64,000 nucleotides of DNA from Nannocystis bainbridge (GCF_028368995.1 NZ_JAQNDL010000001.1:2720001-2784000), one strand, 5' to 3'. Counted from the first letter of the stretch, positions 1 through 64,000 are shown. Notes: generated by a model from the sequence alone, not told the origin. Program-made: numbers and translations.

Positions 1-33
1 CCCCACGCGCCCGCAGCCGCACCGCGGACCGGT

Positions 34-795
34 TTATGCGCCTTCGAGCCGGAACTTGACCTCGGCCGTCGCCGGCTGAGGCCCTGGCACCGTCGCCTGC
101 TCGCGGCACAGCGTCCAGCCGTCGGCCCCGACCAGCAGCGCCGTCGACACGCGCGTGCCGTAGCCCGGCATGGCGATGCACAGCGGCGACAGGGCCCGCT
201 CGAGCTCGAGCCCGACGCCCGTGTCGGGCAACTCCGCGTCGGCCGCCGGGGTCGTATCGGCCAGCATCGCCGCGATCGCCGACGGACTCATCCCCTCGCC
301 CGCCAGCAACCCCGCCAGCCCCGCCTTGCCGCGCACCACCTTCGGCCATGGCGTATCGAGGGCCGCGTTGCTGAGCCCGTACAGGCCCGGGCCCAGGCGC
401 CGCCGCTCACCTGTCTTGTTGTTCATGTACCAAACGCCATCCCGGTCGCCGCACACCAGGTTGAACCCGGCGTAGCGCTCGCCGGCGATCGCCGCCACGT
501 ACTCCCCGGACCCCGCGCCCCCGCGCAGGTAGTCGGCCACCAGCGCCCCGCGCGAGACGACGCCCGCGCGCACGTCGGCCGGGTCGCGCACGTTCGTCAG
601 CGCCGCCCAGCGGCCCGCGCGGGTCACCCCGCACCACGTCCCGCCGGCCTGCAGGTCGCGCCCGGCGAACAGCTGCGGGGCCTCGCGCCACCACCCCGCC
701 GGCGCCGTCTCGCGGGCGTAGAACTCGTCGCGGTTGGCCGCCAGCACCAGCGGGTAGCGCGGGTGGACCCCCACCGCGAACAGCAGCGTGCACAT
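34..795 (-). CDS. NRDE/TANGO2 family protein
   Basis: N-terminal MC, ANRDEF motif, GGTW, SN..LDTPWPK and YGTR.ST; abuts the RND permease stop. Confidence 0.93.
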   Translation of the reverse strand: MCTLLFAVGVHPRYPLVLAANRDEFYARETAPAGWWREAPQLFAGRDLQAGGTWCGVTRAGRWAALTNVRDPADVRAGVVSRGALVADYLRGGAGSGEYVAAIAGERYAGFNLVCGDRDGVWYMNNKTGERRRLGPGLYGLSNAALDTPWPKVVRGKAGLAGLLAGEGMSPSAIAAMLADTTPAADAELPDTGVGLELERALSPLCIAMPGYGTRVSTALLVGADGWTLCREQATVPGPQPATAEVKFRLEGA

Positions 796-3700
796 TCAGC
801 CCTCGCCCTTCTGCCCGCGCAGCCGCCGGCTCAGCCGCGTCAGCGCGGTCCCGGCGTCATCGAACAGCGAGTACGCGACCGGCACGATCAGCAGCGTGAT
901 CAGCAGCGACAGCGCCTGCCCGCCGATGATCACCTTCGCCATCGACGCCCGCGAGGCCGCCCCTGGGCCCTTGCCGAGCGCGATCGGGATCATGCCGGCG
1001 ATCAGCGTGATCGTCGTCATCAAGATCGGCCGCAGGCGGGTCTTGTTGGCCTCGACGATCGCCACGTCGCGCGCCTCGCCGCGCGCGCGCAGCGTATTGG
1101 TGTAGTCGACCTGCAGGATCCCGTTCTTCTTGATGATCCCGAACAGCATGAACACGCCGAACGTCGAGTAGATGTTGAGCGTGTCGCCGAGCAGCATCAG
1201 CGACAGCAGCGCGAACGGCAGCGACAGCGGCAGCGACAGCATGATCGTCACCGGGTGCAGCAGGCTCTCGAACTGCGCCGCCAGGACCATGTACATGAAC
1301 AGGAACGACAGCGCGAGCGCCCCGAGGAAGCTCGTGATCGTCTCGCTCATCGTCTTGGCGCGGCCGCTGAACACCACCTCGTACTCGGGCGGCAGGTCGA
1401 GCGTGGCGACCATCGCCTTGACCCTGTCGACCGCGTCGCCGAGCGGCAGCCCGTCGAGGTTGGCCCCGATCTCGACCTGACGGATCCGCCCCAGCCGATC
1501 GATCTGCGCCGGCCCGCGCTCGCGCTCGAACTCCGCCAGCGCCTCGAGCCGGATCAGCCCTCCGCGCGCCTGCATCGGCAGCCCGCGCAGCGAGTCGAGG
1601 TCGCGCCGGTCCTCCGGCCGCAGGCGCAGCCACAGGTCGTACTGCTCGGCGCCCTCGCGGATCTTCGAGATCGGCTCGCCGCCGACCATCGTCCGCAGCG
1701 CCGCCGCGATCTCGCCGGCGCGGACCCCGAGGTCGGCCGCGCGGTCGCGGTCGATCTTGACCCGCACCTCCGGCTTGCGCACCGCCGCCGACGAGTCGAT
1801 GTCGACGAGGCCGGGGATCTCCCGCATCTTCGCCAGGATCGTCGCGGTGTACTCGCCGAGCTGGTCGAGGTCCGGCCCGCGCAGCGAGAAAGCCAGCTGC
1901 GTGTTGCGCCCGCCGCCGCCCATGCCGCCCAGGTCCTGCACGCTCGGGCGCAGGTCGGGGTACGGCCGCAGCGCCTCGCGGGCCTGCTTCTGCACCGCCA
2001 TCAGCGGGTAGTCGCGCTTCTCGATGTCGATGACCTGGACGTAGATCTGGACCTCGGTGACGTCGTCGCCGCCGCGGGCCGCGCCGATGCTGGTGAACAT
2101 CCGCTCGACCCCGCGGAGCTCGCGGAGGTGGCCCTCGATGCGCGCCGCCATCGCCGAGCTCGCCGCCAGGCTCGAGCCCTCGGGCATCGTCAGCACCACC
2201 ATGAACTCGCTGGTGTCGTCCTTGGGGATGAAGTCCTTGCCGATGCGCTGGCCCAGCGGCACCACCGTCGCCACCGTCGCCAGCGAGGCCGCCACCACCA
2301 GCCAGCGCCACTGCAGCGACCAGCGGACCAGCCAGGCGTAGCCGCGGTCGAGCCCGTCGTTGAGGCGCGCGACCAGGCTCGGCTTCGCGTTCGTCCTCGG
2401 CTTCGGCGGCTTCAGCAGGCGCGCGCACAGCATCGGCGTCAGCGTCAGCGACACGAACAGCGACACCGCGATCGAGAACGCCGTGGTGATGCCGAAGCTG
2501 CGCCAGAACCGGCCCACGCGGCCCTCCATGAACGCCGTCGGCAGGAAGATGACGATCAGCGAAAGCGTGGTGGCGAACACCGCCAGGGTGATCTCGCGGG
2601 TGCCCGCGATCGCGGCGGCCACCGGCGGCTCGCCGTGCTCGACCCGGCGGTACACGTTCTCGAGCACCACGATCGCGTCGTCGATGACGATGCCGACCGC
2701 CAGCGTCAGCGCCAGCAGGGTGAAGTTGTTGAGCGTGTAGTCGAGCGCGCGCAGGACCGCGAAGGTCGTGATGATCGAGCACGGGATCGCCAGCGCCGCG
2801 ATCAGGGTCGAGCGGATCGAGCCCATGAACAGCAGCACCGACACGCTGGCCAGCAGGGCCCCGAGGACCAGGTGGAGCTCGACCTCGTGGATCGAGCGGC
2901 GGATGAAGCGCGAGGCGTCGCGGATCGGCGTGACCTCGATGTCGGCCGGCAGGCCGCGCTGCAGCGTGCCGATGCGCTTGAAGATCGAGTCGACGACCTC
3001 GACGGTGTTGGTGCCGGCCTGCTTCTGGACCACCAGCGCGACCGCGTTCTCGCCGTCGAGCCGCGACAGCGAGCGCGGGTCCTCGGTGCTGTCCTCGACC
3101 TCGGCGATCTGCCCGAGCACCACCGGCGCGCCCTGCCGCTCGGCCACCACCAGCCGCCGCAGCTCGCGCGCGTCCTGCACGCGGGCCATCGTCCGCAGCA
3201 CCTCCTCGCGCCCCGAGCTCTCGAGCCGCCCGCCCGGCAGCTCGAGGTTCTGCTGCTCGATCGCCTGCCGCACCTGCTGGATCGACAGCCCCTGGGCCGC
3301 CAGCGCGTCGGCGTCGAGCAGCACGTTGAAGGCCCGCCGCTGGCCGCCGACCAGCTGGATCTGCCCGACCCCCGCGACCCCCTGCAGCGGCTCCAGCACC
3401 TGCTTGCGCGCCATCTCGGTGACCTCGCGCAGGTCGCGGCGGTCCGACGAGACCACCAGCGTGATCACCGGGATCGCCGTCGTGTCGAAGCGGGTGACCA
3501 CCGGCGGGTCTGTCCCTTCGGGCAGGTTCTTGAGCGCCGCCGCGACCTTGTCGCGCACGTCCTGGGTCGCCTGGTCGCGGTCGCGGTCGAGCAGGAAGTT
3601 GATCGTGACCACCGACACGCCCTCGAGCGACGTCGAGCGCAGCTCGTCGATGCCCTCGGCGGTGCTGACCGCGTCCTCGACGATCTTCGAGACCTGGGTC

Positions 3701-3879
3701 TCGATCTCCTCCGGGCTGGCCCCGCGCAGGGTGGTCGTCACCGTGACCACCGGGATCTCGACGTCCGGGAACTGGTCGACCCCGAGCGTGCGGAACGACA
3801 GCACCCCGAAGGTCACGCACGCGAGGATCAGCATCAGGGTGAAGACCGGCCGGCGGACGCAGATCTCCGACAGCGTCAC
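796..3879 (-). CDS. RND efflux transporter permease (AcrB/AcrD/AcrF family)
   Basis: 1027 aa, RRPVF N-terminus, GIVIDDAIVVLEN, KKNGIL and RLRPILMTT motifs. Confidence 0.96.
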   Translation of the reverse strand: MTLSEICVRRPVFTLMLILACVTFGVLSFRTLGVDQFPDVEIPVVTVTTTLRGASPEEIETQVSKIVEDAVSTAEGIDELRSTSLEGVSVVTINFLLDRDRDQATQDVRDKVAAALKNLPEGTDPPVVTRFDTTAIPVITLVVSSDRRDLREVTEMARKQVLEPLQGVAGVGQIQLVGGQRRAFNVLLDADALAAQGLSIQQVRQAIEQQNLELPGGRLESSGREEVLRTMARVQDARELRRLVVAERQGAPVVLGQIAEVEDSTEDPRSLSRLDGENAVALVVQKQAGTNTVEVVDSIFKRIGTLQRGLPADIEVTPIRDASRFIRRSIHEVELHLVLGALLASVSVLLFMGSIRSTLIAALAIPCSIITTFAVLRALDYTLNNFTLLALTLAVGIVIDDAIVVLENVYRRVEHGEPPVAAAIAGTREITLAVFATTLSLIVIFLPTAFMEGRVGRFWRSFGITTAFSIAVSLFVSLTLTPMLCARLLKPPKPRTNAKPSLVARLNDGLDRGYAWLVRWSLQWRWLVVAASLATVATVVPLGQRIGKDFIPKDDTSEFMVVLTMPEGSSLAASSAMAARIEGHLRELRGVERMFTSIGAARGGDDVTEVQIYVQVIDIEKRDYPLMAVQKQAREALRPYPDLRPSVQDLGGMGGGGRNTQLAFSLRGPDLDQLGEYTATILAKMREIPGLVDIDSSAAVRKPEVRVKIDRDRAADLGVRAGEIAAALRTMVGGEPISKIREGAEQYDLWLRLRPEDRRDLDSLRGLPMQARGGLIRLEALAEFERERGPAQIDRLGRIRQVEIGANLDGLPLGDAVDRVKAMVATLDLPPEYEVVFSGRAKTMSETITSFLGALALSFLFMYMVLAAQFESLLHPVTIMLSLPLSLPFALLSLMLLGDTLNIYSTFGVFMLFGIIKKNGILQVDYTNTLRARGEARDVAIVEANKTRLRPILMTTITLIAGMIPIALGKGPGAASRASMAKVIIGGQALSLLITLLIVPVAYSLFDDAGTALTRLSRRLRGQKGEG

Positions 3880-5117
3880 GGCGCCTTCCCCTTCTCACCT
3901 GCCCCTGCGGGCATGTCCTTCGCGACAGGCACCGCCGCCGGCCCCGCGGCCTTCGTCTCCGCGCTTTTCTCGGCTGCCCCTGGGGGCATGTCCTTCGCGC
4001 CCTGTCCCTCGGGACCTGTCGCTGCGGGCATGTCCTTCATCGCGCTCGGGGCCACCGGCGTGCCCGGGGCGATCGTCGCCGGCCCGCGCACGATCACCGA
4101 CGCGCCCGGCGCCAGCCCGAGCACGATCGCGTCGCCGCCGTCCTCGGCGATCAGGTCGACGTCGTGCGCCACCGCGACCCCGTCCTCGACCCGCATCACC
4201 CGGTCGCGGCCGAGCACGTGGAACACGGCCGCCCGCGGCACGCGCACGCTGCCCGGCTCTTGCCCGAGCGACAGCGTCGCCACCGTGAACATGCCCGGGC
4301 GCAGCACGCTGCCCGCCGGCGAGAACACCGCCTCGACCGTGAACGTGCGCGTCGTCGGCGACACCACCGGCGACACCCGCGTGACCGCGGCCTGGGCCGC
4401 GCCGGAGCCCTCGGCGATCTTCGCCCCGGCCTCGCCGGGCTCGCCGACCAGCGAGTCCTTGAGCGTGATCGTCGCCGGCGTGCCGACCTGGACCAGCGCC
4501 GCGTAGCGCTCGGGCACCTCGACGGTGAGCCGCAGGCGATCGTCGGCGACCAGGTCGAACAGCGCCGTGCCCGGCTTCACGTAGGTCCCCGGGGCCACGT
4601 GGCGGGCCGCGATCGCCCCGGCGAACGGCGCCCGCACGGTCGTATCGCCGAGCTGCCGCGACGCCTGCGAGCGCTGCGCCCTGGCCCCCGCCAGCCGCGT
4701 CCGCGCCCGCTCGAGCTCCTCCTGCGTCGCCACCCCGCCGAGGCTCTCGAGCCGCTTCACGTCGCTGTCCGCCTGCGCCAGCGAGGCCTCGACCTCCGAC
4801 ACCCGCGCGCGGTAGTCGATCGGCCGGATCGCCGCCAGCTCTTGCTCGCGGACCACGCGATCGCCGAGGTCGACCTTCACCTCCGTGATCGGCCCCTCGA
4901 CCCGCGCCGCCACCTGCACCTTCTCGAGCGCCGCCAACGTGCCCGAGAGCGTCAAAATTCGCGGATGCGGCGCGGCCCGGGCCTCCGCCACCTCGACCGC
5001 CCGCGGCTGCGGCCCGGAGGCCGTCTTGCCGGCGTCGGCCGGCGCGCTCGTGCACGCGGCGGCCAGCACGGCTGCGAGCAGGACGACGCGCGCGGGGGCG
5101 AGCGGCACGGCCCTCAC
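3876..5117 (-). CDS. RND periplasmic adaptor (membrane fusion) lipoprotein
   Basis: Lipobox LAAAC, V.ARVEG..GDRV, RAPFAG.I, LRPGMF; true start probably GTG at 5108 or 5117, not the long ORF start; overlaps the permease start by 4 nt. Confidence 0.9.
   Translation of the reverse strand: MRAVPLAPARVVLLAAVLAAACTSAPADAGKTASGPQPRAVEVAEARAAPHPRILTLSGTLAALEKVQVAARVEGPITEVKVDLGDRVVREQELAAIRPIDYRARVSEVEASLAQADSDVKRLESLGGVATQEELERARTRLAGARAQRSQASRQLGDTTVRAPFAGAIAARHVAPGTYVKPGTALFDLVADDRLRLTVEVPERYAALVQVGTPATITLKDSLVGEPGEAGAKIAEGSGAAQAAVTRVSPVVSPTTRTFTVEAVFSPAGSVLRPGMFTVATLSLGQEPGSVRVPRAAVFHVLGRDRVMRVEDGVAVAHDVDLIAEDGGDAIVLGLAPGASVIVRGPATIAPGTPVAPSAMKDMPAATGPEGQGAKDMPPGAAEKSAETKAAGPAAVPVAKDMPAGAGEKGKAP
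3970..4035. repeat. 14-bp periodic palindrome array inside the adaptor C-terminal tail (second cluster at 3895-3932)
   Basis: CATG/CCTG cores at 3987, 4001, 4015, 4029 and at 3898, 3912, 3926; encodes KDMP three times. Confidence 0.8.
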
Positions 5118-5468
5118 ACTGTCCCGCGGCGCCGCCGCGGTCAAGCGGGAGCCGCCCCTGCGACCACGCGCACCGCCCCGATCGGCGCGACGTCGCGTCC
5201 GCCGCGCTCCGGCCTCATCCGTCGCCGCCACCGACGAACGACAAGTCGCGACGCTCGGCGAGTCGGACGCGAGCCCACGATCCGTCCGAGTCAGCACGCG
5301 CGACGACCATCCTCGCGACAGCCGCCGAGGCCTGTCCTGGCCGTGGGTACCTTCCACTTCGGGACGAAAAATAGCGCCGCTGCGGCGAGCCAGCGCGAGC
5401 GAGCGATCCGTCCCGGCCATGCGCGGCGACCATCCTCGTGATGAGCGCCGAGGTCTATGCTCGCGGCG

Positions 5469-6044
5469 ATGCCCCGCCTCCTCGTCGTCCCGCGCTGGGC
5501 CGGGACCCCGCGCTCCGACTTCTACCCGTGGCTCGTCGAGGCCCTCGCGTCCGCGCCCGGGCGACCGCTCGACCCCGTGATCGTCGCCGACCTGCCGAAC
5601 CCCGGCAGCCCGCGCCTCGACACCTGGCCGCCGGCGATCGCCGGGCTGCTCGGCGACGACCCGGCTGTCCTTCGGGACACCTTCGTCCTCGGCCACAGCG
5701 TCGGCTGCCAGGCCGCCCTGCACGCCCTCGCCGCCCTGCCGGCCGGGTCGCAGATCGCCGGCATGCTCGCGGTCGCCGGCTGGTGGACCGTCGACGAGCC
5801 GTGGCCGGCGATCCGCCCCTGGCAGAACAACCTCCCCGAGCTCGAGCGCGTGCGCGCGGCGGTGCCGAGGTTGACCGTCCTCCTGTCCGACAACGACGGC
5901 TTCACCCGCGACCACGCGAGCAACGCCGCGCTGTGGCGCGAGCGCCTCGGCGCGCAGATCGAGCTCGCCCCGGGCGCCCGCCACTTTAATTCCATCGAGG
6001 CGCCGCCCGTGCTCGCCGCCCTGCTGCGCCTCGTGGCCGCCTGA
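5469..6044 (+). CDS. RBBP9/YdeN-like alpha/beta hydrolase
   Basis: GHSVG nucleophile elbow, SDND acid, C-terminal GARHFN. Confidence 0.88.
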   Translation: MPRLLVVPRWAGTPRSDFYPWLVEALASAPGRPLDPVIVADLPNPGSPRLDTWPPAIAGLLGDDPAVLRDTFVLGHSVGCQAALHALAALPAGSQIAGMLAVAGWWTVDEPWPAIRPWQNNLPELERVRAAVPRLTVLLSDNDGFTRDHASNAALWRERLGAQIELAPGARHFNSIEAPPVLAALLRLVAA

Positions 6045-6069
6045 TTCTTTTTAAGAATGACGCCTCATG

Positions 6070-6225
6070 AGACATGCCTCATAGGACATGTCCTTTGGTA
6101 CACACGAATCATGCGCCTTGTCGCTCACCGACGCGCCTGCTGCTACCCGTGGCCACGACCCCCCTACGCGGCCGGGGCACGGATCTGCGCGGCGCTCCGC
6201 CGTCCATGTCCCTTCGGACATGTCA
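6070..6225. repeat. Two short 14-bp-period palindrome clusters
   Basis: CATG at 6073/6087 and 6205/6219. Confidence 0.7.
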
Positions 6226-6284
6226 TTCTCGTACGGGGGCGCCGGAGCTTGACGCGCCGGTCGGCCTCGCGGGATACCCGGCCC

Positions 6285-7844
6285 ATGGCTTCTCCCCGCC
6301 TTGTTCCCCTGCTCCTGGTCGTCGCGGCCGCCTGCGGTGACGACGGCACGGCCAGCGCCGGCGCCTCCGACTCCGACTCCGGCGCCACCACGACCGGCAC
6401 GCCCACCGGCACCACCGGCCCTGGCGCCACCGACACCGTGGTCCCGACCACCGGGGACGCCGGCTCGGACAGCGCCTCCGACAGCGAGACCGGTGCTTCG
6501 ACCACCACCGGCACCAGCGAAGCCACGGCCGTCAGCGCCTCCGAGGCGAGCGCGACCGAGACCACCGCGAGCACCGTCACCGACGGCACCACCGACACCA
6601 CCGACACCACCACCAGCACCACCGACATCGACACCACCGGCTGCGTCGACGCCTGCGAGGACGGCGTCACCCAGTGCGTCGGCGACGGCGCCGTGCACAC
6701 CTGCAGCCTCGCTCGCGGCGGCTGCCTGGAGTGGTCCGATCCCCAGCCGTGCGCCGCCGACGAGACCTGTCAGGACGGCGCCTGCGTGACCGGCTGCGTC
6801 GACGCTTGCGACGCGGGAGCCAGCCAGTGCAGCGGCGGCGGCATCAGCGAGTGCGTCGACGACCCGGACACCGGGTGCACCGTGTGGAGCGACGCGGCCG
6901 CCTGCGGCCCCGGCCAGGTGTGCCAGCAGGGCGCGTGCGTCATGCCGGCCCCGGCCTGCCTCGACGACTGCGTCTTCACCAAGCAGAGCGTGCCCGGAGC
7001 CGTCGATTTTTACAGCGTGTGGGGCAGCGACGCCAAGGACGTGTGGGTCGTCGGCGCCAGCGGCACCGCCCTGCACCACAACGGCGTCAATTGGAAATCG
7101 ATCGACAGCGGCGTCGGCAAGCGGCTCGAGTGCGTGCACGGCAGCGCCGCTCATGACGTGTACGCGATCGCGGCCGACGGCGCGATCATCCGCTGGGACG
7201 GCCTCGAGTGGCTGCCCTACGCCGACCTCAACCCGATCTGGGAGTCCTCCGCCTGCCTTTCGGTGCTCGGCGAGGAGGACCTGCTCGCCCTCGTCTACGA
7301 CGAGAACGGCGAGAAGCAGGTGCTCTATCGCGTCACCGGCGGGGTCAAGACCCAGCTCGCCGTCTACACCCCGCAGGCCGTCTACACCCCCGACGGCAGC
7401 AAGGCGCGCACGATCTCGATCCACGCCTTCTCGGCCGACGACGCCTACATCACGGCCGATCGGGCCCTGCGCTGGAACGGCGCCGCCATCACCAACATGG
7501 CCTCGCCCAACCCCTCGTTCGGCCTGTGGGTCCTGAGCCCGCAGCTCGCCTACGCCGCCGCCCCGCACAGCGGCATCGGCCACCGCTGGGACGGCCAGGC
7601 GTGGAAGATCGTCAACCCCGGCCACAGCGGCTACCTCCACATGTTCACCGGCACCGCCGCCGCGCGCGTGTTCGCCGTCGGCGAGACGCTCACCGGCGTG
7701 GCCGCGGTCGTCGCCTTCGACGGCATCGGCTGGGGCCCCGTCGCCACCCCTGCCGACGCCAAGGCGCTGTTCGCTGCATGGTCCGCGCCGACCGGCGAGG
7801 TGTTCGCCGCGGGCAAGGCCGGCACCGTGCTGATCGGCCAATGA
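6285..7844 (+). CDS. Lipoprotein with Thr-rich linker, Cys-rich repeats and beta-propeller-like C-terminal repeats
   Basis: Lipobox VAAAC, S/T/D linker, two CVDAC repeats, VWGS..DVWVVG-type repeats. Confidence 0.8.
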   Translation: MASPRLVPLLLVVAAACGDDGTASAGASDSDSGATTTGTPTGTTGPGATDTVVPTTGDAGSDSASDSETGASTTTGTSEATAVSASEASATETTASTVTDGTTDTTDTTTSTTDIDTTGCVDACEDGVTQCVGDGAVHTCSLARGGCLEWSDPQPCAADETCQDGACVTGCVDACDAGASQCSGGGISECVDDPDTGCTVWSDAAACGPGQVCQQGACVMPAPACLDDCVFTKQSVPGAVDFYSVWGSDAKDVWVVGASGTALHHNGVNWKSIDSGVGKRLECVHGSAAHDVYAIAADGAIIRWDGLEWLPYADLNPIWESSACLSVLGEEDLLALVYDENGEKQVLYRVTGGVKTQLAVYTPQAVYTPDGSKARTISIHAFSADDAYITADRALRWNGAAITNMASPNPSFGLWVLSPQLAYAAAPHSGIGHRWDGQAWKIVNPGHSGYLHMFTGTAAARVFAVGETLTGVAAVVAFDGIGWGPVATPADAKALFAAWSAPTGEVFAAGKAGTVLIGQ

Positions 7845-8803
7845 TTCCCTCGCCGTCCATCGCCTGTCGCATGATTCGCCCACCCATCATGGCACCGCGC
7901 GCCTCCTGCCTCGCACCTCGGCGTTCGTCCCCGATCGTCGGCGTCCTGCTCGCGGCCGTCCTGTTGCACATCCTCGCCCCGCGCCCCGCGGCGGCCTGCA
8001 GCAAGCGCCATCAGACCCCGTTCGAGCTGTTCGACCAGGCCGCGCGGGTCGCCGAGGTTCGCGTCGAGCAGACCCCCGGGCCGCGTCAGGCCGGCATGGC
8101 CCGGCTCCGCGTGCTGCGGACCCTCAAGGGCTCGCCGCGCGCCACCCTCGAGGCCGAGGAGACCAACACCAGCTGCCGGATCGGCTACCGCGCCGGCCGC
8201 CGCGCCCTCGTGTTCCTCGGCCCGCGCGGCCAGTCGTTCGGCCTCTACGAGGGTTATCTCGAGGCTCGCGCCGACTCCCCGCAGCTCCGCGCGCTGCGGG
8301 CCTACGCCGCCGCCAACGACCCCGCGGCCCGCGTGCGCGTCCTCGTCGACGCCATCGCCGAGGGCCCCCAGGACCTGCGAGACGAGGCCGCCCTCTACCT
8401 CGCCGATCGCCCCGAGCTGCTGGCCCACCTCGACCTGCCTGCGCGCGCGCGCCTGCTCGCCGCCGCCGACGCGCGTGACCAGCCGCTGTACCTCGTGCTC
8501 GCGCGGCTCGAGCTCGAGGTCCCGCAGCCGCCGCCGAGCCACGGCCGTAATTACTTCGCCGAGCTCGCCGCTCTCGTGCGCCCGCGCGACGAGCTCGACG
8601 ACCTCGGCGCCGCCGCCCTCGCCGACCAGATCGACCTCGGCAACGACGGCTACGACCCGCGGCGGATCCGCGCCATGGACCGCTGCGAGCGGCTCCACGG
8701 GCGCACGCTCCACCCGCTCACCTGGTACGGCCACGGCGTCGCCAGCCACTTCTGGCCCAAGCTCGCCGCCGCCTGCCGCACCGGCGAGCCGGTCACTTTC
8801 TAA
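7841..8803 (+). CDS. Secreted hypothetical protein with TIMP/NTR-like N-terminal domain
   Basis: Signal peptide ending AAA-CS, V.RTLKG and TSC..GY..G...LVF pattern; ATGA overlap with the upstream gene. Confidence 0.6.
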   Translation: MIPSPSIACRMIRPPIMAPRASCLAPRRSSPIVGVLLAAVLLHILAPRPAAACSKRHQTPFELFDQAARVAEVRVEQTPGPRQAGMARLRVLRTLKGSPRATLEAEETNTSCRIGYRAGRRALVFLGPRGQSFGLYEGYLEARADSPQLRALRAYAAANDPAARVRVLVDAIAEGPQDLRDEAALYLADRPELLAHLDLPARARLLAAADARDQPLYLVLARLELEVPQPPPSHGRNYFAELAALVRPRDELDDLGAAALADQIDLGNDGYDPRRIRAMDRCERLHGRTLHPLTWYGHGVASHFWPKLAAACRTGEPVTF

Positions 8804-8810
8804 AAGAAGA

Positions 8811-8843
8811 AGTCCTTCGGGACATGCCCTTTCGCGCATGTCC
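8811..8843. repeat. 14-bp periodic palindrome cluster between convergent genes
   Basis: AGTCC-TTCG-GGACA, TGCCC-TTTC-GCGCA, TGTCC; CATG at 8823 and 8837. Confidence 0.75.
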
Positions 8844-8856
8844 CGAAGTACGCAAA

Positions 8857-9549
8857 TTATTCGGCAGGGCCCATGTCCTCGACGCCGCCCGGGTACACGA
8901 ACGAGTCGCGCGGCGAGTAGAAGCTCGCCGCCGGCAGCACCTGCAGCGGCGACGCCGGGCGCAGCGCGTAGACCGGGTGGGTCTTGTCGAGGAACTCGAT
9001 CGACTGGACCACGAACTCGTCGACCAGCTCGCCGATGTACGGGTAGTTGCCGCCGACCAGGCGGTCGCCGATGCGAGTGACGTACTTGAGGTGCCCGGCC
9101 ACCGTCGTGCCGATCTTCTTGCTGACCTTGGCCCGCGTGCGGATCAGCGGCTTGCCGGCGATCGAAGTCGTGGCCGTCAGCGTGTGCGCGTGCAGCTCGA
9201 GCTCGGTGCTGCCCGGGCTGGCCGGCACCCCGCGCTCGCTGACGTAGGCGCGCACGATCGACGACGAGTTGAAGTAATGGGTGAAGAACCGGGCCGGCGT
9301 GACCCCGTCGGGCGCGAACGAGTCGAGGTCGAGCCCGAGGTAGGTCAGCGTGTAAGCGCCGAAGTTGACCGACTGCTCGGCCGAATCGACGACGTATTGA
9401 TTCATGTACACGGCGCCGTTCGGGGCGGGACGCAGGGCGGGCGGCAAGAGGTCGCGGCACGCACCAGGATCGGCGGGGATCCAGCTGGTATAGAGCATCC
9501 GGCTGTTGACGACGAGCTGCGGCGCGGCGAGCTTCGGGAGTTCGGACAT
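8857..9549 (-). CDS. Acetoacetate decarboxylase-like fold protein
   Basis: About 230 aa, beta-rich, DP...RDLLPP.LRP and FGAY motifs; GC-rich third codon positions. Confidence 0.55.
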   Translation of the reverse strand: MSELPKLAAPQLVVNSRMLYTSWIPADPGACRDLLPPALRPAPNGAVYMNQYVVDSAEQSVNFGAYTLTYLGLDLDSFAPDGVTPARFFTHYFNSSSIVRAYVSERGVPASPGSTELELHAHTLTATTSIAGKPLIRTRAKVSKKIGTTVAGHLKYVTRIGDRLVGGNYPYIGELVDEFVVQSIEFLDKTHPVYALRPASPLQVLPAASFYSPRDSFVYPGGVEDMGPAE

Positions 9550-9768
9550 GGTGGCCCTCTCTGCTCGCGCTAAACCACAATCCGCGAGCATCGCCAGCTT
9601 AGGCAGTCGGCGCCGCGGTGAAAAGTGCCGCCGCCGCGCGCGGCCCCGCCCGCGCGGGACGACAGGCCACGGTCATGGCATTGGCCCGGGCGCGGAACGG
9701 CGGTCACGCGCCGTTCATGAGCCCAGGACGCCAATTTGACGGACTGCGGTCCGAAGACCGCAATCGCC

Positions 9769-10788
9769 TCACTCGCCCGCGGCGGCCAGCGCTTCGACGG
9801 CGCGGCGCGTGTACACGCGGATCATGTCGCGGCGATAGGCCGCCTCGTAGGGCACGTTCTCGAGCGGCTTGCACTGCGCGTAGGCGGCGTCGGCGACCAT
9901 GCGCGCCACGGCCGGGTCGGCGAGCTTCTTGCCGGCGACGTCGTCGAGCTTGCTGAGCGTGCGCGGCTTGGAGCCGAGCACCCCGACGACCACCTTGACC
10001 GCGGCGACGGTCGCCTCGTCCTCGCCGAGGTCGAAGCGCACGGCCACGCTGACCAGCGGGAAGTCGATGCTCTTGCGCACCGACCACTTGATGTACTGCG
10101 ACCGCCGCGGACCCTTCGGCAGCGGCACGCGCAGCTCGGTCGTCACCTCGCCCGGCTTGGCGTTGGTGTGGGCCAGACCGTCGGCCTTGTAAAATTCCTC
10201 GATCGGCAGCGCGCGCACGCCCTCGGGGCCCGCCTGCACGATCGTCGCGTCGAGCGAGATGAGCACCGGCACGTTGTCCGAGCTCATCGCCGCCACGCAG
10301 TTGCGGCCGCCGGGGACCACGTGACACACGTTGCCCTCCGACTTGAGGCAGCCGCCGCCGAGCGCCTCGCGCCAGAAGTGGGTCTGGTTGACGTAGCGGC
10401 AGCGGGTGTCGAGGTTGACGTTGCCGCCGATGGTCCCCATGTTGCGGATCGGCGGGCTCGCCACCGCACCTGCGCTTTGGGACAGGCTGGGGAAGCGCCG
10501 CTGGACCTCGGGGTGCTCGCTCAATTGTGACAGCGTCACCCCGCTGCCGATGCGCAGCACGCCCGCGGCCTCGTCGAGCACGAGCCCGCGCAGGGCCGTC
10601 ACGCGCGACAGGCTCACCAGCACCGGCGGCAGCTCGGCGGGGTGCGCCGGCGTGCCGAGGTGGTGCTTGAGGTTGGGCAGGATGTCGGTGCCGCCGGCGA
10701 TGACGCGCGCGCCGGGCCGCTGCAGCGCGGTCACGACTTCGGCGACGCTCTCGGGGGCGACGACCTCGAATTGCGGCAGGCGCAGCAT
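9769..10788 (-). CDS. hcrB: FAD-binding subunit, 4-hydroxybenzoyl-CoA reductase beta-like
   Basis: AGGTD, IRNMGTIGGN and a four-Cys insert (DTRC..NQ..W..CLK..C..C) like the HcrB [4Fe-4S] insert. Confidence 0.8.
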   Translation of the reverse strand: MLRLPQFEVVAPESVAEVVTALQRPGARVIAGGTDILPNLKHHLGTPAHPAELPPVLVSLSRVTALRGLVLDEAAGVLRIGSGVTLSQLSEHPEVQRRFPSLSQSAGAVASPPIRNMGTIGGNVNLDTRCRYVNQTHFWREALGGGCLKSEGNVCHVVPGGRNCVAAMSSDNVPVLISLDATIVQAGPEGVRALPIEEFYKADGLAHTNAKPGEVTTELRVPLPKGPRRSQYIKWSVRKSIDFPLVSVAVRFDLGEDEATVAAVKVVVGVLGSKPRTLSKLDDVAGKKLADPAVARMVADAAYAQCKPLENVPYEAAYRRDMIRVYTRRAVEALAAAGE

Positions 10789-13227
10789 CAGGCGCTCCTC
10801 CGGGAGTTCAGATCCGCGGGCTTGTGCGGGGCGACCTGGCCGGCCCGCTCCTTCTCCTCGCGCTCGCGCAGCGCCGCGAGCACGGCCTGCGGCGTGAACG
10901 GCAGGCGGTCGAGGCGGACGCCGACGGCGTCGTAGATCGCGTTGGCGATCGCCGGGATGCTCGAGTGCAGCGGGCCCTCGCCGGCCTCCTTGGCGCCGTA
11001 GGGCCCGTTGGCGTCGGGCGCCTCGACGATCATCGCCTCGAGCTCGGGCGTGTCGAGGAAGGTCGGCATGCGGTAGTCGAGCAGGCTGGGGCCGATGTGC
11101 ACGCCGCGGTGGCCCGGGTCGACCGCGTGGCGCTCCATCAACGCCTCGCCGAAGCCCATGTACGTCGAGCCTTCGATCTGGCCCTCGACGATCTTGCGCG
11201 ACAGCGCCTTGCCGCAGTCGTGGGCGATCCAGATCGTCTTGACCTCGACGAGCCCGGTCTCGCGGTCGACCTCGACCTCGGCCACGTGGGCGGTGAACGA
11301 GTACGCCGGCGAGGCGCCGATCGTGCCGCCGCGGTACTCGCCGTGGCGGTCCTTCGGGGTGTTGTAGCTGCCGGTCTCACCGAGCAGGCCGTGGTCGGCC
11401 TCGGCCCACTGGAACGCCTGCGCGCTGTCGACGTGGCGCGACGGGTCCTCGCGGTCGATCGCCATGCGCCCGGCCAGGGTGACGCGCTGACGCGGGACGC
11501 CCCAGCGCTTGGCCACGCTGGAGCACACCTTGCGGCGCAGCCGCTGCGCGCCGTCGAGGCAGGCGTTGCCGACCATCAGGGTGATGCGCGACGAGTAGGC
11601 CCCGAGGTCGACCGGGCACAGGTCGGTGTCGGCCGACAGCACGCGGATGTCCTCGAGCGGGATCCCGAGCTCCTCCGACACGATCACCGCCAGCATCGTG
11701 TTGCTGCCCTGACCGATGTCGTTGGCGCCGCTGAACACCCGCGCCCGGCCGCTGCGGTCGAGGCAGATCTGGACCGCCGCCTGCGGCATCTCGTTGGGGT
11801 AGATCGGGTAGTTGGTGCCGCTGATGTAGGTCGAGCCGGCGATGCCGATCCCGCGGCCGTGAGGCAGCCCGCGCCGCTTCTCGACCCACCCCGACGAGCG
11901 CTCGACCTTCTCGAGGCACTCGAGGAAGCCCGACGAGCCGACGGTGAACTCGTTGACGGTCTTCTCGCCGGCCTTGATCGCGTTGCGGCGGCGCAGCTCG
12001 ATCGGGTCGAGGCCCAGGGCCGTCGCCGCCTTGTCGAGCTGGATCTCCATCGCGAACCGCGGCTGCACCGAGCCGTGGCCGCGCTTCGGTCCGCACGCCG
12101 GCTTGTTGGTGTAGGCGCGCGTGCTGTCGAACCGGTAGGCCGGGAACACGTACGGCGCGCACATCAACTGGCCCGAATAATACGTGGTGACCAGGCCGAA
12201 GCTCGAGTAGGCGCCGCCGTCGAGCAGCGTGCGCGCGTCGACGCCGAGCAGGCCGCCGTCCCTGGTGAAGCCCGTGCGGTGCTTCATCTTCATCGGGTGG
12301 CGGCCGCGGTGGGCGTAGAACACCTCTTCGCGGGTGTACAGCAGCTTGACCGGCCGACCTGTCTTCATGGCCAGCTTGGCGACCACGAACTCGAGGTCGA
12401 ACGGCTCGCTCTTGCCGCCGAAGGCCCCGCCGAGCGGCGGCTGGATCACGCGGATCTTGTGCGCCGGCAGCTCGAGCACCTTGGCCAGCTCGCGGTGCAG
12501 GTAGTGCGACACCTGCGTCGCCGACCACACGGTCAGGATCCCGCCGCCGTCGACGTGGGCGAGCGCGCAGTGAGGCTCGATCGCGCCGTGGGTGGTGCCC
12601 TCGAAGAAATACTCGCTCTCGATCACCAGGTCGGCGCGGGCCAGCTCGGCGTCGATGTCGCCGAACTCGAGCAGCACGTGCTTCGACACGTTGCCCTTGC
12701 GCGCGTACGGGTTGATCGTGCCCTCGCGGTCGCGGACCTTGAGCGCCTCTTCGGGGTCGAAGTACGGCTTCAGGACGTCGTACTCGACCTTGATCGCGCG
12801 CAGGGCCGCGTTGGCGGTGTCCTCGTCGACGGCCGCGATCGCGGCCAGGCCGTCGCCGACGTGGCACACCTTGTCGACCGCGAGCGCGTTCTCGTCGGGC
12901 GTCCACGGGATGATGCCGTAGGGGATCTTGAAGTCCTGGCCGGTGACGACCGCGAACACCCCGGGCATGGCCAGCGCGGCCGAGCTGTCGATCGACTTGA
13001 TGCGCGCGTGCGCGTGCGGGCTGCGCAAGATCTTGGCGTGCAGCATGCCCGGCAGCTTGAGGTCGTCGGTGTAGCGGGTGACGCCCCGCATGCGCTCCAT
13101 CGCGTCGACCTTGCGGTGCGACTTGCCGAGCTGCCACGCGATCCGGTCGCGCTCGGCCTGCTCGCTGGCCGCGTCGCCCGCGTCGCCCGTGTCGATGCCG
13201 ACGTCCGTCGCCTCGCGCTCCCCGTCG

Positions 13228-13238
<11 letters not shown>
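10788..13238 (-). CDS. hcrA: Molybdopterin-binding subunit, xanthine oxidase family, HcrA-like
   Basis: RSPHAHARI, GGAFGGK, RGHG, GQG, SSR and GPYGAKEAGEG motifs; lies between hcrC-like and hcrB-like genes. Confidence 0.75.
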
Positions 13239-13743
<505 letters not shown>

Positions 13744-13935
13744 GCTTCGACTTTTGCCCGACCCCCCCGGGCCGCGCAAGCGCGCCCCCGGCTCCAGACC
13801 GTGCGTAACCTCGCCGCAGCGCCCGCTGGGCCCGGTCCGCCGCGAAGCCCGAGTGCGCGCCGCGCCGCACGCTGCCCGTCACGCCCGCCGCGAGCCCGCC
13901 GGCGCGAGCGGTCCGCGTGATATGCTCGCGCGTCC

Positions 13936-15240
13936 ATGACGGCTGCGCAGGCTCGCGGATCTCGCCGGCACGGCCGTCGCGGCAAGGCAGGGCCGAGCAC
14001 GCTCCGCCCGGTCCTCGCGGTCCTCATGACGACGCTGGCCGCCTGCGCGATCGAGCGCGGCAAGCCGTGGGGGCCGCCGGTGGTGCCCGCGGTGCCGGCT
14101 GTCCCGGAGGTCAGCCTGGTCCTGCTCGGCGACGTGGGCGCGCGCGGCGGGGCGGGCCAGGCGACGGCGGTCGAGCTGCAGCGCGTGCTGGCCGAACACA
14201 AGCGGCGCGGCCGACCCGCGGTGGTGCTCTGGCTCGGCGACAACATCGGCCCGGTCGGCCCCGGCGACCTCGGCCGCTGCACCCCGGTGTCCGCCGCGTG
14301 GCAACAGAAGGGCCCGGCCGCGCTGGCGCGGGTGGTCCGCGACCACGTCGCCGCCGGCGGCGCGGTGCTGGCCGCGCTCGGCGAGCAGGACTGGCGCTGC
14401 GGCCAGCCCGAGCTCGAGCTGCAGTCCGAGCCCGACAAGGGCCCGCACCCGTGGGCCATGCCGGGCCACAACTACGCGTTCGCCGTCTATCCCGACGGAC
14501 ATGTCCGTGTGACCATGTCCTGTGCGACAGGTCTTTGCGCACCGGGCCCCAAGGACATGTCCCCCGAGACATCTCCGCTGGTCGAGCTGGTGGTGGTCGA
14601 CAGCGCCGCCTGGCTGGCGCCGCCGCCCGTCGCCACCCCGGCGGCCGCGCGCGCCGACCAGAGCCTGGCCGAGCAGGAGGCGCTGCTGGCCGCGCTGACG
14701 GCTTCACCGACCGCGTGGCCGCGCCTGCTCGTCAGCCACCACCCGCTCGAGAGCGCCGGCCCGCACGGCGTCGGCGGGATGTACAGCGACAGCGGCTTCT
14801 ACCTCCACGCCGCGCCGGTGCGCCGGGCCGTCGACGCCGGGCTGTTCGCCGGGGCGCTGTCGGCCCACGACCGCATGCTGCTGGCGACCGCCGACATCGG
14901 CGCGGCGACCAAGCGCTCGAGCCGCTACTGGCTCAAGCACCCGGTGTTCCAGGTCGTGTCGGGCTCGGCCTCGGCCCCCGACAGCCGCGCCGGGGCCCGC
15001 GGCGCCTGGTACTTCCAGAGCACGACGCTGCGGGCCGAAATGCAGACCCAGCGCCCCGGCTTCGCCGAGCTCTACGTGCGCGAGGACAGCGTGACCGCGG
15101 TGCTCCGCCGCCGCCGCGCCGGCCGCTGGGGCGCAGGCACGCTGACGATCCCGCTCGGACGCCCGCCCCACCCGGCCGAGACGCCGTCGCCGGTGATGGA
15201 CCCCTGCCTGTACTGCGACCCGGTCCCGCCGCGCCAGTGA
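13936..15240 (+). CDS. Calcineurin-like metallophosphoesterase-fold lipoprotein with degenerate motifs
   Basis: LAAC lipobox; LLGDVG, LGDNI, GEQDW, SHHP, SAHDR; start uncertain. Confidence 0.72.
   Translation: MTAAQARGSRRHGRRGKAGPSTLRPVLAVLMTTLAACAIERGKPWGPPVVPAVPAVPEVSLVLLGDVGARGGAGQATAVELQRVLAEHKRRGRPAVVLWLGDNIGPVGPGDLGRCTPVSAAWQQKGPAALARVVRDHVAAGGAVLAALGEQDWRCGQPELELQSEPDKGPHPWAMPGHNYAFAVYPDGHVRVTMSCATGLCAPGPKDMSPETSPLVELVVVDSAAWLAPPPVATPAAARADQSLAEQEALLAALTASPTAWPRLLVSHHPLESAGPHGVGGMYSDSGFYLHAAPVRRAVDAGLFAGALSAHDRMLLATADIGAATKRSSRYWLKHPVFQVVSGSASAPDSRAGARGAWYFQSTTLRAEMQTQRPGFAELYVREDSVTAVLRRRRAGRWGAGTLTIPLGRPPHPAETPSPVMDPCLYCDPVPPRQ
14497..14576. repeat. In-frame 14-bp periodic array inside the metallophosphoesterase CDS
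   Basis: Cores at 14500, 14514, 14528 (CAGG), 14542 (CCGG), 14556, 14570 (CATC). Confidence 0.78.
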
Positions 15241-15291
15241 GGCTGTCCCGGCCTCACGTGGGCGCAGCGAGCACCTGTCCCGAGCGCCAGC

Positions 15292-16482
15292 TCAGGGCTT
15301 CATCTCGCAGTCCTTCTCCGGCATGGCGCCGATCCAGTCGCGGATCAGCTGGACCCCGTGCGCGTCGATCACCCGGTTCGGCAGCTCGGGCATCTTGATC
15401 TCCGGGTCGAGCGAGTCCATGCGGAACATGACGATGCTGTCGTCCGGCTTGCCCGGGACGATGTCGTGGTAGCGGCCCCCGGCGCCAGGGCCCGCGGCGG
15501 CCGGCACCTTGCACACGCCATACTTGGCCGGATCGCCCTCCCAGCCGAGGAACACCAGCCCGCTCTTGCCCGCGCCCGCGCCGAGGCGGTGGCAGTGCGA
15601 GCAATTGGCGTGCAGGTACGAGCGGGCCCGGTCGTCGAGCGAGGCGTCGCCGAACGGGTCGACGAACCGCGGCATCGCCTGCATGTCGGGCAGCGACCCC
15701 GCGAACATGTCCTGGGCGGCGAGCCACTCGATCTGGTTGACGGCCTGCCCGTCGACGCTCACCTGCATGTTGAGCTGATGGGTGATCACCCCCAGCAGGT
15801 GGGTGGTGTCGTCGCGCTCGTGGCAGCTCTCGCACTGGTCGAGGTTGGGCACGATGTACTCCTCGACCTGGGCCTCGCCGTCCTCGTCGATGAACTCGAC
15901 GTCGACCCGCTTGCCGATCTTGTGCAGCGTGGCCTCGGTCTGCTCGTCGTTCCACAGGTACGTCACCGACTGCCACGCGCCGGCCTCGAGGTACAGGAGG
16001 CGCGTCTCGATCATCCGCCGCCCCGCGGCCGGGTCGCGGCGGTCGTGGTCGAACCAGAAGTTCTTGATGATCACGGAGCCGTCCGGGAAGCTCCAGTCCT
16101 CGCCGTCGGTGAAGCCGATCGCGCCGCCCTCCGGCAGGACGATGAAGCGGCCCTTGCCGGCCGCGTCGGACCACAGCGGCGCGACCACCGTGTAGGGCAC
16201 CACGCCGTCCTTCGGCCCCAGGTCGACCATCGGGTCGCCGAAGAAATCGTAGTCGCTGAGCTTCGGCAGCGGCCACGGGCCCTCGAGCGGGCAGCGCGTG
16301 GACCCGGCGCACGGGTCGCCGGTGGTCGGCGCGGTCGTGTCGCCGGAGCCGGTGCCGGTGCCGGACGTCGTCTCGGTCCCGCCGGCCGTCTCGGTGTCCG
16401 CCTTGCCGGCCTCGCCGCAGCCGGCACCGACGATCAAGATGGCCGCAAGACCATGTCCTCGCATCCATGTCCTCCGGGGCAT
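15292..16482 (-). CDS. SO2930/HNE_0200-family diheme c-type cytochrome lipoprotein
   Basis: PLWSDAAGK, FPDGSVIIK, IETRLL, and CESCH and CSHCH heme motifs; start may be 16464. Confidence 0.88.
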   Translation of the reverse strand: MPRRTWMRGHGLAAILIVGAGCGEAGKADTETAGGTETTSGTGTGSGDTTAPTTGDPCAGSTRCPLEGPWPLPKLSDYDFFGDPMVDLGPKDGVVPYTVVAPLWSDAAGKGRFIVLPEGGAIGFTDGEDWSFPDGSVIIKNFWFDHDRRDPAAGRRMIETRLLYLEAGAWQSVTYLWNDEQTEATLHKIGKRVDVEFIDEDGEAQVEEYIVPNLDQCESCHERDDTTHLLGVITHQLNMQVSVDGQAVNQIEWLAAQDMFAGSLPDMQAMPRFVDPFGDASLDDRARSYLHANCSHCHRLGAGAGKSGLVFLGWEGDPAKYGVCKVPAAAGPGAGGRYHDIVPGKPDDSIVMFRMDSLDPEIKMPELPNRVIDAHGVQLIRDWIGAMPEKDCEMKP

Positions 16483-16486
16483 GTCG
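16449..16486. repeat. 14-bp periodic array over the cytochrome start region
   Basis: CATG at 16452, 16466, 16480. Confidence 0.75.
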
Positions 16487-16495
16487 GGTCTCCGT

Positions 16496-17875
16496 TCAGC
16501 CGGCCGGCAGCTCGGGCAGGCTGATGCCCTCGCAGGTGACCGGGCCCAGGTCGGTGCTCTTGTCGGCGAGGCCGCCGCACAGGTCGAAGTTCATGTAGTC
16601 GGCGTCGCCGTTCTGCCACAGGCAGTTGACCAGCGCCGGGTCCATCGCCATCGCGTCGGGGTCGAGGCAACCGTCGAAGATGATGTCGGGCGTGGGCACG
16701 CCGACCACCCCGTCGATCGGCGTGGCGGGCATCGTCCCGTTGTCCTCGAAGCTGTTGTCGTGGATGTAGTTGCCCTCGGCGTACTGATCGAAGTTGGGGT
16801 CCTCGGCCGGCTCGAGCCCGATCGCCTCGTTGTAGCTGACGAGGATCACGCCGGTGGTGCGGTTGCCGCGGATGATGTTGTCGCGGATCTCGTTCTCGTC
16901 GGCGGCCAGGACCATGAAGCCGATGCCCGGCGGGACCGCGGCCACCGAGGTGCCGGGGATGCCGAAGTTGTTGCCGTTGTTGTTCTCGACGATGTTCTCG
17001 TAGCAGAGCGTGTGCTTGCCGTCCTGGACCGGCAGGCCCGGGAGGTTGAAGATCAGGATGCCGGCGGTGTTGTCGTGGGTGTGGTTGCGGCGCACCGTCG
17101 CCCCGGTCGAGTTCTCGATCTCGATGCCGGCGACGTTGTCGTAGGCCTCGTTGTCCTCGACCAAAATGTTCGTCGACTGGCCGACGTAGATCCCCGCGTC
17201 GCGGGCGCCGATGACCCGCGAGTTGCGGATCACCACGCCGGTGGAGCCGACCGGGTAGAAGCCGTAGGCGCCGCTCTCCTCCGACTCCTTGGCGGCCCAC
17301 TCGACCGAGATGTCGTCGAAGGTGATGTCGGCGACGTCGTCGCCGCGGATGCCGTCGCCCGGCGTCTCCTTCACGGTGAACGACTTCACGGTGACGCCGT
17401 CGCCGCTGATCTTGATGCCGTTGGCGCCGAGGTCCTGGGTGCTGAAGTCGAGGATCGTCAGGTCGCGGCCGGCGCCGCGCAGGGTCAGGTTGTCGGCCGA
17501 GATCGAGATCTCGGTGTTGAGCGAGAAGGTGCCCTCGGCCATGCAGACGACGTCGCCGTCGGCCGCGTCGAGCAGCGCGCCTTGCAGCGCCGCAACGTCG
17601 TCGTCGCTCGGGCTGACGAGCGCGTCGCAGTCGGCCGGAATCGGCTCGCCGGTGGTCGGCTCGGTGCCCTGCGTACCGTCAGTCGTGGTCGGCTCGGTCC
17701 CCTGCGTGCCGTCGGTCCCCTGCGTGCCGTCGGTCCCCTGCGTGCCGGCGGTCGAGTCGGTGGTGTCGGTGTCGCCCTTGTCGTCGCCACCACATGCCCC
17801 GAGGGACAGGCTGAGCGCGAGGCCGGCGGCGGCGCGCGCGAAGGAGAGGGAGCGACAGGGACCAGGAGACTTCAT
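16496..17875 (-). CDS. Parallel beta-helix repeat lipoprotein (usual partner of SO2930-type cytochromes)
   Basis: [41 protein letters not shown]; GTQGTD 18-bp linker repeats. Confidence 0.9.
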
Positions 17876-18066
17876 GCCAGGCATTTCACACCTTCATACC
17901 CGATGCGAGGACCGCGTCGCCAGATCGACGGTCGCGTGACGTCTTCTTCACGCACTGCACCGCGCACGCCGCCGCCGTGATGAGCCGCGGCAAAACGCAC
18001 GGGGCGCGGACCCGCGAGCGTCTGCGCAGACTGCGATAGAGTCGCCGACGGGGAGCCACTGACTCA

Positions 18067-20301
18067 ATGACTCAACGATTTTCTCGCCGCCAATTCTTGC
18101 GTGCGACGCTCGTCAGCGTCGTCTCCGCCGGCCTGTCCGCCTGCAAGGGCGACGGCGACGGGGTCACCGACAGCGACGGCTCGACGGGCACGGACGGCAC
18201 CGAACCGACCGGCAGCACCGCGCCGACGACCGGCGCCGAGGAGCCGCTGCTCGACGGTGAGGCGTACTTTCCCCAGTCGGTGGCGTCCGGCGACCCGCGG
18301 CCCGACAGCGTGATCCTGTGGACCCGCATCGACGACGCTGCGGCGGGCGACGGTGATCTCGAGCTCACCGTGGAGGTGGCGACCGACCCCGAATTCACGG
18401 TGCGCGTCGACCTCGACGCGGCCAGCGCGGCGGTCCCGTCCCGCGCGATGTTCGACCGCTGCGCCAAGGCCAAGATCAAGGGCCTCGAGCCCGCGACCAC
18501 CTATTATTATAGATTCGTTCACAATCGCGAAGACGGCCGATACGCCAGCCAGGTCGGCAAAACCCGCACTGCGCCGGCTCCTGAGGCCGATGTCGCGGTC
18601 CGCTTCGCCTACGCGTCGTGCCAGGATTTCAACGGCCGCTATTATAATAGCTACCGCGGCCTGCTGGCCGAGCCGGATCTGGACTTCTTCGTTCACCTCG
18701 GTGACTACATCTACGAAACTACCGGCGACCCGACGTTCCAGGCGGCCGGCCGCGGGATCGCGTTCTCGGACACGGCCGGGGCGATCGTGTTCAACGAGGG
18801 CACCGAGACCGAGTACTTCGCGGCCAAGAGCCTCAGCAATTACCGCGAGCTGTACCGCGGCTATCGCTCCGACCCGGCGCTGCGGCGCGTGCACGAGAGC
18901 CTGGCGATGATCGCGGTGTGGGACGACCACGAGTTCAGCGACGACTGCTTCGGCGCGACCGCGACCTACTTCGACGGCCGCGTCGACGAGCACGACGAGG
19001 CCCGCCGCAAGCACGCCAACCAGGCGTGGTTCGAGTACATGCCGATCGACTTCGGCGACGACGAATTCGTGTACGACCCGAGCAAGCCGTACCCGCAGGA
19101 CATCAAGATCTACCGCGATTTCCGGTTCGGCAAGCACCTCCACCTGGTGATGACCGACCTCCGCAGCTATCGCCCCGACCACCTGATCCCCGAGGACGGG
19201 TTCCCCGGCGCAGTGGTGCTCGACGAGGCCGCGCTGGTCGAGCAATTCGGCTCGCTGCCCGAGTTCGCCGGGCCGTACGTCGACGACATCGACACCTACC
19301 AGGACGGCGTCTACAAGGACGCGCTGACCGCCGCCGCCGCCGCGCTCGGCTTCGACCCCGCGCTCGTCACCGGCAAGATCGACGCGAACTTCATCAACAA
19401 CACCCTGGCCGCGGTCGACGATGCGACCCCGCCGATCGACGAGGCCGAGCTGGCGACGCTGCCGCGCGGGCTGTCGTTCCTCGGCCTCGGCAAGCGCGGC
19501 ATCCACGGCTCGATCGGCGCCCGCTACTTCGTCGTCAAGCCGGCCTTCGACGCCTGGGCGGCGGCCCGCGCCAAGGCGGAGCCGGCCTCGGTCGACGTCA
19601 TGGGCGCGGCCCAGCGCGAGTGGTTCCTGCAGACCATGAAGGGCTCGACGGCGACGTGGAAGGTGTGGGGCACCGAGTACACGCTGATGCCGCTGGTGAT
19701 CGACCTGACGTCGTTCCCGATCGAGCCGTTCAACCAGCTCTACTACATCAACGTCGACCAGTGGGACGGCTTCAACCCGGCCCGCGACGCGCTGCTCGGC
19801 GAGCTGCAGGCGGTCGACAACGTGGTCGCCATCACCGGTGACATCCACGCCTTCTACGCCGGCACGCCGATGGTCGCCGGCGCGCCCGACGAGAAGATCG
19901 TCGAGCTGGTCGGCGCGGGCATCAGCTCGACGCCGTTCCAGTCGCTGCTGGTGCTGCAGGTCGCGGCCGACCCGACCCTCAGCAGCCTGCCGGGCGCCGG
20001 CATGCTGGCCGCGGCGATCGACGCCCTGTTCACCGGCACGACCACCAACCCGCACCTCGCCTTCGCCGACTCGAGCCGCAACGGCTTCGTCAGCGTGGTC
20101 GTCGACGGGGCCGGGTTCGACGCGACCTTCCACATGCTGAGCGAGAGCGAGTCGCTGATCGACTACGAGGGCATGGACGACGCCCTGGCCGGCAAGTTCA
20201 AGCGCGAGAAGTTCCAGGTCAAGCCCGGCGGGCGCGACCTCTACCGCGACTTCGCCGGCACCTACAAGCGCTGGGACCCGACCACCAACACGTGGGTCTG
20301 A
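18067..20301 (+). CDS. phoD: Alkaline phosphatase D family, Tat-exported lipoprotein
   Basis: SRRQFL Tat motif, FPQSVASGDP, HLGDYIYE, WDDHE, DQWDG, TGDIH. Confidence 0.95.
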   Translation: MTQRFSRRQFLRATLVSVVSAGLSACKGDGDGVTDSDGSTGTDGTEPTGSTAPTTGAEEPLLDGEAYFPQSVASGDPRPDSVILWTRIDDAAAGDGDLELTVEVATDPEFTVRVDLDAASAAVPSRAMFDRCAKAKIKGLEPATTYYYRFVHNREDGRYASQVGKTRTAPAPEADVAVRFAYASCQDFNGRYYNSYRGLLAEPDLDFFVHLGDYIYETTGDPTFQAAGRGIAFSDTAGAIVFNEGTETEYFAAKSLSNYRELYRGYRSDPALRRVHESLAMIAVWDDHEFSDDCFGATATYFDGRVDEHDEARRKHANQAWFEYMPIDFGDDEFVYDPSKPYPQDIKIYRDFRFGKHLHLVMTDLRSYRPDHLIPEDGFPGAVVLDEAALVEQFGSLPEFAGPYVDDIDTYQDGVYKDALTAAAAALGFDPALVTGKIDANFINNTLAAVDDATPPIDEAELATLPRGLSFLGLGKRGIHGSIGARYFVVKPAFDAWAAARAKAEPASVDVMGAAQREWFLQTMKGSTATWKVWGTEYTLMPLVIDLTSFPIEPFNQLYYINVDQWDGFNPARDALLGELQAVDNVVAITGDIHAFYAGTPMVAGAPDEKIVELVGAGISSTPFQSLLVLQVAADPTLSSLPGAGMLAAAIDALFTGTTTNPHLAFADSSRNGFVSVVVDGAGFDATFHMLSESESLIDYEGMDDALAGKFKREKFQVKPGGRDLYRDFAGTYKRWDPTTNTWV

Positions 20302-20340
20302 CCTTTCGGACATGGCCGATCGGGCATGTCCGAAGCGACA
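20299..20340. repeat. Three-unit 14-bp palindrome array starting at the phoD stop codon
   Basis: TGACC-TTTC-GGACA, TGGCC-GATC-GGGCA, TGTCC-GAAG-CGACA. Confidence 0.8.
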
Positions 20341-20430
20341 CCCGATCCGCAAAATAAAACGCGGCCACCGCCGATGCGGTGGCCGCGGTGGGCCGCCCCG
20401 GGCTCCCTCCCCGGGACGCGCTCACGGAGC

Positions 20431-21477
20431 TCAGAGCACGTTGAAGATGAGGGCGAAGACGGCCGCCTTGGCGCTGCCGGCGGTGCCCGTCAGCCCGGTG
20501 GCGGCGCCGTCGACCTCGACGGTGAACTTCTCGGCGATCGACGGGTTCAGCAGGATGAACACGCCGTTGCTGCTGGTGCCGTCGATGTTGAAGCCCATGC
20601 CGTCCTCGTCGAGGTAGCGGATCGGCGCGGTCGAGCCGTCGCTCTCCGGAATGACCCGCGCGCCGGCGACCGGGGCGCCGTCCTTGCGCACGAGGCCGAC
20701 CACGCCGCCGTTTTCGCCGAGCGGCAGGGCGTCGAGGACCGCCTGGTCGGCGTCGGCCTCGAGGTAACCTGACCATTCGGTCAGCTTGGCGGTGGGCACG
20801 GTCCAGATGTCGTGGATGCCGTTGAGCGGCGGGTACAGCGTGGTGCCCTCGTAGGGCTGGGCCAGGCCGGTGGCGGTGAGGTAGTAGTCGCCGCCGCCGA
20901 CGACGCCGATGACGCCGATGCCGGTGTTGACCGGGGTCTCGGAGGTGGCGTCGATGCGGCCGTCAGCGCCGGAGGTGACCTTGACGATGTCGACCGCGCT
21001 GTCGATGCCCTGAATGGCAGCCAGGGCGCCGACGACCCGCAGCTCGGCGCCGGCGATCGGCGCACCGGTGGCGAAGTCGGTCAGCGTGCCGATGAAGCGG
21101 GTGTTGCCGCACTCGGCCCGCGCGCCGCAGACGGCGTCGGTCTGGCTGTCGGTCCACTTGACGCACGACTCGGACTCGCAGTCGGCGTTGGCGGTGCACG
21201 GCGAACCCTCGGCGCCGGCGCCCGGCATCTGCATGCCATCCTCGCACGCGCCGCTGGTGGTGGTCGGCGTGGTCGTGCCCGCGGTGTCGTCGGTCGTCGC
21301 GGTCCCGTCCGTGGCGTCGGTCGTCGTCGTCGTCGGCGTCGTGCCGGCGGTCGACTCGGTGCTCTCGGAGGTGCCCGTCGACGCGTCGGTCGCGGTGGTG
21401 CCTTTGTCGTCGCCACAGCCGACCGTCGCAACGAGCGCGGTCAGCAAACTCAGAGTAACCAGGGAAGTGCGCTGCAT
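20431..21477 (-). CDS. Hypothetical lipoprotein (Thr linker, Cys module, carboxypeptidase-regulatory-like beta domains)
   Basis: Lipobox VATVGC; TGAPIAGA and GAPVAGARV beta-sandwich motifs. Confidence 0.75.
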   Translation of the reverse strand: MQRTSLVTLSLLTALVATVGCGDDKGTTATDASTGTSESTESTAGTTPTTTTTDATDGTATTDDTAGTTTPTTTSGACEDGMQMPGAGAEGSPCTANADCESESCVKWTDSQTDAVCGARAECGNTRFIGTLTDFATGAPIAGAELRVVGALAAIQGIDSAVDIVKVTSGADGRIDATSETPVNTGIGVIGVVGGGDYYLTATGLAQPYEGTTLYPPLNGIHDIWTVPTAKLTEWSGYLEADADQAVLDALPLGENGGVVGLVRKDGAPVAGARVIPESDGSTAPIRYLDEDGMGFNIDGTSSNGVFILLNPSIAEKFTVEVDGAATGLTGTAGSAKAAVFALIFNVL

Positions 21478-21616
21478 GGTCGTAGTCGGCGCCACGGTAC
21501 ACAGGCGAGACCCGCCGCGCAACCGACGCCGGCAGCACGATCGCTTCCGCAAACGCGAGCGGGCCCGCACGCTGCGCGCGCGGGCCCGGGACCTCACCGC
21601 GGACTTGAAGCCGCGA

Positions 21617-22369
21617 TCACTGCCGCGTCTCGACGTAACCCTTCGGCACCGCGTACTTGAAGTCCTTGGCCGCCAGGTTCTGGTTGCTGGCGACGTCGGT
21701 CAGCACGAAATGGTTGGTGCTGTTGTCCTGCGCCCGGACCACGAACGAGTCGACCCGGCCCGTGAGGTCGTCGACGATCAGCAGCAGCGACTTGTAGTGC
21801 GGGTTCTGCTCCTTGGGCTTGAGCTCGATGACCTTGTGCCCCGGCATGCCGTAGCTCTTGGTCGGCTGCTCGGGCGCCATCCGCACCTTGAACTCCTTGA
21901 TCAGCTTCTGCCCGCCGAACAGGAACTTCATCGCGCCGGCGAGGTTCGAGTTGCCCTCGACCTTCTGGCTGACGACCTGCCGCGTGTCGTGCTCGACCAC
22001 CCACAGCTTCTGGCCGTCGACATAAAAGTCGGGGTCGGCCTTGCCCTCGTAGTCCCACACCATCATGCCGGGCTTCTTGAGCCGGAGGTCGCCGTTGCTG
22101 ACCGTGCGCGTGCCGTAGACCGGGTGCACGTAGGTCTGCTTGAACTTGCAGACGAGGTCGGTGGTGCCGTCGTAGAACGACTGCACCGAAGCGAGCACAG
22201 CCGAAGCGGACGGTTTCACGTCGGGCGCCGCGACCGGCGCAGCGGCCGCTTGTGCGGAGGCCCCCTGGGTCACGCTCAGGGGCAGCAGCGGAGCATCCAT
22301 CGCGTCGGCGAGAGCAACATCGCTGCAGAAGAGGCCGAGAGAGAGCGCGCAGATCGTGAAGGCTTCCAT
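21617..22369 (-). CDS. lolA: Outer-membrane lipoprotein carrier LolA
   Basis: FKQ, KKPG.M.WDY, DGQKLW and C-terminal F.Y.VPKG; directly downstream of ftsK. Confidence 0.88.
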   Translation of the reverse strand: MEAFTICALSLGLFCSDVALADAMDAPLLPLSVTQGASAQAAAAPVAAPDVKPSASAVLASVQSFYDGTTDLVCKFKQTYVHPVYGTRTVSNGDLRLKKPGMMVWDYEGKADPDFYVDGQKLWVVEHDTRQVVSQKVEGNSNLAGAMKFLFGGQKLIKEFKVRMAPEQPTKSYGMPGHKVIELKPKEQNPHYKSLLLIVDDLTGRVDSFVVRAQDNSTNHFVLTDVASNQNLAAKDFKYAVPKGYVETRQ

Positions 22370-22532
22370 GTTTGTGCTCCTGGGGCGGTGCCCCGTGGCC
22401 GTGAAGACGGGCGGTGGCTGGGGGCGATTCACCGCCGCGCCGTCGCCGCGAGCGCCGCCGCGCAGGGCCGCGCCGCGAGATTCCTAGCACACTTCCAGGC
22501 GTGCAGGCCCGGGCAGCGGAGATCTCGCCGAC

Positions 22533-25478
<2,946 letters not shown>

Positions 25479-25590
25479 TTTCTCTGTGATCTCGCTGCGT
25501 TATGGCCCGAATGCCGGGCCCGGACCGCGAGGGTAAGCCCCGAACACGAGATGCGTCAAAAATTTGGCCGGCATGGGATAGCCTTCCGCC

Positions 25591-26409
25591 ATGCGCAAGC
25601 TCGCCGTCCTCACGCTCCTGTCCACGCTGGCCCTGACCGGCTGCAAACGCAAAGAACTCGAGGCAGCCCTCGCCGAGACGCAGGCCAAGCTGTCGAAGAC
25701 CGAGGGCGATCTGCGGAGCGAGCAGGGCAAGAACAAGCAGTTGAACGAGGAGAACACCTCGCTCAAGGACAAGATCGCCCAGCTCGAGAAGGACGTGGCG
25801 CGCCTCGGCAACGAGATCAAGGTGCTCGAGGAGCAGAACGCCGACCTCGCGCGCAAGGCCGGCGCGACCGCCGACGAGCTCAAGAAGCTGCGCGACGAGA
25901 AGGCCAAGCGCCTGGCCGAGCTGCAGGTCTACAAGGACCTGTTCGCCAAGCTCAAGTCGCTCATCGACGCCGGCACGATCCAGGTCGAGGTCCGCAAGGG
26001 CCGCTTCGTCGTCAAGCTGGCCAGCAGCATCCTGTTCGACTCCGGCAAGACCGACCTCAAGCCCGAGGGTCAGGCCGCGCTTTCGAACCTCGCCGGCGCG
26101 CTCAAGAGCCTCAACGATCGCGAGTGGCTGGTCGCCGGCCACACCGACAACGTCCCGATCAAGACCGCCAAGTTCAAGAACAACTGGGAGCTGTCGACCG
26201 CCCGCTCGGTCGAGGTCGTGCAGTTCCTCGTCACCCAGGGCATGCCGCAGGGCACCCTCGGCGCCGCTGGTTACGGCGACGTCGACCCGGTCGCCGACAA
26301 CACCAGCGAGGACGGCAAGGCCAAGAACCGCCGCATCGAGATCGTCCTGATGCCGCTGCTCGGCGAGATCCCCGGCCTCAAGGAGATGCTCACCGGCGGC
26401 CAGAGCTGA
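25591..26409 (+). CDS. OmpA/MotB family lipoprotein with coiled coil
   Basis: LTGC lipobox, coiled coil, GHTDNVPI, NWELSTAR, KNRRIEI. Confidence 0.92.
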   Translation: MRKLAVLTLLSTLALTGCKRKELEAALAETQAKLSKTEGDLRSEQGKNKQLNEENTSLKDKIAQLEKDVARLGNEIKVLEEQNADLARKAGATADELKKLRDEKAKRLAELQVYKDLFAKLKSLIDAGTIQVEVRKGRFVVKLASSILFDSGKTDLKPEGQAALSNLAGALKSLNDREWLVAGHTDNVPIKTAKFKNNWELSTARSVEVVQFLVTQGMPQGTLGAAGYGDVDPVADNTSEDGKAKNRRIEIVLMPLLGEIPGLKEMLTGGQS

Positions 26410-26431
26410 GCCCCGGTTCGCCCCGCCCACG

Positions 26432-26458
26432 CGGCCGCCTCCGGGCGGCCGTCTTCGT
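26432..26458 (+). terminator. Probable intrinsic terminator
   Basis: CGGCCGCC-TCCG-GGCGGCCG hairpin with a weak T tail, between convergent genes. Confidence 0.55.
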
Positions 26459-26508
26459 TGGGTCACCGGCGTGCGCTCGGCGTGCGCGACGGGCTCGCCG
26501 CGCTCGCC

Positions 26509-26994
26509 TCACGCCAGCACGCGCAGGTGCTTGCGCTCGATCAGGTCGAGCTGCACCCGCAGGTTGGCCTGGCCGGCCACGTGCCAGCGGTCGCCGGGCG
26601 TCGATGGTTGCACCTGCAAGAGCGGCGTCCCGGGCATCTCGGTCAGCTCGCCGTCGTCGTCGCGCACGTGGTAGAGCGCGGCGTAGGGCGCGTTGGCGAT
26701 CGAGCCATGGATGATGAGCTGGACGTCGAGCACCCCGCGGCGCGCGGCGACCCGCAGGACCTCGGTGCAGCGGCTGCGCGGCACCCGGTACAGCCGCGGC
26801 GCCGGCTCGAGCTCGCGGCGGTAGGCGATCGTCGGGCCCAGCACCGCGTTGCGGTTGAGCTGCAGCTCGACGCGGATCCCCTGCGACGGCGGCGCCTCCG
26901 GCGACAGCGGCCGCTCGAGCGACACCCAGCGCAGCCAGACCACGAACGCGTCGCGGTCGAGATCGAAGGCGAGGCGCGGGTAGACGACCTCCAC
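26509..26994 (-). CDS. Hypothetical protein
   Basis: Normal globular composition from GTG at 26994; no recognised family. Confidence 0.6.
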   Translation of the reverse strand: MEVVYPRLAFDLDRDAFVVWLRWVSLERPLSPEAPPSQGIRVELQLNRNAVLGPTIAYRRELEPAPRLYRVPRSRCTEVLRVAARRGVLDVQLIIHGSIANAPYAALYHVRDDDGELTEMPGTPLLQVQPSTPGDRWHVAGQANLRVQLDLIERKHLRVLA

Positions 26995-27125
26995 GGGGCG
27001 GGGAACATACCGCAGCTCGCCCGCCTGTGGGGGCGCGGCGGCGCGGCGGCCGGGGCTCCGTGAGGCCTCGCACCCGCCCGCGGCTGCCCGTGCGCGCGGC
27101 CCTTGTGGGATTTTGCCCGCGCCCC

Positions 27126-28706
27126 ATGCCTGCACCGATCGTCGTCCCCGATCGCCTCAACATGGTCGAGTGGTTCCTCGACGCCCGCGTCGCCGAGGGC
27201 CTCGGCGACAAGACCGCGATCTACTGCGGCGACGCGCAGGTGACCTACCGCGAGCTGGTGGCCGCGTCGTGTCGCGTCACCAACCTGCTGCGCTCGCTCG
27301 GCCTGCGCATCGAGGATCGCGTGCAGCTGCTGCTGCTCGACACCCCGGAGTTCGCGGCCGCGTACTTCGGCGTGTTGCGGGCCGGCTGCGTGGCGGTGCC
27401 GACCAACACCTGGCTGCTGCCGGCCGACTACGCCTACTACCTCGAGTACGCGCGGCCGCGGGTGGTGATCGTCGACGCCGAGATCTACCCGCAGCTCGAG
27501 CCCGTGTGGCGCGAAGCGCCCTACCCGCCGATCGTGATCGTCGTCGACCGTGCCGGCGAACCTGTCCCGAAGGACACCCTCGACTGGCACGCCGAGCTGG
27601 CCCGCCAGCCCGACACCGCGCGCACCGAGCCGACCTATCGCGACGACTTCTCGACCTGGCTCTCGTCGTCGGGCTCGACCGGCAAGCCCAAGTGCGTCGT
27701 CCACATGCACCACGATTTCGTGTGGAACACCGTCGCCTACGCCCAGCGGACCCTCGGCATCACCCGCGACGACATCACGATCTCCGCGCCCAAGCTGTTC
27801 TTCGGCTACGCGCTGGCCAGCAACATGCTGTTCCCGTTCAGCGTCGGCGGCAGCTGCGTGATGGTGCCCGAGCGCGTCGCGCCCGAGCGCTGGTACGGCC
27901 TGATCGAGCGGTACCGCGCGACCCAGTTCGTGACCGTGCCGACGACGATCGCCAAGATGCTCGACCACCTCGACGAGGCCGGGCGGCGCGACCTGTCGTC
28001 GCTGCACTCGCTGGTCAGCGCCGGCGAGGCGCTGCCGTCGCGGCTGTACCGGCTGTGGAAGCAGTCGACCGGGGTCGAGATCTTCGACGGCATCGGCTCG
28101 GCCGAGATGTTCCACGTCTACATCACCAACCGCCCCGGCGACGTCAAGGACGGCAGCCTCGGCAAGCTCGTCGACGGCTACACCTACCGCCTGATCGACG
28201 ACGACGGGCGCGACGTGCCGCCCGGCGAGATCGGCACCCTCGTGATCACCGGGCCCTCGGCCGGCCAGGGCTACTGGCGCATGCGCGACCAGAGCCGCGC
28301 GACCTTCTGGGGCGACTCGGTCAAGGGCGCCGACAAGTTCCACGTCGACAGCGACGGCTACTTCTGGTTCTGCGGCCGCGGCGACGACATGCTCAAGTGC
28401 TCGGGCGTGTACGTCTCGCCGGTCGAGGTCGAGAACTGCCTCCTCGGCCACCCGGCCGTGCACGAGGCCGGGGTGGTCGGCTACCGCGACGCCGACGGGC
28501 TCGAGCGCGCGGTCGCCTACGTCGAGCTGGCCGCCGGGCACGCCGCCGGCGAGGCGCTGGCCGCCGAGATCCTGGCCCACGCCCGTGCCAACATCGCCGC
28601 CTTCAAGGCCCCGCGCCGGGTCGAGTTCATCGCCACCCTGCCGCGCACCGAGACCGGCAAGATCAAGCGCGGCGAGCTGCGCAAGCTGGCCGCCGCGCTC
28701 ACCTGA
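27126..28706 (+). CDS. Benzoate-CoA ligase family protein
   Basis: SSGSTGKPK, SAPKLFFGYAL, SAGEALP, DGIGSAEMFH, GRGDDMLK, TGKIKR. Confidence 0.9.
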   Translation: MPAPIVVPDRLNMVEWFLDARVAEGLGDKTAIYCGDAQVTYRELVAASCRVTNLLRSLGLRIEDRVQLLLLDTPEFAAAYFGVLRAGCVAVPTNTWLLPADYAYYLEYARPRVVIVDAEIYPQLEPVWREAPYPPIVIVVDRAGEPVPKDTLDWHAELARQPDTARTEPTYRDDFSTWLSSSGSTGKPKCVVHMHHDFVWNTVAYAQRTLGITRDDITISAPKLFFGYALASNMLFPFSVGGSCVMVPERVAPERWYGLIERYRATQFVTVPTTIAKMLDHLDEAGRRDLSSLHSLVSAGEALPSRLYRLWKQSTGVEIFDGIGSAEMFHVYITNRPGDVKDGSLGKLVDGYTYRLIDDDGRDVPPGEIGTLVITGPSAGQGYWRMRDQSRATFWGDSVKGADKFHVDSDGYFWFCGRGDDMLKCSGVYVSPVEVENCLLGHPAVHEAGVVGYRDADGLERAVAYVELAAGHAAGEALAAEILAHARANIAAFKAPRRVEFIATLPRTETGKIKRGELRKLAAALT

Positions 28707-28759
28707 ACCTTTCGACATGTCCTGAAGGACCTGGCCTGAGTACCATGACCGAAAAGACA
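28704..28759. repeat. Four-unit 14-bp array spanning a stop codon, the intergenic gap and the next start codon
   Basis: Units start at 28704, 28718, 28732, 28746. Confidence 0.72.
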
Positions 28760-29521
28760 CCCGGCCTCTACGTCCGCTTCGCCGAGCTGAGCTACCCCGA
28801 GGTCGAGCGGCTGCTGGCGCTGCCGCAGCCGAAGATCGCCCTGCTGCCGGTCGGCAGCACCGAGGCCCACGGCCCGCACCTGCCGCTGGCGACCGACAGC
28901 CTGATCGGCGAGGCGGTGGTCGGCCTGGCCGCCGGCGAGCTGGCGGCCCGCGGGCACCTGGCGGCCGCGCTGCCGCCGATCCACTACGCGGTGACCGAGT
29001 GGGCCAAGGAGTTCGCCGGCTCGACGTCGATCGACGCCGAGGTCGCGATCGGCCTGGTCCTCGGGACCTGTCGGGCGATGCGGGCGATGGGCTTCGACCG
29101 CGTGGTGGTGTTCACCGCCCACCTCGAGCCCGACCACATCGGCTCGCTGCGGGAGGTCGCGCGCCGCTATCAGGCCGAGACCGGTGACGTGCTGCTGTTC
29201 GTCGACACCACCCGACGCGCGCTCGCGGCCCGGTTGACGCCGGAGTTCCAGAGCGGCTCGTGTCACGCCGGCCGCTACGAGACCAGCCTGGTCCTGGCGA
29301 TCCGCCCCGACCTGGTGCGCATGGACCTGGCGGCCGCGCTGCCCGAGCACCCGGTCGCGCTCGCCGAGCACATCCGCGCCGGCAAGCGCGGCTTCCTCGA
29401 GTGCGACATGCCGCGGGCCTACTGCGGCGCTCCGGCCGACGCGACCGCCGACGAGGGCCGCGAGATCTTGGCGACCCTCGCCACCCTCGTCGTCGAGGCA
29501 GTGGTCGGCTCGCTGGCGTGA
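28745..29521 (+). CDS. Creatininase family amidohydrolase
   Basis: LPVGSTEAHGPHLPLATD and HAGRYETS. Confidence 0.92.
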   Translation: MTEKTPGLYVRFAELSYPEVERLLALPQPKIALLPVGSTEAHGPHLPLATDSLIGEAVVGLAAGELAARGHLAAALPPIHYAVTEWAKEFAGSTSIDAEVAIGLVLGTCRAMRAMGFDRVVVFTAHLEPDHIGSLREVARRYQAETGDVLLFVDTTRRALAARLTPEFQSGSCHAGRYETSLVLAIRPDLVRMDLAAALPEHPVALAEHIRAGKRGFLECDMPRAYCGAPADATADEGREILATLATLVVEAVVGSLA

Positions 29522-29524
29522 ACC

Positions 29525-29833
29525 TCAGCGCTCGACGCTGCGGTAGCGGGCGAACCGCGGCTCGTGCAGCAGCAGCGGCGACAGCCGGGCCAGCAGCACC
29601 TTCACGTGCGGGCTGCGCATGTGAGCGTCGGCCGCGACCTCGCTGTCCCAGCGCTCGACGGTGACGAGCTGGCCCGGGTCGGCCGCCTGCTGCAGCACCT
29701 CGAAGCGCGAGCAGCCGCGCTCCGATCGGCTGCGCTCGGCCAGATCCTGGAGGAGGGAGATCGCGGTCACCAGAGCGGCGCGGTCGACGGTCAACTGCAC
29801 GACGACGAGGAGCGATGGATTGAACACGGGCAT
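29525..29833 (-). CDS. ABM/putative quinol monooxygenase
   Basis: SRSERGC..FEV, ERWDS...DAHMRSPH. Confidence 0.85.
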   Translation of the reverse strand: MPVFNPSLLVVVQLTVDRAALVTAISLLQDLAERSRSERGCSRFEVLQQAADPGQLVTVERWDSEVAADAHMRSPHVKVLLARLSPLLLHEPRFARYRSVER

Positions 29834-29840
29834 ACGACTC

Positions 29841-30224
29841 TCAGCGCAGCGCGGCGCGCATGCGGGTGATGGCGTCCGGGAGGACGACGCTGACCATGAT
29901 GCCGAGCTGGGCGCGGGTGCAGTCGAGCGCCATGCCCATGCGGTACTTGTCGGACAGATCGACGACGATGATCATGACCTCCCCGTCCTCGCCGAGCCGC
30001 AGCATGGTCTGGTGCATGGTCTCGGGCACCGGCAGGCCGGTCCGCTTGAGCGTGTCGCCGATGCGGTCGAACAGGATGTTGAACAGCGCGCACGCCCGCG
30101 GCGAGGTGCGCAGGCCGGCGACCGACCTGCCCGAGTTCTTGGCGAACACGTCGATCGCGGCCAGGCCGCCGAGCATCGTGTCCTCCATCTCGCTGAGGGT
30201 CGCGTGGATCTCCGGCAGGTTCAT
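29841..30224 (-). CDS. Small hypothetical protein, roadblock/LC7-like topology
   Basis: 127 aa, helix-strand pattern ending AQLGIMVSVVLP; GAGGAG Shine-Dalgarno-like sequence upstream. Confidence 0.65.
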   Translation of the reverse strand: MNLPEIHATLSEMEDTMLGGLAAIDVFAKNSGRSVAGLRTSPRACALFNILFDRIGDTLKRTGLPVPETMHQTMLRLGEDGEVMIIVVDLSDKYRMGMALDCTRAQLGIMVSVVLPDAITRMRAALR

Positions 30225-30238
30225 GGCGCTCCTCGGGG

Positions 30239-30538
30239 TCAGGCCACGCGTACGTGGCGGACGATCGCCGACGGCTGCTCGAGCAAGGGGCCGATCGCCA
30301 CGAAGGTCTGCTCGGTGTGGTCCGCGCCGAGGTGCGCGTCCGCGGCCTCGTCGCTGTCCCACGCCTCGATGACCACGAACTCGCGCGGGTCCGAGGTGCC
30401 CTGGTAGGCCTCGAAGCGGCGGTTGCCGGGCAGCTCCCGGCCGGCCTCGACCAGCGAGCGCATGGCGCCGGCGAACGTCTCCGGGGCCTGCGGCCGGGTC
30501 ATCATGGTCGTGACGACGTGGACCGTTCGTTCTTCCAT
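30239..30538 (-). CDS. ABM/putative quinol monooxygenase
   Basis: PGNRRFEAY, FVVIEAWDS...DAHLGADH. Confidence 0.85.
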   Translation of the reverse strand: MEERTVHVVTTMMTRPQAPETFAGAMRSLVEAGRELPGNRRFEAYQGTSDPREFVVIEAWDSDEAADAHLGADHTEQTFVAIGPLLEQPSAIVRHVRVA

Positions 30539-30830
30539 GCCCGCAAGTTGCGGGCCGCCCGCCGGGCTGTCGATTGCTGATTTCGTCGCTCGCCCCGGCG
30601 CCCGCGGGCCGGGCACTCGCGAATTTCCGCGACCGCCCGCCGTGGCCGCGTCGAAGAGCCAAGATGGGTTCTTGCGGCCGCTGCGAGCCGGGCGACGCAC
30701 GGGCGGCCTTTGTGTCTGTCCTCCGGGACAGGTGTTCTCCGGCGCCGTCGCTTGTCGATATCCTTCAGCGGGCGACCGGGCGCGCGCGGCCGCTCGCTCG
30801 CGCCGGCTGCCGCGGTGTATCCTGGCCGCG

Positions 30831-31655
30831 ATGACGCGCCCTGCCCTGTCCTGCCTCGTCCTGCTGCTGGCCGCCTGCGACGGCGGCGCCGCCAAGCCCG
30901 CGGGCCCGCCGGCCGAGCCGGCCGAGAAGGTCGCGGTCGCCCCGCCGACCAGGGCCGAGCCGGAGGCGCCGCCGACCCCGAAGTACCCGCAGGGCGAGGC
31001 CGACGAGGCGTGCACGAAGATCGTGGTGGTCGCCTGGCAGGGGGCCGAGGACGCCGAAGCGACGATCACCCGCGACAAGGCGGCCGCGCAGGCGCGCGCC
31101 GGGGAGCTGCAGAAGAAGCTGTCCTCCGGGACAGCCTTCGCCGAGCTGGCCGCCGAGTCCGACGAGCCGAAGACGAAGGCCAAGGGCGGGGCGATGGGCA
31201 CCTACGCCAGGGACAATTGGCCGGACAAGTACGCGCCGCTCAAGGACGTGGTGTTCGCGCTCGGCATCGGCGAGACCTCGGCCGCGGTCGAGCACCCGCA
31301 CGGCTTCGTGGTCGCCCAGCGCTGCAAGGTCGAGAAGGTGCACACGCGGCACATCCTGGTCCGCTACGCCGGGGCGCGGAACGCCGAGGCGAAGCTCAAG
31401 CGCACCAAGGAGCAGGCGCAGAAGCTGGCGACGGAGATCCACGTCGCTGCCAGCGAGCCCGGGGCCGACTTCGAGGCGCTGGCCAAGAAGCGCAGCGAGG
31501 ACGGCTCGGCCGAGCGCGGCGGCGACCTCGGCGCGGTCGGCCGCGGCATGTTCGCCCCGGCCTACGAGGCCGCCGCGTTCGCGCTGAAGCCCGGCGAGCT
31601 CAGCGCGGTGGTCGAGAGCGACTTCGGCTTCCACGTGATCCAGCGGATCGAGTGA
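30831..31655 (+). CDS. Parvulin (PpiC-type) peptidyl-prolyl isomerase lipoprotein, two rotamase domains
   Basis: LAAC lipobox, RHILV, SED..GGDLG, SDFGFHVI. Confidence 0.92.
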   Translation: MTRPALSCLVLLLAACDGGAAKPAGPPAEPAEKVAVAPPTRAEPEAPPTPKYPQGEADEACTKIVVVAWQGAEDAEATITRDKAAAQARAGELQKKLSSGTAFAELAAESDEPKTKAKGGAMGTYARDNWPDKYAPLKDVVFALGIGETSAAVEHPHGFVVAQRCKVEKVHTRHILVRYAGARNAEAKLKRTKEQAQKLATEIHVAASEPGADFEALAKKRSEDGSAERGGDLGAVGRGMFAPAYEAAAFALKPGELSAVVESDFGFHVIQRIE

Positions 31656-31673
31656 CGGGCTGGGGCGGCATGC

Positions 31674-31748
31674 TGTCCTGGACGACATGCCCTCGCGGGC
31701 ATGTCCTCTACAACATGCCCCCTCGGACATGTCACTCAGGACATGTGC
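31674..31748. repeat. Five-unit 14-bp palindrome array between convergent genes
   Basis: CATG at 31686, 31700, 31714, 31728, 31742; overlaps the last codons (TCPE*) of the cyclo-ligase. Confidence 0.88.
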
Positions 31749-32322
31749 AATCGAGCAGCCCGAGCTCGGTCGCCAGCGCGTGCACGCCGACGTCGTGCGG
31801 CTCCACGGGCAGCGTCTCGACCAGCTCGTCGGCGAAGCACAGGCCCACGCGGACCGGGCGCGAGGCGCTGCGCAGCGGGGCGGTCGCGCCGTCGTAGTGG
31901 CCCTTGCCGTAGCCGAGGCGGACGCCGGCGCGGGTGAAGGCGAGGCCGGGCATCAGCACCAGGTCGACGTCGGCGTCGGCCAGGGTGACGCCGGGACCGT
32001 CGCGCGGCTCGAGCAGGCCGAACGAGGCCGGCGCCAGAGCGGCGAGGTCGGTGACCGCCACGAACTCGAGGTTCTGCCGACGCGGCCCGGCCATGCGCGG
32101 CAGCCACAGCCGTTTTCCGGCCGCCAGCGCGGCGATCAGCAGCGGCCGGGTGTCGGGCTCGCCCTTCACGCCGACGAACGCGGCCACCGAGGTCGCCGCG
32201 CGCCAGCGGGCCTCGCCCAGCACGTGCGCGCACAGCTCGGCCGAGCGGGCCGCCACGTCCTCCGGCCCGCGTTCGCGCCGCCTCGCCGCGCTGTGCGCTC
32301 GAATGTCCGCCTTCGTAAGCAT
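31732..32322 (-). CDS. 5-formyltetrahydrofolate cyclo-ligase
   Basis: EPDT, FGLLEP, PGLAF..G.RLGYGKGHYD, EPHD. Confidence 0.93.
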   Translation of the reverse strand: MLTKADIRAHSAARRRERGPEDVAARSAELCAHVLGEARWRAATSVAAFVGVKGEPDTRPLLIAALAAGKRLWLPRMAGPRRQNLEFVAVTDLAALAPASFGLLEPRDGPGVTLADADVDLVLMPGLAFTRAGVRLGYGKGHYDGATAPLRSASRPVRVGLCFADELVETLPVEPHDVGVHALATELGLLDCTCPE

Positions 32323-32443
32323 TCACGCGCACTTACCGCGGGCGGACGCCGCTCGCAAGAAAGCAGGCCGCGTGGGGTCTCCGGCCGGGACCTGCAGCCG
32401 CCGCCCGGTCGTCGCCCGGGCCCGTGGCGGATGCGCGCCGGAC

Positions 32444-32472
32444 TTGCGGCCAGCCGCGCCCCCTGGTACACA
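32444..32472 (+). promoter_or_regulatory. Possible sigma70-type promoter for tRNA-Gly
   Basis: TTGCGG-N17-TACACA with TG extension, 10 nt before the tRNA. Confidence 0.3.
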
Positions 32473-32482
32473 GGGCGGCCTC

Positions 32483-32555
32483 GCGGGAGTAACTCAGTTG
32501 GTAGAGTGTCAGCTTCCCAAGCTGAATGTCGCGGGTTCGATTCCCGTCTCCCGCT
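32483..32555 (+). tRNA. tRNA-Gly (CCC), CCA not encoded
   Basis: Acceptor stem GCGGGAG/CTCCCGC, D-loop AGTTGGTAGA, anticodon arm TCAGC-TTCCCAA-GCTGA, T-loop GTTCGATTC. Confidence 0.97.
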
Positions 32556-32563
32556 CTCGATAG

Positions 32564-32593
32564 CAAGGCCCCACTCGGGGCCTTGTTTGCTTT
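32564..32593 (+). terminator. Intrinsic terminator of tRNA-Gly
   Basis: CAAGGCCCC-ACTC-GGGGCCTTG followed by TTTGCTTT. Confidence 0.8.
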
Positions 32594-32662
32594 CGGGGTC
32601 GGTTTGCTCGCGGGGCTCGCCTCCGTTGACGCTCGCGGCCCGCGTGTGAAACGCTGGCGGCG

Positions 32663-35059
32663 ATGCTGCTGGCGTGGTTGCTCCTGCTGTCGGCGCCCGA
32701 CGCGGACCGCCACGATTGTCGCGCCGGCGGGGCGCCGAGCTGCCCGCCGGGAATGACCGGACCGGCCTGCGACCTGGCCTGCGTCGGCGAGCGCTGCGAT
32801 CACGCGCTGTACTGCCACGACGACGGCGACACCTACGGACTGTCGACATTCGGGGCCCGGCTGTTCACGCTGGGCCCTGGCGAGCCCGACTGGCTGGTGC
32901 GGCTGCGGCTGCTGCAATTCATCGTCGCTCACCCGCGCGACCTCGGCCTGCGCGACGGGCTGCGCGCGGGCGACCTCGGCGTGGCCGAGACGCCGGTCGT
33001 GCGCCGCGAGGCCGGCGCGCTGCGGCTGCTGCGATTGCGTCAGCGCTACCGCGAATGGCCGGTGTACGGCGCCGACGCCACCTTGACGCTGATCGCCGAT
33101 CGCACCGGCGTGATCGGCATCCGCGGCGCGATCGCCGACGGCCGCGACGACTACGCCTTCGCCGCCGCGCCGGCCGCCCGCGACGTCGCCGCCGCCAGCG
33201 TGCTGGCCCACGCGGGCGCGCGCACGGGCCTCGCAGAGGGCGACCTGCGGCTGGTGAACCTGCGCCTGGTCGCGTTCCCGCGGGCGCGCGCGCTGGGCTG
33301 GGCCGCCGCGGTGTTCCACGGTCCGGCGCGGGTCGCCGACGTGGTCGTGGCCGCCGATCCGCGGGCCGCGAGCTTGCCGCTGCTGGCGTACGTCGACCCG
33401 CGCGGGGCCGGGCTCGGCGACACCGTGGCGTTCGCGGTGCGGGCCGAAGATCTGGCCAGCGACATCCACGACGCGACGATCGAGACGACGCTGGTGCCGA
33501 CCACCGGCTCGCTGGCTGACGGCAGCGTGCGGCTGGCCGACGCGCGCGTGGTGCTGATCGACGCCGCCGGGGCCACCTCGCGCGCGGAGGCGCTGGCGAG
33601 CCCGATCCACGGCCAGCAAGGCGCCGAGTTCGACGCTTACCCCGACTCGCGTGAATACGGGCTGCAGAACACCTATTCGCTGCTGCGCCGCTACTATGAT
33701 CATACCGACGCGATCTTGCACGGCCGCTGGGACAGCGCGATGCCGGCGCTGGGGCTGGAGAGCGCGCTGCCGGCGGGGCAGTTCGCGCCGCGGCTGATCG
33801 CCGCCGCCGACCCGGCCGTGCCGCTGTGCGGGGCGCAGGCCAGCTGGTGCGTGACGTCGGCCTGGGCCGGCGCGAGCGACGAGCCGCCCGAGGCGCTGCG
33901 CCACCCGCTCGGCGCCGGCCCGTACGAGGTCACCGGCGCGATGTACCTCAAGGGCACCAGCGCCTCGCCGTCGGTGCTGCCGCACGAGTTCGGCCACTTC
34001 GTCGATCTGTTCGCCGCGCCGGGCCTGATGTTCGAGCCGTTCGTGTGCATGCCGTGCGCGGCCGACTGCTACCCGGGCACCACCGACGACGTGCTGCCGC
34101 TGTCCGAGACCTACGCCAGCTTGATGGCGCTGTGGTTCTACGCCGTGCTCTACCCGGCGGCCGGGCAGGCCGATTCGTGCGTGACGCTGACGTCGCTCAG
34201 CCTGGGCGAGAACCGCAACCCGCACAACGCCGCCTGCCGACCCGGGGCCAGCGAGTTCTCGCGCTTCGTCGCCGACGACGACCCCGCCTGCGGCAACGGC
34301 GAGTCCAACTTCCCCGACCGCTGCGACTTGCCGACGCCGATCGACATCGATTTCGCCGAGGGCACCGGCCTGTGCGACCGCGGGCTCGGCTACGCGCTCG
34401 ACAGCTGGTTCCAGGCCTTCTGGGAGCTGCTGCACGGCGAGACCTGCGCGACCGCGCCGCCATACGACTGCACGCCCCTGCCCGCGCTGAGCGCCGCGCC
34501 GGCCGCCGACGCGATCGGCCGCGCGCTCCTCTACGCGGCCCAGGTGTCGAGCGCGACCTACCGCGGGTTCGCCGACGACGTCGCCACGTACGTCGCCTGC
34601 AACCACGGCGAGGCGGCCTACCTCGAGCTCAACGAGGTCCTGTGCCACCACCACATCCGCCCGTGCGACGCGCCGACGCCGGCCGTCTGCGACTTCTGCG
34701 GCGACGGGGTCCGCAGCGGCGGCGAGGCCTGCGACGGCGGCGACCTCGGCGGCCAGACCTGCGCGGACCTCGGCCTCGGCGCCGGCGACCTGACGTGCGA
34801 CGCGGCGTGTGAGTGGGTGGTCGATGGCTGCATGTCCGAAGAGACAGGCGATGACACGACCACCTCGTCGGGCGCCGAGGAGCTGCCGACCACCGGCGCG
34901 AGCGACGAGCCGACGAGCGACGCGGGCGCCACGTTCATCGTCCCACCGGCGACCGGCGGCGAGCACGGCGAGCCCGGCTGCGCGTGCGCGAGCGGCCCGG
35001 ACGGCGCGTGGTGGCTGACCGCGCTGGCGCTGCTGCGGCGGCGCCGACGCGTCGCGTGA
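32663..35059 (+). CDS. Secreted gluzincin-like (M4/M36-like) metalloprotease with propeptide, Cys-rich region and MYXO-CTERM-like tail
   Basis: RLRQRY..PVYGA propeptide pattern, HEFGH plus LSETYA, CGDG...GEACDG repeat, GCAC-TM-RRRRR terminus. Confidence 0.75.
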   Translation: MLLAWLLLLSAPDADRHDCRAGGAPSCPPGMTGPACDLACVGERCDHALYCHDDGDTYGLSTFGARLFTLGPGEPDWLVRLRLLQFIVAHPRDLGLRDGLRAGDLGVAETPVVRREAGALRLLRLRQRYREWPVYGADATLTLIADRTGVIGIRGAIADGRDDYAFAAAPAARDVAAASVLAHAGARTGLAEGDLRLVNLRLVAFPRARALGWAAAVFHGPARVADVVVAADPRAASLPLLAYVDPRGAGLGDTVAFAVRAEDLASDIHDATIETTLVPTTGSLADGSVRLADARVVLIDAAGATSRAEALASPIHGQQGAEFDAYPDSREYGLQNTYSLLRRYYDHTDAILHGRWDSAMPALGLESALPAGQFAPRLIAAADPAVPLCGAQASWCVTSAWAGASDEPPEALRHPLGAGPYEVTGAMYLKGTSASPSVLPHEFGHFVDLFAAPGLMFEPFVCMPCAADCYPGTTDDVLPLSETYASLMALWFYAVLYPAAGQADSCVTLTSLSLGENRNPHNAACRPGASEFSRFVADDDPACGNGESNFPDRCDLPTPIDIDFAEGTGLCDRGLGYALDSWFQAFWELLHGETCATAPPYDCTPLPALSAAPAADAIGRALLYAAQVSSATYRGFADDVATYVACNHGEAAYLELNEVLCHHHIRPCDAPTPAVCDFCGDGVRSGGEACDGGDLGGQTCADLGLGAGDLTCDAACEWVVDGCMSEETGDDTTTSSGAEELPTTGASDEPTSDAGATFIVPPATGGEHGEPGCACASGPDGAWWLTALALLRRRRRVA

Positions 35060-35067
35060 TCTCTCAT

Positions 35068-35128
35068 AGACCGCAAGGACATGTCCACCGGGACATGCCC
35101 TTTCAACCATGTCTGAAACGACATGCCC
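35068..35128. repeat. 14-bp palindrome array between convergent genes
   Basis: CATG at 35080, 35094, 35108, 35122. Confidence 0.86.
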
Positions 35129-35165
35129 ATCGCGCCGCGCGTCGGCGCGAGCGGCTCCGCTTCGC

Positions 35166-36734
35166 TCACGCGCCGCGGCGGCGACGCAGGCCGAGCAGCG
35201 CGAGCAGGCCCCACGCAGCGCCGGCCGGGGCGCCGTCCGACTGGCACGCGCACGAGTCGTCGGCCCCGTCCGCGGGCGTGCCGTCGCTGTCGCTGCTGCT
35301 GTCGCCGGTCTCGCTGGCCGCGTCGGTCTCGCCGGTGCTCGCGTCGGTGCTCGCGTCGGTGTCGCCGTCGCTGTCGCTGTCGGTCTCGCCGGCGCTGGTG
35401 GTCGGGGCGGCCGTGCCCTCGACGGTGATGGTGATCGTGTGCTCGGCGGTCTGGTCGGCCTGGTCCATCACCAGCGCGGTCAGCTCGAAGCTGCCGGAAG
35501 GCAGGTTGCTGAGGGTGAACTCGAGCGCGGCGTTGTAGTCGACCACGTCGGCCACCAGCGCGCCGTCGTGCTTGACGAGCAGCTTCCAGCCGTAGCCGCC
35601 GTAGTCGTCCCACGGCTCGAACTTCACCGTCACGGCGTCGCCCTCCTGGAACACCGCGCCGTCCTCCGGCGCGGTGATGGCGATCTCCGGCGGCACCACG
35701 TCGGGCCCGGGCGGGGCGTAGATCGCCGACAGCGTGCGCGTGTCGTCCTGCAGCTCGCCCTCGTTGCAGTGGCACTTGTTGACCCCGACGCACGCGCCCG
35801 ACTGGCCCTGCACGGTGATGGTCGGGGTGCACTCGGCGCCGAAGCCCATGTCGATCGGGGCGTAGGTGTCGTAGCCGAACGCCATGACCCGATCGTTGCC
35901 CTCGGTGTGGCCGAGGCCCATCGTGTGGCCGATCTCCTGGCTCGCCACGTTGGCCTGGTTGCTCGTCGAGTCGTTGTTGACGAACGCGTAGCAGACGTTG
36001 CGCAGGCCGAGGTCCTCGCAGTCGGCGCCCGGAGCCACGCCGCCCGAGGGGCCGGCCACGGTGTCGCTGTAGTGGCCGCCCATCATGATCATCACGTAGG
36101 GCAGGACCTTCGGCGGGCGCGCGAGGTAGACCACGCGCAGGGCCCAGGCGGCGAAGTCGGCCTGGACGGCCTGGGCGACGGCGATCGCCCGCTCCTCGCC
36201 GCCGGTGTAGACCGGGTACTGCGAGCCGGTCTTGGCCAGCGCGGACCAGTTCTCGGCCGAGTTGTCGCCCATGCCGTTATAGAGGACGCCGCCGGTGTAG
36301 TTCATGTAGATCGTGCCGCGGCGCGGGTACTCGGTGCCGCGGCGGAACTCGCCCGGATAAACGCCGCCAGGGACGGCGTCGGGGTAGGCGCACAGGTCGT
36401 CGGCGCCGGGCCCCTCGACCTTGCTGCGCGCGACCTCGGGGCGGGCCGCGAACGGCGAGATCACCGGCGCGCCGTTGGCGACGGCCTCGGGCACGACCAT
36501 GCCGCCGAGTTGCACCCACCCGGGCGGCAAGCTGCCAGGCTCCTTCTCGACCACCGGCCGGCCCTCGTGCGCGGCCAGGTCCGCGAACGTCGCGCCCGCG
36601 TCAGGCCCGGGCAGGAGCGGCACGGCGTTGACGGCCCCGGGTCGCAGATCGAGCACGACCGGCCGCGCATCAGGGGCGTACGGGTTGGCCACCGCAGCCG
36701 CGGCGAGCGTGAGGACCAACGTGAGGCTCGACAT
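35166..36734 (-). CDS. Metzincin-like protein with Ig-like domain and MYXO-CTERM-like tail
   Basis: QEIGHTMGLGH..VM, PPEIAITAPEDG Ig start, SCAC-TM-RRRRG terminus. Confidence 0.8.
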   Translation of the reverse strand: MSSLTLVLTLAAAAVANPYAPDARPVVLDLRPGAVNAVPLLPGPDAGATFADLAAHEGRPVVEKEPGSLPPGWVQLGGMVVPEAVANGAPVISPFAARPEVARSKVEGPGADDLCAYPDAVPGGVYPGEFRRGTEYPRRGTIYMNYTGGVLYNGMGDNSAENWSALAKTGSQYPVYTGGEERAIAVAQAVQADFAAWALRVVYLARPPKVLPYVMIMMGGHYSDTVAGPSGGVAPGADCEDLGLRNVCYAFVNNDSTSNQANVASQEIGHTMGLGHTEGNDRVMAFGYDTYAPIDMGFGAECTPTITVQGQSGACVGVNKCHCNEGELQDDTRTLSAIYAPPGPDVVPPEIAITAPEDGAVFQEGDAVTVKFEPWDDYGGYGWKLLVKHDGALVADVVDYNAALEFTLSNLPSGSFELTALVMDQADQTAEHTITITVEGTAAPTTSAGETDSDSDGDTDASTDASTGETDAASETGDSSSDSDGTPADGADDSCACQSDGAPAGAAWGLLALLGLRRRRGA

Positions 36735-36905
36735 CGGACGATCGTAGTCGCGGATTGACCCTGCCCCGCGGACCGCTACGATCGCCCCGCCGTGCGCGAC
36801 CTCTCCCCCGTGCCGCGACTGCGGGCCTTCGTTTCGCGCGTCGCGTCGCGTGGGCCCGCCCCGGGGCGTTCACTCGGGCGGCGGAGCTGCGCCGCCGCGC
36901 GGCTC

Positions 36906-37481
36906 GTGAAGCTGGTCGTGGCCGTGGCGATCGTGGGCGCGTCGCTCGAGGTCCGGGCGGCCGAGCCGACGCCGGCGGCCCCGTTCCGCCGCCGCGGCGG
37001 TGAGCTGGGGCTGTTCGCCGACAGCAGCATCGCCAGCCAGTTGACGCTGGTCGGGGTCGGTCTGCGCGGCGGGTACTTCCTGCGCGAGAGCGTGGAGATC
37101 GGCGGAGAGCTGCAGGCGACGGTGCTGCTGGCGTCGCCGACCGATCCGTCGCAGCGGCCGCGCGCCGGCGATCCCACGGCGGCGTTCCGCGTCGCGCCGA
37201 TGGTGCGGTGGATCCCGCTGCGCACCGAGAGCTTCGCGGCCTATCTGCTCGCCGCCGTCGGGCCGCAGGTGCTCGGCGCCCGCGGCGGGGTGCTGGGTCA
37301 CGCGGTGGCGGCCCCCGGCGCGACGATCCACCTCGGCGGCCGCGTCTGGCTCGACCTGGCGATCCGCTTCTCGCTCAGCTTCCCCGGCGGCCGCTGCCGC
37401 GCGGCGTTCTCGGCCCCGGCGGCGCCCGGCTTCTGCGAGCTGCAATTCGGCCCGCAGATCGGCCTCCTCGCGGTTTTTTAA
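36906..37481 (+). CDS. Putative small outer-membrane beta-barrel protein
   Basis: Signal peptide, amphipathic strands (GGYF, VEIGGE), C-terminal Phe. Confidence 0.6.
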   Translation: MKLVVAVAIVGASLEVRAAEPTPAAPFRRRGGELGLFADSSIASQLTLVGVGLRGGYFLRESVEIGGELQATVLLASPTDPSQRPRAGDPTAAFRVAPMVRWIPLRTESFAAYLLAAVGPQVLGARGGVLGHAVAAPGATIHLGGRVWLDLAIRFSLSFPGGRCRAAFSAPAAPGFCELQFGPQIGLLAVF

Positions 37482-37490
37482 AGAGTGGAA

Positions 37491-37602
37491 TCACATGTCC
37501 TTCGGGGCATGCTCTCCACGAGGTGCTCTCTCTCAAGGACATGTCCTCCGCGACATGTCCTCTTCAGCATGCGCGAGAGGACATGCTCCGAAGAGCATGT
37601 CC
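37491..37602. repeat. About seven-unit 14-bp palindrome array between convergent genes
   Basis: CATG at 37494, 37508, (GGTG 37522), then 37540, 37554, 37568, 37582, 37596 after a 4-nt TC slip. Confidence 0.9.
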
Positions 37603-37616
37603 CGCGCGCCAGCCGG

Positions 37617-38009
37617 CTACGCCCACGCCGGGCTGGTGAGCAGCGCCAGGCTGGCGCCGAAGCCGACGCTCCACACCAGCGAGCGGGCGTAGTGGACATC
37701 GGCGAGGTAGAGGATCGGGTAGACCAGGCGCGCGCCGATGTAGGCGAGCGCGAGGCAGTCGACCGCGCAGACCTTGGGGGCGGCCACGGTGGCCACCAGC
37801 ACGCCGGCGGCGAACAGCGGGAAGCTCTCGATCTGGTTGGCGTGGATCGCCCGGGCGCGCGCGCCCCAGCCGGTCAGGCGCTCCTGCTGGGCGCGGGGGT
37901 TGCGGTTGTCGTAGCCGCGGCCCTCGCGGGCCTGAGCGGCGGCGAGCGGGAACTTGCTGAGCGGATGGAGGAGCGCGGCGGCGAACAGGCACCAGAGGGC
38001 GACGGTCAT
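37617..38009 (-). CDS. MAPEG family membrane protein
   Basis: YDNRNPR, ARA.AIHANQIESFPLF, ARLVY. Confidence 0.92.
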   Translation of the reverse strand: MTVALWCLFAAALLHPLSKFPLAAAQAREGRGYDNRNPRAQQERLTGWGARARAIHANQIESFPLFAAGVLVATVAAPKVCAVDCLALAYIGARLVYPILYLADVHYARSLVWSVGFGASLALLTSPAWA

Positions 38010-38181
38010 GGCGCGGGACGCTATCACGAAGGCCCCGCCGCGACCTGCGGGCAAGCCCGCGTCCACGCGGTCCGCGGGGCTCTGCGAGCAACTTTGCGCA
38101 GGTGCGAGCCGGCCTGAGCAGCTCGAAGCGAACTCGACGGCGAGGCCGAACCTCGCCGCCCGAGCGCGGCGGCCTCGGCCG

Positions 38182-39993
38182 TCACATCCGCCGCGGCACC
38201 GCGATGCCGAGCACCACCAGCGTCTCGCGCAGCGCGTGCACGAACGCGTGCACGAGCAGCAGGCGCGCCTGGAGCTGCTCGCCCTCGCTCGGCTTCACGC
38301 GGCAGTTGTCGGCGTTGTAGAACCGGTTGAAGGTGCGGCACAGCTCGAACGCGTAGGTGCACACGACCGACGGCCGCAGCTGCTCGGCCGCGGCATGCAG
38401 GACCTGCGGCAGGCGGTCGAGGGCCAGCAGCAGCTCGCGCTCCTGCGGCTCCTTGAGCGCCGCGGTGATCGCCTGCAGGTCCGCCTCGCCGGCGAGGATC
38501 GCCGGGTCGAGCGATTTGCCGACCTCGCCGCACTCGCGGAGGATCGAGCCGGCGCGGGCGCCGGTGTACTGCAGGTACGGGCCGGTGTTGCCGTCGAGGG
38601 TGAGCCAGGCCGCGAGGTCGAACACGATCTTCTGGTTCACGTCGCGGTTCAGCATCCCGTACTTGATCGCGCCGAGGGCTACCATGCGCTCCGCGGCGTC
38701 GATCTCCTCCGCCGGCCACTGGCCCTCGAACTGCTGGAACCACGTCTTGCGCAGGTGCGCCGTCATCTGCTGGCGCAGGCTGCGGAACAGCACCACGTTG
38801 CCCTTGCGCCCGGCCATCGGCCCGTCGGGCAGCTCGACCATCTCGTAGGGCACGTGCTGGCAGCGCTCGGCCTGCGGGAAGCCCATCTTCTTGAGGGTGA
38901 GGAAGACGTGGCGGAAGTGGTCGCTCTGGCGCACGTCGACGACGTAGATCGAGCGGTCGATGCGGTACTCCTCGAACTTGAGGCGGGCGAGCGCGAGGTC
39001 CTTGGTCGAGTAGAGGCTGGTGCCGTCCTGCTTGCGCAGCATGAAGAACGGCATGTGCTTGACCTCGTCGTTGACGACGCCGACGGCGCCGTTGGAGACC
39101 ACGAAGACGCCCCGCTCGAGGAACTCGGCGACCAGCTTGAGGCCGGGCTCGTCGACCTCGCTCTCGAAGAACACGCGGTCGAAGCCGACGTCGCACCAGT
39201 CGTAGATCTCGGCGAACTCCTCGAGCGACCACGCGCGGGTCTCCTGCCACACCGCCATGATCTCCGGCTCGCGCGCCTCGAGGCGATGCAGGATCTCCGA
39301 CGTGCGCGCCTTGGCCTGCTGCAGCGCGCTCGCGGCCTCGACGTCGCCGGCCTGCGCCTGGTCCTCCCAGGCGTCGAGCTGATTGCTGGCGGCCGCGTAG
39401 AGCTCGCCCAGCCACTCGCCGCGGCGGTCGGCCGGCGGGGTCCGATCGTGGAGGCGATCGAGGAACCACCACAGGCACTTGGCGATGTGAGCCCCGACGT
39501 CGCCGAGGTAGTTGGCGGCCACGACGTCGTCGCCGGCCACGCGCAGCAGGCGGACCAGCGAGTCGCCGAGGCACAGGTTGCGCATGTGGCCGACGTGGAA
39601 CGCCTTGTGCGTGTTGGGCTGCGAGAACTCGATCATCACCCGCACGCCGGTGGCCGGGCGCCTCACCGGCTCGCCGCGGGCCAGGCGCGGCAGCACCAGC
39701 GCGGCGGCGCGGCCGAGGTCGAGGGTGAGGTTGACGTAGGGGCCGGTAGCGACGGCGCGCGCGAACAGGCCCGAGGGCTCGCCGAGGCTGGCGGCGATCT
39801 CGGCGGCGATCTGCGGCGGGCCCTTGCGCAGAGCCTTGGCCAGCTTGAAGCACGGGAACGCGAAGTCGCCGAGCGTCGGGTCCGGCGGGGCCGTGAGGCT
39901 GGCGGCGACCTCGTCCTCGGTGAGGCCGGCGGCGGCGGGGAGGACCGGGTGCAAGGCGCGGGCGACCGCGGCGACGAGCGAGCCAGGATGCAT
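38182..39993 (-). CDS. argS: Arginine--tRNA ligase
   Basis: GPYVN, EFSQPN..FHVGH.RN, DGTSLY.TKDLA, GNTGPYLQY. Confidence 0.97.
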   Translation of the reverse strand: MHPGSLVAAVARALHPVLPAAAGLTEDEVAASLTAPPDPTLGDFAFPCFKLAKALRKGPPQIAAEIAASLGEPSGLFARAVATGPYVNLTLDLGRAAALVLPRLARGEPVRRPATGVRVMIEFSQPNTHKAFHVGHMRNLCLGDSLVRLLRVAGDDVVAANYLGDVGAHIAKCLWWFLDRLHDRTPPADRRGEWLGELYAAASNQLDAWEDQAQAGDVEAASALQQAKARTSEILHRLEAREPEIMAVWQETRAWSLEEFAEIYDWCDVGFDRVFFESEVDEPGLKLVAEFLERGVFVVSNGAVGVVNDEVKHMPFFMLRKQDGTSLYSTKDLALARLKFEEYRIDRSIYVVDVRQSDHFRHVFLTLKKMGFPQAERCQHVPYEMVELPDGPMAGRKGNVVLFRSLRQQMTAHLRKTWFQQFEGQWPAEEIDAAERMVALGAIKYGMLNRDVNQKIVFDLAAWLTLDGNTGPYLQYTGARAGSILRECGEVGKSLDPAILAGEADLQAITAALKEPQERELLLALDRLPQVLHAAAEQLRPSVVCTYAFELCRTFNRFYNADNCRVKPSEGEQLQARLLLVHAFVHALRETLVVLGIAVPRRM

Positions 39994-40070
39994 GGCCGGC
40001 GAGGGTAATCGCGCGCCGGAGCCCCTGCAACCGGGGCGCGCGCCGCGTCGGGCCGTGGTAGAAGCGGCGC

Positions 40071-40214
40071 GTGGGCAACGTCTACGCGCTCGTGGCCTTC
40101 GGGCTCCTGTGGCTGGTGCTGGCCGCGTTCTTCGTGCTGCTGATCCGCACGCTCATGATCCAGGCCCGCCGCCGCCGCGAGGGCGACCCGCGCGTGTGGG
40201 AACACGGGCTGTGA
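40071..40214 (+). CDS. Small (47 aa) single-pass membrane protein, absent from the ORF track
   Basis: GTG start; MGNVYALVAFGLLWLVLAAFFVLLIRTLMIQARRRREGDPRVWEHGL*; GC-rich third positions. Confidence 0.65.
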   Translation: MGNVYALVAFGLLWLVLAAFFVLLIRTLMIQARRRREGDPRVWEHGL

Positions 40215-40230
40215 GCCGGCCGCCCGCCGC

Positions 40231-41307
40231 TCACTCCCAGTGGATCTCGACCAACTTCAGGGCGCCGCCCGGGTCGAGCTCCGACCACGCGGGGCCCTCG
40301 TAATACGTGAGGTAGTCGACGGCGCCGCCGGCCTGCGCGAGCTCGGGGTGGAGCAGCGCGTCCTGGATCGGCGGCGCGCCCTGCAGCGCGGGCGGCCGGT
40401 ACAGCTCGGCCGCCTCGGACCACGGTCCCTCGAGCTGCGGCGCGGTGCGCAGGACCACGACCGGTTCGTCGCGGTCGGCGTAGACCGCCACGAAGGCGCC
40501 GGCGTGGTCGCTCCAGTGCACGCTCATCGCCCCGGCGCCGGCGAACACGGCGCTCGCGCGGCGCGCCGAGGCCGACCAACCGGCGCCGGTGTAGTGGCGC
40601 CAGGCCCCGCGCTCCAGCGCGTGCGCCAGCGGGGCGCGCATCAAGTTGCAGGCGCCGCGCCGACCGCCACAGGTGAACGCGTACAGGTGATCGCCGACGC
40701 TGAGGGCCGCGGCGACGGGCAGCTCGTCGGCGCCGAACAGCAGGGTCGGCTCGGCGCTGCCTTCAGCGACCGCGGGGCGGACTGGCCGGCCGGCGAGGTC
40801 GTCGCGCCACACGGCGATCGAGCTGCCGACGTGCTGGTTGTCGGCGTTGTCCTCGAACTGGATGACCTTGCGGTAGAAGATCAGGACACGCTGGCGCGCG
40901 TGGTCGTGCACCATCGGACCTGGCCAGAGGGACACCCGCGGGCAATCGTAGCTGGCGAGGCACGCGCCGTCGTCGTACGCGAGCCCGTAGCGGGCCTCCC
41001 CGGCGGCGTACGGCAGGAATTCCGGGTCGACCGCGGCAGGGATCGCAAACGGGTGCAGGCCGTCGCGCGCGTCGAGGTCGTCCGTGACCGCGGCGGCCGT
41101 GACGTCCTGGCTCGGCGAGCCCACGTCGGTGGTGACGCGGAACCCCCACAGCGCCCGCGAGCCGAGGCCCACGCTGTGGCCGCCCTGCTCGACAGCGGGG
41201 CCCCCGTCCCGCAGCGGAAGGTCGCCCAGCGGGAGCGCCTCGGCCACCTGCAGCGCCGGCGGAACGCCGCAGCCCGCCAGCATCACGAGACATGTCCCAG
41301 CGAGCAT
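40231..41307 (-). CDS. DUF4185-like beta-propeller lipoprotein (distal half of the 847-aa ORF)
   Basis: Own lipobox MLAGTCLVMLAGC; QGGHSV, SLWPGP, MSVHWS, TAPQLEGPWS. Confidence 0.65.
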   Translation of the reverse strand: MLAGTCLVMLAGCGVPPALQVAEALPLGDLPLRDGGPAVEQGGHSVGLGSRALWGFRVTTDVGSPSQDVTAAAVTDDLDARDGLHPFAIPAAVDPEFLPYAAGEARYGLAYDDGACLASYDCPRVSLWPGPMVHDHARQRVLIFYRKVIQFEDNADNQHVGSSIAVWRDDLAGRPVRPAVAEGSAEPTLLFGADELPVAAALSVGDHLYAFTCGGRRGACNLMRAPLAHALERGAWRHYTGAGWSASARRASAVFAGAGAMSVHWSDHAGAFVAVYADRDEPVVVLRTAPQLEGPWSEAAELYRPPALQGAPPIQDALLHPELAQAGGAVDYLTYYEGPAWSELDPGGALKLVEIHWE

Positions 41308-41353
41308 GCCCGATCGGGCATGTCCTTTTCGCCATGCTTTTTTAAACATGTCC
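41288..41353. repeat. 14-bp palindrome array, with related ~90-bp-period copies at 41437 and 41530
   Basis: CATG at 41291, 41305, 41319, 41333, 41347. Confidence 0.86.
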
Positions 41354-41549
41354 GAACAGCCCGCTGATGCGAGCCCCCGCTCGCGCAAGCCGGACGCCGG
41401 GCCGGCCGGCGCGGCGCCGTGACCCGACCTTTTGAACATGCCCGAACGAGCCGACGGGGTCGGCCGCTCGGCAGAGGCGGGCGGCGGCGTCGGTCCGCTC
41501 GGCTCGCCATTGCAATCTGTCCTTTCGCGCATGCCTGAACGAGCCGCCG

Positions 41550-42774
41550 AGCGGCGCCGCCGCCCGAGCCCGAGCAGACCGAGCAGCAGCAGCGCGGGGG
41601 CGCCCGGCTCGGTGCTGCGGCAGCCGCAGCCCTCGGCGGCCAGGCAGGTGGCGGGCGGCTGCCAGTCCGAGTCGACGGGGACGAAGTTGAGCGGCGTGAC
41701 CTCGCGGGTGCCCGCCCACGAGAACTCGAGGCTGGCCGACATATCGCCGAGGCTGCCGCGCAGCACCAGCTCGCGCGGGCCCTCGCGCTCCTCCGGCGCG
41801 ACGCAGTCGTCGGCGAGCACGATCTGCTCGGGCTGCGTGAGCTCCGGAATGTACGCGATGTCGCCACCGGCCACCGACCACGTGACCGGCAGGCCGAACA
41901 CCAGGTCGTCGCCGGCGTCGCGCGCGACGGCGCGGGCCCCGAACGGCACCGAGGTGCGGCCGATGAGCGGCGCGTCCGAGTCCTCGAGCACGAGATAAGC
42001 GCCGGCCAGCTCGAGCGAGGTGACGGTGTCCGCCGCCACCCCGGTGATCCGCGCGAGCGGCCAGCTGTGACCGGCGAAGTTGAAGGTCGCCTCGGCCTCG
42101 GTGCCCTCGAAGGTGACGATCGCGAGGTGCTCGCTCGGGTAGGTGATCGGCGGCCGCCCGCGCGTGGTCGTCCAGGTGACTTCGGCCGGCTCGGACTGGC
42201 GGGCGACGACGTGACGGGTGCCGCGCTCGAACAGGTTGACGCCGACCTCGAGCTGCTGGCCGGCGACCAGCTTGAGCTCGCGCGGCAGCGACTCGAGCCA
42301 GTCGGCGCCGAAGGTGGTGACGATCGGGTTGTCGCGCACCGCGTGTCGCATGACCATGCCGTCGAGCCAGGGCGCGGCGCGAGCCTCGACCTCGGCGGGG
42401 TCGACCACGCGCATCGTCACGCGATCGGGCGGCTGCCCCGGGGCGCCGCAGGTCGCGTCGACGGTCCACACCACCTCGCCGGGCGCCGCGGCGACGAAGC
42501 AGCCCCCGTCGGCCGTGACGGGGCCGCTGGCGTGCACGCCCGCGTCGTCGCAGGTGGCCGCGTCGGGGCAGGCGTCGCACGCGAGCTGCGGGCAGATCCG
42601 CGTGCCCGTGAGCACCAGGTACGGCGCCTCCCAGTAGGTGTCCGCGAGGTAATCACCGCGCAGATCGAGGTCGTCGACCGAAAGGCGAAAGTCACCGCGC
42701 TCGCTGATCATCTCGGGCGGATCGCAGGCCGTGAACACGACTGCACAGGATGCCATCAACCAGACACGTCCCAT
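41550..42774 (-). CDS. Lipoprotein with MYXO-CTERM-like motif (proximal half of the 847-aa ORF; no stop after the motif)
   Basis: Lipobox VVFTAC; GCGCRS...LLLLGLLGLGRRRR near 41550-41630. Confidence 0.65.
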
Positions 42775-42921
42775 GTCACCACCATAACCGCACGACTCGC
42801 GGCTGTCGAAGCCTTACCGATGTTTTGCGGGCGTGGCGATTTGCCACACCGCGATCTTTCATTCACGACGCCGTGAACACGACGTCATGCAGCTCGACGA
42901 GGCGGCGAAGGTCTGGCGCGC

Positions 42922-46119
<3,198 letters not shown>

Positions 46120-46126
46120 GGCGACT

Positions 46127-47713
46127 CTACGTAGCGAGCAGTCGGAACAGATCGTCGAGGTCGATGGGCTTGACGAGGTGGGCCATGAAGCCGGCCTCGA
46201 GCGAGCGCCGGCGGTCCTCGGGCTGGCCGTAGCCGGTCATAGCGATCAGGCGCGTGCGCACGTCGGGCTCGGACTGGAGGATCTGGGCCACGCGATAGCC
46301 GTCGAGCCCGGGCAGGCTGATGTCGATGAGCGCGAGCTCGGGGTGGGCGGTCCGGATCCGCTCGAGCCCCTCGTGCCCGCTCTCGGCGACCTCGACGCGG
46401 TGCCCGAGCAGCTCGAGCTGGTCGGCGAGCGTGGCCCGGATGTCGGGGTTGTCGTCGACGATGAGGATGTGGCGCGAGAGGTCGGGCGCGACGACCTCGC
46501 GCGGCGGCGCGGCGGCGGTGACGGGGGCGCCGGCGCGGACCGGCAGGCGGATCACGAACTCGGACCCCTGCCCCTCGCCGCGGCTGTGCGCGGCCACGCT
46601 GCCGCCGTGGAGCTCGGCGAGCCGCTTGACCATCGCCAGGCCGACGGCGAAGCCGCCCTCGGCGCGGTCGCGGGCGCGATCGTTGTGGACGAAGAGCTCG
46701 AAGATCCGCGGCAGGACCTCGGGGCGGATCCCGCGGCCGTTGTCGCGGACGCGAAACTCGAGCTCGTCGCCGTCGCGCTCGACGGCGAGGGTGACGGTGC
46801 CGCCGGGGTCGGTGCAGCGGGCGGCGTTGTTGAACAGGTTGACCAGCATCTGGGCGACGCGGTCGGGGTCGGCGACCAGCTCGAGCCGGGCCTCGGGGAG
46901 CTGGACGTCGAGGCGGTGCTGGCGGGCGCTCAGCAGCGGCTGGCTCATCTGCGCCGCCTGCTGGATGACGGCGGCGACGTCGAGCGGCTGGTGGCGCAGC
47001 TCGATGGTGCCGGCGGTGTAGCGCGAGGCCTCGAGCAGGCCGTCGACGAGGCGCACGAGGTGCTGGACCTGGCGCTCCATGGCCTGACGCGCGCGCTCGA
47101 GCTGGAGGGTGCCGGGCTGGGCGCGGCGCAGGGTCTCGAGGGCGATGGCGATCGGCGTCAGCGGGTTGCGCAGCTCGTGGGCCATGACGGCCATGAATTC
47201 GTCCTTGCGCCGGTCGGCCTCGGCGAGCACCTGCGCGCGCGCCTCGAGCTCGGCGACGGCGAGGCGGCGCTCGGCGGCCTGGCGCTCGGCGGCCCGCAAT
47301 TGCTCGGCCTGGCGCCGGACCTCCTCGGTCTTGCGATAGAGGTCGGCGAACACCGCGACCTTCGAGCGCAAGATCTCGGGGACGATCGGCTTGAACAGGA
47401 AATCGACCGCGCCGAGGGCATAACCGCGGTGGACCTGGGTGTCGCTGCGGTTGAAGGCGGTGAGGAAGATGATCGGGATCCGCCGCGAGCGCTCACGACC
47501 GCGGATCATCGCGGCCGTCTCGAAGCCATCCATGTCCGGCATCTGGATGTCGAGGATGATGAGCGCGAAGTCCTGCTCGAGCAGGCACTTGAGGGCGTCG
47601 ACGCCCGAACGCGCCTTGACGAAGTGAGCCCCGATGTCCGACAGCAGAGCCTCGAGCGCGAGGAGGTTGTTCGGGTTGTCGTCGACCAGCAGGATGTCTA
47701 CGGGCGCTTCCAC
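46127..47713 (-). CDS. Hybrid histidine kinase (REC-HisKA-HATPase-REC)
   Basis: ILLVDDN, DIQMPDMDG, AHELRNPL, DNGRGI, terminal REC domain. Confidence 0.94.
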   Translation of the reverse strand: MEAPVDILLVDDNPNNLLALEALLSDIGAHFVKARSGVDALKCLLEQDFALIILDIQMPDMDGFETAAMIRGRERSRRIPIIFLTAFNRSDTQVHRGYALGAVDFLFKPIVPEILRSKVAVFADLYRKTEEVRRQAEQLRAAERQAAERRLAVAELEARAQVLAEADRRKDEFMAVMAHELRNPLTPIAIALETLRRAQPGTLQLERARQAMERQVQHLVRLVDGLLEASRYTAGTIELRHQPLDVAAVIQQAAQMSQPLLSARQHRLDVQLPEARLELVADPDRVAQMLVNLFNNAARCTDPGGTVTLAVERDGDELEFRVRDNGRGIRPEVLPRIFELFVHNDRARDRAEGGFAVGLAMVKRLAELHGGSVAAHSRGEGQGSEFVIRLPVRAGAPVTAAAPPREVVAPDLSRHILIVDDNPDIRATLADQLELLGHRVEVAESGHEGLERIRTAHPELALIDISLPGLDGYRVAQILQSEPDVRTRLIAMTGYGQPEDRRRSLEAGFMAHLVKPIDLDDLFRLLAT

Positions 47714-48000
47714 CGGGTGTGCTCCCCTCGTGAGAGCAGCCTATCGGTGTTCGTTCCAAGATGGCGGCTGCGGCTCCGCGGGGTCCTCACGCACACGCCC
47801 TGGTCAGCACGCACGACGGCCGCGAGTGCGGGGGTGGCGCGCTCCCCGCGGCGCGAGAGAATCACCGTTCCGTGGTGATACGACGATGTTCCGCGGCGCC
47901 GCGACGCAACCGGGGCACGCGGCGGTGCGGCCGCCGAGGGCGGTGCGACAGGGGCCGTAGGTCCGCGCTTGAACGGATCCTCCGGACCCCCACGCACGGG

Positions 48001-48873
48001 TCAGGCGGATCGGCTCGTGCCGCGGTTGACGAGGTAACCGAAGGCGGCCGCGGTGAAGAACATGATGAGGCTGTAGACCGCGGGCGGCACGGCCATGGCG
48101 GTGTTGTTGAGCAGGGTCGGCGCGCTGGCGATGGCGATCGCCAGGGTGCCGTTGTGGATCCCGATCTCCATGCCGATCGCCACCGCCTGGCGCTTGGGCA
48201 GGCGCACCACCACCGGCACGAGGTAGCCGACGGCCATGCTGACGAGGTTGAAGGCCAGCGCGGCCAGGCCGACCTGCTGGAAGTACTCGACGACGTGGGC
48301 CCGCTCCTTGGCCACGGTGGCGCCGATGACGGCCAGGAGGAACACGGCCGAGAGGATCTTGACCGGCTTCTCGAGCCGCGCGGCGAAGTCCTGCTTCTTG
48401 CTGCGCACGAGCATGCCGATGCCGACCGGCACGAGCACGATGGCGAACACCTGCACGACCTTGTCGAACTGCAGCGGCAAAACCCTGCCCTCGCCCATGA
48501 AGTGCACGAGCGAGTAGTTGACGATGAACGGCAAGGTCAGCAGCGACAGCACGCTGTTGACGGCGGTGAGGGTGACGTTGAGGGCCACGTCGCCCTTGGC
48601 GAGGTGGCTGAACAGGTTGGCCGTGGCGCCGCCCGGCGAGGCCGACAACAACATCAGGCCGACGGCGAGCGCCGGCGGGAGGTCGAAGCCGGTGGCGATG
48701 GCGAAGCACACCACCGGCAGCACGAGCATCTGACAGAAGAGGCCGACGAACACCGGCTTCGGCATCAGGACCACGCGCTTGAAGTCCTCGAGCGTGAGGC
48801 TGAGGCCGAGGCCCAACATGATGACGCCGAGCGCGATGGGCATCAAAACCGCGGTAAGAACACTGGACTCCAC
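48001..48873 (-). CDS. Bile acid:sodium symporter family transporter
   Basis: MLGLGLSL, SPGGATAN, GDVAL, EIGIHNG. Confidence 0.94.
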   Translation of the reverse strand: MESSVLTAVLMPIALGVIMLGLGLSLTLEDFKRVVLMPKPVFVGLFCQMLVLPVVCFAIATGFDLPPALAVGLMLLSASPGGATANLFSHLAKGDVALNVTLTAVNSVLSLLTLPFIVNYSLVHFMGEGRVLPLQFDKVVQVFAIVLVPVGIGMLVRSKKQDFAARLEKPVKILSAVFLLAVIGATVAKERAHVVEYFQQVGLAALAFNLVSMAVGYLVPVVVRLPKRQAVAIGMEIGIHNGTLAIAIASAPTLLNNTAMAVPPAVYSLIMFFTAAAFGYLVNRGTSRSA

Positions 48874-48981
48874 GCGAGACCTCCGACGTTCGCACGATAC
48901 CCCGACGCCCACCCGCGCCCAAGCGGGGCACCCACGGGCCCACGAGCGGTCAGCGCGAGTCCGCGCGACCTCAGGGGTGGG

Positions 48982-49701
48982 TCAATCGAGACCCAAACGC
49001 TGCATGTCGTCCTCGTCGAGGCCGAAGTAGTGGCCGATCTCGTGGAGGATGGTGACCTCGACCTGCTCGCGCAGCTCGTCCTCATCGGCGAACATCGCCA
49101 GCAGGTTGGCGTAGTAGAGGACGATCCGGCTCGGGGCGGCGGCGGCCTCGAGGCCGCGCTGATGGAAGTGGTCGGGGCCCTCGAAAAGGCCCAGGGCGCG
49201 CGGGTCGAAGCCGTCCTGCACGAGGTACTTGGCCGGCCGGGCCTCGAGCACCACCGGGACGTTGCCGAGGCGACCCTTGAATTCTTCGGGCAGGTCCTCG
49301 AGGACAGCCTCGGCGACGCCGGCGATGAAGCGCTGGTCCTCCTTGGTGCCGATGCCGGCGCCGATGTCGTCGTGGGCGTCGAGCCGGAGGACCTCGAGGT
49401 AGTGGCGGATCATCTTCGGGCGCTCTTCCATGGCCTCGTGGACCTGGGCGAGCGCGTGGTGAGCGTCAGCGAACCGCGGGTTGCGCTCGAGGGCGCGGCG
49501 GAAGTGCGGCCCGGCGGCCTCGGGGCCCTCGAGCGTCCACACGAGGTCGCCGCGGAAGTAGTGGATCTCGGGGTGGTCGTGCCAGCCGGGACTGGCCTCG
49601 CCCAGCAGCTCCAGCGCTTCGGCGGGGTCGTCGGCGGCGACGTCGGCGACGTCGTCGAGGAAGGCGTGGAGGGCGGGATCTTCGGGCGGCCGGGACTTCA
49701 C
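48982..49701 (-). CDS. TPR-containing minimal zincin (Zincin_1) metallopeptidase
   Basis: TPR-like helices, LGLFEG, RIVLY..NL, TILHEIGHYFGLDEDD. Confidence 0.88.
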   Translation of the reverse strand: MKSRPPEDPALHAFLDDVADVAADDPAEALELLGEASPGWHDHPEIHYFRGDLVWTLEGPEAAGPHFRRALERNPRFADAHHALAQVHEAMEERPKMIRHYLEVLRLDAHDDIGAGIGTKEDQRFIAGVAEAVLEDLPEEFKGRLGNVPVVLEARPAKYLVQDGFDPRALGLFEGPDHFHQRGLEAAAAPSRIVLYYANLLAMFADEDELREQVEVTILHEIGHYFGLDEDDMQRLGLD

Positions 49702-51182
49702 GGGCGGGGCTCCAAGGCTGGCGGGGCGAGGACGGTGATCTTGGAGATGCGCTCGACGAAGGCGCCGCGCGAGGTGCCGCGCCCGAGCTCGAGGTCGCTG
49801 ACGTGCACGCCGTCGACCTTGAGCAGGGTCTCGCGCTCGCCGGCGGGGGCGCCGTCGGGACGGCCGGGGCACGGGACCAGGTACTCGGCGAACGAGTGGA
49901 TCGCCATCGGCACGCCGGCGTCGTCGCGGCCGAGGTACAGCATGATGTGCCCCGGGAAGTGCAGCAGGACCACGCCGCGCCGGTGGGCGGCGTCGATCCG
50001 GCGCAGCCGCTCGGGCTCGGGCAGATCGGGCGCGAGGTCCTCGGCGACGCCGGCCAGCGCCTGGTCGCTGGTGTGCCGCGGCAACACCAGGCCGAGGCCG
50101 CCGAACATGTCCATGAGGAAGCGCGAGCAGTCGCGGCCGCCGGCGTAGTCGCCCCAGCCGTAGGGCCGGTGGAGGAACGAGAAGGCCTCGGTCAGCACGG
50201 CCCGGCGGGTGAGCGGCCGCTCGGGGGCCGAGACCGCGGCGGCGTCGACGGGCCGGGTGACGACGCCGCCAGGGCCGGCCAGCAGGACCTCGCCGCGGCG
50301 CCCGGCGGTCGGGAGCAGGCTGGCGAATGGGACATGTATCTTCGGACCTGCCCGATTCGACATGTCCTCGAGGACATCGAAGTCGCGGGCGGCGCGGACG
50401 AACGGGCCGCCGGTGAAGCGGCGCACGTGCTCGGCGGCGATCGGCGGCGAGAGGGCGGCGGTGGCGAGGTCGATCCAGCCCATGACGTAGGGGGTGCGGG
50501 CGAGCGCGAGGCCGCCGTCCCAGGCGCGGAGGATCTGCACCGGCTCCTGCGCGCGGGCCATGCTGCACAGGTTGCGGTCGAAGGCGAGGTCGCGGCTCGG
50601 GGTGTAGTAGGGCTCGCGCTGGGGCGCGCAGCGGATCGGGATCAGGTCGAGGGCGACGCGCACCTCGGACGGCAGCTCGGCGAAGGCGCCGGCGTCGAGC
50701 ACGGGGGTGAGCGCTGCGACCTGCGCCGGGGCCATGGCGGCGCCGTCGGGGTTGACGTAGGCGGCCGCGACGAACTTGCCGCGCAGGTAACCGAGGCGGG
50801 TGTTGAGGTCGTCGGCGAGGCGCGCGGGGTCGACGGGCGCGAGCAGGTCGGCGCGGGCGCTGGCGCCGAAGACGTCGCGGCGGGCGATCCGGGCGTTGTG
50901 GGCGGCGAGCTCGCGGGCGCTGAAGAGCGGGCGGTCGAGGTCGGCGACGGCCGCGGTGCGCGTGAGCCAGTAGTCGAGCTGCTCGTGCTCGGGGCCGGTG
51001 CGCGGGAGCGGATCGACGGCGACGCCGTTCGCCGGGCAGGCAACTGCCGGGACGACGGGCTCGGGGGCGGACGCGGCGCTGGCCGGCGGCGGAGCCCGAG
51101 GTGCCGGCTCTGGCGGCGGGGCGCCACAGGCGAGCCCGAGGAGGCCGCCGAGGAGAGCACCGCGGGAGAAGGCGGACTGCAC
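49698..51182 (-). CDS. NlpC/P60 cell-wall peptidase lipoprotein with SH3-like domains
   Basis: LGLAC lipobox, PYGWG...RDCS, LPRHTSDQ, PGHIMLYLG. Confidence 0.9.
   Translation of the reverse strand: MQSAFSRGALLGGLLGLACGAPPPEPAPRAPPPASAASAPEPVVPAVACPANGVAVDPLPRTGPEHEQLDYWLTRTAAVADLDRPLFSARELAAHNARIARRDVFGASARADLLAPVDPARLADDLNTRLGYLRGKFVAAAYVNPDGAAMAPAQVAALTPVLDAGAFAELPSEVRVALDLIPIRCAPQREPYYTPSRDLAFDRNLCSMARAQEPVQILRAWDGGLALARTPYVMGWIDLATAALSPPIAAEHVRRFTGGPFVRAARDFDVLEDMSNRAGPKIHVPFASLLPTAGRRGEVLLAGPGGVVTRPVDAAAVSAPERPLTRRAVLTEAFSFLHRPYGWGDYAGGRDCSRFLMDMFGGLGLVLPRHTSDQALAGVAEDLAPDLPEPERLRRIDAAHRRGVVLLHFPGHIMLYLGRDDAGVPMAIHSFAEYLVPCPGRPDGAPAGERETLLKVDGVHVSDLELGRGTSRGAFVERISKITVLAPPALEPRP
50330..50376. 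repeat. In-frame 14-bp array inside the NlpC/P60 CDS
   Basis: Cores at 50333, 50347, 50361, 50375. Confidence 0.75.
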
Positions 51183-51410
51183 GGGCCGCGGAGTGTACGC
51201 GAAGCGGCCGGACGAGGAGAAATTCGCGGCCGAGCGAGCACATGCGCGCGGGGCGGAGCACGCGATCGGCCGCCAGGGAGCCCGGCGCGCGAGGCGTGGG
51301 CGCGGCCGCGCGAGCGCGAGGGGGCGGGAAAAGCTGGTATGAGGTCGCTGGTGCGCTGCAGCGGGCGACCGGGCGCGAGAGGCGAAGCAGGCGGCTGCGG
51401 CAGGGCGGTC

Positions 51411-51660
51411 GGGCATGTCCTTCGGGATACGCGAGGGGTGAGGCCCGAAGAGAGGGTCTGGTCTTTCGCGCATGTCTCTTCGGACATGCGACGGAACGCG
51501 GCGGTGACGCGGGAGACCGAGGTGCGACCGCGTGTCTCTTCGGACATGCGAAGGATCGCGGCGAAATTGAGCTGCAGGCTCTCGGGCGTGACGCGAGAGT
51601 ACGAGGCCGTGCTGTCGCGAGGTGATTGCTGGTCTTTCGGGTGTGTCGCTGCGGACATGG
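51411..51660. repeat. Spaced palindromic repeats (~55-60 bp period) in a divergent intergenic region
   Basis: TGTCTCTTCGGACATGCGA twice, 60 bp apart, plus degenerate copies. Confidence 0.6.
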
Positions 51661-51694
51661 TCAGCCTCGTGGGCCGGTCGGCGGAGGCGCGCGC

Positions 51695-53110
51695 GTGAGG
51701 CTGTCCTCCGGGCGTGCGGCGCTGGCTCTGGCGCTGGTCTCCGGCTGCGCCGGGCGGCCGCCCGAGGAGCGCGGGCGCACCGAGGCGCGGCCGGGCGCGG
51801 GCTCCGGGCAGGTTGCTGCGGAACATGACTCATCGGACATGTCCGAACAGACAGCCTCGGTGACGGCACCCGGCGAAGGCATGAGCGGCCCGCGGCCTCT
51901 TGAAAAAGAGTCTGAAAGCACGGGTGCCGCGAGCGACGCGCAGGCTCCGTCGCAGGCAGGCTCGGAGGGCGCGGCGAGCAAGGCCCCTCCCCTGCCCTCG
52001 CCGGGGCCGATGCCGGCCGACTTTTTGAAATTTTCCCGGGCGTGCGAGCCGGGCGAGCGGATCGTGGTGGCGGCGGTCGGCGACCTGCTGCTGCACCACG
52101 AGCTGCAGATCCAGGCGACAGTGGCGACGAATCGGTTCCGCGTGCTGTGGGCCGGAGTCGAGGACCTGCTGGCGGCGGCCGATCTGACCTACGCCAACCT
52201 CGAGGTGCCGCTGGCGGCCGGGGTGCTGCGCTCGGGCGAAGAGGTCGCCGACCCGGGGCTGGTGTTCGACCGCAAGGTCTACACGGCGTATCCGCGGTTC
52301 AACGTCCACCCGTCGCTGGCGCTCGACCTGGTGGCGAGCGGCTTCGACGTGGTGTCGACCGCGAACAACCACGCGCTCGACCGCGGGGCGCTCGGGGTCG
52401 ACAAGACGCTGACGGCGCTCGGCGCGGCCAGGCTGCCGCACACGGGGACGCGCGCGCGCGGCGGGGCCGGGCCATGGCACGCGGTGACGAAGGCGGGCAA
52501 GTTCACGGTGGCGTGGCTGGCTTGCACGCTGCACACCAACCAGGTCGCCGACGAGGCGGGCCAGGTGCTGCGCTGCTTCGACTCGCCGACGGCGGTGGCC
52601 GAGATGGTGCGCGCGCTGGCGCGGACGCCGGGGATCGACGCGGTGATCGTGACGCCGCATTGGGGCAAGGAGTACGCGCCGACGGCGACGAAGCAGCAGA
52701 CGGAGTTCGCCCGCCGCTGGGCCGAGGCCGGCGCGACGGCGATCGTCGGCAACCACCCGCACGTGCTGCAGCCGTGGGAGTCGCTGACGACCGGCGACGG
52801 CCGCGAGGTGCTGGTCGCCTACTCGCTCGGCAACTTCGTCAGCCACCAGCCGGAGCTGCCCAAGCGCTCGACGGCGATCCTGTACTTCGGCCTCGGCCGG
52901 GCGGCGACGGGCCCGGCGTTCGTGACCGGGGCGGGCTATGTGCCGGTGCACGTGCGCCAGACGGGCGACGAGTTCTTCGCCGAGGCGATCGATCGCGTCG
53001 GCGGGCCGGCCGACAGCCGCGCGCACGTGGTCGCCAACTTCGGCGCGGCCAACCTGCTGGCCGCCGCGGCGCCGATCGAGGTGACGCCGCAGTGCCCACG
53101 ACGCGAGTGA
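51695..53110 (+). CDS. CapA family metallophosphoesterase-like lipoprotein
   Basis: VGDLLLH, ANLEVP, STANNHALD, HWGKEY, GNHPHV, YSLGNF. Confidence 0.93.
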   Translation: MRLSSGRAALALALVSGCAGRPPEERGRTEARPGAGSGQVAAEHDSSDMSEQTASVTAPGEGMSGPRPLEKESESTGAASDAQAPSQAGSEGAASKAPPLPSPGPMPADFLKFSRACEPGERIVVAAVGDLLLHHELQIQATVATNRFRVLWAGVEDLLAAADLTYANLEVPLAAGVLRSGEEVADPGLVFDRKVYTAYPRFNVHPSLALDLVASGFDVVSTANNHALDRGALGVDKTLTALGAARLPHTGTRARGGAGPWHAVTKAGKFTVAWLACTLHTNQVADEAGQVLRCFDSPTAVAEMVRALARTPGIDAVIVTPHWGKEYAPTATKQQTEFARRWAEAGATAIVGNHPHVLQPWESLTTGDGREVLVAYSLGNFVSHQPELPKRSTAILYFGLGRAATGPAFVTGAGYVPVHVRQTGDEFFAEAIDRVGGPADSRAHVVANFGAANLLAAAAPIEVTPQCPRRE

Positions 53111-53129
53111 GACCGAGCGCGCGGGCCCG

Positions 53130-53933
53130 TCAGATGATCTTGGTGCCGGCCAGGCCGGGCGGGCTCTTGGGGTACTCGAGGTCCATGCGCTCGAGCTCGC
53201 GGACGACGATGCGGGCGACCAGGAAGTTGCGGAACCACTTGCGGTCGGCGGGGATGATGTACCAGGGCGCGTCGTCGGTGGAGGTGCGGACGAAGATCTG
53301 CTGGTAGACGGCGGTGAACTCGTCCCAGGCGGCCCGCGCCTTGAGGTCGTGCGGGTCGAACTTCCAGTGCTTCTCGGGGCTGTCGAGCCGCTCCTGCAGC
53401 CGCTTGCGCTGCTCGTCCCTGCTGATGTGGAGGAAGAACTTGAGCACGCAGGTGCCGCTGTCGTGCAGCAGCTCCTCGAAGCGGCGGACGTGGTCGTAGC
53501 GCGGCTCGACGACCTGCTTGGGCTGCAGCTTCTCGACCGTGGGCACCAGGATGTCCTCGTAGTGCGAGCGGTTGAAGATGGCGACGTGACCCGCCGGCGG
53601 GACGTGGTGGTGGATCCGCCACAAGAAATCGTGGGCCCGCTCGAGCTCGTTGGGGGCCTTGAACGCCACGACGTGGGTGCCGAGCGGGTTGAAGCCGCCG
53701 GCGACGTGCTTGATCGTGCCGTCCTTGCCGCTGGCGTCGCGGCCCTGCAAGATGATCAGCAGCGACCGCTTGCGCTCGGCGTACAGCCGCTCCTGCAAGT
53801 CCTGCATGCGCGTGAGCAGGCCAGGCAGCTCGGCCTCGGCCTCGGACCGCTCGAAGCCGCCGTTGTCGTCGGGCTCGTACCCGCTGAGCTTGGCCCCACC
53901 CGCGCCGCGCACCCGGTAGTCGTCGAGATCCAT
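53130..53933 (-). CDS. ppk2: Polyphosphate kinase 2 family protein (probably class III)
   Basis: QGRDASGKDG, FKAP, FNRSHYED, KFFLHIS, K.WKF, PADRKW. Confidence 0.94.
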   Translation of the reverse strand: MDLDDYRVRGAGGAKLSGYEPDDNGGFERSEAEAELPGLLTRMQDLQERLYAERKRSLLIILQGRDASGKDGTIKHVAGGFNPLGTHVVAFKAPNELERAHDFLWRIHHHVPPAGHVAIFNRSHYEDILVPTVEKLQPKQVVEPRYDHVRRFEELLHDSGTCVLKFFLHISRDEQRKRLQERLDSPEKHWKFDPHDLKARAAWDEFTAVYQQIFVRTSTDDAPWYIIPADRKWFRNFLVARIVVRELERMDLEYPKSPPGLAGTKII

Positions 53934-54103
53934 GCGGTGTTCTTGCGCGATCGACGAGGATTGTCCACCCGGGCCGCGAACCCCCCCCGCTCGGAGCGCG
54001 GGGACGCGCCCGCGTGAGCAGATCTGACCTCGCGGACAGGTCGAGCGACAGACGCGCGCCGGCGAGAGGGATGTCCCGACGGACAGTTTTTATGAGGGGC
54101 GAT

Positions 54104-54421
54104 CGCGTGATGCGAGGCTGGCCTCTCGGACAGGTCATGCGCTGGCGCGTGATGCGAGGCTGGCCTCTCGGACAGTCATGCGCAGGCGCGAACGCATGGT
54201 GCGGGGCTGGCCCCTCGGGCAGTCACGCGCAGGCGCGAGCGACCTGTGCGGTCTGGCCTCTCGGACAGGTCATGCGCTGGCGCGTGGTGCGAGGCTGGCC
54301 TCTCGGACAATCAGGCGCTGGCGCGAACGCGTGGTGCGGGGCTGGCCTCTCGGACAGGTCGGCGCAGGCGCGAACGCGTGGGGCGGGGCTGACCTCTCCG
54401 ATAGGTCATGCGCAGGCGCGG
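54104..54421. repeat. Seven degenerate tandem repeats of 42-47 bp
   Basis: Consensus CGCGTGrTGCGrGGCTGGCCTCTCGGACAGGTCATGCGCwGG(CGCGAA); cores at 54119, 54161, 54208, 54254, 54296, 54343, 54390. Confidence 0.9.
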
Positions 54422-54452
54422 AGCCTCGCCCGGCGTCGGCGCTCTGCGATGG

Positions 54453-54536
54453 TGCCCCAAAGGACATGCCTTTTAGAACATGCCCTTTGGAACATGTCGG
54501 ATAGGGCATGCTCTTTCGAGCATGCCCTCTCGAGCT
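54453..54536. repeat. Six-unit 14-bp palindrome array
   Basis: CATG at 54465, 54479, 54493, 54507, 54521. Confidence 0.9.
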
Positions 54537-56223
54537 AGCGGCGACCGGCCCGGGGCGGGCGCGGGGGGGCCGAGGGGCGCGGGGCCGACGGTCGCGGGGT
54601 CGGGCGCGCTTCAGGGCGCGGGCTCGGACGCGGGGTCGGCCGCGACTCGGGCTGCGGCCGCGGGGTCGGACGCGGGCGCGACTCGGGCTGCGGCATCGGC
54701 CGCGACTCGGGCTGCGGCCGCGGCCGCGATTCGGGCACGGGGCGCGGCTGCGGGCGCGGCTGCGGGGTCGGCCGCGACTCGGGCTGCGGCCGCTCCGGTC
54801 GCGGGCTCGAGCCGGGCTCGGGGAACGGCCGCGGGGTCGGCCGCGTGCTCGGGCCGGGGTCCGGCCGCGGGCTGGGGTCCGGCCGCGTGCTCGGGCCCGG
54901 GTCCGGCCGCGGGTCGGGCCGCGAGCCGGGCCGCGGGATCGGCACCGGACGGTCCGGATACGTCGGGTCCGGCCGCGAGCCGGGCGTCGGCCGCGGGATC
55001 GGCACCGGACGGTCCGGATACGTCGGGTCCGGCCGCGAGCCAGGCGTCGGCCGCGGGATCGGCACCGGCCGGTCCGGGTACGTCGGGTCCGGCCGCGAGC
55101 CGGGCGTCGGCCGCGGGATCGGCACCGGCCGGCCCGGATCGGGGGTCGTGCCCGGGATCGTCGGATCGGGCCGCGTCGGGTCGGGCCGCGTCGGATCGGG
55201 CCGCGGGATCGGCACCGGCCGGCCCGGATCGGGGGTCGTACCCGGGATCGTCGGATCGGGCCGCGTCGGATCGGGCCGCGGGATCGGCCGGCCCGGATCG
55301 GGGGTCGTGCCCGGGATCGTCGGATCGGGCCGCGTCGGATCGGGCCGCGTGCCCGGATCGGGCCGATCGGGCAACGGCTGGCCGCCGGGCCCGGGCACGG
55401 GGCGCGTGCCGGGCGGCGGGACCGGGATCGGCTGGCCGCCGGGGCCGGGCACCGGGCGCGTGCTCGGCGGCGGGGGCGGGATCGGCTGGCCGCCGGGGCC
55501 GGGCACCGGGCGCGTGCCGGGAGGGACCGGCTCGGGCAACGGCTGGCCGCCGGGGCCCGGCATCGGCCGCGAGCCCGGGAAATCGGGGCGGTCCGGGTAC
55601 GGCTGGTCGGGGTACGGGCGATCGGGGTACGGGCGGTCCGGGTACGGCCGGCCGCCGGGGCGCGGGTACGGGCGCACGCCGGGGCGCCCGCCGGGGATCG
55701 GCACGACCGGGCGATAGCTGTGGTCGGCGTAGCTGTGGAAGCCGTCGGTGCGCGCGCCGCCCCAGTACCAGCCTGCCCCGTAGCAGCCGTCGGCCCAGCT
55801 GTACTGGCGCGCCGGATAGGCGCCGTTCCACACGGAGATCAGCGGCGTGGGCGGGGTCCAGTAGTAGACCCACGTGTGCATCTCCGGGCTGAAGAAGACG
55901 AGATGGCCCTCGATGTTGTAGTAGGGCCGCCCGGCCCAGGTGACCCGCGGGTACGAGTCGATGGGCATCGTCGACAGGTGGGTGTATTCGACCAGCTCGA
56001 GCTGCTGGCTGTCGTACAGCTCGTAGCCGACGACCGCGCTGGTCCGGGTGCCGCACACCGACTCGCATGTGCCAGTGCTGGTGCTGTGGTACCCGCCGAC
56101 CGCGGTCACCCGGGTGTCCCGGGCCTGGGGATAGACGCTGTAATAGGTGCAGCCGGAGCTGCCGAGGAGGGCCGCGACGGCTATCGCGGCGAGCGAGAGG
56201 AACCGAAACCGAGAACCACTCAT
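54535..56223 (-). CDS. Lipoprotein with Tyr/Trp-rich domain and long Pro/Arg-rich repetitive tail
   Basis: Lipobox LGSSGC; repeats of YPDRP, PGTRPVPGPGGQP, RPDPT and PQPESRP. Confidence 0.8.
   Translation of the reverse strand: MSGSRFRFLSLAAIAVAALLGSSGCTYYSVYPQARDTRVTAVGGYHSTSTGTCESVCGTRTSAVVGYELYDSQQLELVEYTHLSTMPIDSYPRVTWAGRPYYNIEGHLVFFSPEMHTWVYYWTPPTPLISVWNGAYPARQYSWADGCYGAGWYWGGARTDGFHSYADHSYRPVVPIPGGRPGVRPYPRPGGRPYPDRPYPDRPYPDQPYPDRPDFPGSRPMPGPGGQPLPEPVPPGTRPVPGPGGQPIPPPPPSTRPVPGPGGQPIPVPPPGTRPVPGPGGQPLPDRPDPGTRPDPTRPDPTIPGTTPDPGRPIPRPDPTRPDPTIPGTTPDPGRPVPIPRPDPTRPDPTRPDPTIPGTTPDPGRPVPIPRPTPGSRPDPTYPDRPVPIPRPTPGSRPDPTYPDRPVPIPRPTPGSRPDPTYPDRPVPIPRPGSRPDPRPDPGPSTRPDPSPRPDPGPSTRPTPRPFPEPGSSPRPERPQPESRPTPQPRPQPRPVPESRPRPQPESRPMPQPESRPRPTPRPQPESRPTPRPSPRPEARPTPRPSAPRPSAPPRPPRAGRR
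54931..55130. repeat. Near-perfect 60-bp coding tandem repeat (x3)
   Basis: Units at 54931, 54991, 55051 encode PVPIPRPTPGSRPDPTYPDR. Confidence 0.88.
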
Positions 56224-56267
56224 GTGTTGACCGACTCTCGAGAATGAAAAACTGTTCATGATCGCCT

Positions 56268-57686
56268 TCACTTCCCGGCCACGTCTCGGTCCTCGAAGGC
56301 GGACCACCCTCGCTGGTCGCCCGCGCGCGGTCCCCAGCCCGCGGCGGCGATCGGGACGCCCAGCTCGAGGGCGACAAAGTCGAGGAATTCTCGGCTTTCA
56401 GGGCTATCCGGGCCGTCCCAGCCCGGCAGCCGGCGCCACCGCGGGCGCGCCTGGAGGAGCCCGCGGGTGGCCTCGGCGCGGAGCTCGAGGCTGCCGGTGA
56501 CCGGGGCGAACTCGCGCACGACGGCGCCGTCGATGAAGACCCAGGCGTCGCAGACGGAGATCTGCCGCCGCCCGGCGAGGCTGTCGAGATGCGTGACGAC
56601 GAGGCCATCGACGCGACCGGCGATGGCGAGGCCGAGGCGGGCGGCGACGAGGTCGAACCAGCCGACGCGCATGGGGCCCTGCCACGGACCCGGGAGGTTG
56701 TGCGGCTCGGGGAGCGCGAGCGCGGGGTCCTCGGCGACGAAGGGCCCGGGGCCGTGGCGGGTGCCGTAGGCCCGCAGGACGCCGAGGCGGCGCAGCGGGG
56801 CGCTCGCGGGGACCTCGGCGCACAGGGCCTCGGCCTGGGCGAAGCGCACGGATGAAGGGGTGACGTGGGGGAAGAAGCCGTGCTCGGCGTCCAGTAGCGC
56901 GCCGTGGGCCCCCTCGAACACGACCGCGGACGGGTCAGCCGCGAGGGCGGCGCGCAGCTGCTCGCCCTCGTCGACGGCGAGCCGCGCGGCGATCGCGAGG
57001 TAGGCGTCGGCGACGACGTCGGCGAGGTCGGGGCGCGCGAGCTCGGCGACGAGCGGGGCGATCGCGGGCACGGAGGCGCGCTCGGCCAGCTGCTCGGCGC
57101 GGTCGAGCTTGAGCAGCTGGATCTGCCGCAGCGCGCGGACCAGCGCCGGACGGTCGCCCTTGAGCGCGCCGACGCGGAGGACCACGGCGTGCGGGTTGTG
57201 AGCGTCGCGCCAGGCCGGGCCGACGCCGAGGCCGCAGCTGCCGTGGCGATCTGTCCCTCGGGACAGCTCCTCGATGCGGCCGAGCAGGCGGTGGAACGGG
57301 GTGACGACGACGCAGCGGACGTCGACGACGAGGCCGGACCAGGGGTCGACGAGGCCCGCCGCCTGCAAGGCCTCGGCCTCGCGCGCCAGCGCCAGCGGCT
57401 CGACGAGCATGAAGCGGCTCAGGCAACTGCGCGCCCCGGCGAGCGCGCCGGCGCCGAATTGGGCGAAGCAGTGGACACGGCCGCCGGGGTCGACGACGTG
57501 GTGGGCCGCCTGCGGGCCGCCGTTGAAGCGGACCACCAGCGGCCGCCCGCGTCGGCGCGCGAGGGCGTCGACGACGGCGCCCTTGCCCTCGTCGCCGAAG
57601 CCGCAGCCGAGGACGGCGACAGGTCCTTCGGGACAGGTTCCAAGTGCCAGGTCACCCACCACGGACGCGCCGGGGCAGGCTGGCAC
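56268..57686 (-). CDS. Divergent adenylosuccinate synthetase-like protein
   Basis: GFGDEGKG, RFNGGPQAAH, FEGAHGALLD, FPHVT, RVGWFD, THLD. Confidence 0.85.
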   Translation of the reverse strand: MPACPGASVVGDLALGTCPEGPVAVLGCGFGDEGKGAVVDALARRRGRPLVVRFNGGPQAAHHVVDPGGRVHCFAQFGAGALAGARSCLSRFMLVEPLALAREAEALQAAGLVDPWSGLVVDVRCVVVTPFHRLLGRIEELSRGTDRHGSCGLGVGPAWRDAHNPHAVVLRVGALKGDRPALVRALRQIQLLKLDRAEQLAERASVPAIAPLVAELARPDLADVVADAYLAIAARLAVDEGEQLRAALAADPSAVVFEGAHGALLDAEHGFFPHVTPSSVRFAQAEALCAEVPASAPLRRLGVLRAYGTRHGPGPFVAEDPALALPEPHNLPGPWQGPMRVGWFDLVAARLGLAIAGRVDGLVVTHLDSLAGRRQISVCDAWVFIDGAVVREFAPVTGSLELRAEATRGLLQARPRWRRLPGWDGPDSPESREFLDFVALELGVPIAAAGWGPRAGDQRGWSAFEDRDVAGK

Positions 57687-57809
57687 GAGCCGGCCGCGCC
57701 GGTCAAGCCGCGCGGCCCCGTGCGCGATCTGGGGCGCCGCGACGGCCAGGTGAACGAGTCTTCAGCGCGAGCGGCGCGGGGGAGCGCAGCGGGACGTCGA
57801 AGGGCTGCC

Positions 57810-57951
57810 TGGCTCTCGGGACATGTCGATGCGGAGACGGCGGCGCGCGAGTCACGGGTAACATGTCTCTCGGGACATGATGAATCGTGAACGGTTCGAT
57901 AACATGTCCATCAGGACATGATGAATGCGACATGTCCATCAGGACATGTCG
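57810..57951. repeat. 14-bp palindrome clusters upstream of the purA-like gene
   Basis: CATG at 57862/57876 and 57903, 57917, 57931, 57945; TGTCC-ATCA-GGACA twice. Confidence 0.85.
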
Positions 57952-57987
57952 CAATCATGCAGCAGGCCATGCTCGCCGCGGCCGCGC

Positions 57988-58740
57988 TCACGCGCCGTAG
58001 TCGAGCGTGCCGCTGACCACCAGCGCCGCGTGGCGCTTGAGCCAGGCCGTCACCGCGTCGCGGTGGTGCAGCTCCTGGACCAGCGGCTCGCGCAGCTTGT
58101 GGACCAGCGCGGTCTCGCCGAAGTCGTCGGCGATGTCGACCAGCTGCTCCCACGACGCGCTGTCGACCAGCTCGGCGACCAGGTGAGCGTGCAGCGCCTG
58201 CGGCAGGGTCGTGCGTGGGTCGGACACCACCTGGACGATGCCGGCCAGCTCGACGCCCGCGAGGTCGGCCGAGGGCGTGACCGCGGTCGGGTCGGCGCCG
58301 AGGTTGATGAGGACGTCCTGCAGCAGCGCGAAGTGGTGGGCCTCGTCGGCGCGGAACTCGGCCAGCTCCGCGAGCGTCGGCCCGCCCTCCCAGCTGCCCT
58401 GCGCCTCGCACTTGGCGATCAGCGCGTCGAACAGGCGCACGCCGGTGCGCTCGAACGCGAGGCGCTCGCCGAGCTTGTCGAGCAGCAGGTGGACCCGGTG
58501 CCGCGGCACCGGCGTGCCGCCGGCGTTCTCGACCACGCGCAGGCTGGCCGGCGCCGGCATGTGACCGATCAGCCCGACCTCGCCGGCGTACTGGCGCCGC
58601 ACCTCGGCGAGCGCGCGGGCGCAGCCGGGTGAGCTCGGGGCCTCGCGCGCTCCCTCGACCACGGCGGGTCCGTCGGTCGGCGAGAGGTAGATGCCGGTGC
58701 GGTTGAGGGCGAGGTCGGTGGGTCTTTGGACGCGGTTCAT
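57988..58740 (-). CDS. Ferritin-like domain protein
   Basis: NRTG N-terminus, DKLGERLAFERTGVRL, DEAHH, AELVD, QELHH. Confidence 0.85.
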   Translation of the reverse strand: MNRVQRPTDLALNRTGIYLSPTDGPAVVEGAREAPSSPGCARALAEVRRQYAGEVGLIGHMPAPASLRVVENAGGTPVPRHRVHLLLDKLGERLAFERTGVRLFDALIAKCEAQGSWEGGPTLAELAEFRADEAHHFALLQDVLINLGADPTAVTPSADLAGVELAGIVQVVSDPRTTLPQALHAHLVAELVDSASWEQLVDIADDFGETALVHKLREPLVQELHHRDAVTAWLKRHAALVVSGTLDYGA

Positions 58741-59942
58741 GATCCGGTCGCTTTCAGCGGGGGGAGGACGGAGGCGTCGCGGATCCGCGGGTCCGCGAGC
58801 TCGGTGCCGGGCGACCAGCGATAGCCGGCGGCCACGGTCTCGGACGGCGAGCCCTCGCGCTCCAGCTGGGCGCGATAGCTCTGGGTGGCCCGCGACTCGG
58901 CGTCGCGCGGCACGAACTCGGTGCCCGCGGCCCCGAGCTCGAGCTCGGCGGCCAGGACCTCGCGGATGAACGCGCGCTCGCCGGTGAACGCGAGCGGGTC
59001 GCCGAAGCTCGTCGGCACGACCTCGGAGGCGTCGCGCAGCTCGGTCTTCTCGTAAAGCTCGCGGACGAGCCGCAAGTGCTCGATCTCGTAGGCGAGGAAG
59101 CGCTCCCACACCGCCCGCACCCGCGGGTTCGTCTCCGACGCGAGGCAGCCCCAGTACAAGTAGACCTCGGCGGCCTCCTGCAACAGCCACCGCTCGAGCC
59201 AGGTCTCGGCCGGATCGATCAACGACTCGCACTGCGTGACGTGCTGCTCCTTGACCGAGGCGAGCTCGGCGTAGAGCTGGCGCGCGACCGGGTCGGCGAA
59301 GGTCGGGCCGACGTCGAGGTAGTGATCGCGGACCTGGTAGGCGAGGGCGCTGGCGATCCGCGCGTGCAGCTTGGTCGTCGGCGCGGTCGCGCAGCGGTCG
59401 TACCAGCGGCGCAGGTCGTCCTCGGGCGCGCGGTGCTGGGTGGCGGTCGGCCGGCCCGGGCGGATGTCGGTGTACGACTGGAGGATCGCGTTGGCGTCGC
59501 GGCCCTCGAGGCGATCCATCAGCGCGGCGAGGCGGTAGAGGTGATCGAAGTCCTCGAGCAGGCCGAGGCGCAGCGCCTGGGCGACGTATGGGTCGGGCTC
59601 GCAGCGGGCCATCTGGGCCCCGACCTCGACCGCGGCCTGGGCCATGGCGATCGAGCACTCGAGCGGCGACTGGTCGGCGGGCTGCAGCCAGCGCAGCAGC
59701 GTGGCCTGGTGGTGCTCGACGCGACGGAGGTCGGCGAGCAAGATCCGGTGCTCGGCGCCGAAGTGCACGGCGGCGTGCTGGAAGCGCACCGCCGCCTGTT
59801 CACCGGCGTAGCCGACGATCAGCCGGACGCGCGTGAAGGCCTCGTCGTCGAGCTTGCTGATCGGCTCGCGCACCAGGTCCTTCCACGTGAACACCTGGCG
59901 CGCGAGCGGGGTGCCATGCTCTCGCAGCAGATCGAGGGTCAT
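58737..59942 (-). CDS. Conserved hypothetical protein with tandem ferritin-like domains
   Basis: E..H motifs (VEHHQ, EDFDHLYR, EQHVTQ, EIEHL); ATGA overlap with the next gene. Confidence 0.75.
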   Translation of the reverse strand: MTLDLLREHGTPLARQVFTWKDLVREPISKLDDEAFTRVRLIVGYAGEQAAVRFQHAAVHFGAEHRILLADLRRVEHHQATLLRWLQPADQSPLECSIAMAQAAVEVGAQMARCEPDPYVAQALRLGLLEDFDHLYRLAALMDRLEGRDANAILQSYTDIRPGRPTATQHRAPEDDLRRWYDRCATAPTTKLHARIASALAYQVRDHYLDVGPTFADPVARQLYAELASVKEQHVTQCESLIDPAETWLERWLLQEAAEVYLYWGCLASETNPRVRAVWERFLAYEIEHLRLVRELYEKTELRDASEVVPTSFGDPLAFTGERAFIREVLAAELELGAAGTEFVPRDAESRATQSYRAQLEREGSPSETVAAGYRWSPGTELADPRIRDASVLPPLKATGS

Positions 59943-60070
59943 GGCGAGAGGTGTGACCGGGTCGTTCGCTCAGGCAAGCTCAGGCGCGGGCAGGCGACCG
60001 CAGACGGCGCGAGCGCCGGAGGTCCGGACCGCGTCCGCGGCGGCGGACGCCGGCGAGGTCGACGCCGCGG

Positions 60071-60760
60071 TCATCGCGCGCGGCGGTCGAGCAGCTCGCC
60101 GCTCATGCCGGCGGCCGCGTCGCTGGCGAGGAACACGAGGTCGCCCGCGCCGAGCTCCGGGTCGTCGTCGGGCACGACCGCGTTGACGCGGACCTTGACG
60201 CGCGTGAGGTTGTTGGCGAGCGAGCGCGTGCAGGTGCCGATGGCGGCCCGGATCGCCTCGTCGTCGCGCACCGGGTCGTCGGGCGATCGCGGCGAGGCGG
60301 TGTTGACGATGCTCGCACCTGGCCGATCGCGCAGGTACGGCAACAGCCGGCGGGTCAAGAAGAACAGCGAGAAGAAGCTCGGCGGGGCCCGGCGCGCGAC
60401 CAGGTTGTTGACCAGCACGTCGACGCCGCCGAACCGCGCGACCGCCCCGGCGACCAGCGCCTCGCAGAAGCCCGGGTCGTCGACGTCGCCGCACACGGCC
60501 AGGCACGCCCGGCCCTCGCGCTCGACGGCGCGCACCAGCGCCTGGGCGTCGCCGTGGCCCGCGAGATGGGTGAAGACGACGTCGGCGCCCTCGCGGGCGA
60601 ACCGGATCGCGGCCGCGCGGCCGATGCCGGTGTCTCCCCCCGTGATCAGCGCGACCTTGCCGACCAGAGCGCGGCCCCGCCGGGCCGCCGGCGACGAGGG
60701 CTCGCGCGCGCAGGCCCGGCGCGGCGGGTCCACGGCGGAAATTTCGGCGGGATCGTCCAT
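60071..60760 (-). pseudogene. Degenerate SDR oxidoreductase (YghA/YdaD-like)
   Basis: TGGDTGIG, DVLVNN, SIVNTAS and RVNAV.P are present, but there is no YxxxK and internal segments appear missing; frame still open. Confidence 0.6.
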
Positions 60761-60971
60761 ATACGGGTCTTTGGCCGGGGTCCGACGGCCTCGCAAGGAA
60801 AAGCGCAGGGGCCTGTGATCCGTTGCGTACCCTCGTGACACTACCTTCCTGCGACGACCGAGCCGGGCGCGGTCGTGCGCCGCACCGGTGGTATTCCGGG
60901 CGACTATCCCGGCCATCGTCGAACAGCCGCCCCTATTTTATCTGCGGCTCCGGATCGGCGCTATTCGTATG

Positions 60972-60995
60972 GGACATGTCCGTTAGGACATGCAA
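60972..60995. repeat. 14-bp palindrome pair in a divergent intergenic region
   Basis: TGTCC-GTTA-GGACA; CATG at 60975 and 60989. Confidence 0.72.
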
Positions 60996-61119
60996 GCGGG
61001 ATAGACAACTCGCGGCGTATGAGCCCGCGGTCGCTGAGGGACGGGATAACTCACGGACCTCAGCGCCCGCCGCGGATCCAACCCCACGGCGGCCGTTTAT
61101 GGCCTGCTATCGTGCGGGG

Positions 61120-62859
61120 ATGCGTATCCGTTCGCGGCTCGTCGCAGCGTTCATACTCATCGCCGGCTGCGGCGATTCGACGGCAAACACCGGCACGAGC
61201 GAGGGGACGAGCTCGACCGGTGAGCCCTCGTCTTCGTCGTCGACGACGGTCGAGACCCCGACGACCACCGGGACCACCGGGCCAGCTGCGTGCGCGCCCG
61301 GTGTGCTCGAATGCGTCAGCGAGACCGAGGTCGCCGAGTGCGGGCCCGACGGCCAGTTCGGCGCGCCGGTGGCCTGCCCCGACGGAGGCGTCTGCGTCGA
61401 CGGGAGCGGCTGCGTCGGCTGCGAGCCCGGGGCGGTCCGTTGCGAGGGCGACGCGCTGCAGCAGTGCAGCGAGGCCGGCGCGTGGGAGGACCAGCTCACC
61501 TGCAGCGCGGCCCAGGGGCTGACCTGCGACGCCGCGGCGATGACCTGCGCGGGCGCGTGCGCGCCGGAGCTGCTGCCCCGGACCGCCTCGGGCTGCGAGT
61601 TCTACGCCCTGACCGCGCTGCAGCTGGGCGAGAACGGCTCGATCTTCGCGGTCGTGATCGAGAACCCGAACGACAGCCCGGTCACCGTCACGATCTCGCA
61701 GAACGAAGACTTCACGCCGGTGATCGAGACGGTCGACGCCGACAGCTTCCGCGTGATCGAGCTGCCCTTCACGCTGAACCTGTCGACCGCGCTGGTCGGC
61801 AAGCTCGAGTTCGACGGGGCCTACCACATCGAGAGCGACCTGCCGGTGCAGGTGGTCCAGTACAACACGTTCAACCTGTCAGCCTCGGCCGACAGCGCGC
61901 TGCTGTGGCCGCGGCACACGTGGGGCACCGACTACTTCGTGTCGTCGTACCCGGCGACCGAGGTCCCGAGCGGCTTCTATCACGGGGCGTGGGCGGTGGT
62001 CGCCGGCGCCGACAAGCTGTCGGTCGAGGCGACCGCGCTGCCGGGCACCAAGTCGAAGGCCGGGCCGGGCATCGGCGTCGACGGCAGCGGCAAGGCGCCG
62101 CTCAACGCCGGCGACGTGCTGCAGATCGTCAGCGACGACGACGGCGACCTCACCGGCACGCGCCTGGTCGCCGACAAGCCGATCCAGGTGCTCGGCGGCC
62201 ACGAGTGCAGCTTCATGCCGGTGGGCGTCGGCTACTGCGACCACCTCGAGGACATGATGCTGTCGGTGCCGCAGCTGGGCACGGAGTACGTGATCGTGGC
62301 CCCGTCGCGGCACAACCCGCCGACGCTGCGCCGCGACCAGGTGGTGCGCGTGGTGGCCAGCGCGCCGAACACCGAGCTGACGTTCGAGCCGCCGATCTTC
62401 CCGCCGATGACGATCGCGGGCGCGGGCGAGTTCGTCGAGCTGGGGCCGAGCAGCGAACACTTCGCGCTCGTCAGCAGCGCGCCGGTGCTGGTGACGCAAT
62501 ACATGGTCGGCTCGACCCATGTGGGCGACTTCACCGACCCGGCGATGCTGGTGACGCTGCCGGTGACCCGCTGGCACGGCACGCACTACGTGCACGCCCT
62601 GCCCGCCTGGCTCCCGGTCGACGTCGACATCGTCGCGCCCACCGGCGCGACGGTCATGGTCGACGGCGCGCCGGTGGCCGGCTTCCAGGACCTCGGCGAC
62701 GCGCCCTACCAGACCGCGCACGTCCGCTTCGACGAGGACGACGGGCTGGTCGAGATCGCCGCCGACCAACCGATCTTCGTGAGCGTCTACGCGACCCGCT
62801 CGGACGCGCCCGCGAGCAGCTTCTGGCACAGCACCGGCGGCCTGCTCGCGCCCGAGTAG
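61120..62859 (+). CDS. IgGFc-binding-protein-type lipoprotein
   Basis: IAGC lipobox, Cys-rich repeats, GCEFY, SADSALL.P..WGTDY, DLTGT, CDHLED, DPAM. Confidence 0.88.
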   Translation: MRIRSRLVAAFILIAGCGDSTANTGTSEGTSSTGEPSSSSSTTVETPTTTGTTGPAACAPGVLECVSETEVAECGPDGQFGAPVACPDGGVCVDGSGCVGCEPGAVRCEGDALQQCSEAGAWEDQLTCSAAQGLTCDAAAMTCAGACAPELLPRTASGCEFYALTALQLGENGSIFAVVIENPNDSPVTVTISQNEDFTPVIETVDADSFRVIELPFTLNLSTALVGKLEFDGAYHIESDLPVQVVQYNTFNLSASADSALLWPRHTWGTDYFVSSYPATEVPSGFYHGAWAVVAGADKLSVEATALPGTKSKAGPGIGVDGSGKAPLNAGDVLQIVSDDDGDLTGTRLVADKPIQVLGGHECSFMPVGVGYCDHLEDMMLSVPQLGTEYVIVAPSRHNPPTLRRDQVVRVVASAPNTELTFEPPIFPPMTIAGAGEFVELGPSSEHFALVSSAPVLVTQYMVGSTHVGDFTDPAMLVTLPVTRWHGTHYVHALPAWLPVDVDIVAPTGATVMVDGAPVAGFQDLGDAPYQTAHVRFDEDDGLVEIAADQPIFVSVYATRSDAPASSFWHSTGGLLAPE

Positions 62860-62860
62860 C

Positions 62861-62958
62861 GGCCCCCAAGGACATGCTCCTCGGAGCATGTCCCCGAGAG
62901 CATGTCCAATGTGACATGCTCTTTTGAACATGCTCTTCGGTGCATGACCGAGCGAGCG
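62861..62958. repeat. Six- to seven-unit 14-bp palindrome array between convergent genes
   Basis: CATG at 62873, 62887, 62901, 62915, 62929, 62943. Confidence 0.92.
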
Positions 62959-62984
62959 GGACGAGACCCGCGTCCGATCCGCGT

Positions 62985-64000
62985 TCACTCGACCCGCGCG
63001 CCGACGAACGCGTGACCCCGGAGGTCGCTGGCGGGCGCGTCGACGTCGGCGAACAGGAACGTGAACCCGCCGAGCTCCGGCCGCCCCGCGGCGACGAAGC
63101 GATCGTCGCCCGCGTGCTCGAGCCCGACTTCGAACCCGAGCCCCGACAGCCGCAGGCCGGCGCCGTGCGCCGCGATCGTCACGGCCGCGCCGGAGCGATC
63201 GGCGCGGTACGTGCCGGCGTAGCGTCCAGCGGGGCCCATCGGCGCAGCAGGCTCGGGCGCCACGTCCAGGACCTCTTGCAGGATGGTGACGAGGGTCGCC
63301 CGCAGCGGCACGCCGTCGTTGCTCAGCACCGCGGCGTAGAACCCTCGCTCCGGCACGAAGATCAGGTCGGCCGCGAAGTCCCCGGTCGCGCCGCTGTGAC
63401 CGTAGATCGCCGGCCCGCCGGTACTTGTCCGCACGCGCACGCCGAGCCCGTAGCGCTCGCCGGGCCGCTCGCCGGTCGGCACCTCCGCAGCCAGCAGCTC
63501 GCCGCGCGCCGCCAGCGACAGCGGCGAGCGGCCGGGATCGAAGAGGCCCTGCACCGCCGTCACGAGCTCGGCCGCCGAGACGATCGCGCCGCCGGCGGGG
63601 ATGGTCCAGCGCGCGGCGCCTGTCCCGAGGGCCAGGTCTTCGACGACGCTGAAGGCCCGGGCCTGTTGGCCGCGCCCGAGGTGGCCGCAGGCGGCACCGG
63701 TCTGCAGGGCCCTGTGCGGATCGATCACCGCGTCCCCGAGCCCGAGCGGCGCCAGCAGCTCGTCGACGAGCAGGCGCGAGAACTCGACCCCCCGCAGCCG
63801 CGCCAGGGCGGCGCCGACGAGCGCGTAGCCGTCGCTCGAGTAGCTCCACAGCGCCCCGGGCTCGCGCCACAGCGGCCGCTCGCCGAGCCCGAGCAACCAG
63901 TCGGCGCCGAGCTCCAGCGGCGACGGGTCGGGCACGCCGGCGGTGTGCGTCAAGAGCTGCCGCCAGGTGATCGCCGCGGCCCGCTCGTCGACCCCCGCGG
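62985..64000 (-). CDS. Serine hydrolase, beta-lactamase/AmpC family (5' part outside the window)
   Basis: ITWRQLLTHTAG, WSYSS.GY, PAGG, YGLG, GHSG. Confidence 0.88.
   Translation of the reverse strand, partial: AGVDERAAAITWRQLLTHTAGVPDPSPLELGADWLLGLGERPLWREPGALWSYSSDGYALVGAALARLRGVEFSRLLVDELLAPLGLGDAVIDPHRALQTGAACGHLGRGQQARAFSVVEDLALGTGAARWTIPAGGAIVSAAELVTAVQGLFDPGRSPLSLAARGELLAAEVPTGERPGERYGLGVRVRTSTGGPAIYGHSGATGDFAADLIFVPERGFYAAVLSNDGVPLRATLVTILQEVLDVAPEPAAPMGPAGRYAGTYRADRSGAAVTIAAHGAGLRLSGLGFEVGLEHAGDDRFVAAGRPELGGFTFLFADVDAPASDLRGHAFVGARVE

Follow-up and report, generated by a model that had tools for sequence, protein, structure and literature searches.

The closest described counterparts of the arrays reported here are the REP/BIME elements of enterobacteria and pseudomonads, with the REPINs: extragenic, clustered and lineage-specific palindromes that occur in hundreds to thousands of copies near stop codons, are enriched between convergent genes, have units of ~35 bp with a shared stem-loop palindrome of 20-40 nt, and possess a cognate Y1/RAYT gene. 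Other related systems include the DUS/USS motifs of Neisseria and the Pasteurellaceae, which are present in thousands of genus-specific copies, singly or as inverted pairs, often at gene ends and frequently within genes, and are kept across orthologs; HIP1 of cyanobacteria, an over-represented lineage-specific palindrome that is a dispersed single octamer common within genes; and the tandem operators of MetJ (metboxes), the omega repressor (heptads) and Fur (hexamer arrays), in which 2-6 copies of abutting half-sites in exact register lie in the promoters of a few operons. Intrinsic (Rho-independent) terminators consist of a G+C-rich hairpin and a following U-tract, and U-tract-less hairpins have been proposed for high-G+C bacteria. 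How transcription ends and how convergent genes are insulated is poorly understood in bacteria with very G+C-rich and huge genomes, in which canonical terminators are scarce.

In this work, we analysed a 64,000-nucleotide stretch of DNA (the window) from Nannocystis bainbridge, a member of a genus of soil myxobacteria, together with the entire 11-Mb genome. An earlier reading of the window (the original prediction) had reported clusters of CATG recurring every 14 bp, a motif that it did not recognise from the literature; the literature that we searched contains no description of these Nannocystis arrays, and phased CATG arrays are apparently undescribed. Within the window, the exact 14-bp spacing of CATG (CATG-N10-CATG) is seen 40 times, against 0.56 +/- 0.88 expected from 100 dinucleotide-preserving shuffles, the largest count of which was 4, and the claimed periodicity therefore stands above shuffled background. 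Other lags gave counts of 0-7, and sites spaced 14 or 28 bp apart form 21 chains of at least two CATG. Genome-wide, the lag-14 count is 3736 against ~100 expected, and the phase is strict: lag 13 gives 72 and lag 15 gives 262, which is the level of the remaining multiples of three. The autocorrelation peaks that had been predicted at 14, 28 and 42 bp were found, together with further ones at 56 and 70 bp. In total, the genome contains 2074 arrays, 954 of them with at least three CATG, which cover 0.84% of its length; array size has its maximum at 3-6 sites and drops sharply past seven.

The unit is a 14-bp dyad, TG-YCC-N4-GGR-CA, or equivalently the 10-bp palindrome RRRCATGYYY placed every 14 bp. 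There are 2891 RRRCATGYYY sites in 92 kb of arrays versus 606 in the 9.0 Mb called as coding. As the original prediction had stated, the units of an array are not copies of each other: neighbouring units are identical in 0.9% of cases and have a mean Hamming distance of 5.9 of 14, and of 2468 neighbouring pairs, 4.0% have the same spacer, versus 1.2% by chance. The quoted examples of co-varying arms do exist, but genome-wide the effect is weak, since fully Watson-Crick arms are found in 15.4% of 2733 units versus 13.6 +/- 0.5% when arms are shuffled. C-A mismatches at pair 3-12 occur close to independence. Pairing of the arms as a stem is thus barely above chance and is not selected, and the symmetry of the motif persists in arrays placed after one gene only.

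Gene coordinates for the genome were obtained with a crude in-house gene caller. By these coordinates, the arrays lie directly 3' of stop codons, at a median distance of 18 nt, with 62% of 1115 gene-end/array pairs falling 0-29 nt past the stop; in 74 of these pairs, the stop TGA doubles as the TG of a unit. Arrays occupy 671 of 1460 convergent junctions (46%), 659 of 4945 tandem junctions (13%) and 136 of 1458 divergent junctions (9%), the range for divergent, promoter-bearing regions being 2-9%. At tandem junctions, the upstream stop is the closer gene boundary for 270 of 335 arrays, and arrays are generally tethered to the stop codon and not scattered through long spacers. The chromosome-wide extent proposed originally is correct, but the arrays are tied to gene 3' ends, a placement that the original prediction had missed, and are no general mark of the chromosome.

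All of the long clusters originally listed for the window are present (CATG at 31686-31742, 35080-35122, 37540-37596, 41291-41347, 54465-54521, 57903-57945 and 62873-62943). The array at 31669..31757 (six units, five phased CATG) fills the gap between the convergent genes 30831-31655 (+) and 31732-32256 (-), and its orthologous spot carries five or six CATG in four of five relatives and two in the fifth. The array at 35068..35130 (four phased CATG) begins 10 nt past the stop of 32663-35059 (+), at a convergent junction with 35166-36734 (-), and 3-5 CATG with different spacers follow the same stop codon in all five relatives. Two adjoining arrays in different registers (37494..37613; two CATG at 37494/37508 and five at 37540-37596) are flanked by the convergent genes 36906-37481 (+) and 37617-38009 (-); 4-5 CATG are found in five of five relatives, and the RNA fold has z = -7.35. 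The array at 62861..62949 (six phased CATG) begins 5 nt past the TAG stop of 61303-62859 (+), at a convergent junction with 62985-64295 (-), and has 3-5 CATG in five of five relatives and an RNA fold z of -7.67. Across the array at 41279..41353 (five phased CATG) the crude caller runs a single ORF, 40231-42738 (-); a junction of two genes is more likely there than a position within one ORF. The array at 54453..54536 (six units, five phased CATG) adjoins a block of longer tandem repeats; the orthologous intervals of these last two arrays fall outside the resolvable set of comparisons. Two further arrays at 57850..57948 (two CATG at 57862/57876 and four at 57903-57945, the latter enclosing a 28-bp repeat) lie 40 nt past the stop of gene 57988-58740 (-), and no array was found at the orthologous spot in any of the three relatives that were resolvable. 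The cluster originally given as 57.6 kb exists, but its true position is 57862. When the window was searched with Rfam 15 at the gathering score, the sole match was a tRNA at 32483-32555, and the arrays were without a match.

Arrays were present in 11 of 11 Nannocystis genomes searched and were not found in the sister genera searched. For the window arrays with at least three CATG, an array of at least three is kept at the orthologous spot in 24 of the 28 resolvable comparisons (out of 40, 12 being not resolvable). Orthologous arrays keep their position while their spacers differ. Between the genomes G005 and G007, which are 4.8% different overall, the four CATG positions all differ at 3-4%, the arms at 21-33% and the spacers at 31-37% (measured on 70 units from 25 arrays, with another 4 units gapped). 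For reference, the difference is 6.7% at codon position 3 and 11.5% in the alignable non-coding DNA outside arrays; the neutral rate is uncertain, since no more than 34581 of 50630 non-coding sites were aligned. Arm changes are transitions in 47-80% of cases versus 35-42% in spacers, so that the purine/pyrimidine class is kept. Unit gains and losses between close genomes are few (4 of 74 units gapped). Strong conservation is thus shown, with purifying selection acting on the CATG core while arms and spacers change fast.

The likeness to REP/BIME elements, which had been named as an alternative, holds for distribution, since the arrays are likewise extragenic, clustered, near gene 3' ends, enriched between convergent genes and confined to one lineage. 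The defining REP features, however, are absent: the unit measures 14 bp, not ~35 bp, spacers are free without a master sequence, units follow in exact head-to-tail phase, and conservation is centred on a 4-bp core instead of a shared stem-loop. In agreement with the original prediction, which saw no such gene, a search for PF01797 (Y1_Tnp; RAYT) gave 0 matches in the genome (G000, 90.5% complete), with the control positive in 6 of 14 reference genomes. A MITE, which would be a defined element with near-identical copies, terminal inverted repeats and a target-site duplication, was rejected on copy identity and edges: neither arrays nor units show copy identity, and the array edges have nothing more than a further half-site. 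With DUS/USS the arrays share their genus specificity, copy number, conservation across orthologs and position at gene ends, and with HIP1 their over-representation; unlike both, they consist of phased intergenic copies. They resemble intrinsic terminators in lying just past stops, in being foldable and in being bidirectional between convergent genes, but they have a common sequence core at all loci and mostly no perfect stem, and the U-tract is missing: TTTT occurs within 25 nt past the array in 1.6% of 443 cases versus 1.7% at 5992 control gene ends. The abutting half-sites, exact register and copy number recall the operators of cooperative repressors, and the conserved positions around a free centre are familiar from CRP/FNR-type 5-4-5 dyads and operator boxes; unlike these, ~2000 arrays follow stop codons.

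Since ~2000 independent loci share the CATG core, the Y/R arms and the 14-bp phase, a trans-acting factor with sequence-specific recognition is the most economical reading. With a probability of roughly 40%, judged from sequence comparisons, we propose that the arrays are abutting operator-like sites for a putative Nannocystis-specific dimeric DNA-binding protein and function as boundary elements at gene 3' ends. A symmetric protein would recognise the 14-bp dyads on double-stranded DNA, and dimers would bind side by side across 3-6 sites (40-85 bp). Because the arrays sit directly after stops, and especially at convergent junctions, the bound complex would then form a boundary at gene 3' ends; it might block read-through transcription from both sides, or help to organise DNA topology or the nucleoid. 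The protein nature of the reader, its recognition of DNA and not of RNA, and the action of the complex are all inferred. The proposal is favoured, indirectly, by the strict phase, the preferred array size of 3-6 sites, the selection on CATG, the kept position at orthologous loci, the placement at gene ends, and a conservation that holds position by position without covariation, the arms showing no sign of pairing with each other. The stop-codon tether, which suits an RNA 3'-end element equally well or better, counts against the proposal and is awkward for a static roadblock, because polymerase would stall at or before the stop codon; RNA folding, two-site hairpins and strand bias, described below, also count against it. 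We regard as unlikely the more far-reaching possibility of a protein-DNA filament system, in which a genus-specific dimeric protein would polymerise on phased RRRCATGYYY past stops and mark ~2000 gene 3' ends, as a sequence-programmed bidirectional transcription boundary replacing hairpin/U-tract terminators. If true, this would add a so far undescribed class to the terminators or insulators of bacteria.

Less probably, and with a likelihood well below even in our judgement, the arrays may instead be RNA-level 3'-end elements. In a transcript, any two RRRCAUGYYY copies can pair into a 10-bp stem with a 4-nt loop, so that the arrays would form redundant hairpins. These would terminate transcription in both directions without a U-tract or would hold off 3' exonucleases, and a sequence-specific RNA-binding protein or an RNase may take part. 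Besides the tether and the preference for convergent junctions, this fits the folding of array RNA, which in six window arrays is far better than that of shuffles (z = -2.6 to -7.7), and the transition-rich evolution of the arms, which suits G.U intermediates. Perfect 10-bp two-site hairpins are found in 5.0% of 2199 spacers versus 1.8% and 3.5% under two nulls, and 14.5% of 689 arrays contain at least one versus 5.5% and 10.4%. In addition, the sense strand is biased after stratification by replication direction, with U.G against C.A at 182:33 in the co-directional and 148:172 in the head-on group, and GAAA exceeding TTTC in both groups; this may reflect RNA pairing, or transcription-linked mutation alone. 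However, 85% of arrays are without a perfect 10-bp stem and 58% without a stem of at most one mismatch, single units pair hardly above chance, and no T-run follows. Convergent spacers with and without arrays have similar folding energy in this 72% G+C genome, and for pure structure a CATG core common to 2000 loci would be unnecessary, as would a loop length fixed at 4 nt.

It is quite unlikely that the arrays are selfish or drive-maintained repeats, seeded and maintained without host function by an enzyme (transposase-like, a nuclease, or a recombination/uptake bias system) at its own recognition sequence and piling up at gene 3' ends, where harm would be least. The restriction of ~2000 arrays to one genus would imply a burst after the genus split, the distribution is like that of REP and uptake-sequence elements, transposon ends typically carry TG...CA, and some higher-order repeats occur (identical units at C3:1085843; 42-bp repeats at C1:638599). 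Against this reading stand the lack of a Y1/RAYT gene and of a master copy, the rarity of identical neighbours and of unit gains or losses, long positional conservation, the low divergence of CATG bases (3-4% versus ~30% for neighbouring bases), and the tether to stops instead of a spread through long spacers. We give still less credence to a methylation-linked mark, by analogy with GATC clusters and HIP1, in which a CATG (or RCATGY) methyltransferase would modify the sites and a methyl-reading protein would bind phased clusters. In its favour, methyltransferases use 4-bp palindromes like the invariant core, and the genome has one D12-class and ~9 N6/N4-class methyltransferase loci. However, in a co-occurrence profile that covered the D12-class enzyme, D12 occurred well beyond the genus with arrays, in 22 of the 24 genomes of the family, and therefore does not track the arrays; CATG and RCATGY are not avoided outside arrays, and methylation alone leaves the 14-bp phase and the Y/R arms unexplained. 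The methylation alternative of the original prediction has thus gained no support. Slippage repeats, or a chance or compositional artefact, have virtually no probability: although Tandem Repeats Finder picks the period-14 window arrays at low score, the shuffles and the non-identity of units (which also rejects a VNTR, and on which the earlier argument against simple slippage had rested) refute them, as does the comparison with other Myxococcota, where 14-mer arrays in 15 of 400 genomes are exact-copy tandem repeats with at most 5 hits each versus 869 in G000.

Almost half of the convergent junctions in one genus share the same phased motif, and selection holds its 4-bp core while the surroundings change. 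If read by a protein, the arrays would point to an abundant genus-specific DNA-binding factor with ~6500 genomic sites; if read as RNA, to a sequence-constrained terminator or stabiliser of new design. They also mark the genus cleanly and offer, as a natural experiment, a case of register being kept without sequence being kept.

The window also contains smaller clusters. The 3.9-kb cluster is a weaker case, with CATG at 3987 and 4029 and CCTG units between, and the two-CATG clusters at 24405, 51471 and 51824, which lack conservation in relatives, may have arisen by chance. The array at 16440..16495 (three phased CATG) overlaps the 5' end of a - ORF (ATG at 16482 or 16468) and, unlike the other window arrays, is near-identical in relatives. 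Three units with two CATG lie at 6061..6102, 17 nt past the stop of 5457-6044 (+), and at 8811..8852, flanked by the convergent genes 7964-8803 (+) and 8857-9549 (-). At 60963..60992, in a divergent intergenic region, one perfect 14-bp dyad has a CATG on each side, and two CATG are found in four of five relatives. At 20299..20340, in a convergent junction (three units, two CATG; two CATG in five of five relatives), the first unit opens with a TG that belongs to the TGA stop of gene 18097-20301 (+). Similarly, four units at 28704..28759 (CATG at 28716 and 28744) span the 38-bp junction of two + genes; the first gene takes its stop TGA (28704) from one unit and the next gene its ATG (28745) from another, and two CATG are present in five of five relatives.

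The window has a G+C content of 72.1% and contains 265 copies of CATG, of which 40 pairs lie 14 bp apart, 23 lie 28 bp apart and 21 lie 42 bp apart, the remaining distances occurring 0-7 times. In shuffles of the window, CATG-N10-CATG occurs 0.56 +/- 0.88 times (maximum 4) as compared with the 40 observed, which rules out a chance origin of the arrays. All of the long clusters named in the original prediction were recovered in place, and the genome-wide autocorrelation peaks that it had anticipated at 14, 28 and 42 bp are present in the source genome (an assembly of 11.05 Mb in 5 contigs with 39940 CATG, in which the window occupies C1:2720001-2784000): 3736 pairs are found at lag 14, against about 70-130 at nearby lags not divisible by three, followed by 2073 at lag 28, 1586 at 42, 751 at 56 and 383 at 70. 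Chaining of these sites yields 2074 arrays that cover 92413 bases, or 0.84% of the genome. Two CATG are present in 1120 arrays, roughly a hundred of which may be due to chance, and three or more in 954, namely 347, 276, 210, 91 and 24 arrays with 3, 4, 5, 6 and 7 CATG and six longer ones with a maximum of 16.

When the 3736 units are aligned in register, the consensus is TG-YCC-N4-GGR-CA, where CATG falls at the joins of abutting units. In the left arm, T (57%) and C (31%) predominate at position 3, and C at positions 4 (77%) and 5 (75%); in the right arm, G is the commonest base at positions 10 (71%) and 11 (72%), and position 12 holds A (61%) or G (25%). The central spacer of four bases is near evenly composed of A, C, G and T, about 50% G+C despite the 72% of the genome. 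Neighbouring units have a spacer in common in 4.0% of 2468 pairs (1.2% by chance), are identical in 0.9% and differ by a mean Hamming distance of 5.9 of 14, so that the claim that units are not copies of each other holds and simple slippage is ruled out. The bases flanking CATG are anti-correlated (odds ratio 0.37), with GCATGC and ACATGT under-used relative to ACATGC/GCATGT. Outside the outermost CATG, the inward half-site persists (T 0.49, G 0.69, C 0.56 and 0.57) and no outer purine run is found; therefore, arrays tend to finish on a complete TG...CA unit, and the TG of this terminal unit is often that of a TGA stop codon.

The co-variation of arms that had also been noted stands only in part. 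Complete Watson-Crick pairing across the three variable arm positions is seen in 15.4% of 2733 units as against 13.6 +/- 0.5% after shuffling, and if G.U is permitted, the share that pairs on one given strand is 28-32%; since arm covariation is nearly absent, the single-unit hairpin is ruled out as a selected feature. The examples quoted are instead explained by hairpins formed between two sites (10-bp stem, 4-nt loop), which are perfect at 5.0% of 2199 spacers, compared with 1.8% when sites are shuffled genome-wide and 3.5% when their order is shuffled inside arrays. At least one such hairpin occurs in 14.5% of 689 arrays (5.5% and 10.4% in the respective nulls), an excess that is real yet small. 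The predicted folding of arrays is strong. The comparison of convergent spacers with and without arrays (best 60-nt dG medians, -32.5 and -30.1) is uninformative because everything folds at 72% G+C.

Placement was analysed with 7868 genes called by a crude, home-made codon-usage caller and with an independent coding-strand test of the flanks. On this basis, the 954 arrays with at least three CATG comprise 303 in convergent flanks (+,-), 215 in (+, non-coding), 164 in (non-coding, -), 88 with non-coding sequence on both sides, 69 in (+,+), 61 in (-,-), 27 in (non-coding, +), 26 in (-, non-coding) and a single one in divergent flanks (-,+). An array of two or more CATG is present in 671 of 1460 convergent intergenic regions (46%), 659 of 4945 tandem regions (13%) and 136 of 1458 divergent regions (9.3%); the corresponding values for three or more CATG are 32.7%, 6.4% and 2.3%. 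Measured from the nucleotide that follows the stop codon, the first CATG lies at 0-29 nt in 687 of 1115 gene-end/array pairs (62%). Two distances form spikes, namely 9 nt (74 cases), at which TGA doubles as a unit's TG, and -5 (24 cases), at which stop and CATG overlap. TGA makes up 83% of the stops at arrays, the same as in the genome. Tandem junctions with an array are longer than those without (median 306 vs 136 bp), and in them the median gap between array and upstream stop is 18 nt and that between array and downstream start 201 nt, with 270 of 335 arrays closer to the stop. This proximity indicates that arrays are tethered to gene ends, beyond being merely tolerated away from promoters. 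A canonical intrinsic terminator is ruled out, since the T-run is absent: it follows 1.6% of 443 arrays and 1.7% of 5992 control gene ends.

Three sites in the window have particular contexts. The four-unit array at 28704-28759 extends across a 38-bp junction of two plus-strand genes, where one unit gives the TGA stop and another the ATG of the next gene (inside the CATG at 28744); two CATG are kept in all five relatives. The 3-CATG array at 16440-16495 overlaps the 5' end of a minus-strand ORF and, unlike the others, is almost identical in four same-genus relatives (G005, G007, G010 and G001), probably as part of a coding sequence. At 60963-60992, in a divergent, promoter-side region, a single perfect 14-bp dyad is bordered at either end by CATG; 4/5 relatives retain it, and it could represent ordinary operator use of an array site.

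Five other genomes of the genus share synteny with the window at 87-90% identity. At two loci examined by eye, the array directly follows the same stop codon in every species, with variable unit number and spacers; the flanking coding sequence is near-identical between relatives and the array interior is scrambled with its register kept. For the eight arrays of the window with at least three CATG, 28 of 40 genome comparisons were resolvable, and conservation at orthologous loci, on which the original prediction had staked itself, is seen in most of them: at least three CATG are found at the orthologous spot in 24, two in 1 and none in 3, all three absences being at 57903. Rates were estimated from 267 kb of synteny between one species pair, G005 and G007 (95% identity). 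Differences per site are 0.031, 0.023 and 0.067 at codon positions 1, 2 and 3 and 0.115 in aligned non-array non-coding sequence. In 70 units from 25 arrays (4 more units had gaps), they are 0.04 and 0.03 at positions 1-2, 0.21, 0.23 and 0.24 in the left arm (3-5), 0.33, 0.34, 0.37 and 0.31 in the spacer (6-9), 0.24, 0.33 and 0.30 in the right arm (10-12), and 0.04 and 0.03 at positions 13-14. Transitions account for 47-80% of arm changes and 35-42% of spacer changes. This contrast in rates and the transition bias indicate purifying selection on CATG, on whether an arm base is a purine or a pyrimidine, and on the spacing, the rest being free, with the caveat that the neutral rate is poorly fixed, a third of non-coding sites being unaligned.

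The arrays are essentially confined to the genus. A strict two-site pattern has 134 matches in the source genome and is present in all 10 other genomes of the genus (1 to 92 matches), but in 0/14 other genera of the family and 0/16 genomes from other families of the class. The reversed pattern, run as a control, had no match in any genome. Across all bacteria and archaea, with one genome per species, 75 of 78 loci belong to Nannocystis, Nannocystaceae bacterium or Myxococcales bacterium records and the other three are single strays. Runs of four CATG spaced 14 bp apart number 869 in the source genome and at most 5 per genome in 400 other Myxococcota, where the 15 genomes with any contain exact-copy tandem repeats. 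When 200 kb of each of two sister genera were scanned blindly for phased 4- or 5-mers of any sequence, nothing comparable emerged, whereas 200 kb of the source genome gave a strong signal. In the sister-genus genome G013, a 12-bp periodicity of TGCA was ruled out as an analogue: at about 2677000-2679000 of its contig C13 (stretches L178-L179), it is produced by 93-bp coding repeats rich in Cys codons.

The source genome has a strong GC skew (about +/-0.06 to 0.10 per 250 kb), and the T3/G12 versus C3/A12 asymmetry of units follows its sign, so that array interiors record replication-strand mutation bias. The raw sense-strand asymmetry is largely this effect; a residual bias survives stratification by replication direction and is inseparable from transcription-linked mutation. 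Contig C3 carries two of the longest arrays, at 1237916-1238185 (16 CATG over 20 units) and at 1487048-1487205 (12 CATG), the latter near a switch of the skew from positive to negative about 1.5 Mb into the contig, which is a likely replication terminus.

Among known elements, REP/BIME sequences are alike in distribution, but the arrays fail three REP features, namely the RAYT transposase, a shared stem-loop sequence and selected pairing. No Y1 transposase was found in the source genome, in agreement with what had been noted for the window, so a RAYT-driven REP is ruled out, and the arrays belong to none of the MITE, slippage repeat and canonical terminator types. Rfam gave no match to arrays in the window, its sole match being a tRNA gene (32483-32555, plus strand). 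In full-text searches of freely accessible articles, we found no description of the motif in Nannocystis or myxobacteria. We class the arrays as a new form of dispersed extragenic palindromic repeats at gene ends; there is a modest but fair chance that they amount to a new protein-based boundary system.

The sequence evidence points to a sequence-specific trans-acting reader, since a purely structural cis-element would have no need of one shared 4-bp core across 2000 loci and 11 species, or of a loop of exactly four bases. The symmetry of the motif, which holds also for arrays that follow only one gene, the conservation of its positions independently and not in pairs, the strict phase and the size optimum are characteristic of adjoining sites bound by a symmetric DNA-binding dimer. 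Dyads of 5-4-5 form are typical of several helix-turn-helix families, and tandem boxes in exact register are known for a few cooperative repressors. Our main reading, with a probability of roughly 0.4, is that such a putative dimer occupies the dyads on double-stranded DNA and that the bound array behind the stop codon may act as a 3'-end boundary. Several results count against this reading or favour one at the RNA level, which we consider possible but rather unlikely: the tether to the stop codon, the strong predicted folding, the two-site hairpin excess and the residual sense-strand bias, though the raw asymmetry mostly follows GC skew. A static roadblock at, or a few bases from, the stop codon would also stall the polymerase too early. 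A repeat maintained by selfish spread or drive would fit the genus-wide burst and the REP-like distribution, but RAYT is absent, the copies lack identity, the unit number is stable and the arrays are tethered to stop codons, all of which make it improbable. The least probable of these readings is a methylation-linked one of CATG. Among the methyltransferases of the source genome, which include N6/N4-class enzymes, the D12 class was profiled, and its sole member is family-wide.

Candidates for the reader were sought among ten small genes adjoining the rare promoter-side arrays. None belongs to a DNA-binding family: the matches are to GFA, NUDIX, hexapeptide transferase, ferritin-like and YceI families, and five genes are without a match. 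Codon-bias ranking of small genes was dropped as a screen because known abundant proteins were not enriched. The 10-bp palindrome RRRCATGYYY at the centre of the motif is present as a string in 47 papers, the top listed of which are mostly on p53, where it serves as the consensus half-site. For this reason a p53-type domain was sought in the source genome; none was found, in a search run without a positive control, and the match is taken as a coincidence.

Other repeats accompany some arrays. Longer tandem repeats at 54095-54420 and 54600-55175 adjoin the array at 54465; one has periods of 47/88/135 bp, and the remainder, rich in G+C, have periods of 24-120 bp, among them a 60-mer present in 3.5 copies at 96% identity. 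In relative G001, the orthologue of window 35060-35165 (stretch L083) is a 487-bp spacer with a post-stop array plus a higher-order repeat of roughly 60-90 bp that has one or two motif units per copy, and a similar 54-57-bp repeat lies at 306354-306485 of contig C1 in the source genome. The CTC-rich 9/15-bp repeats and 18/33-bp repeats at 24729-24843 and 17652-17754 of the window are probably coding low-complexity stretches.
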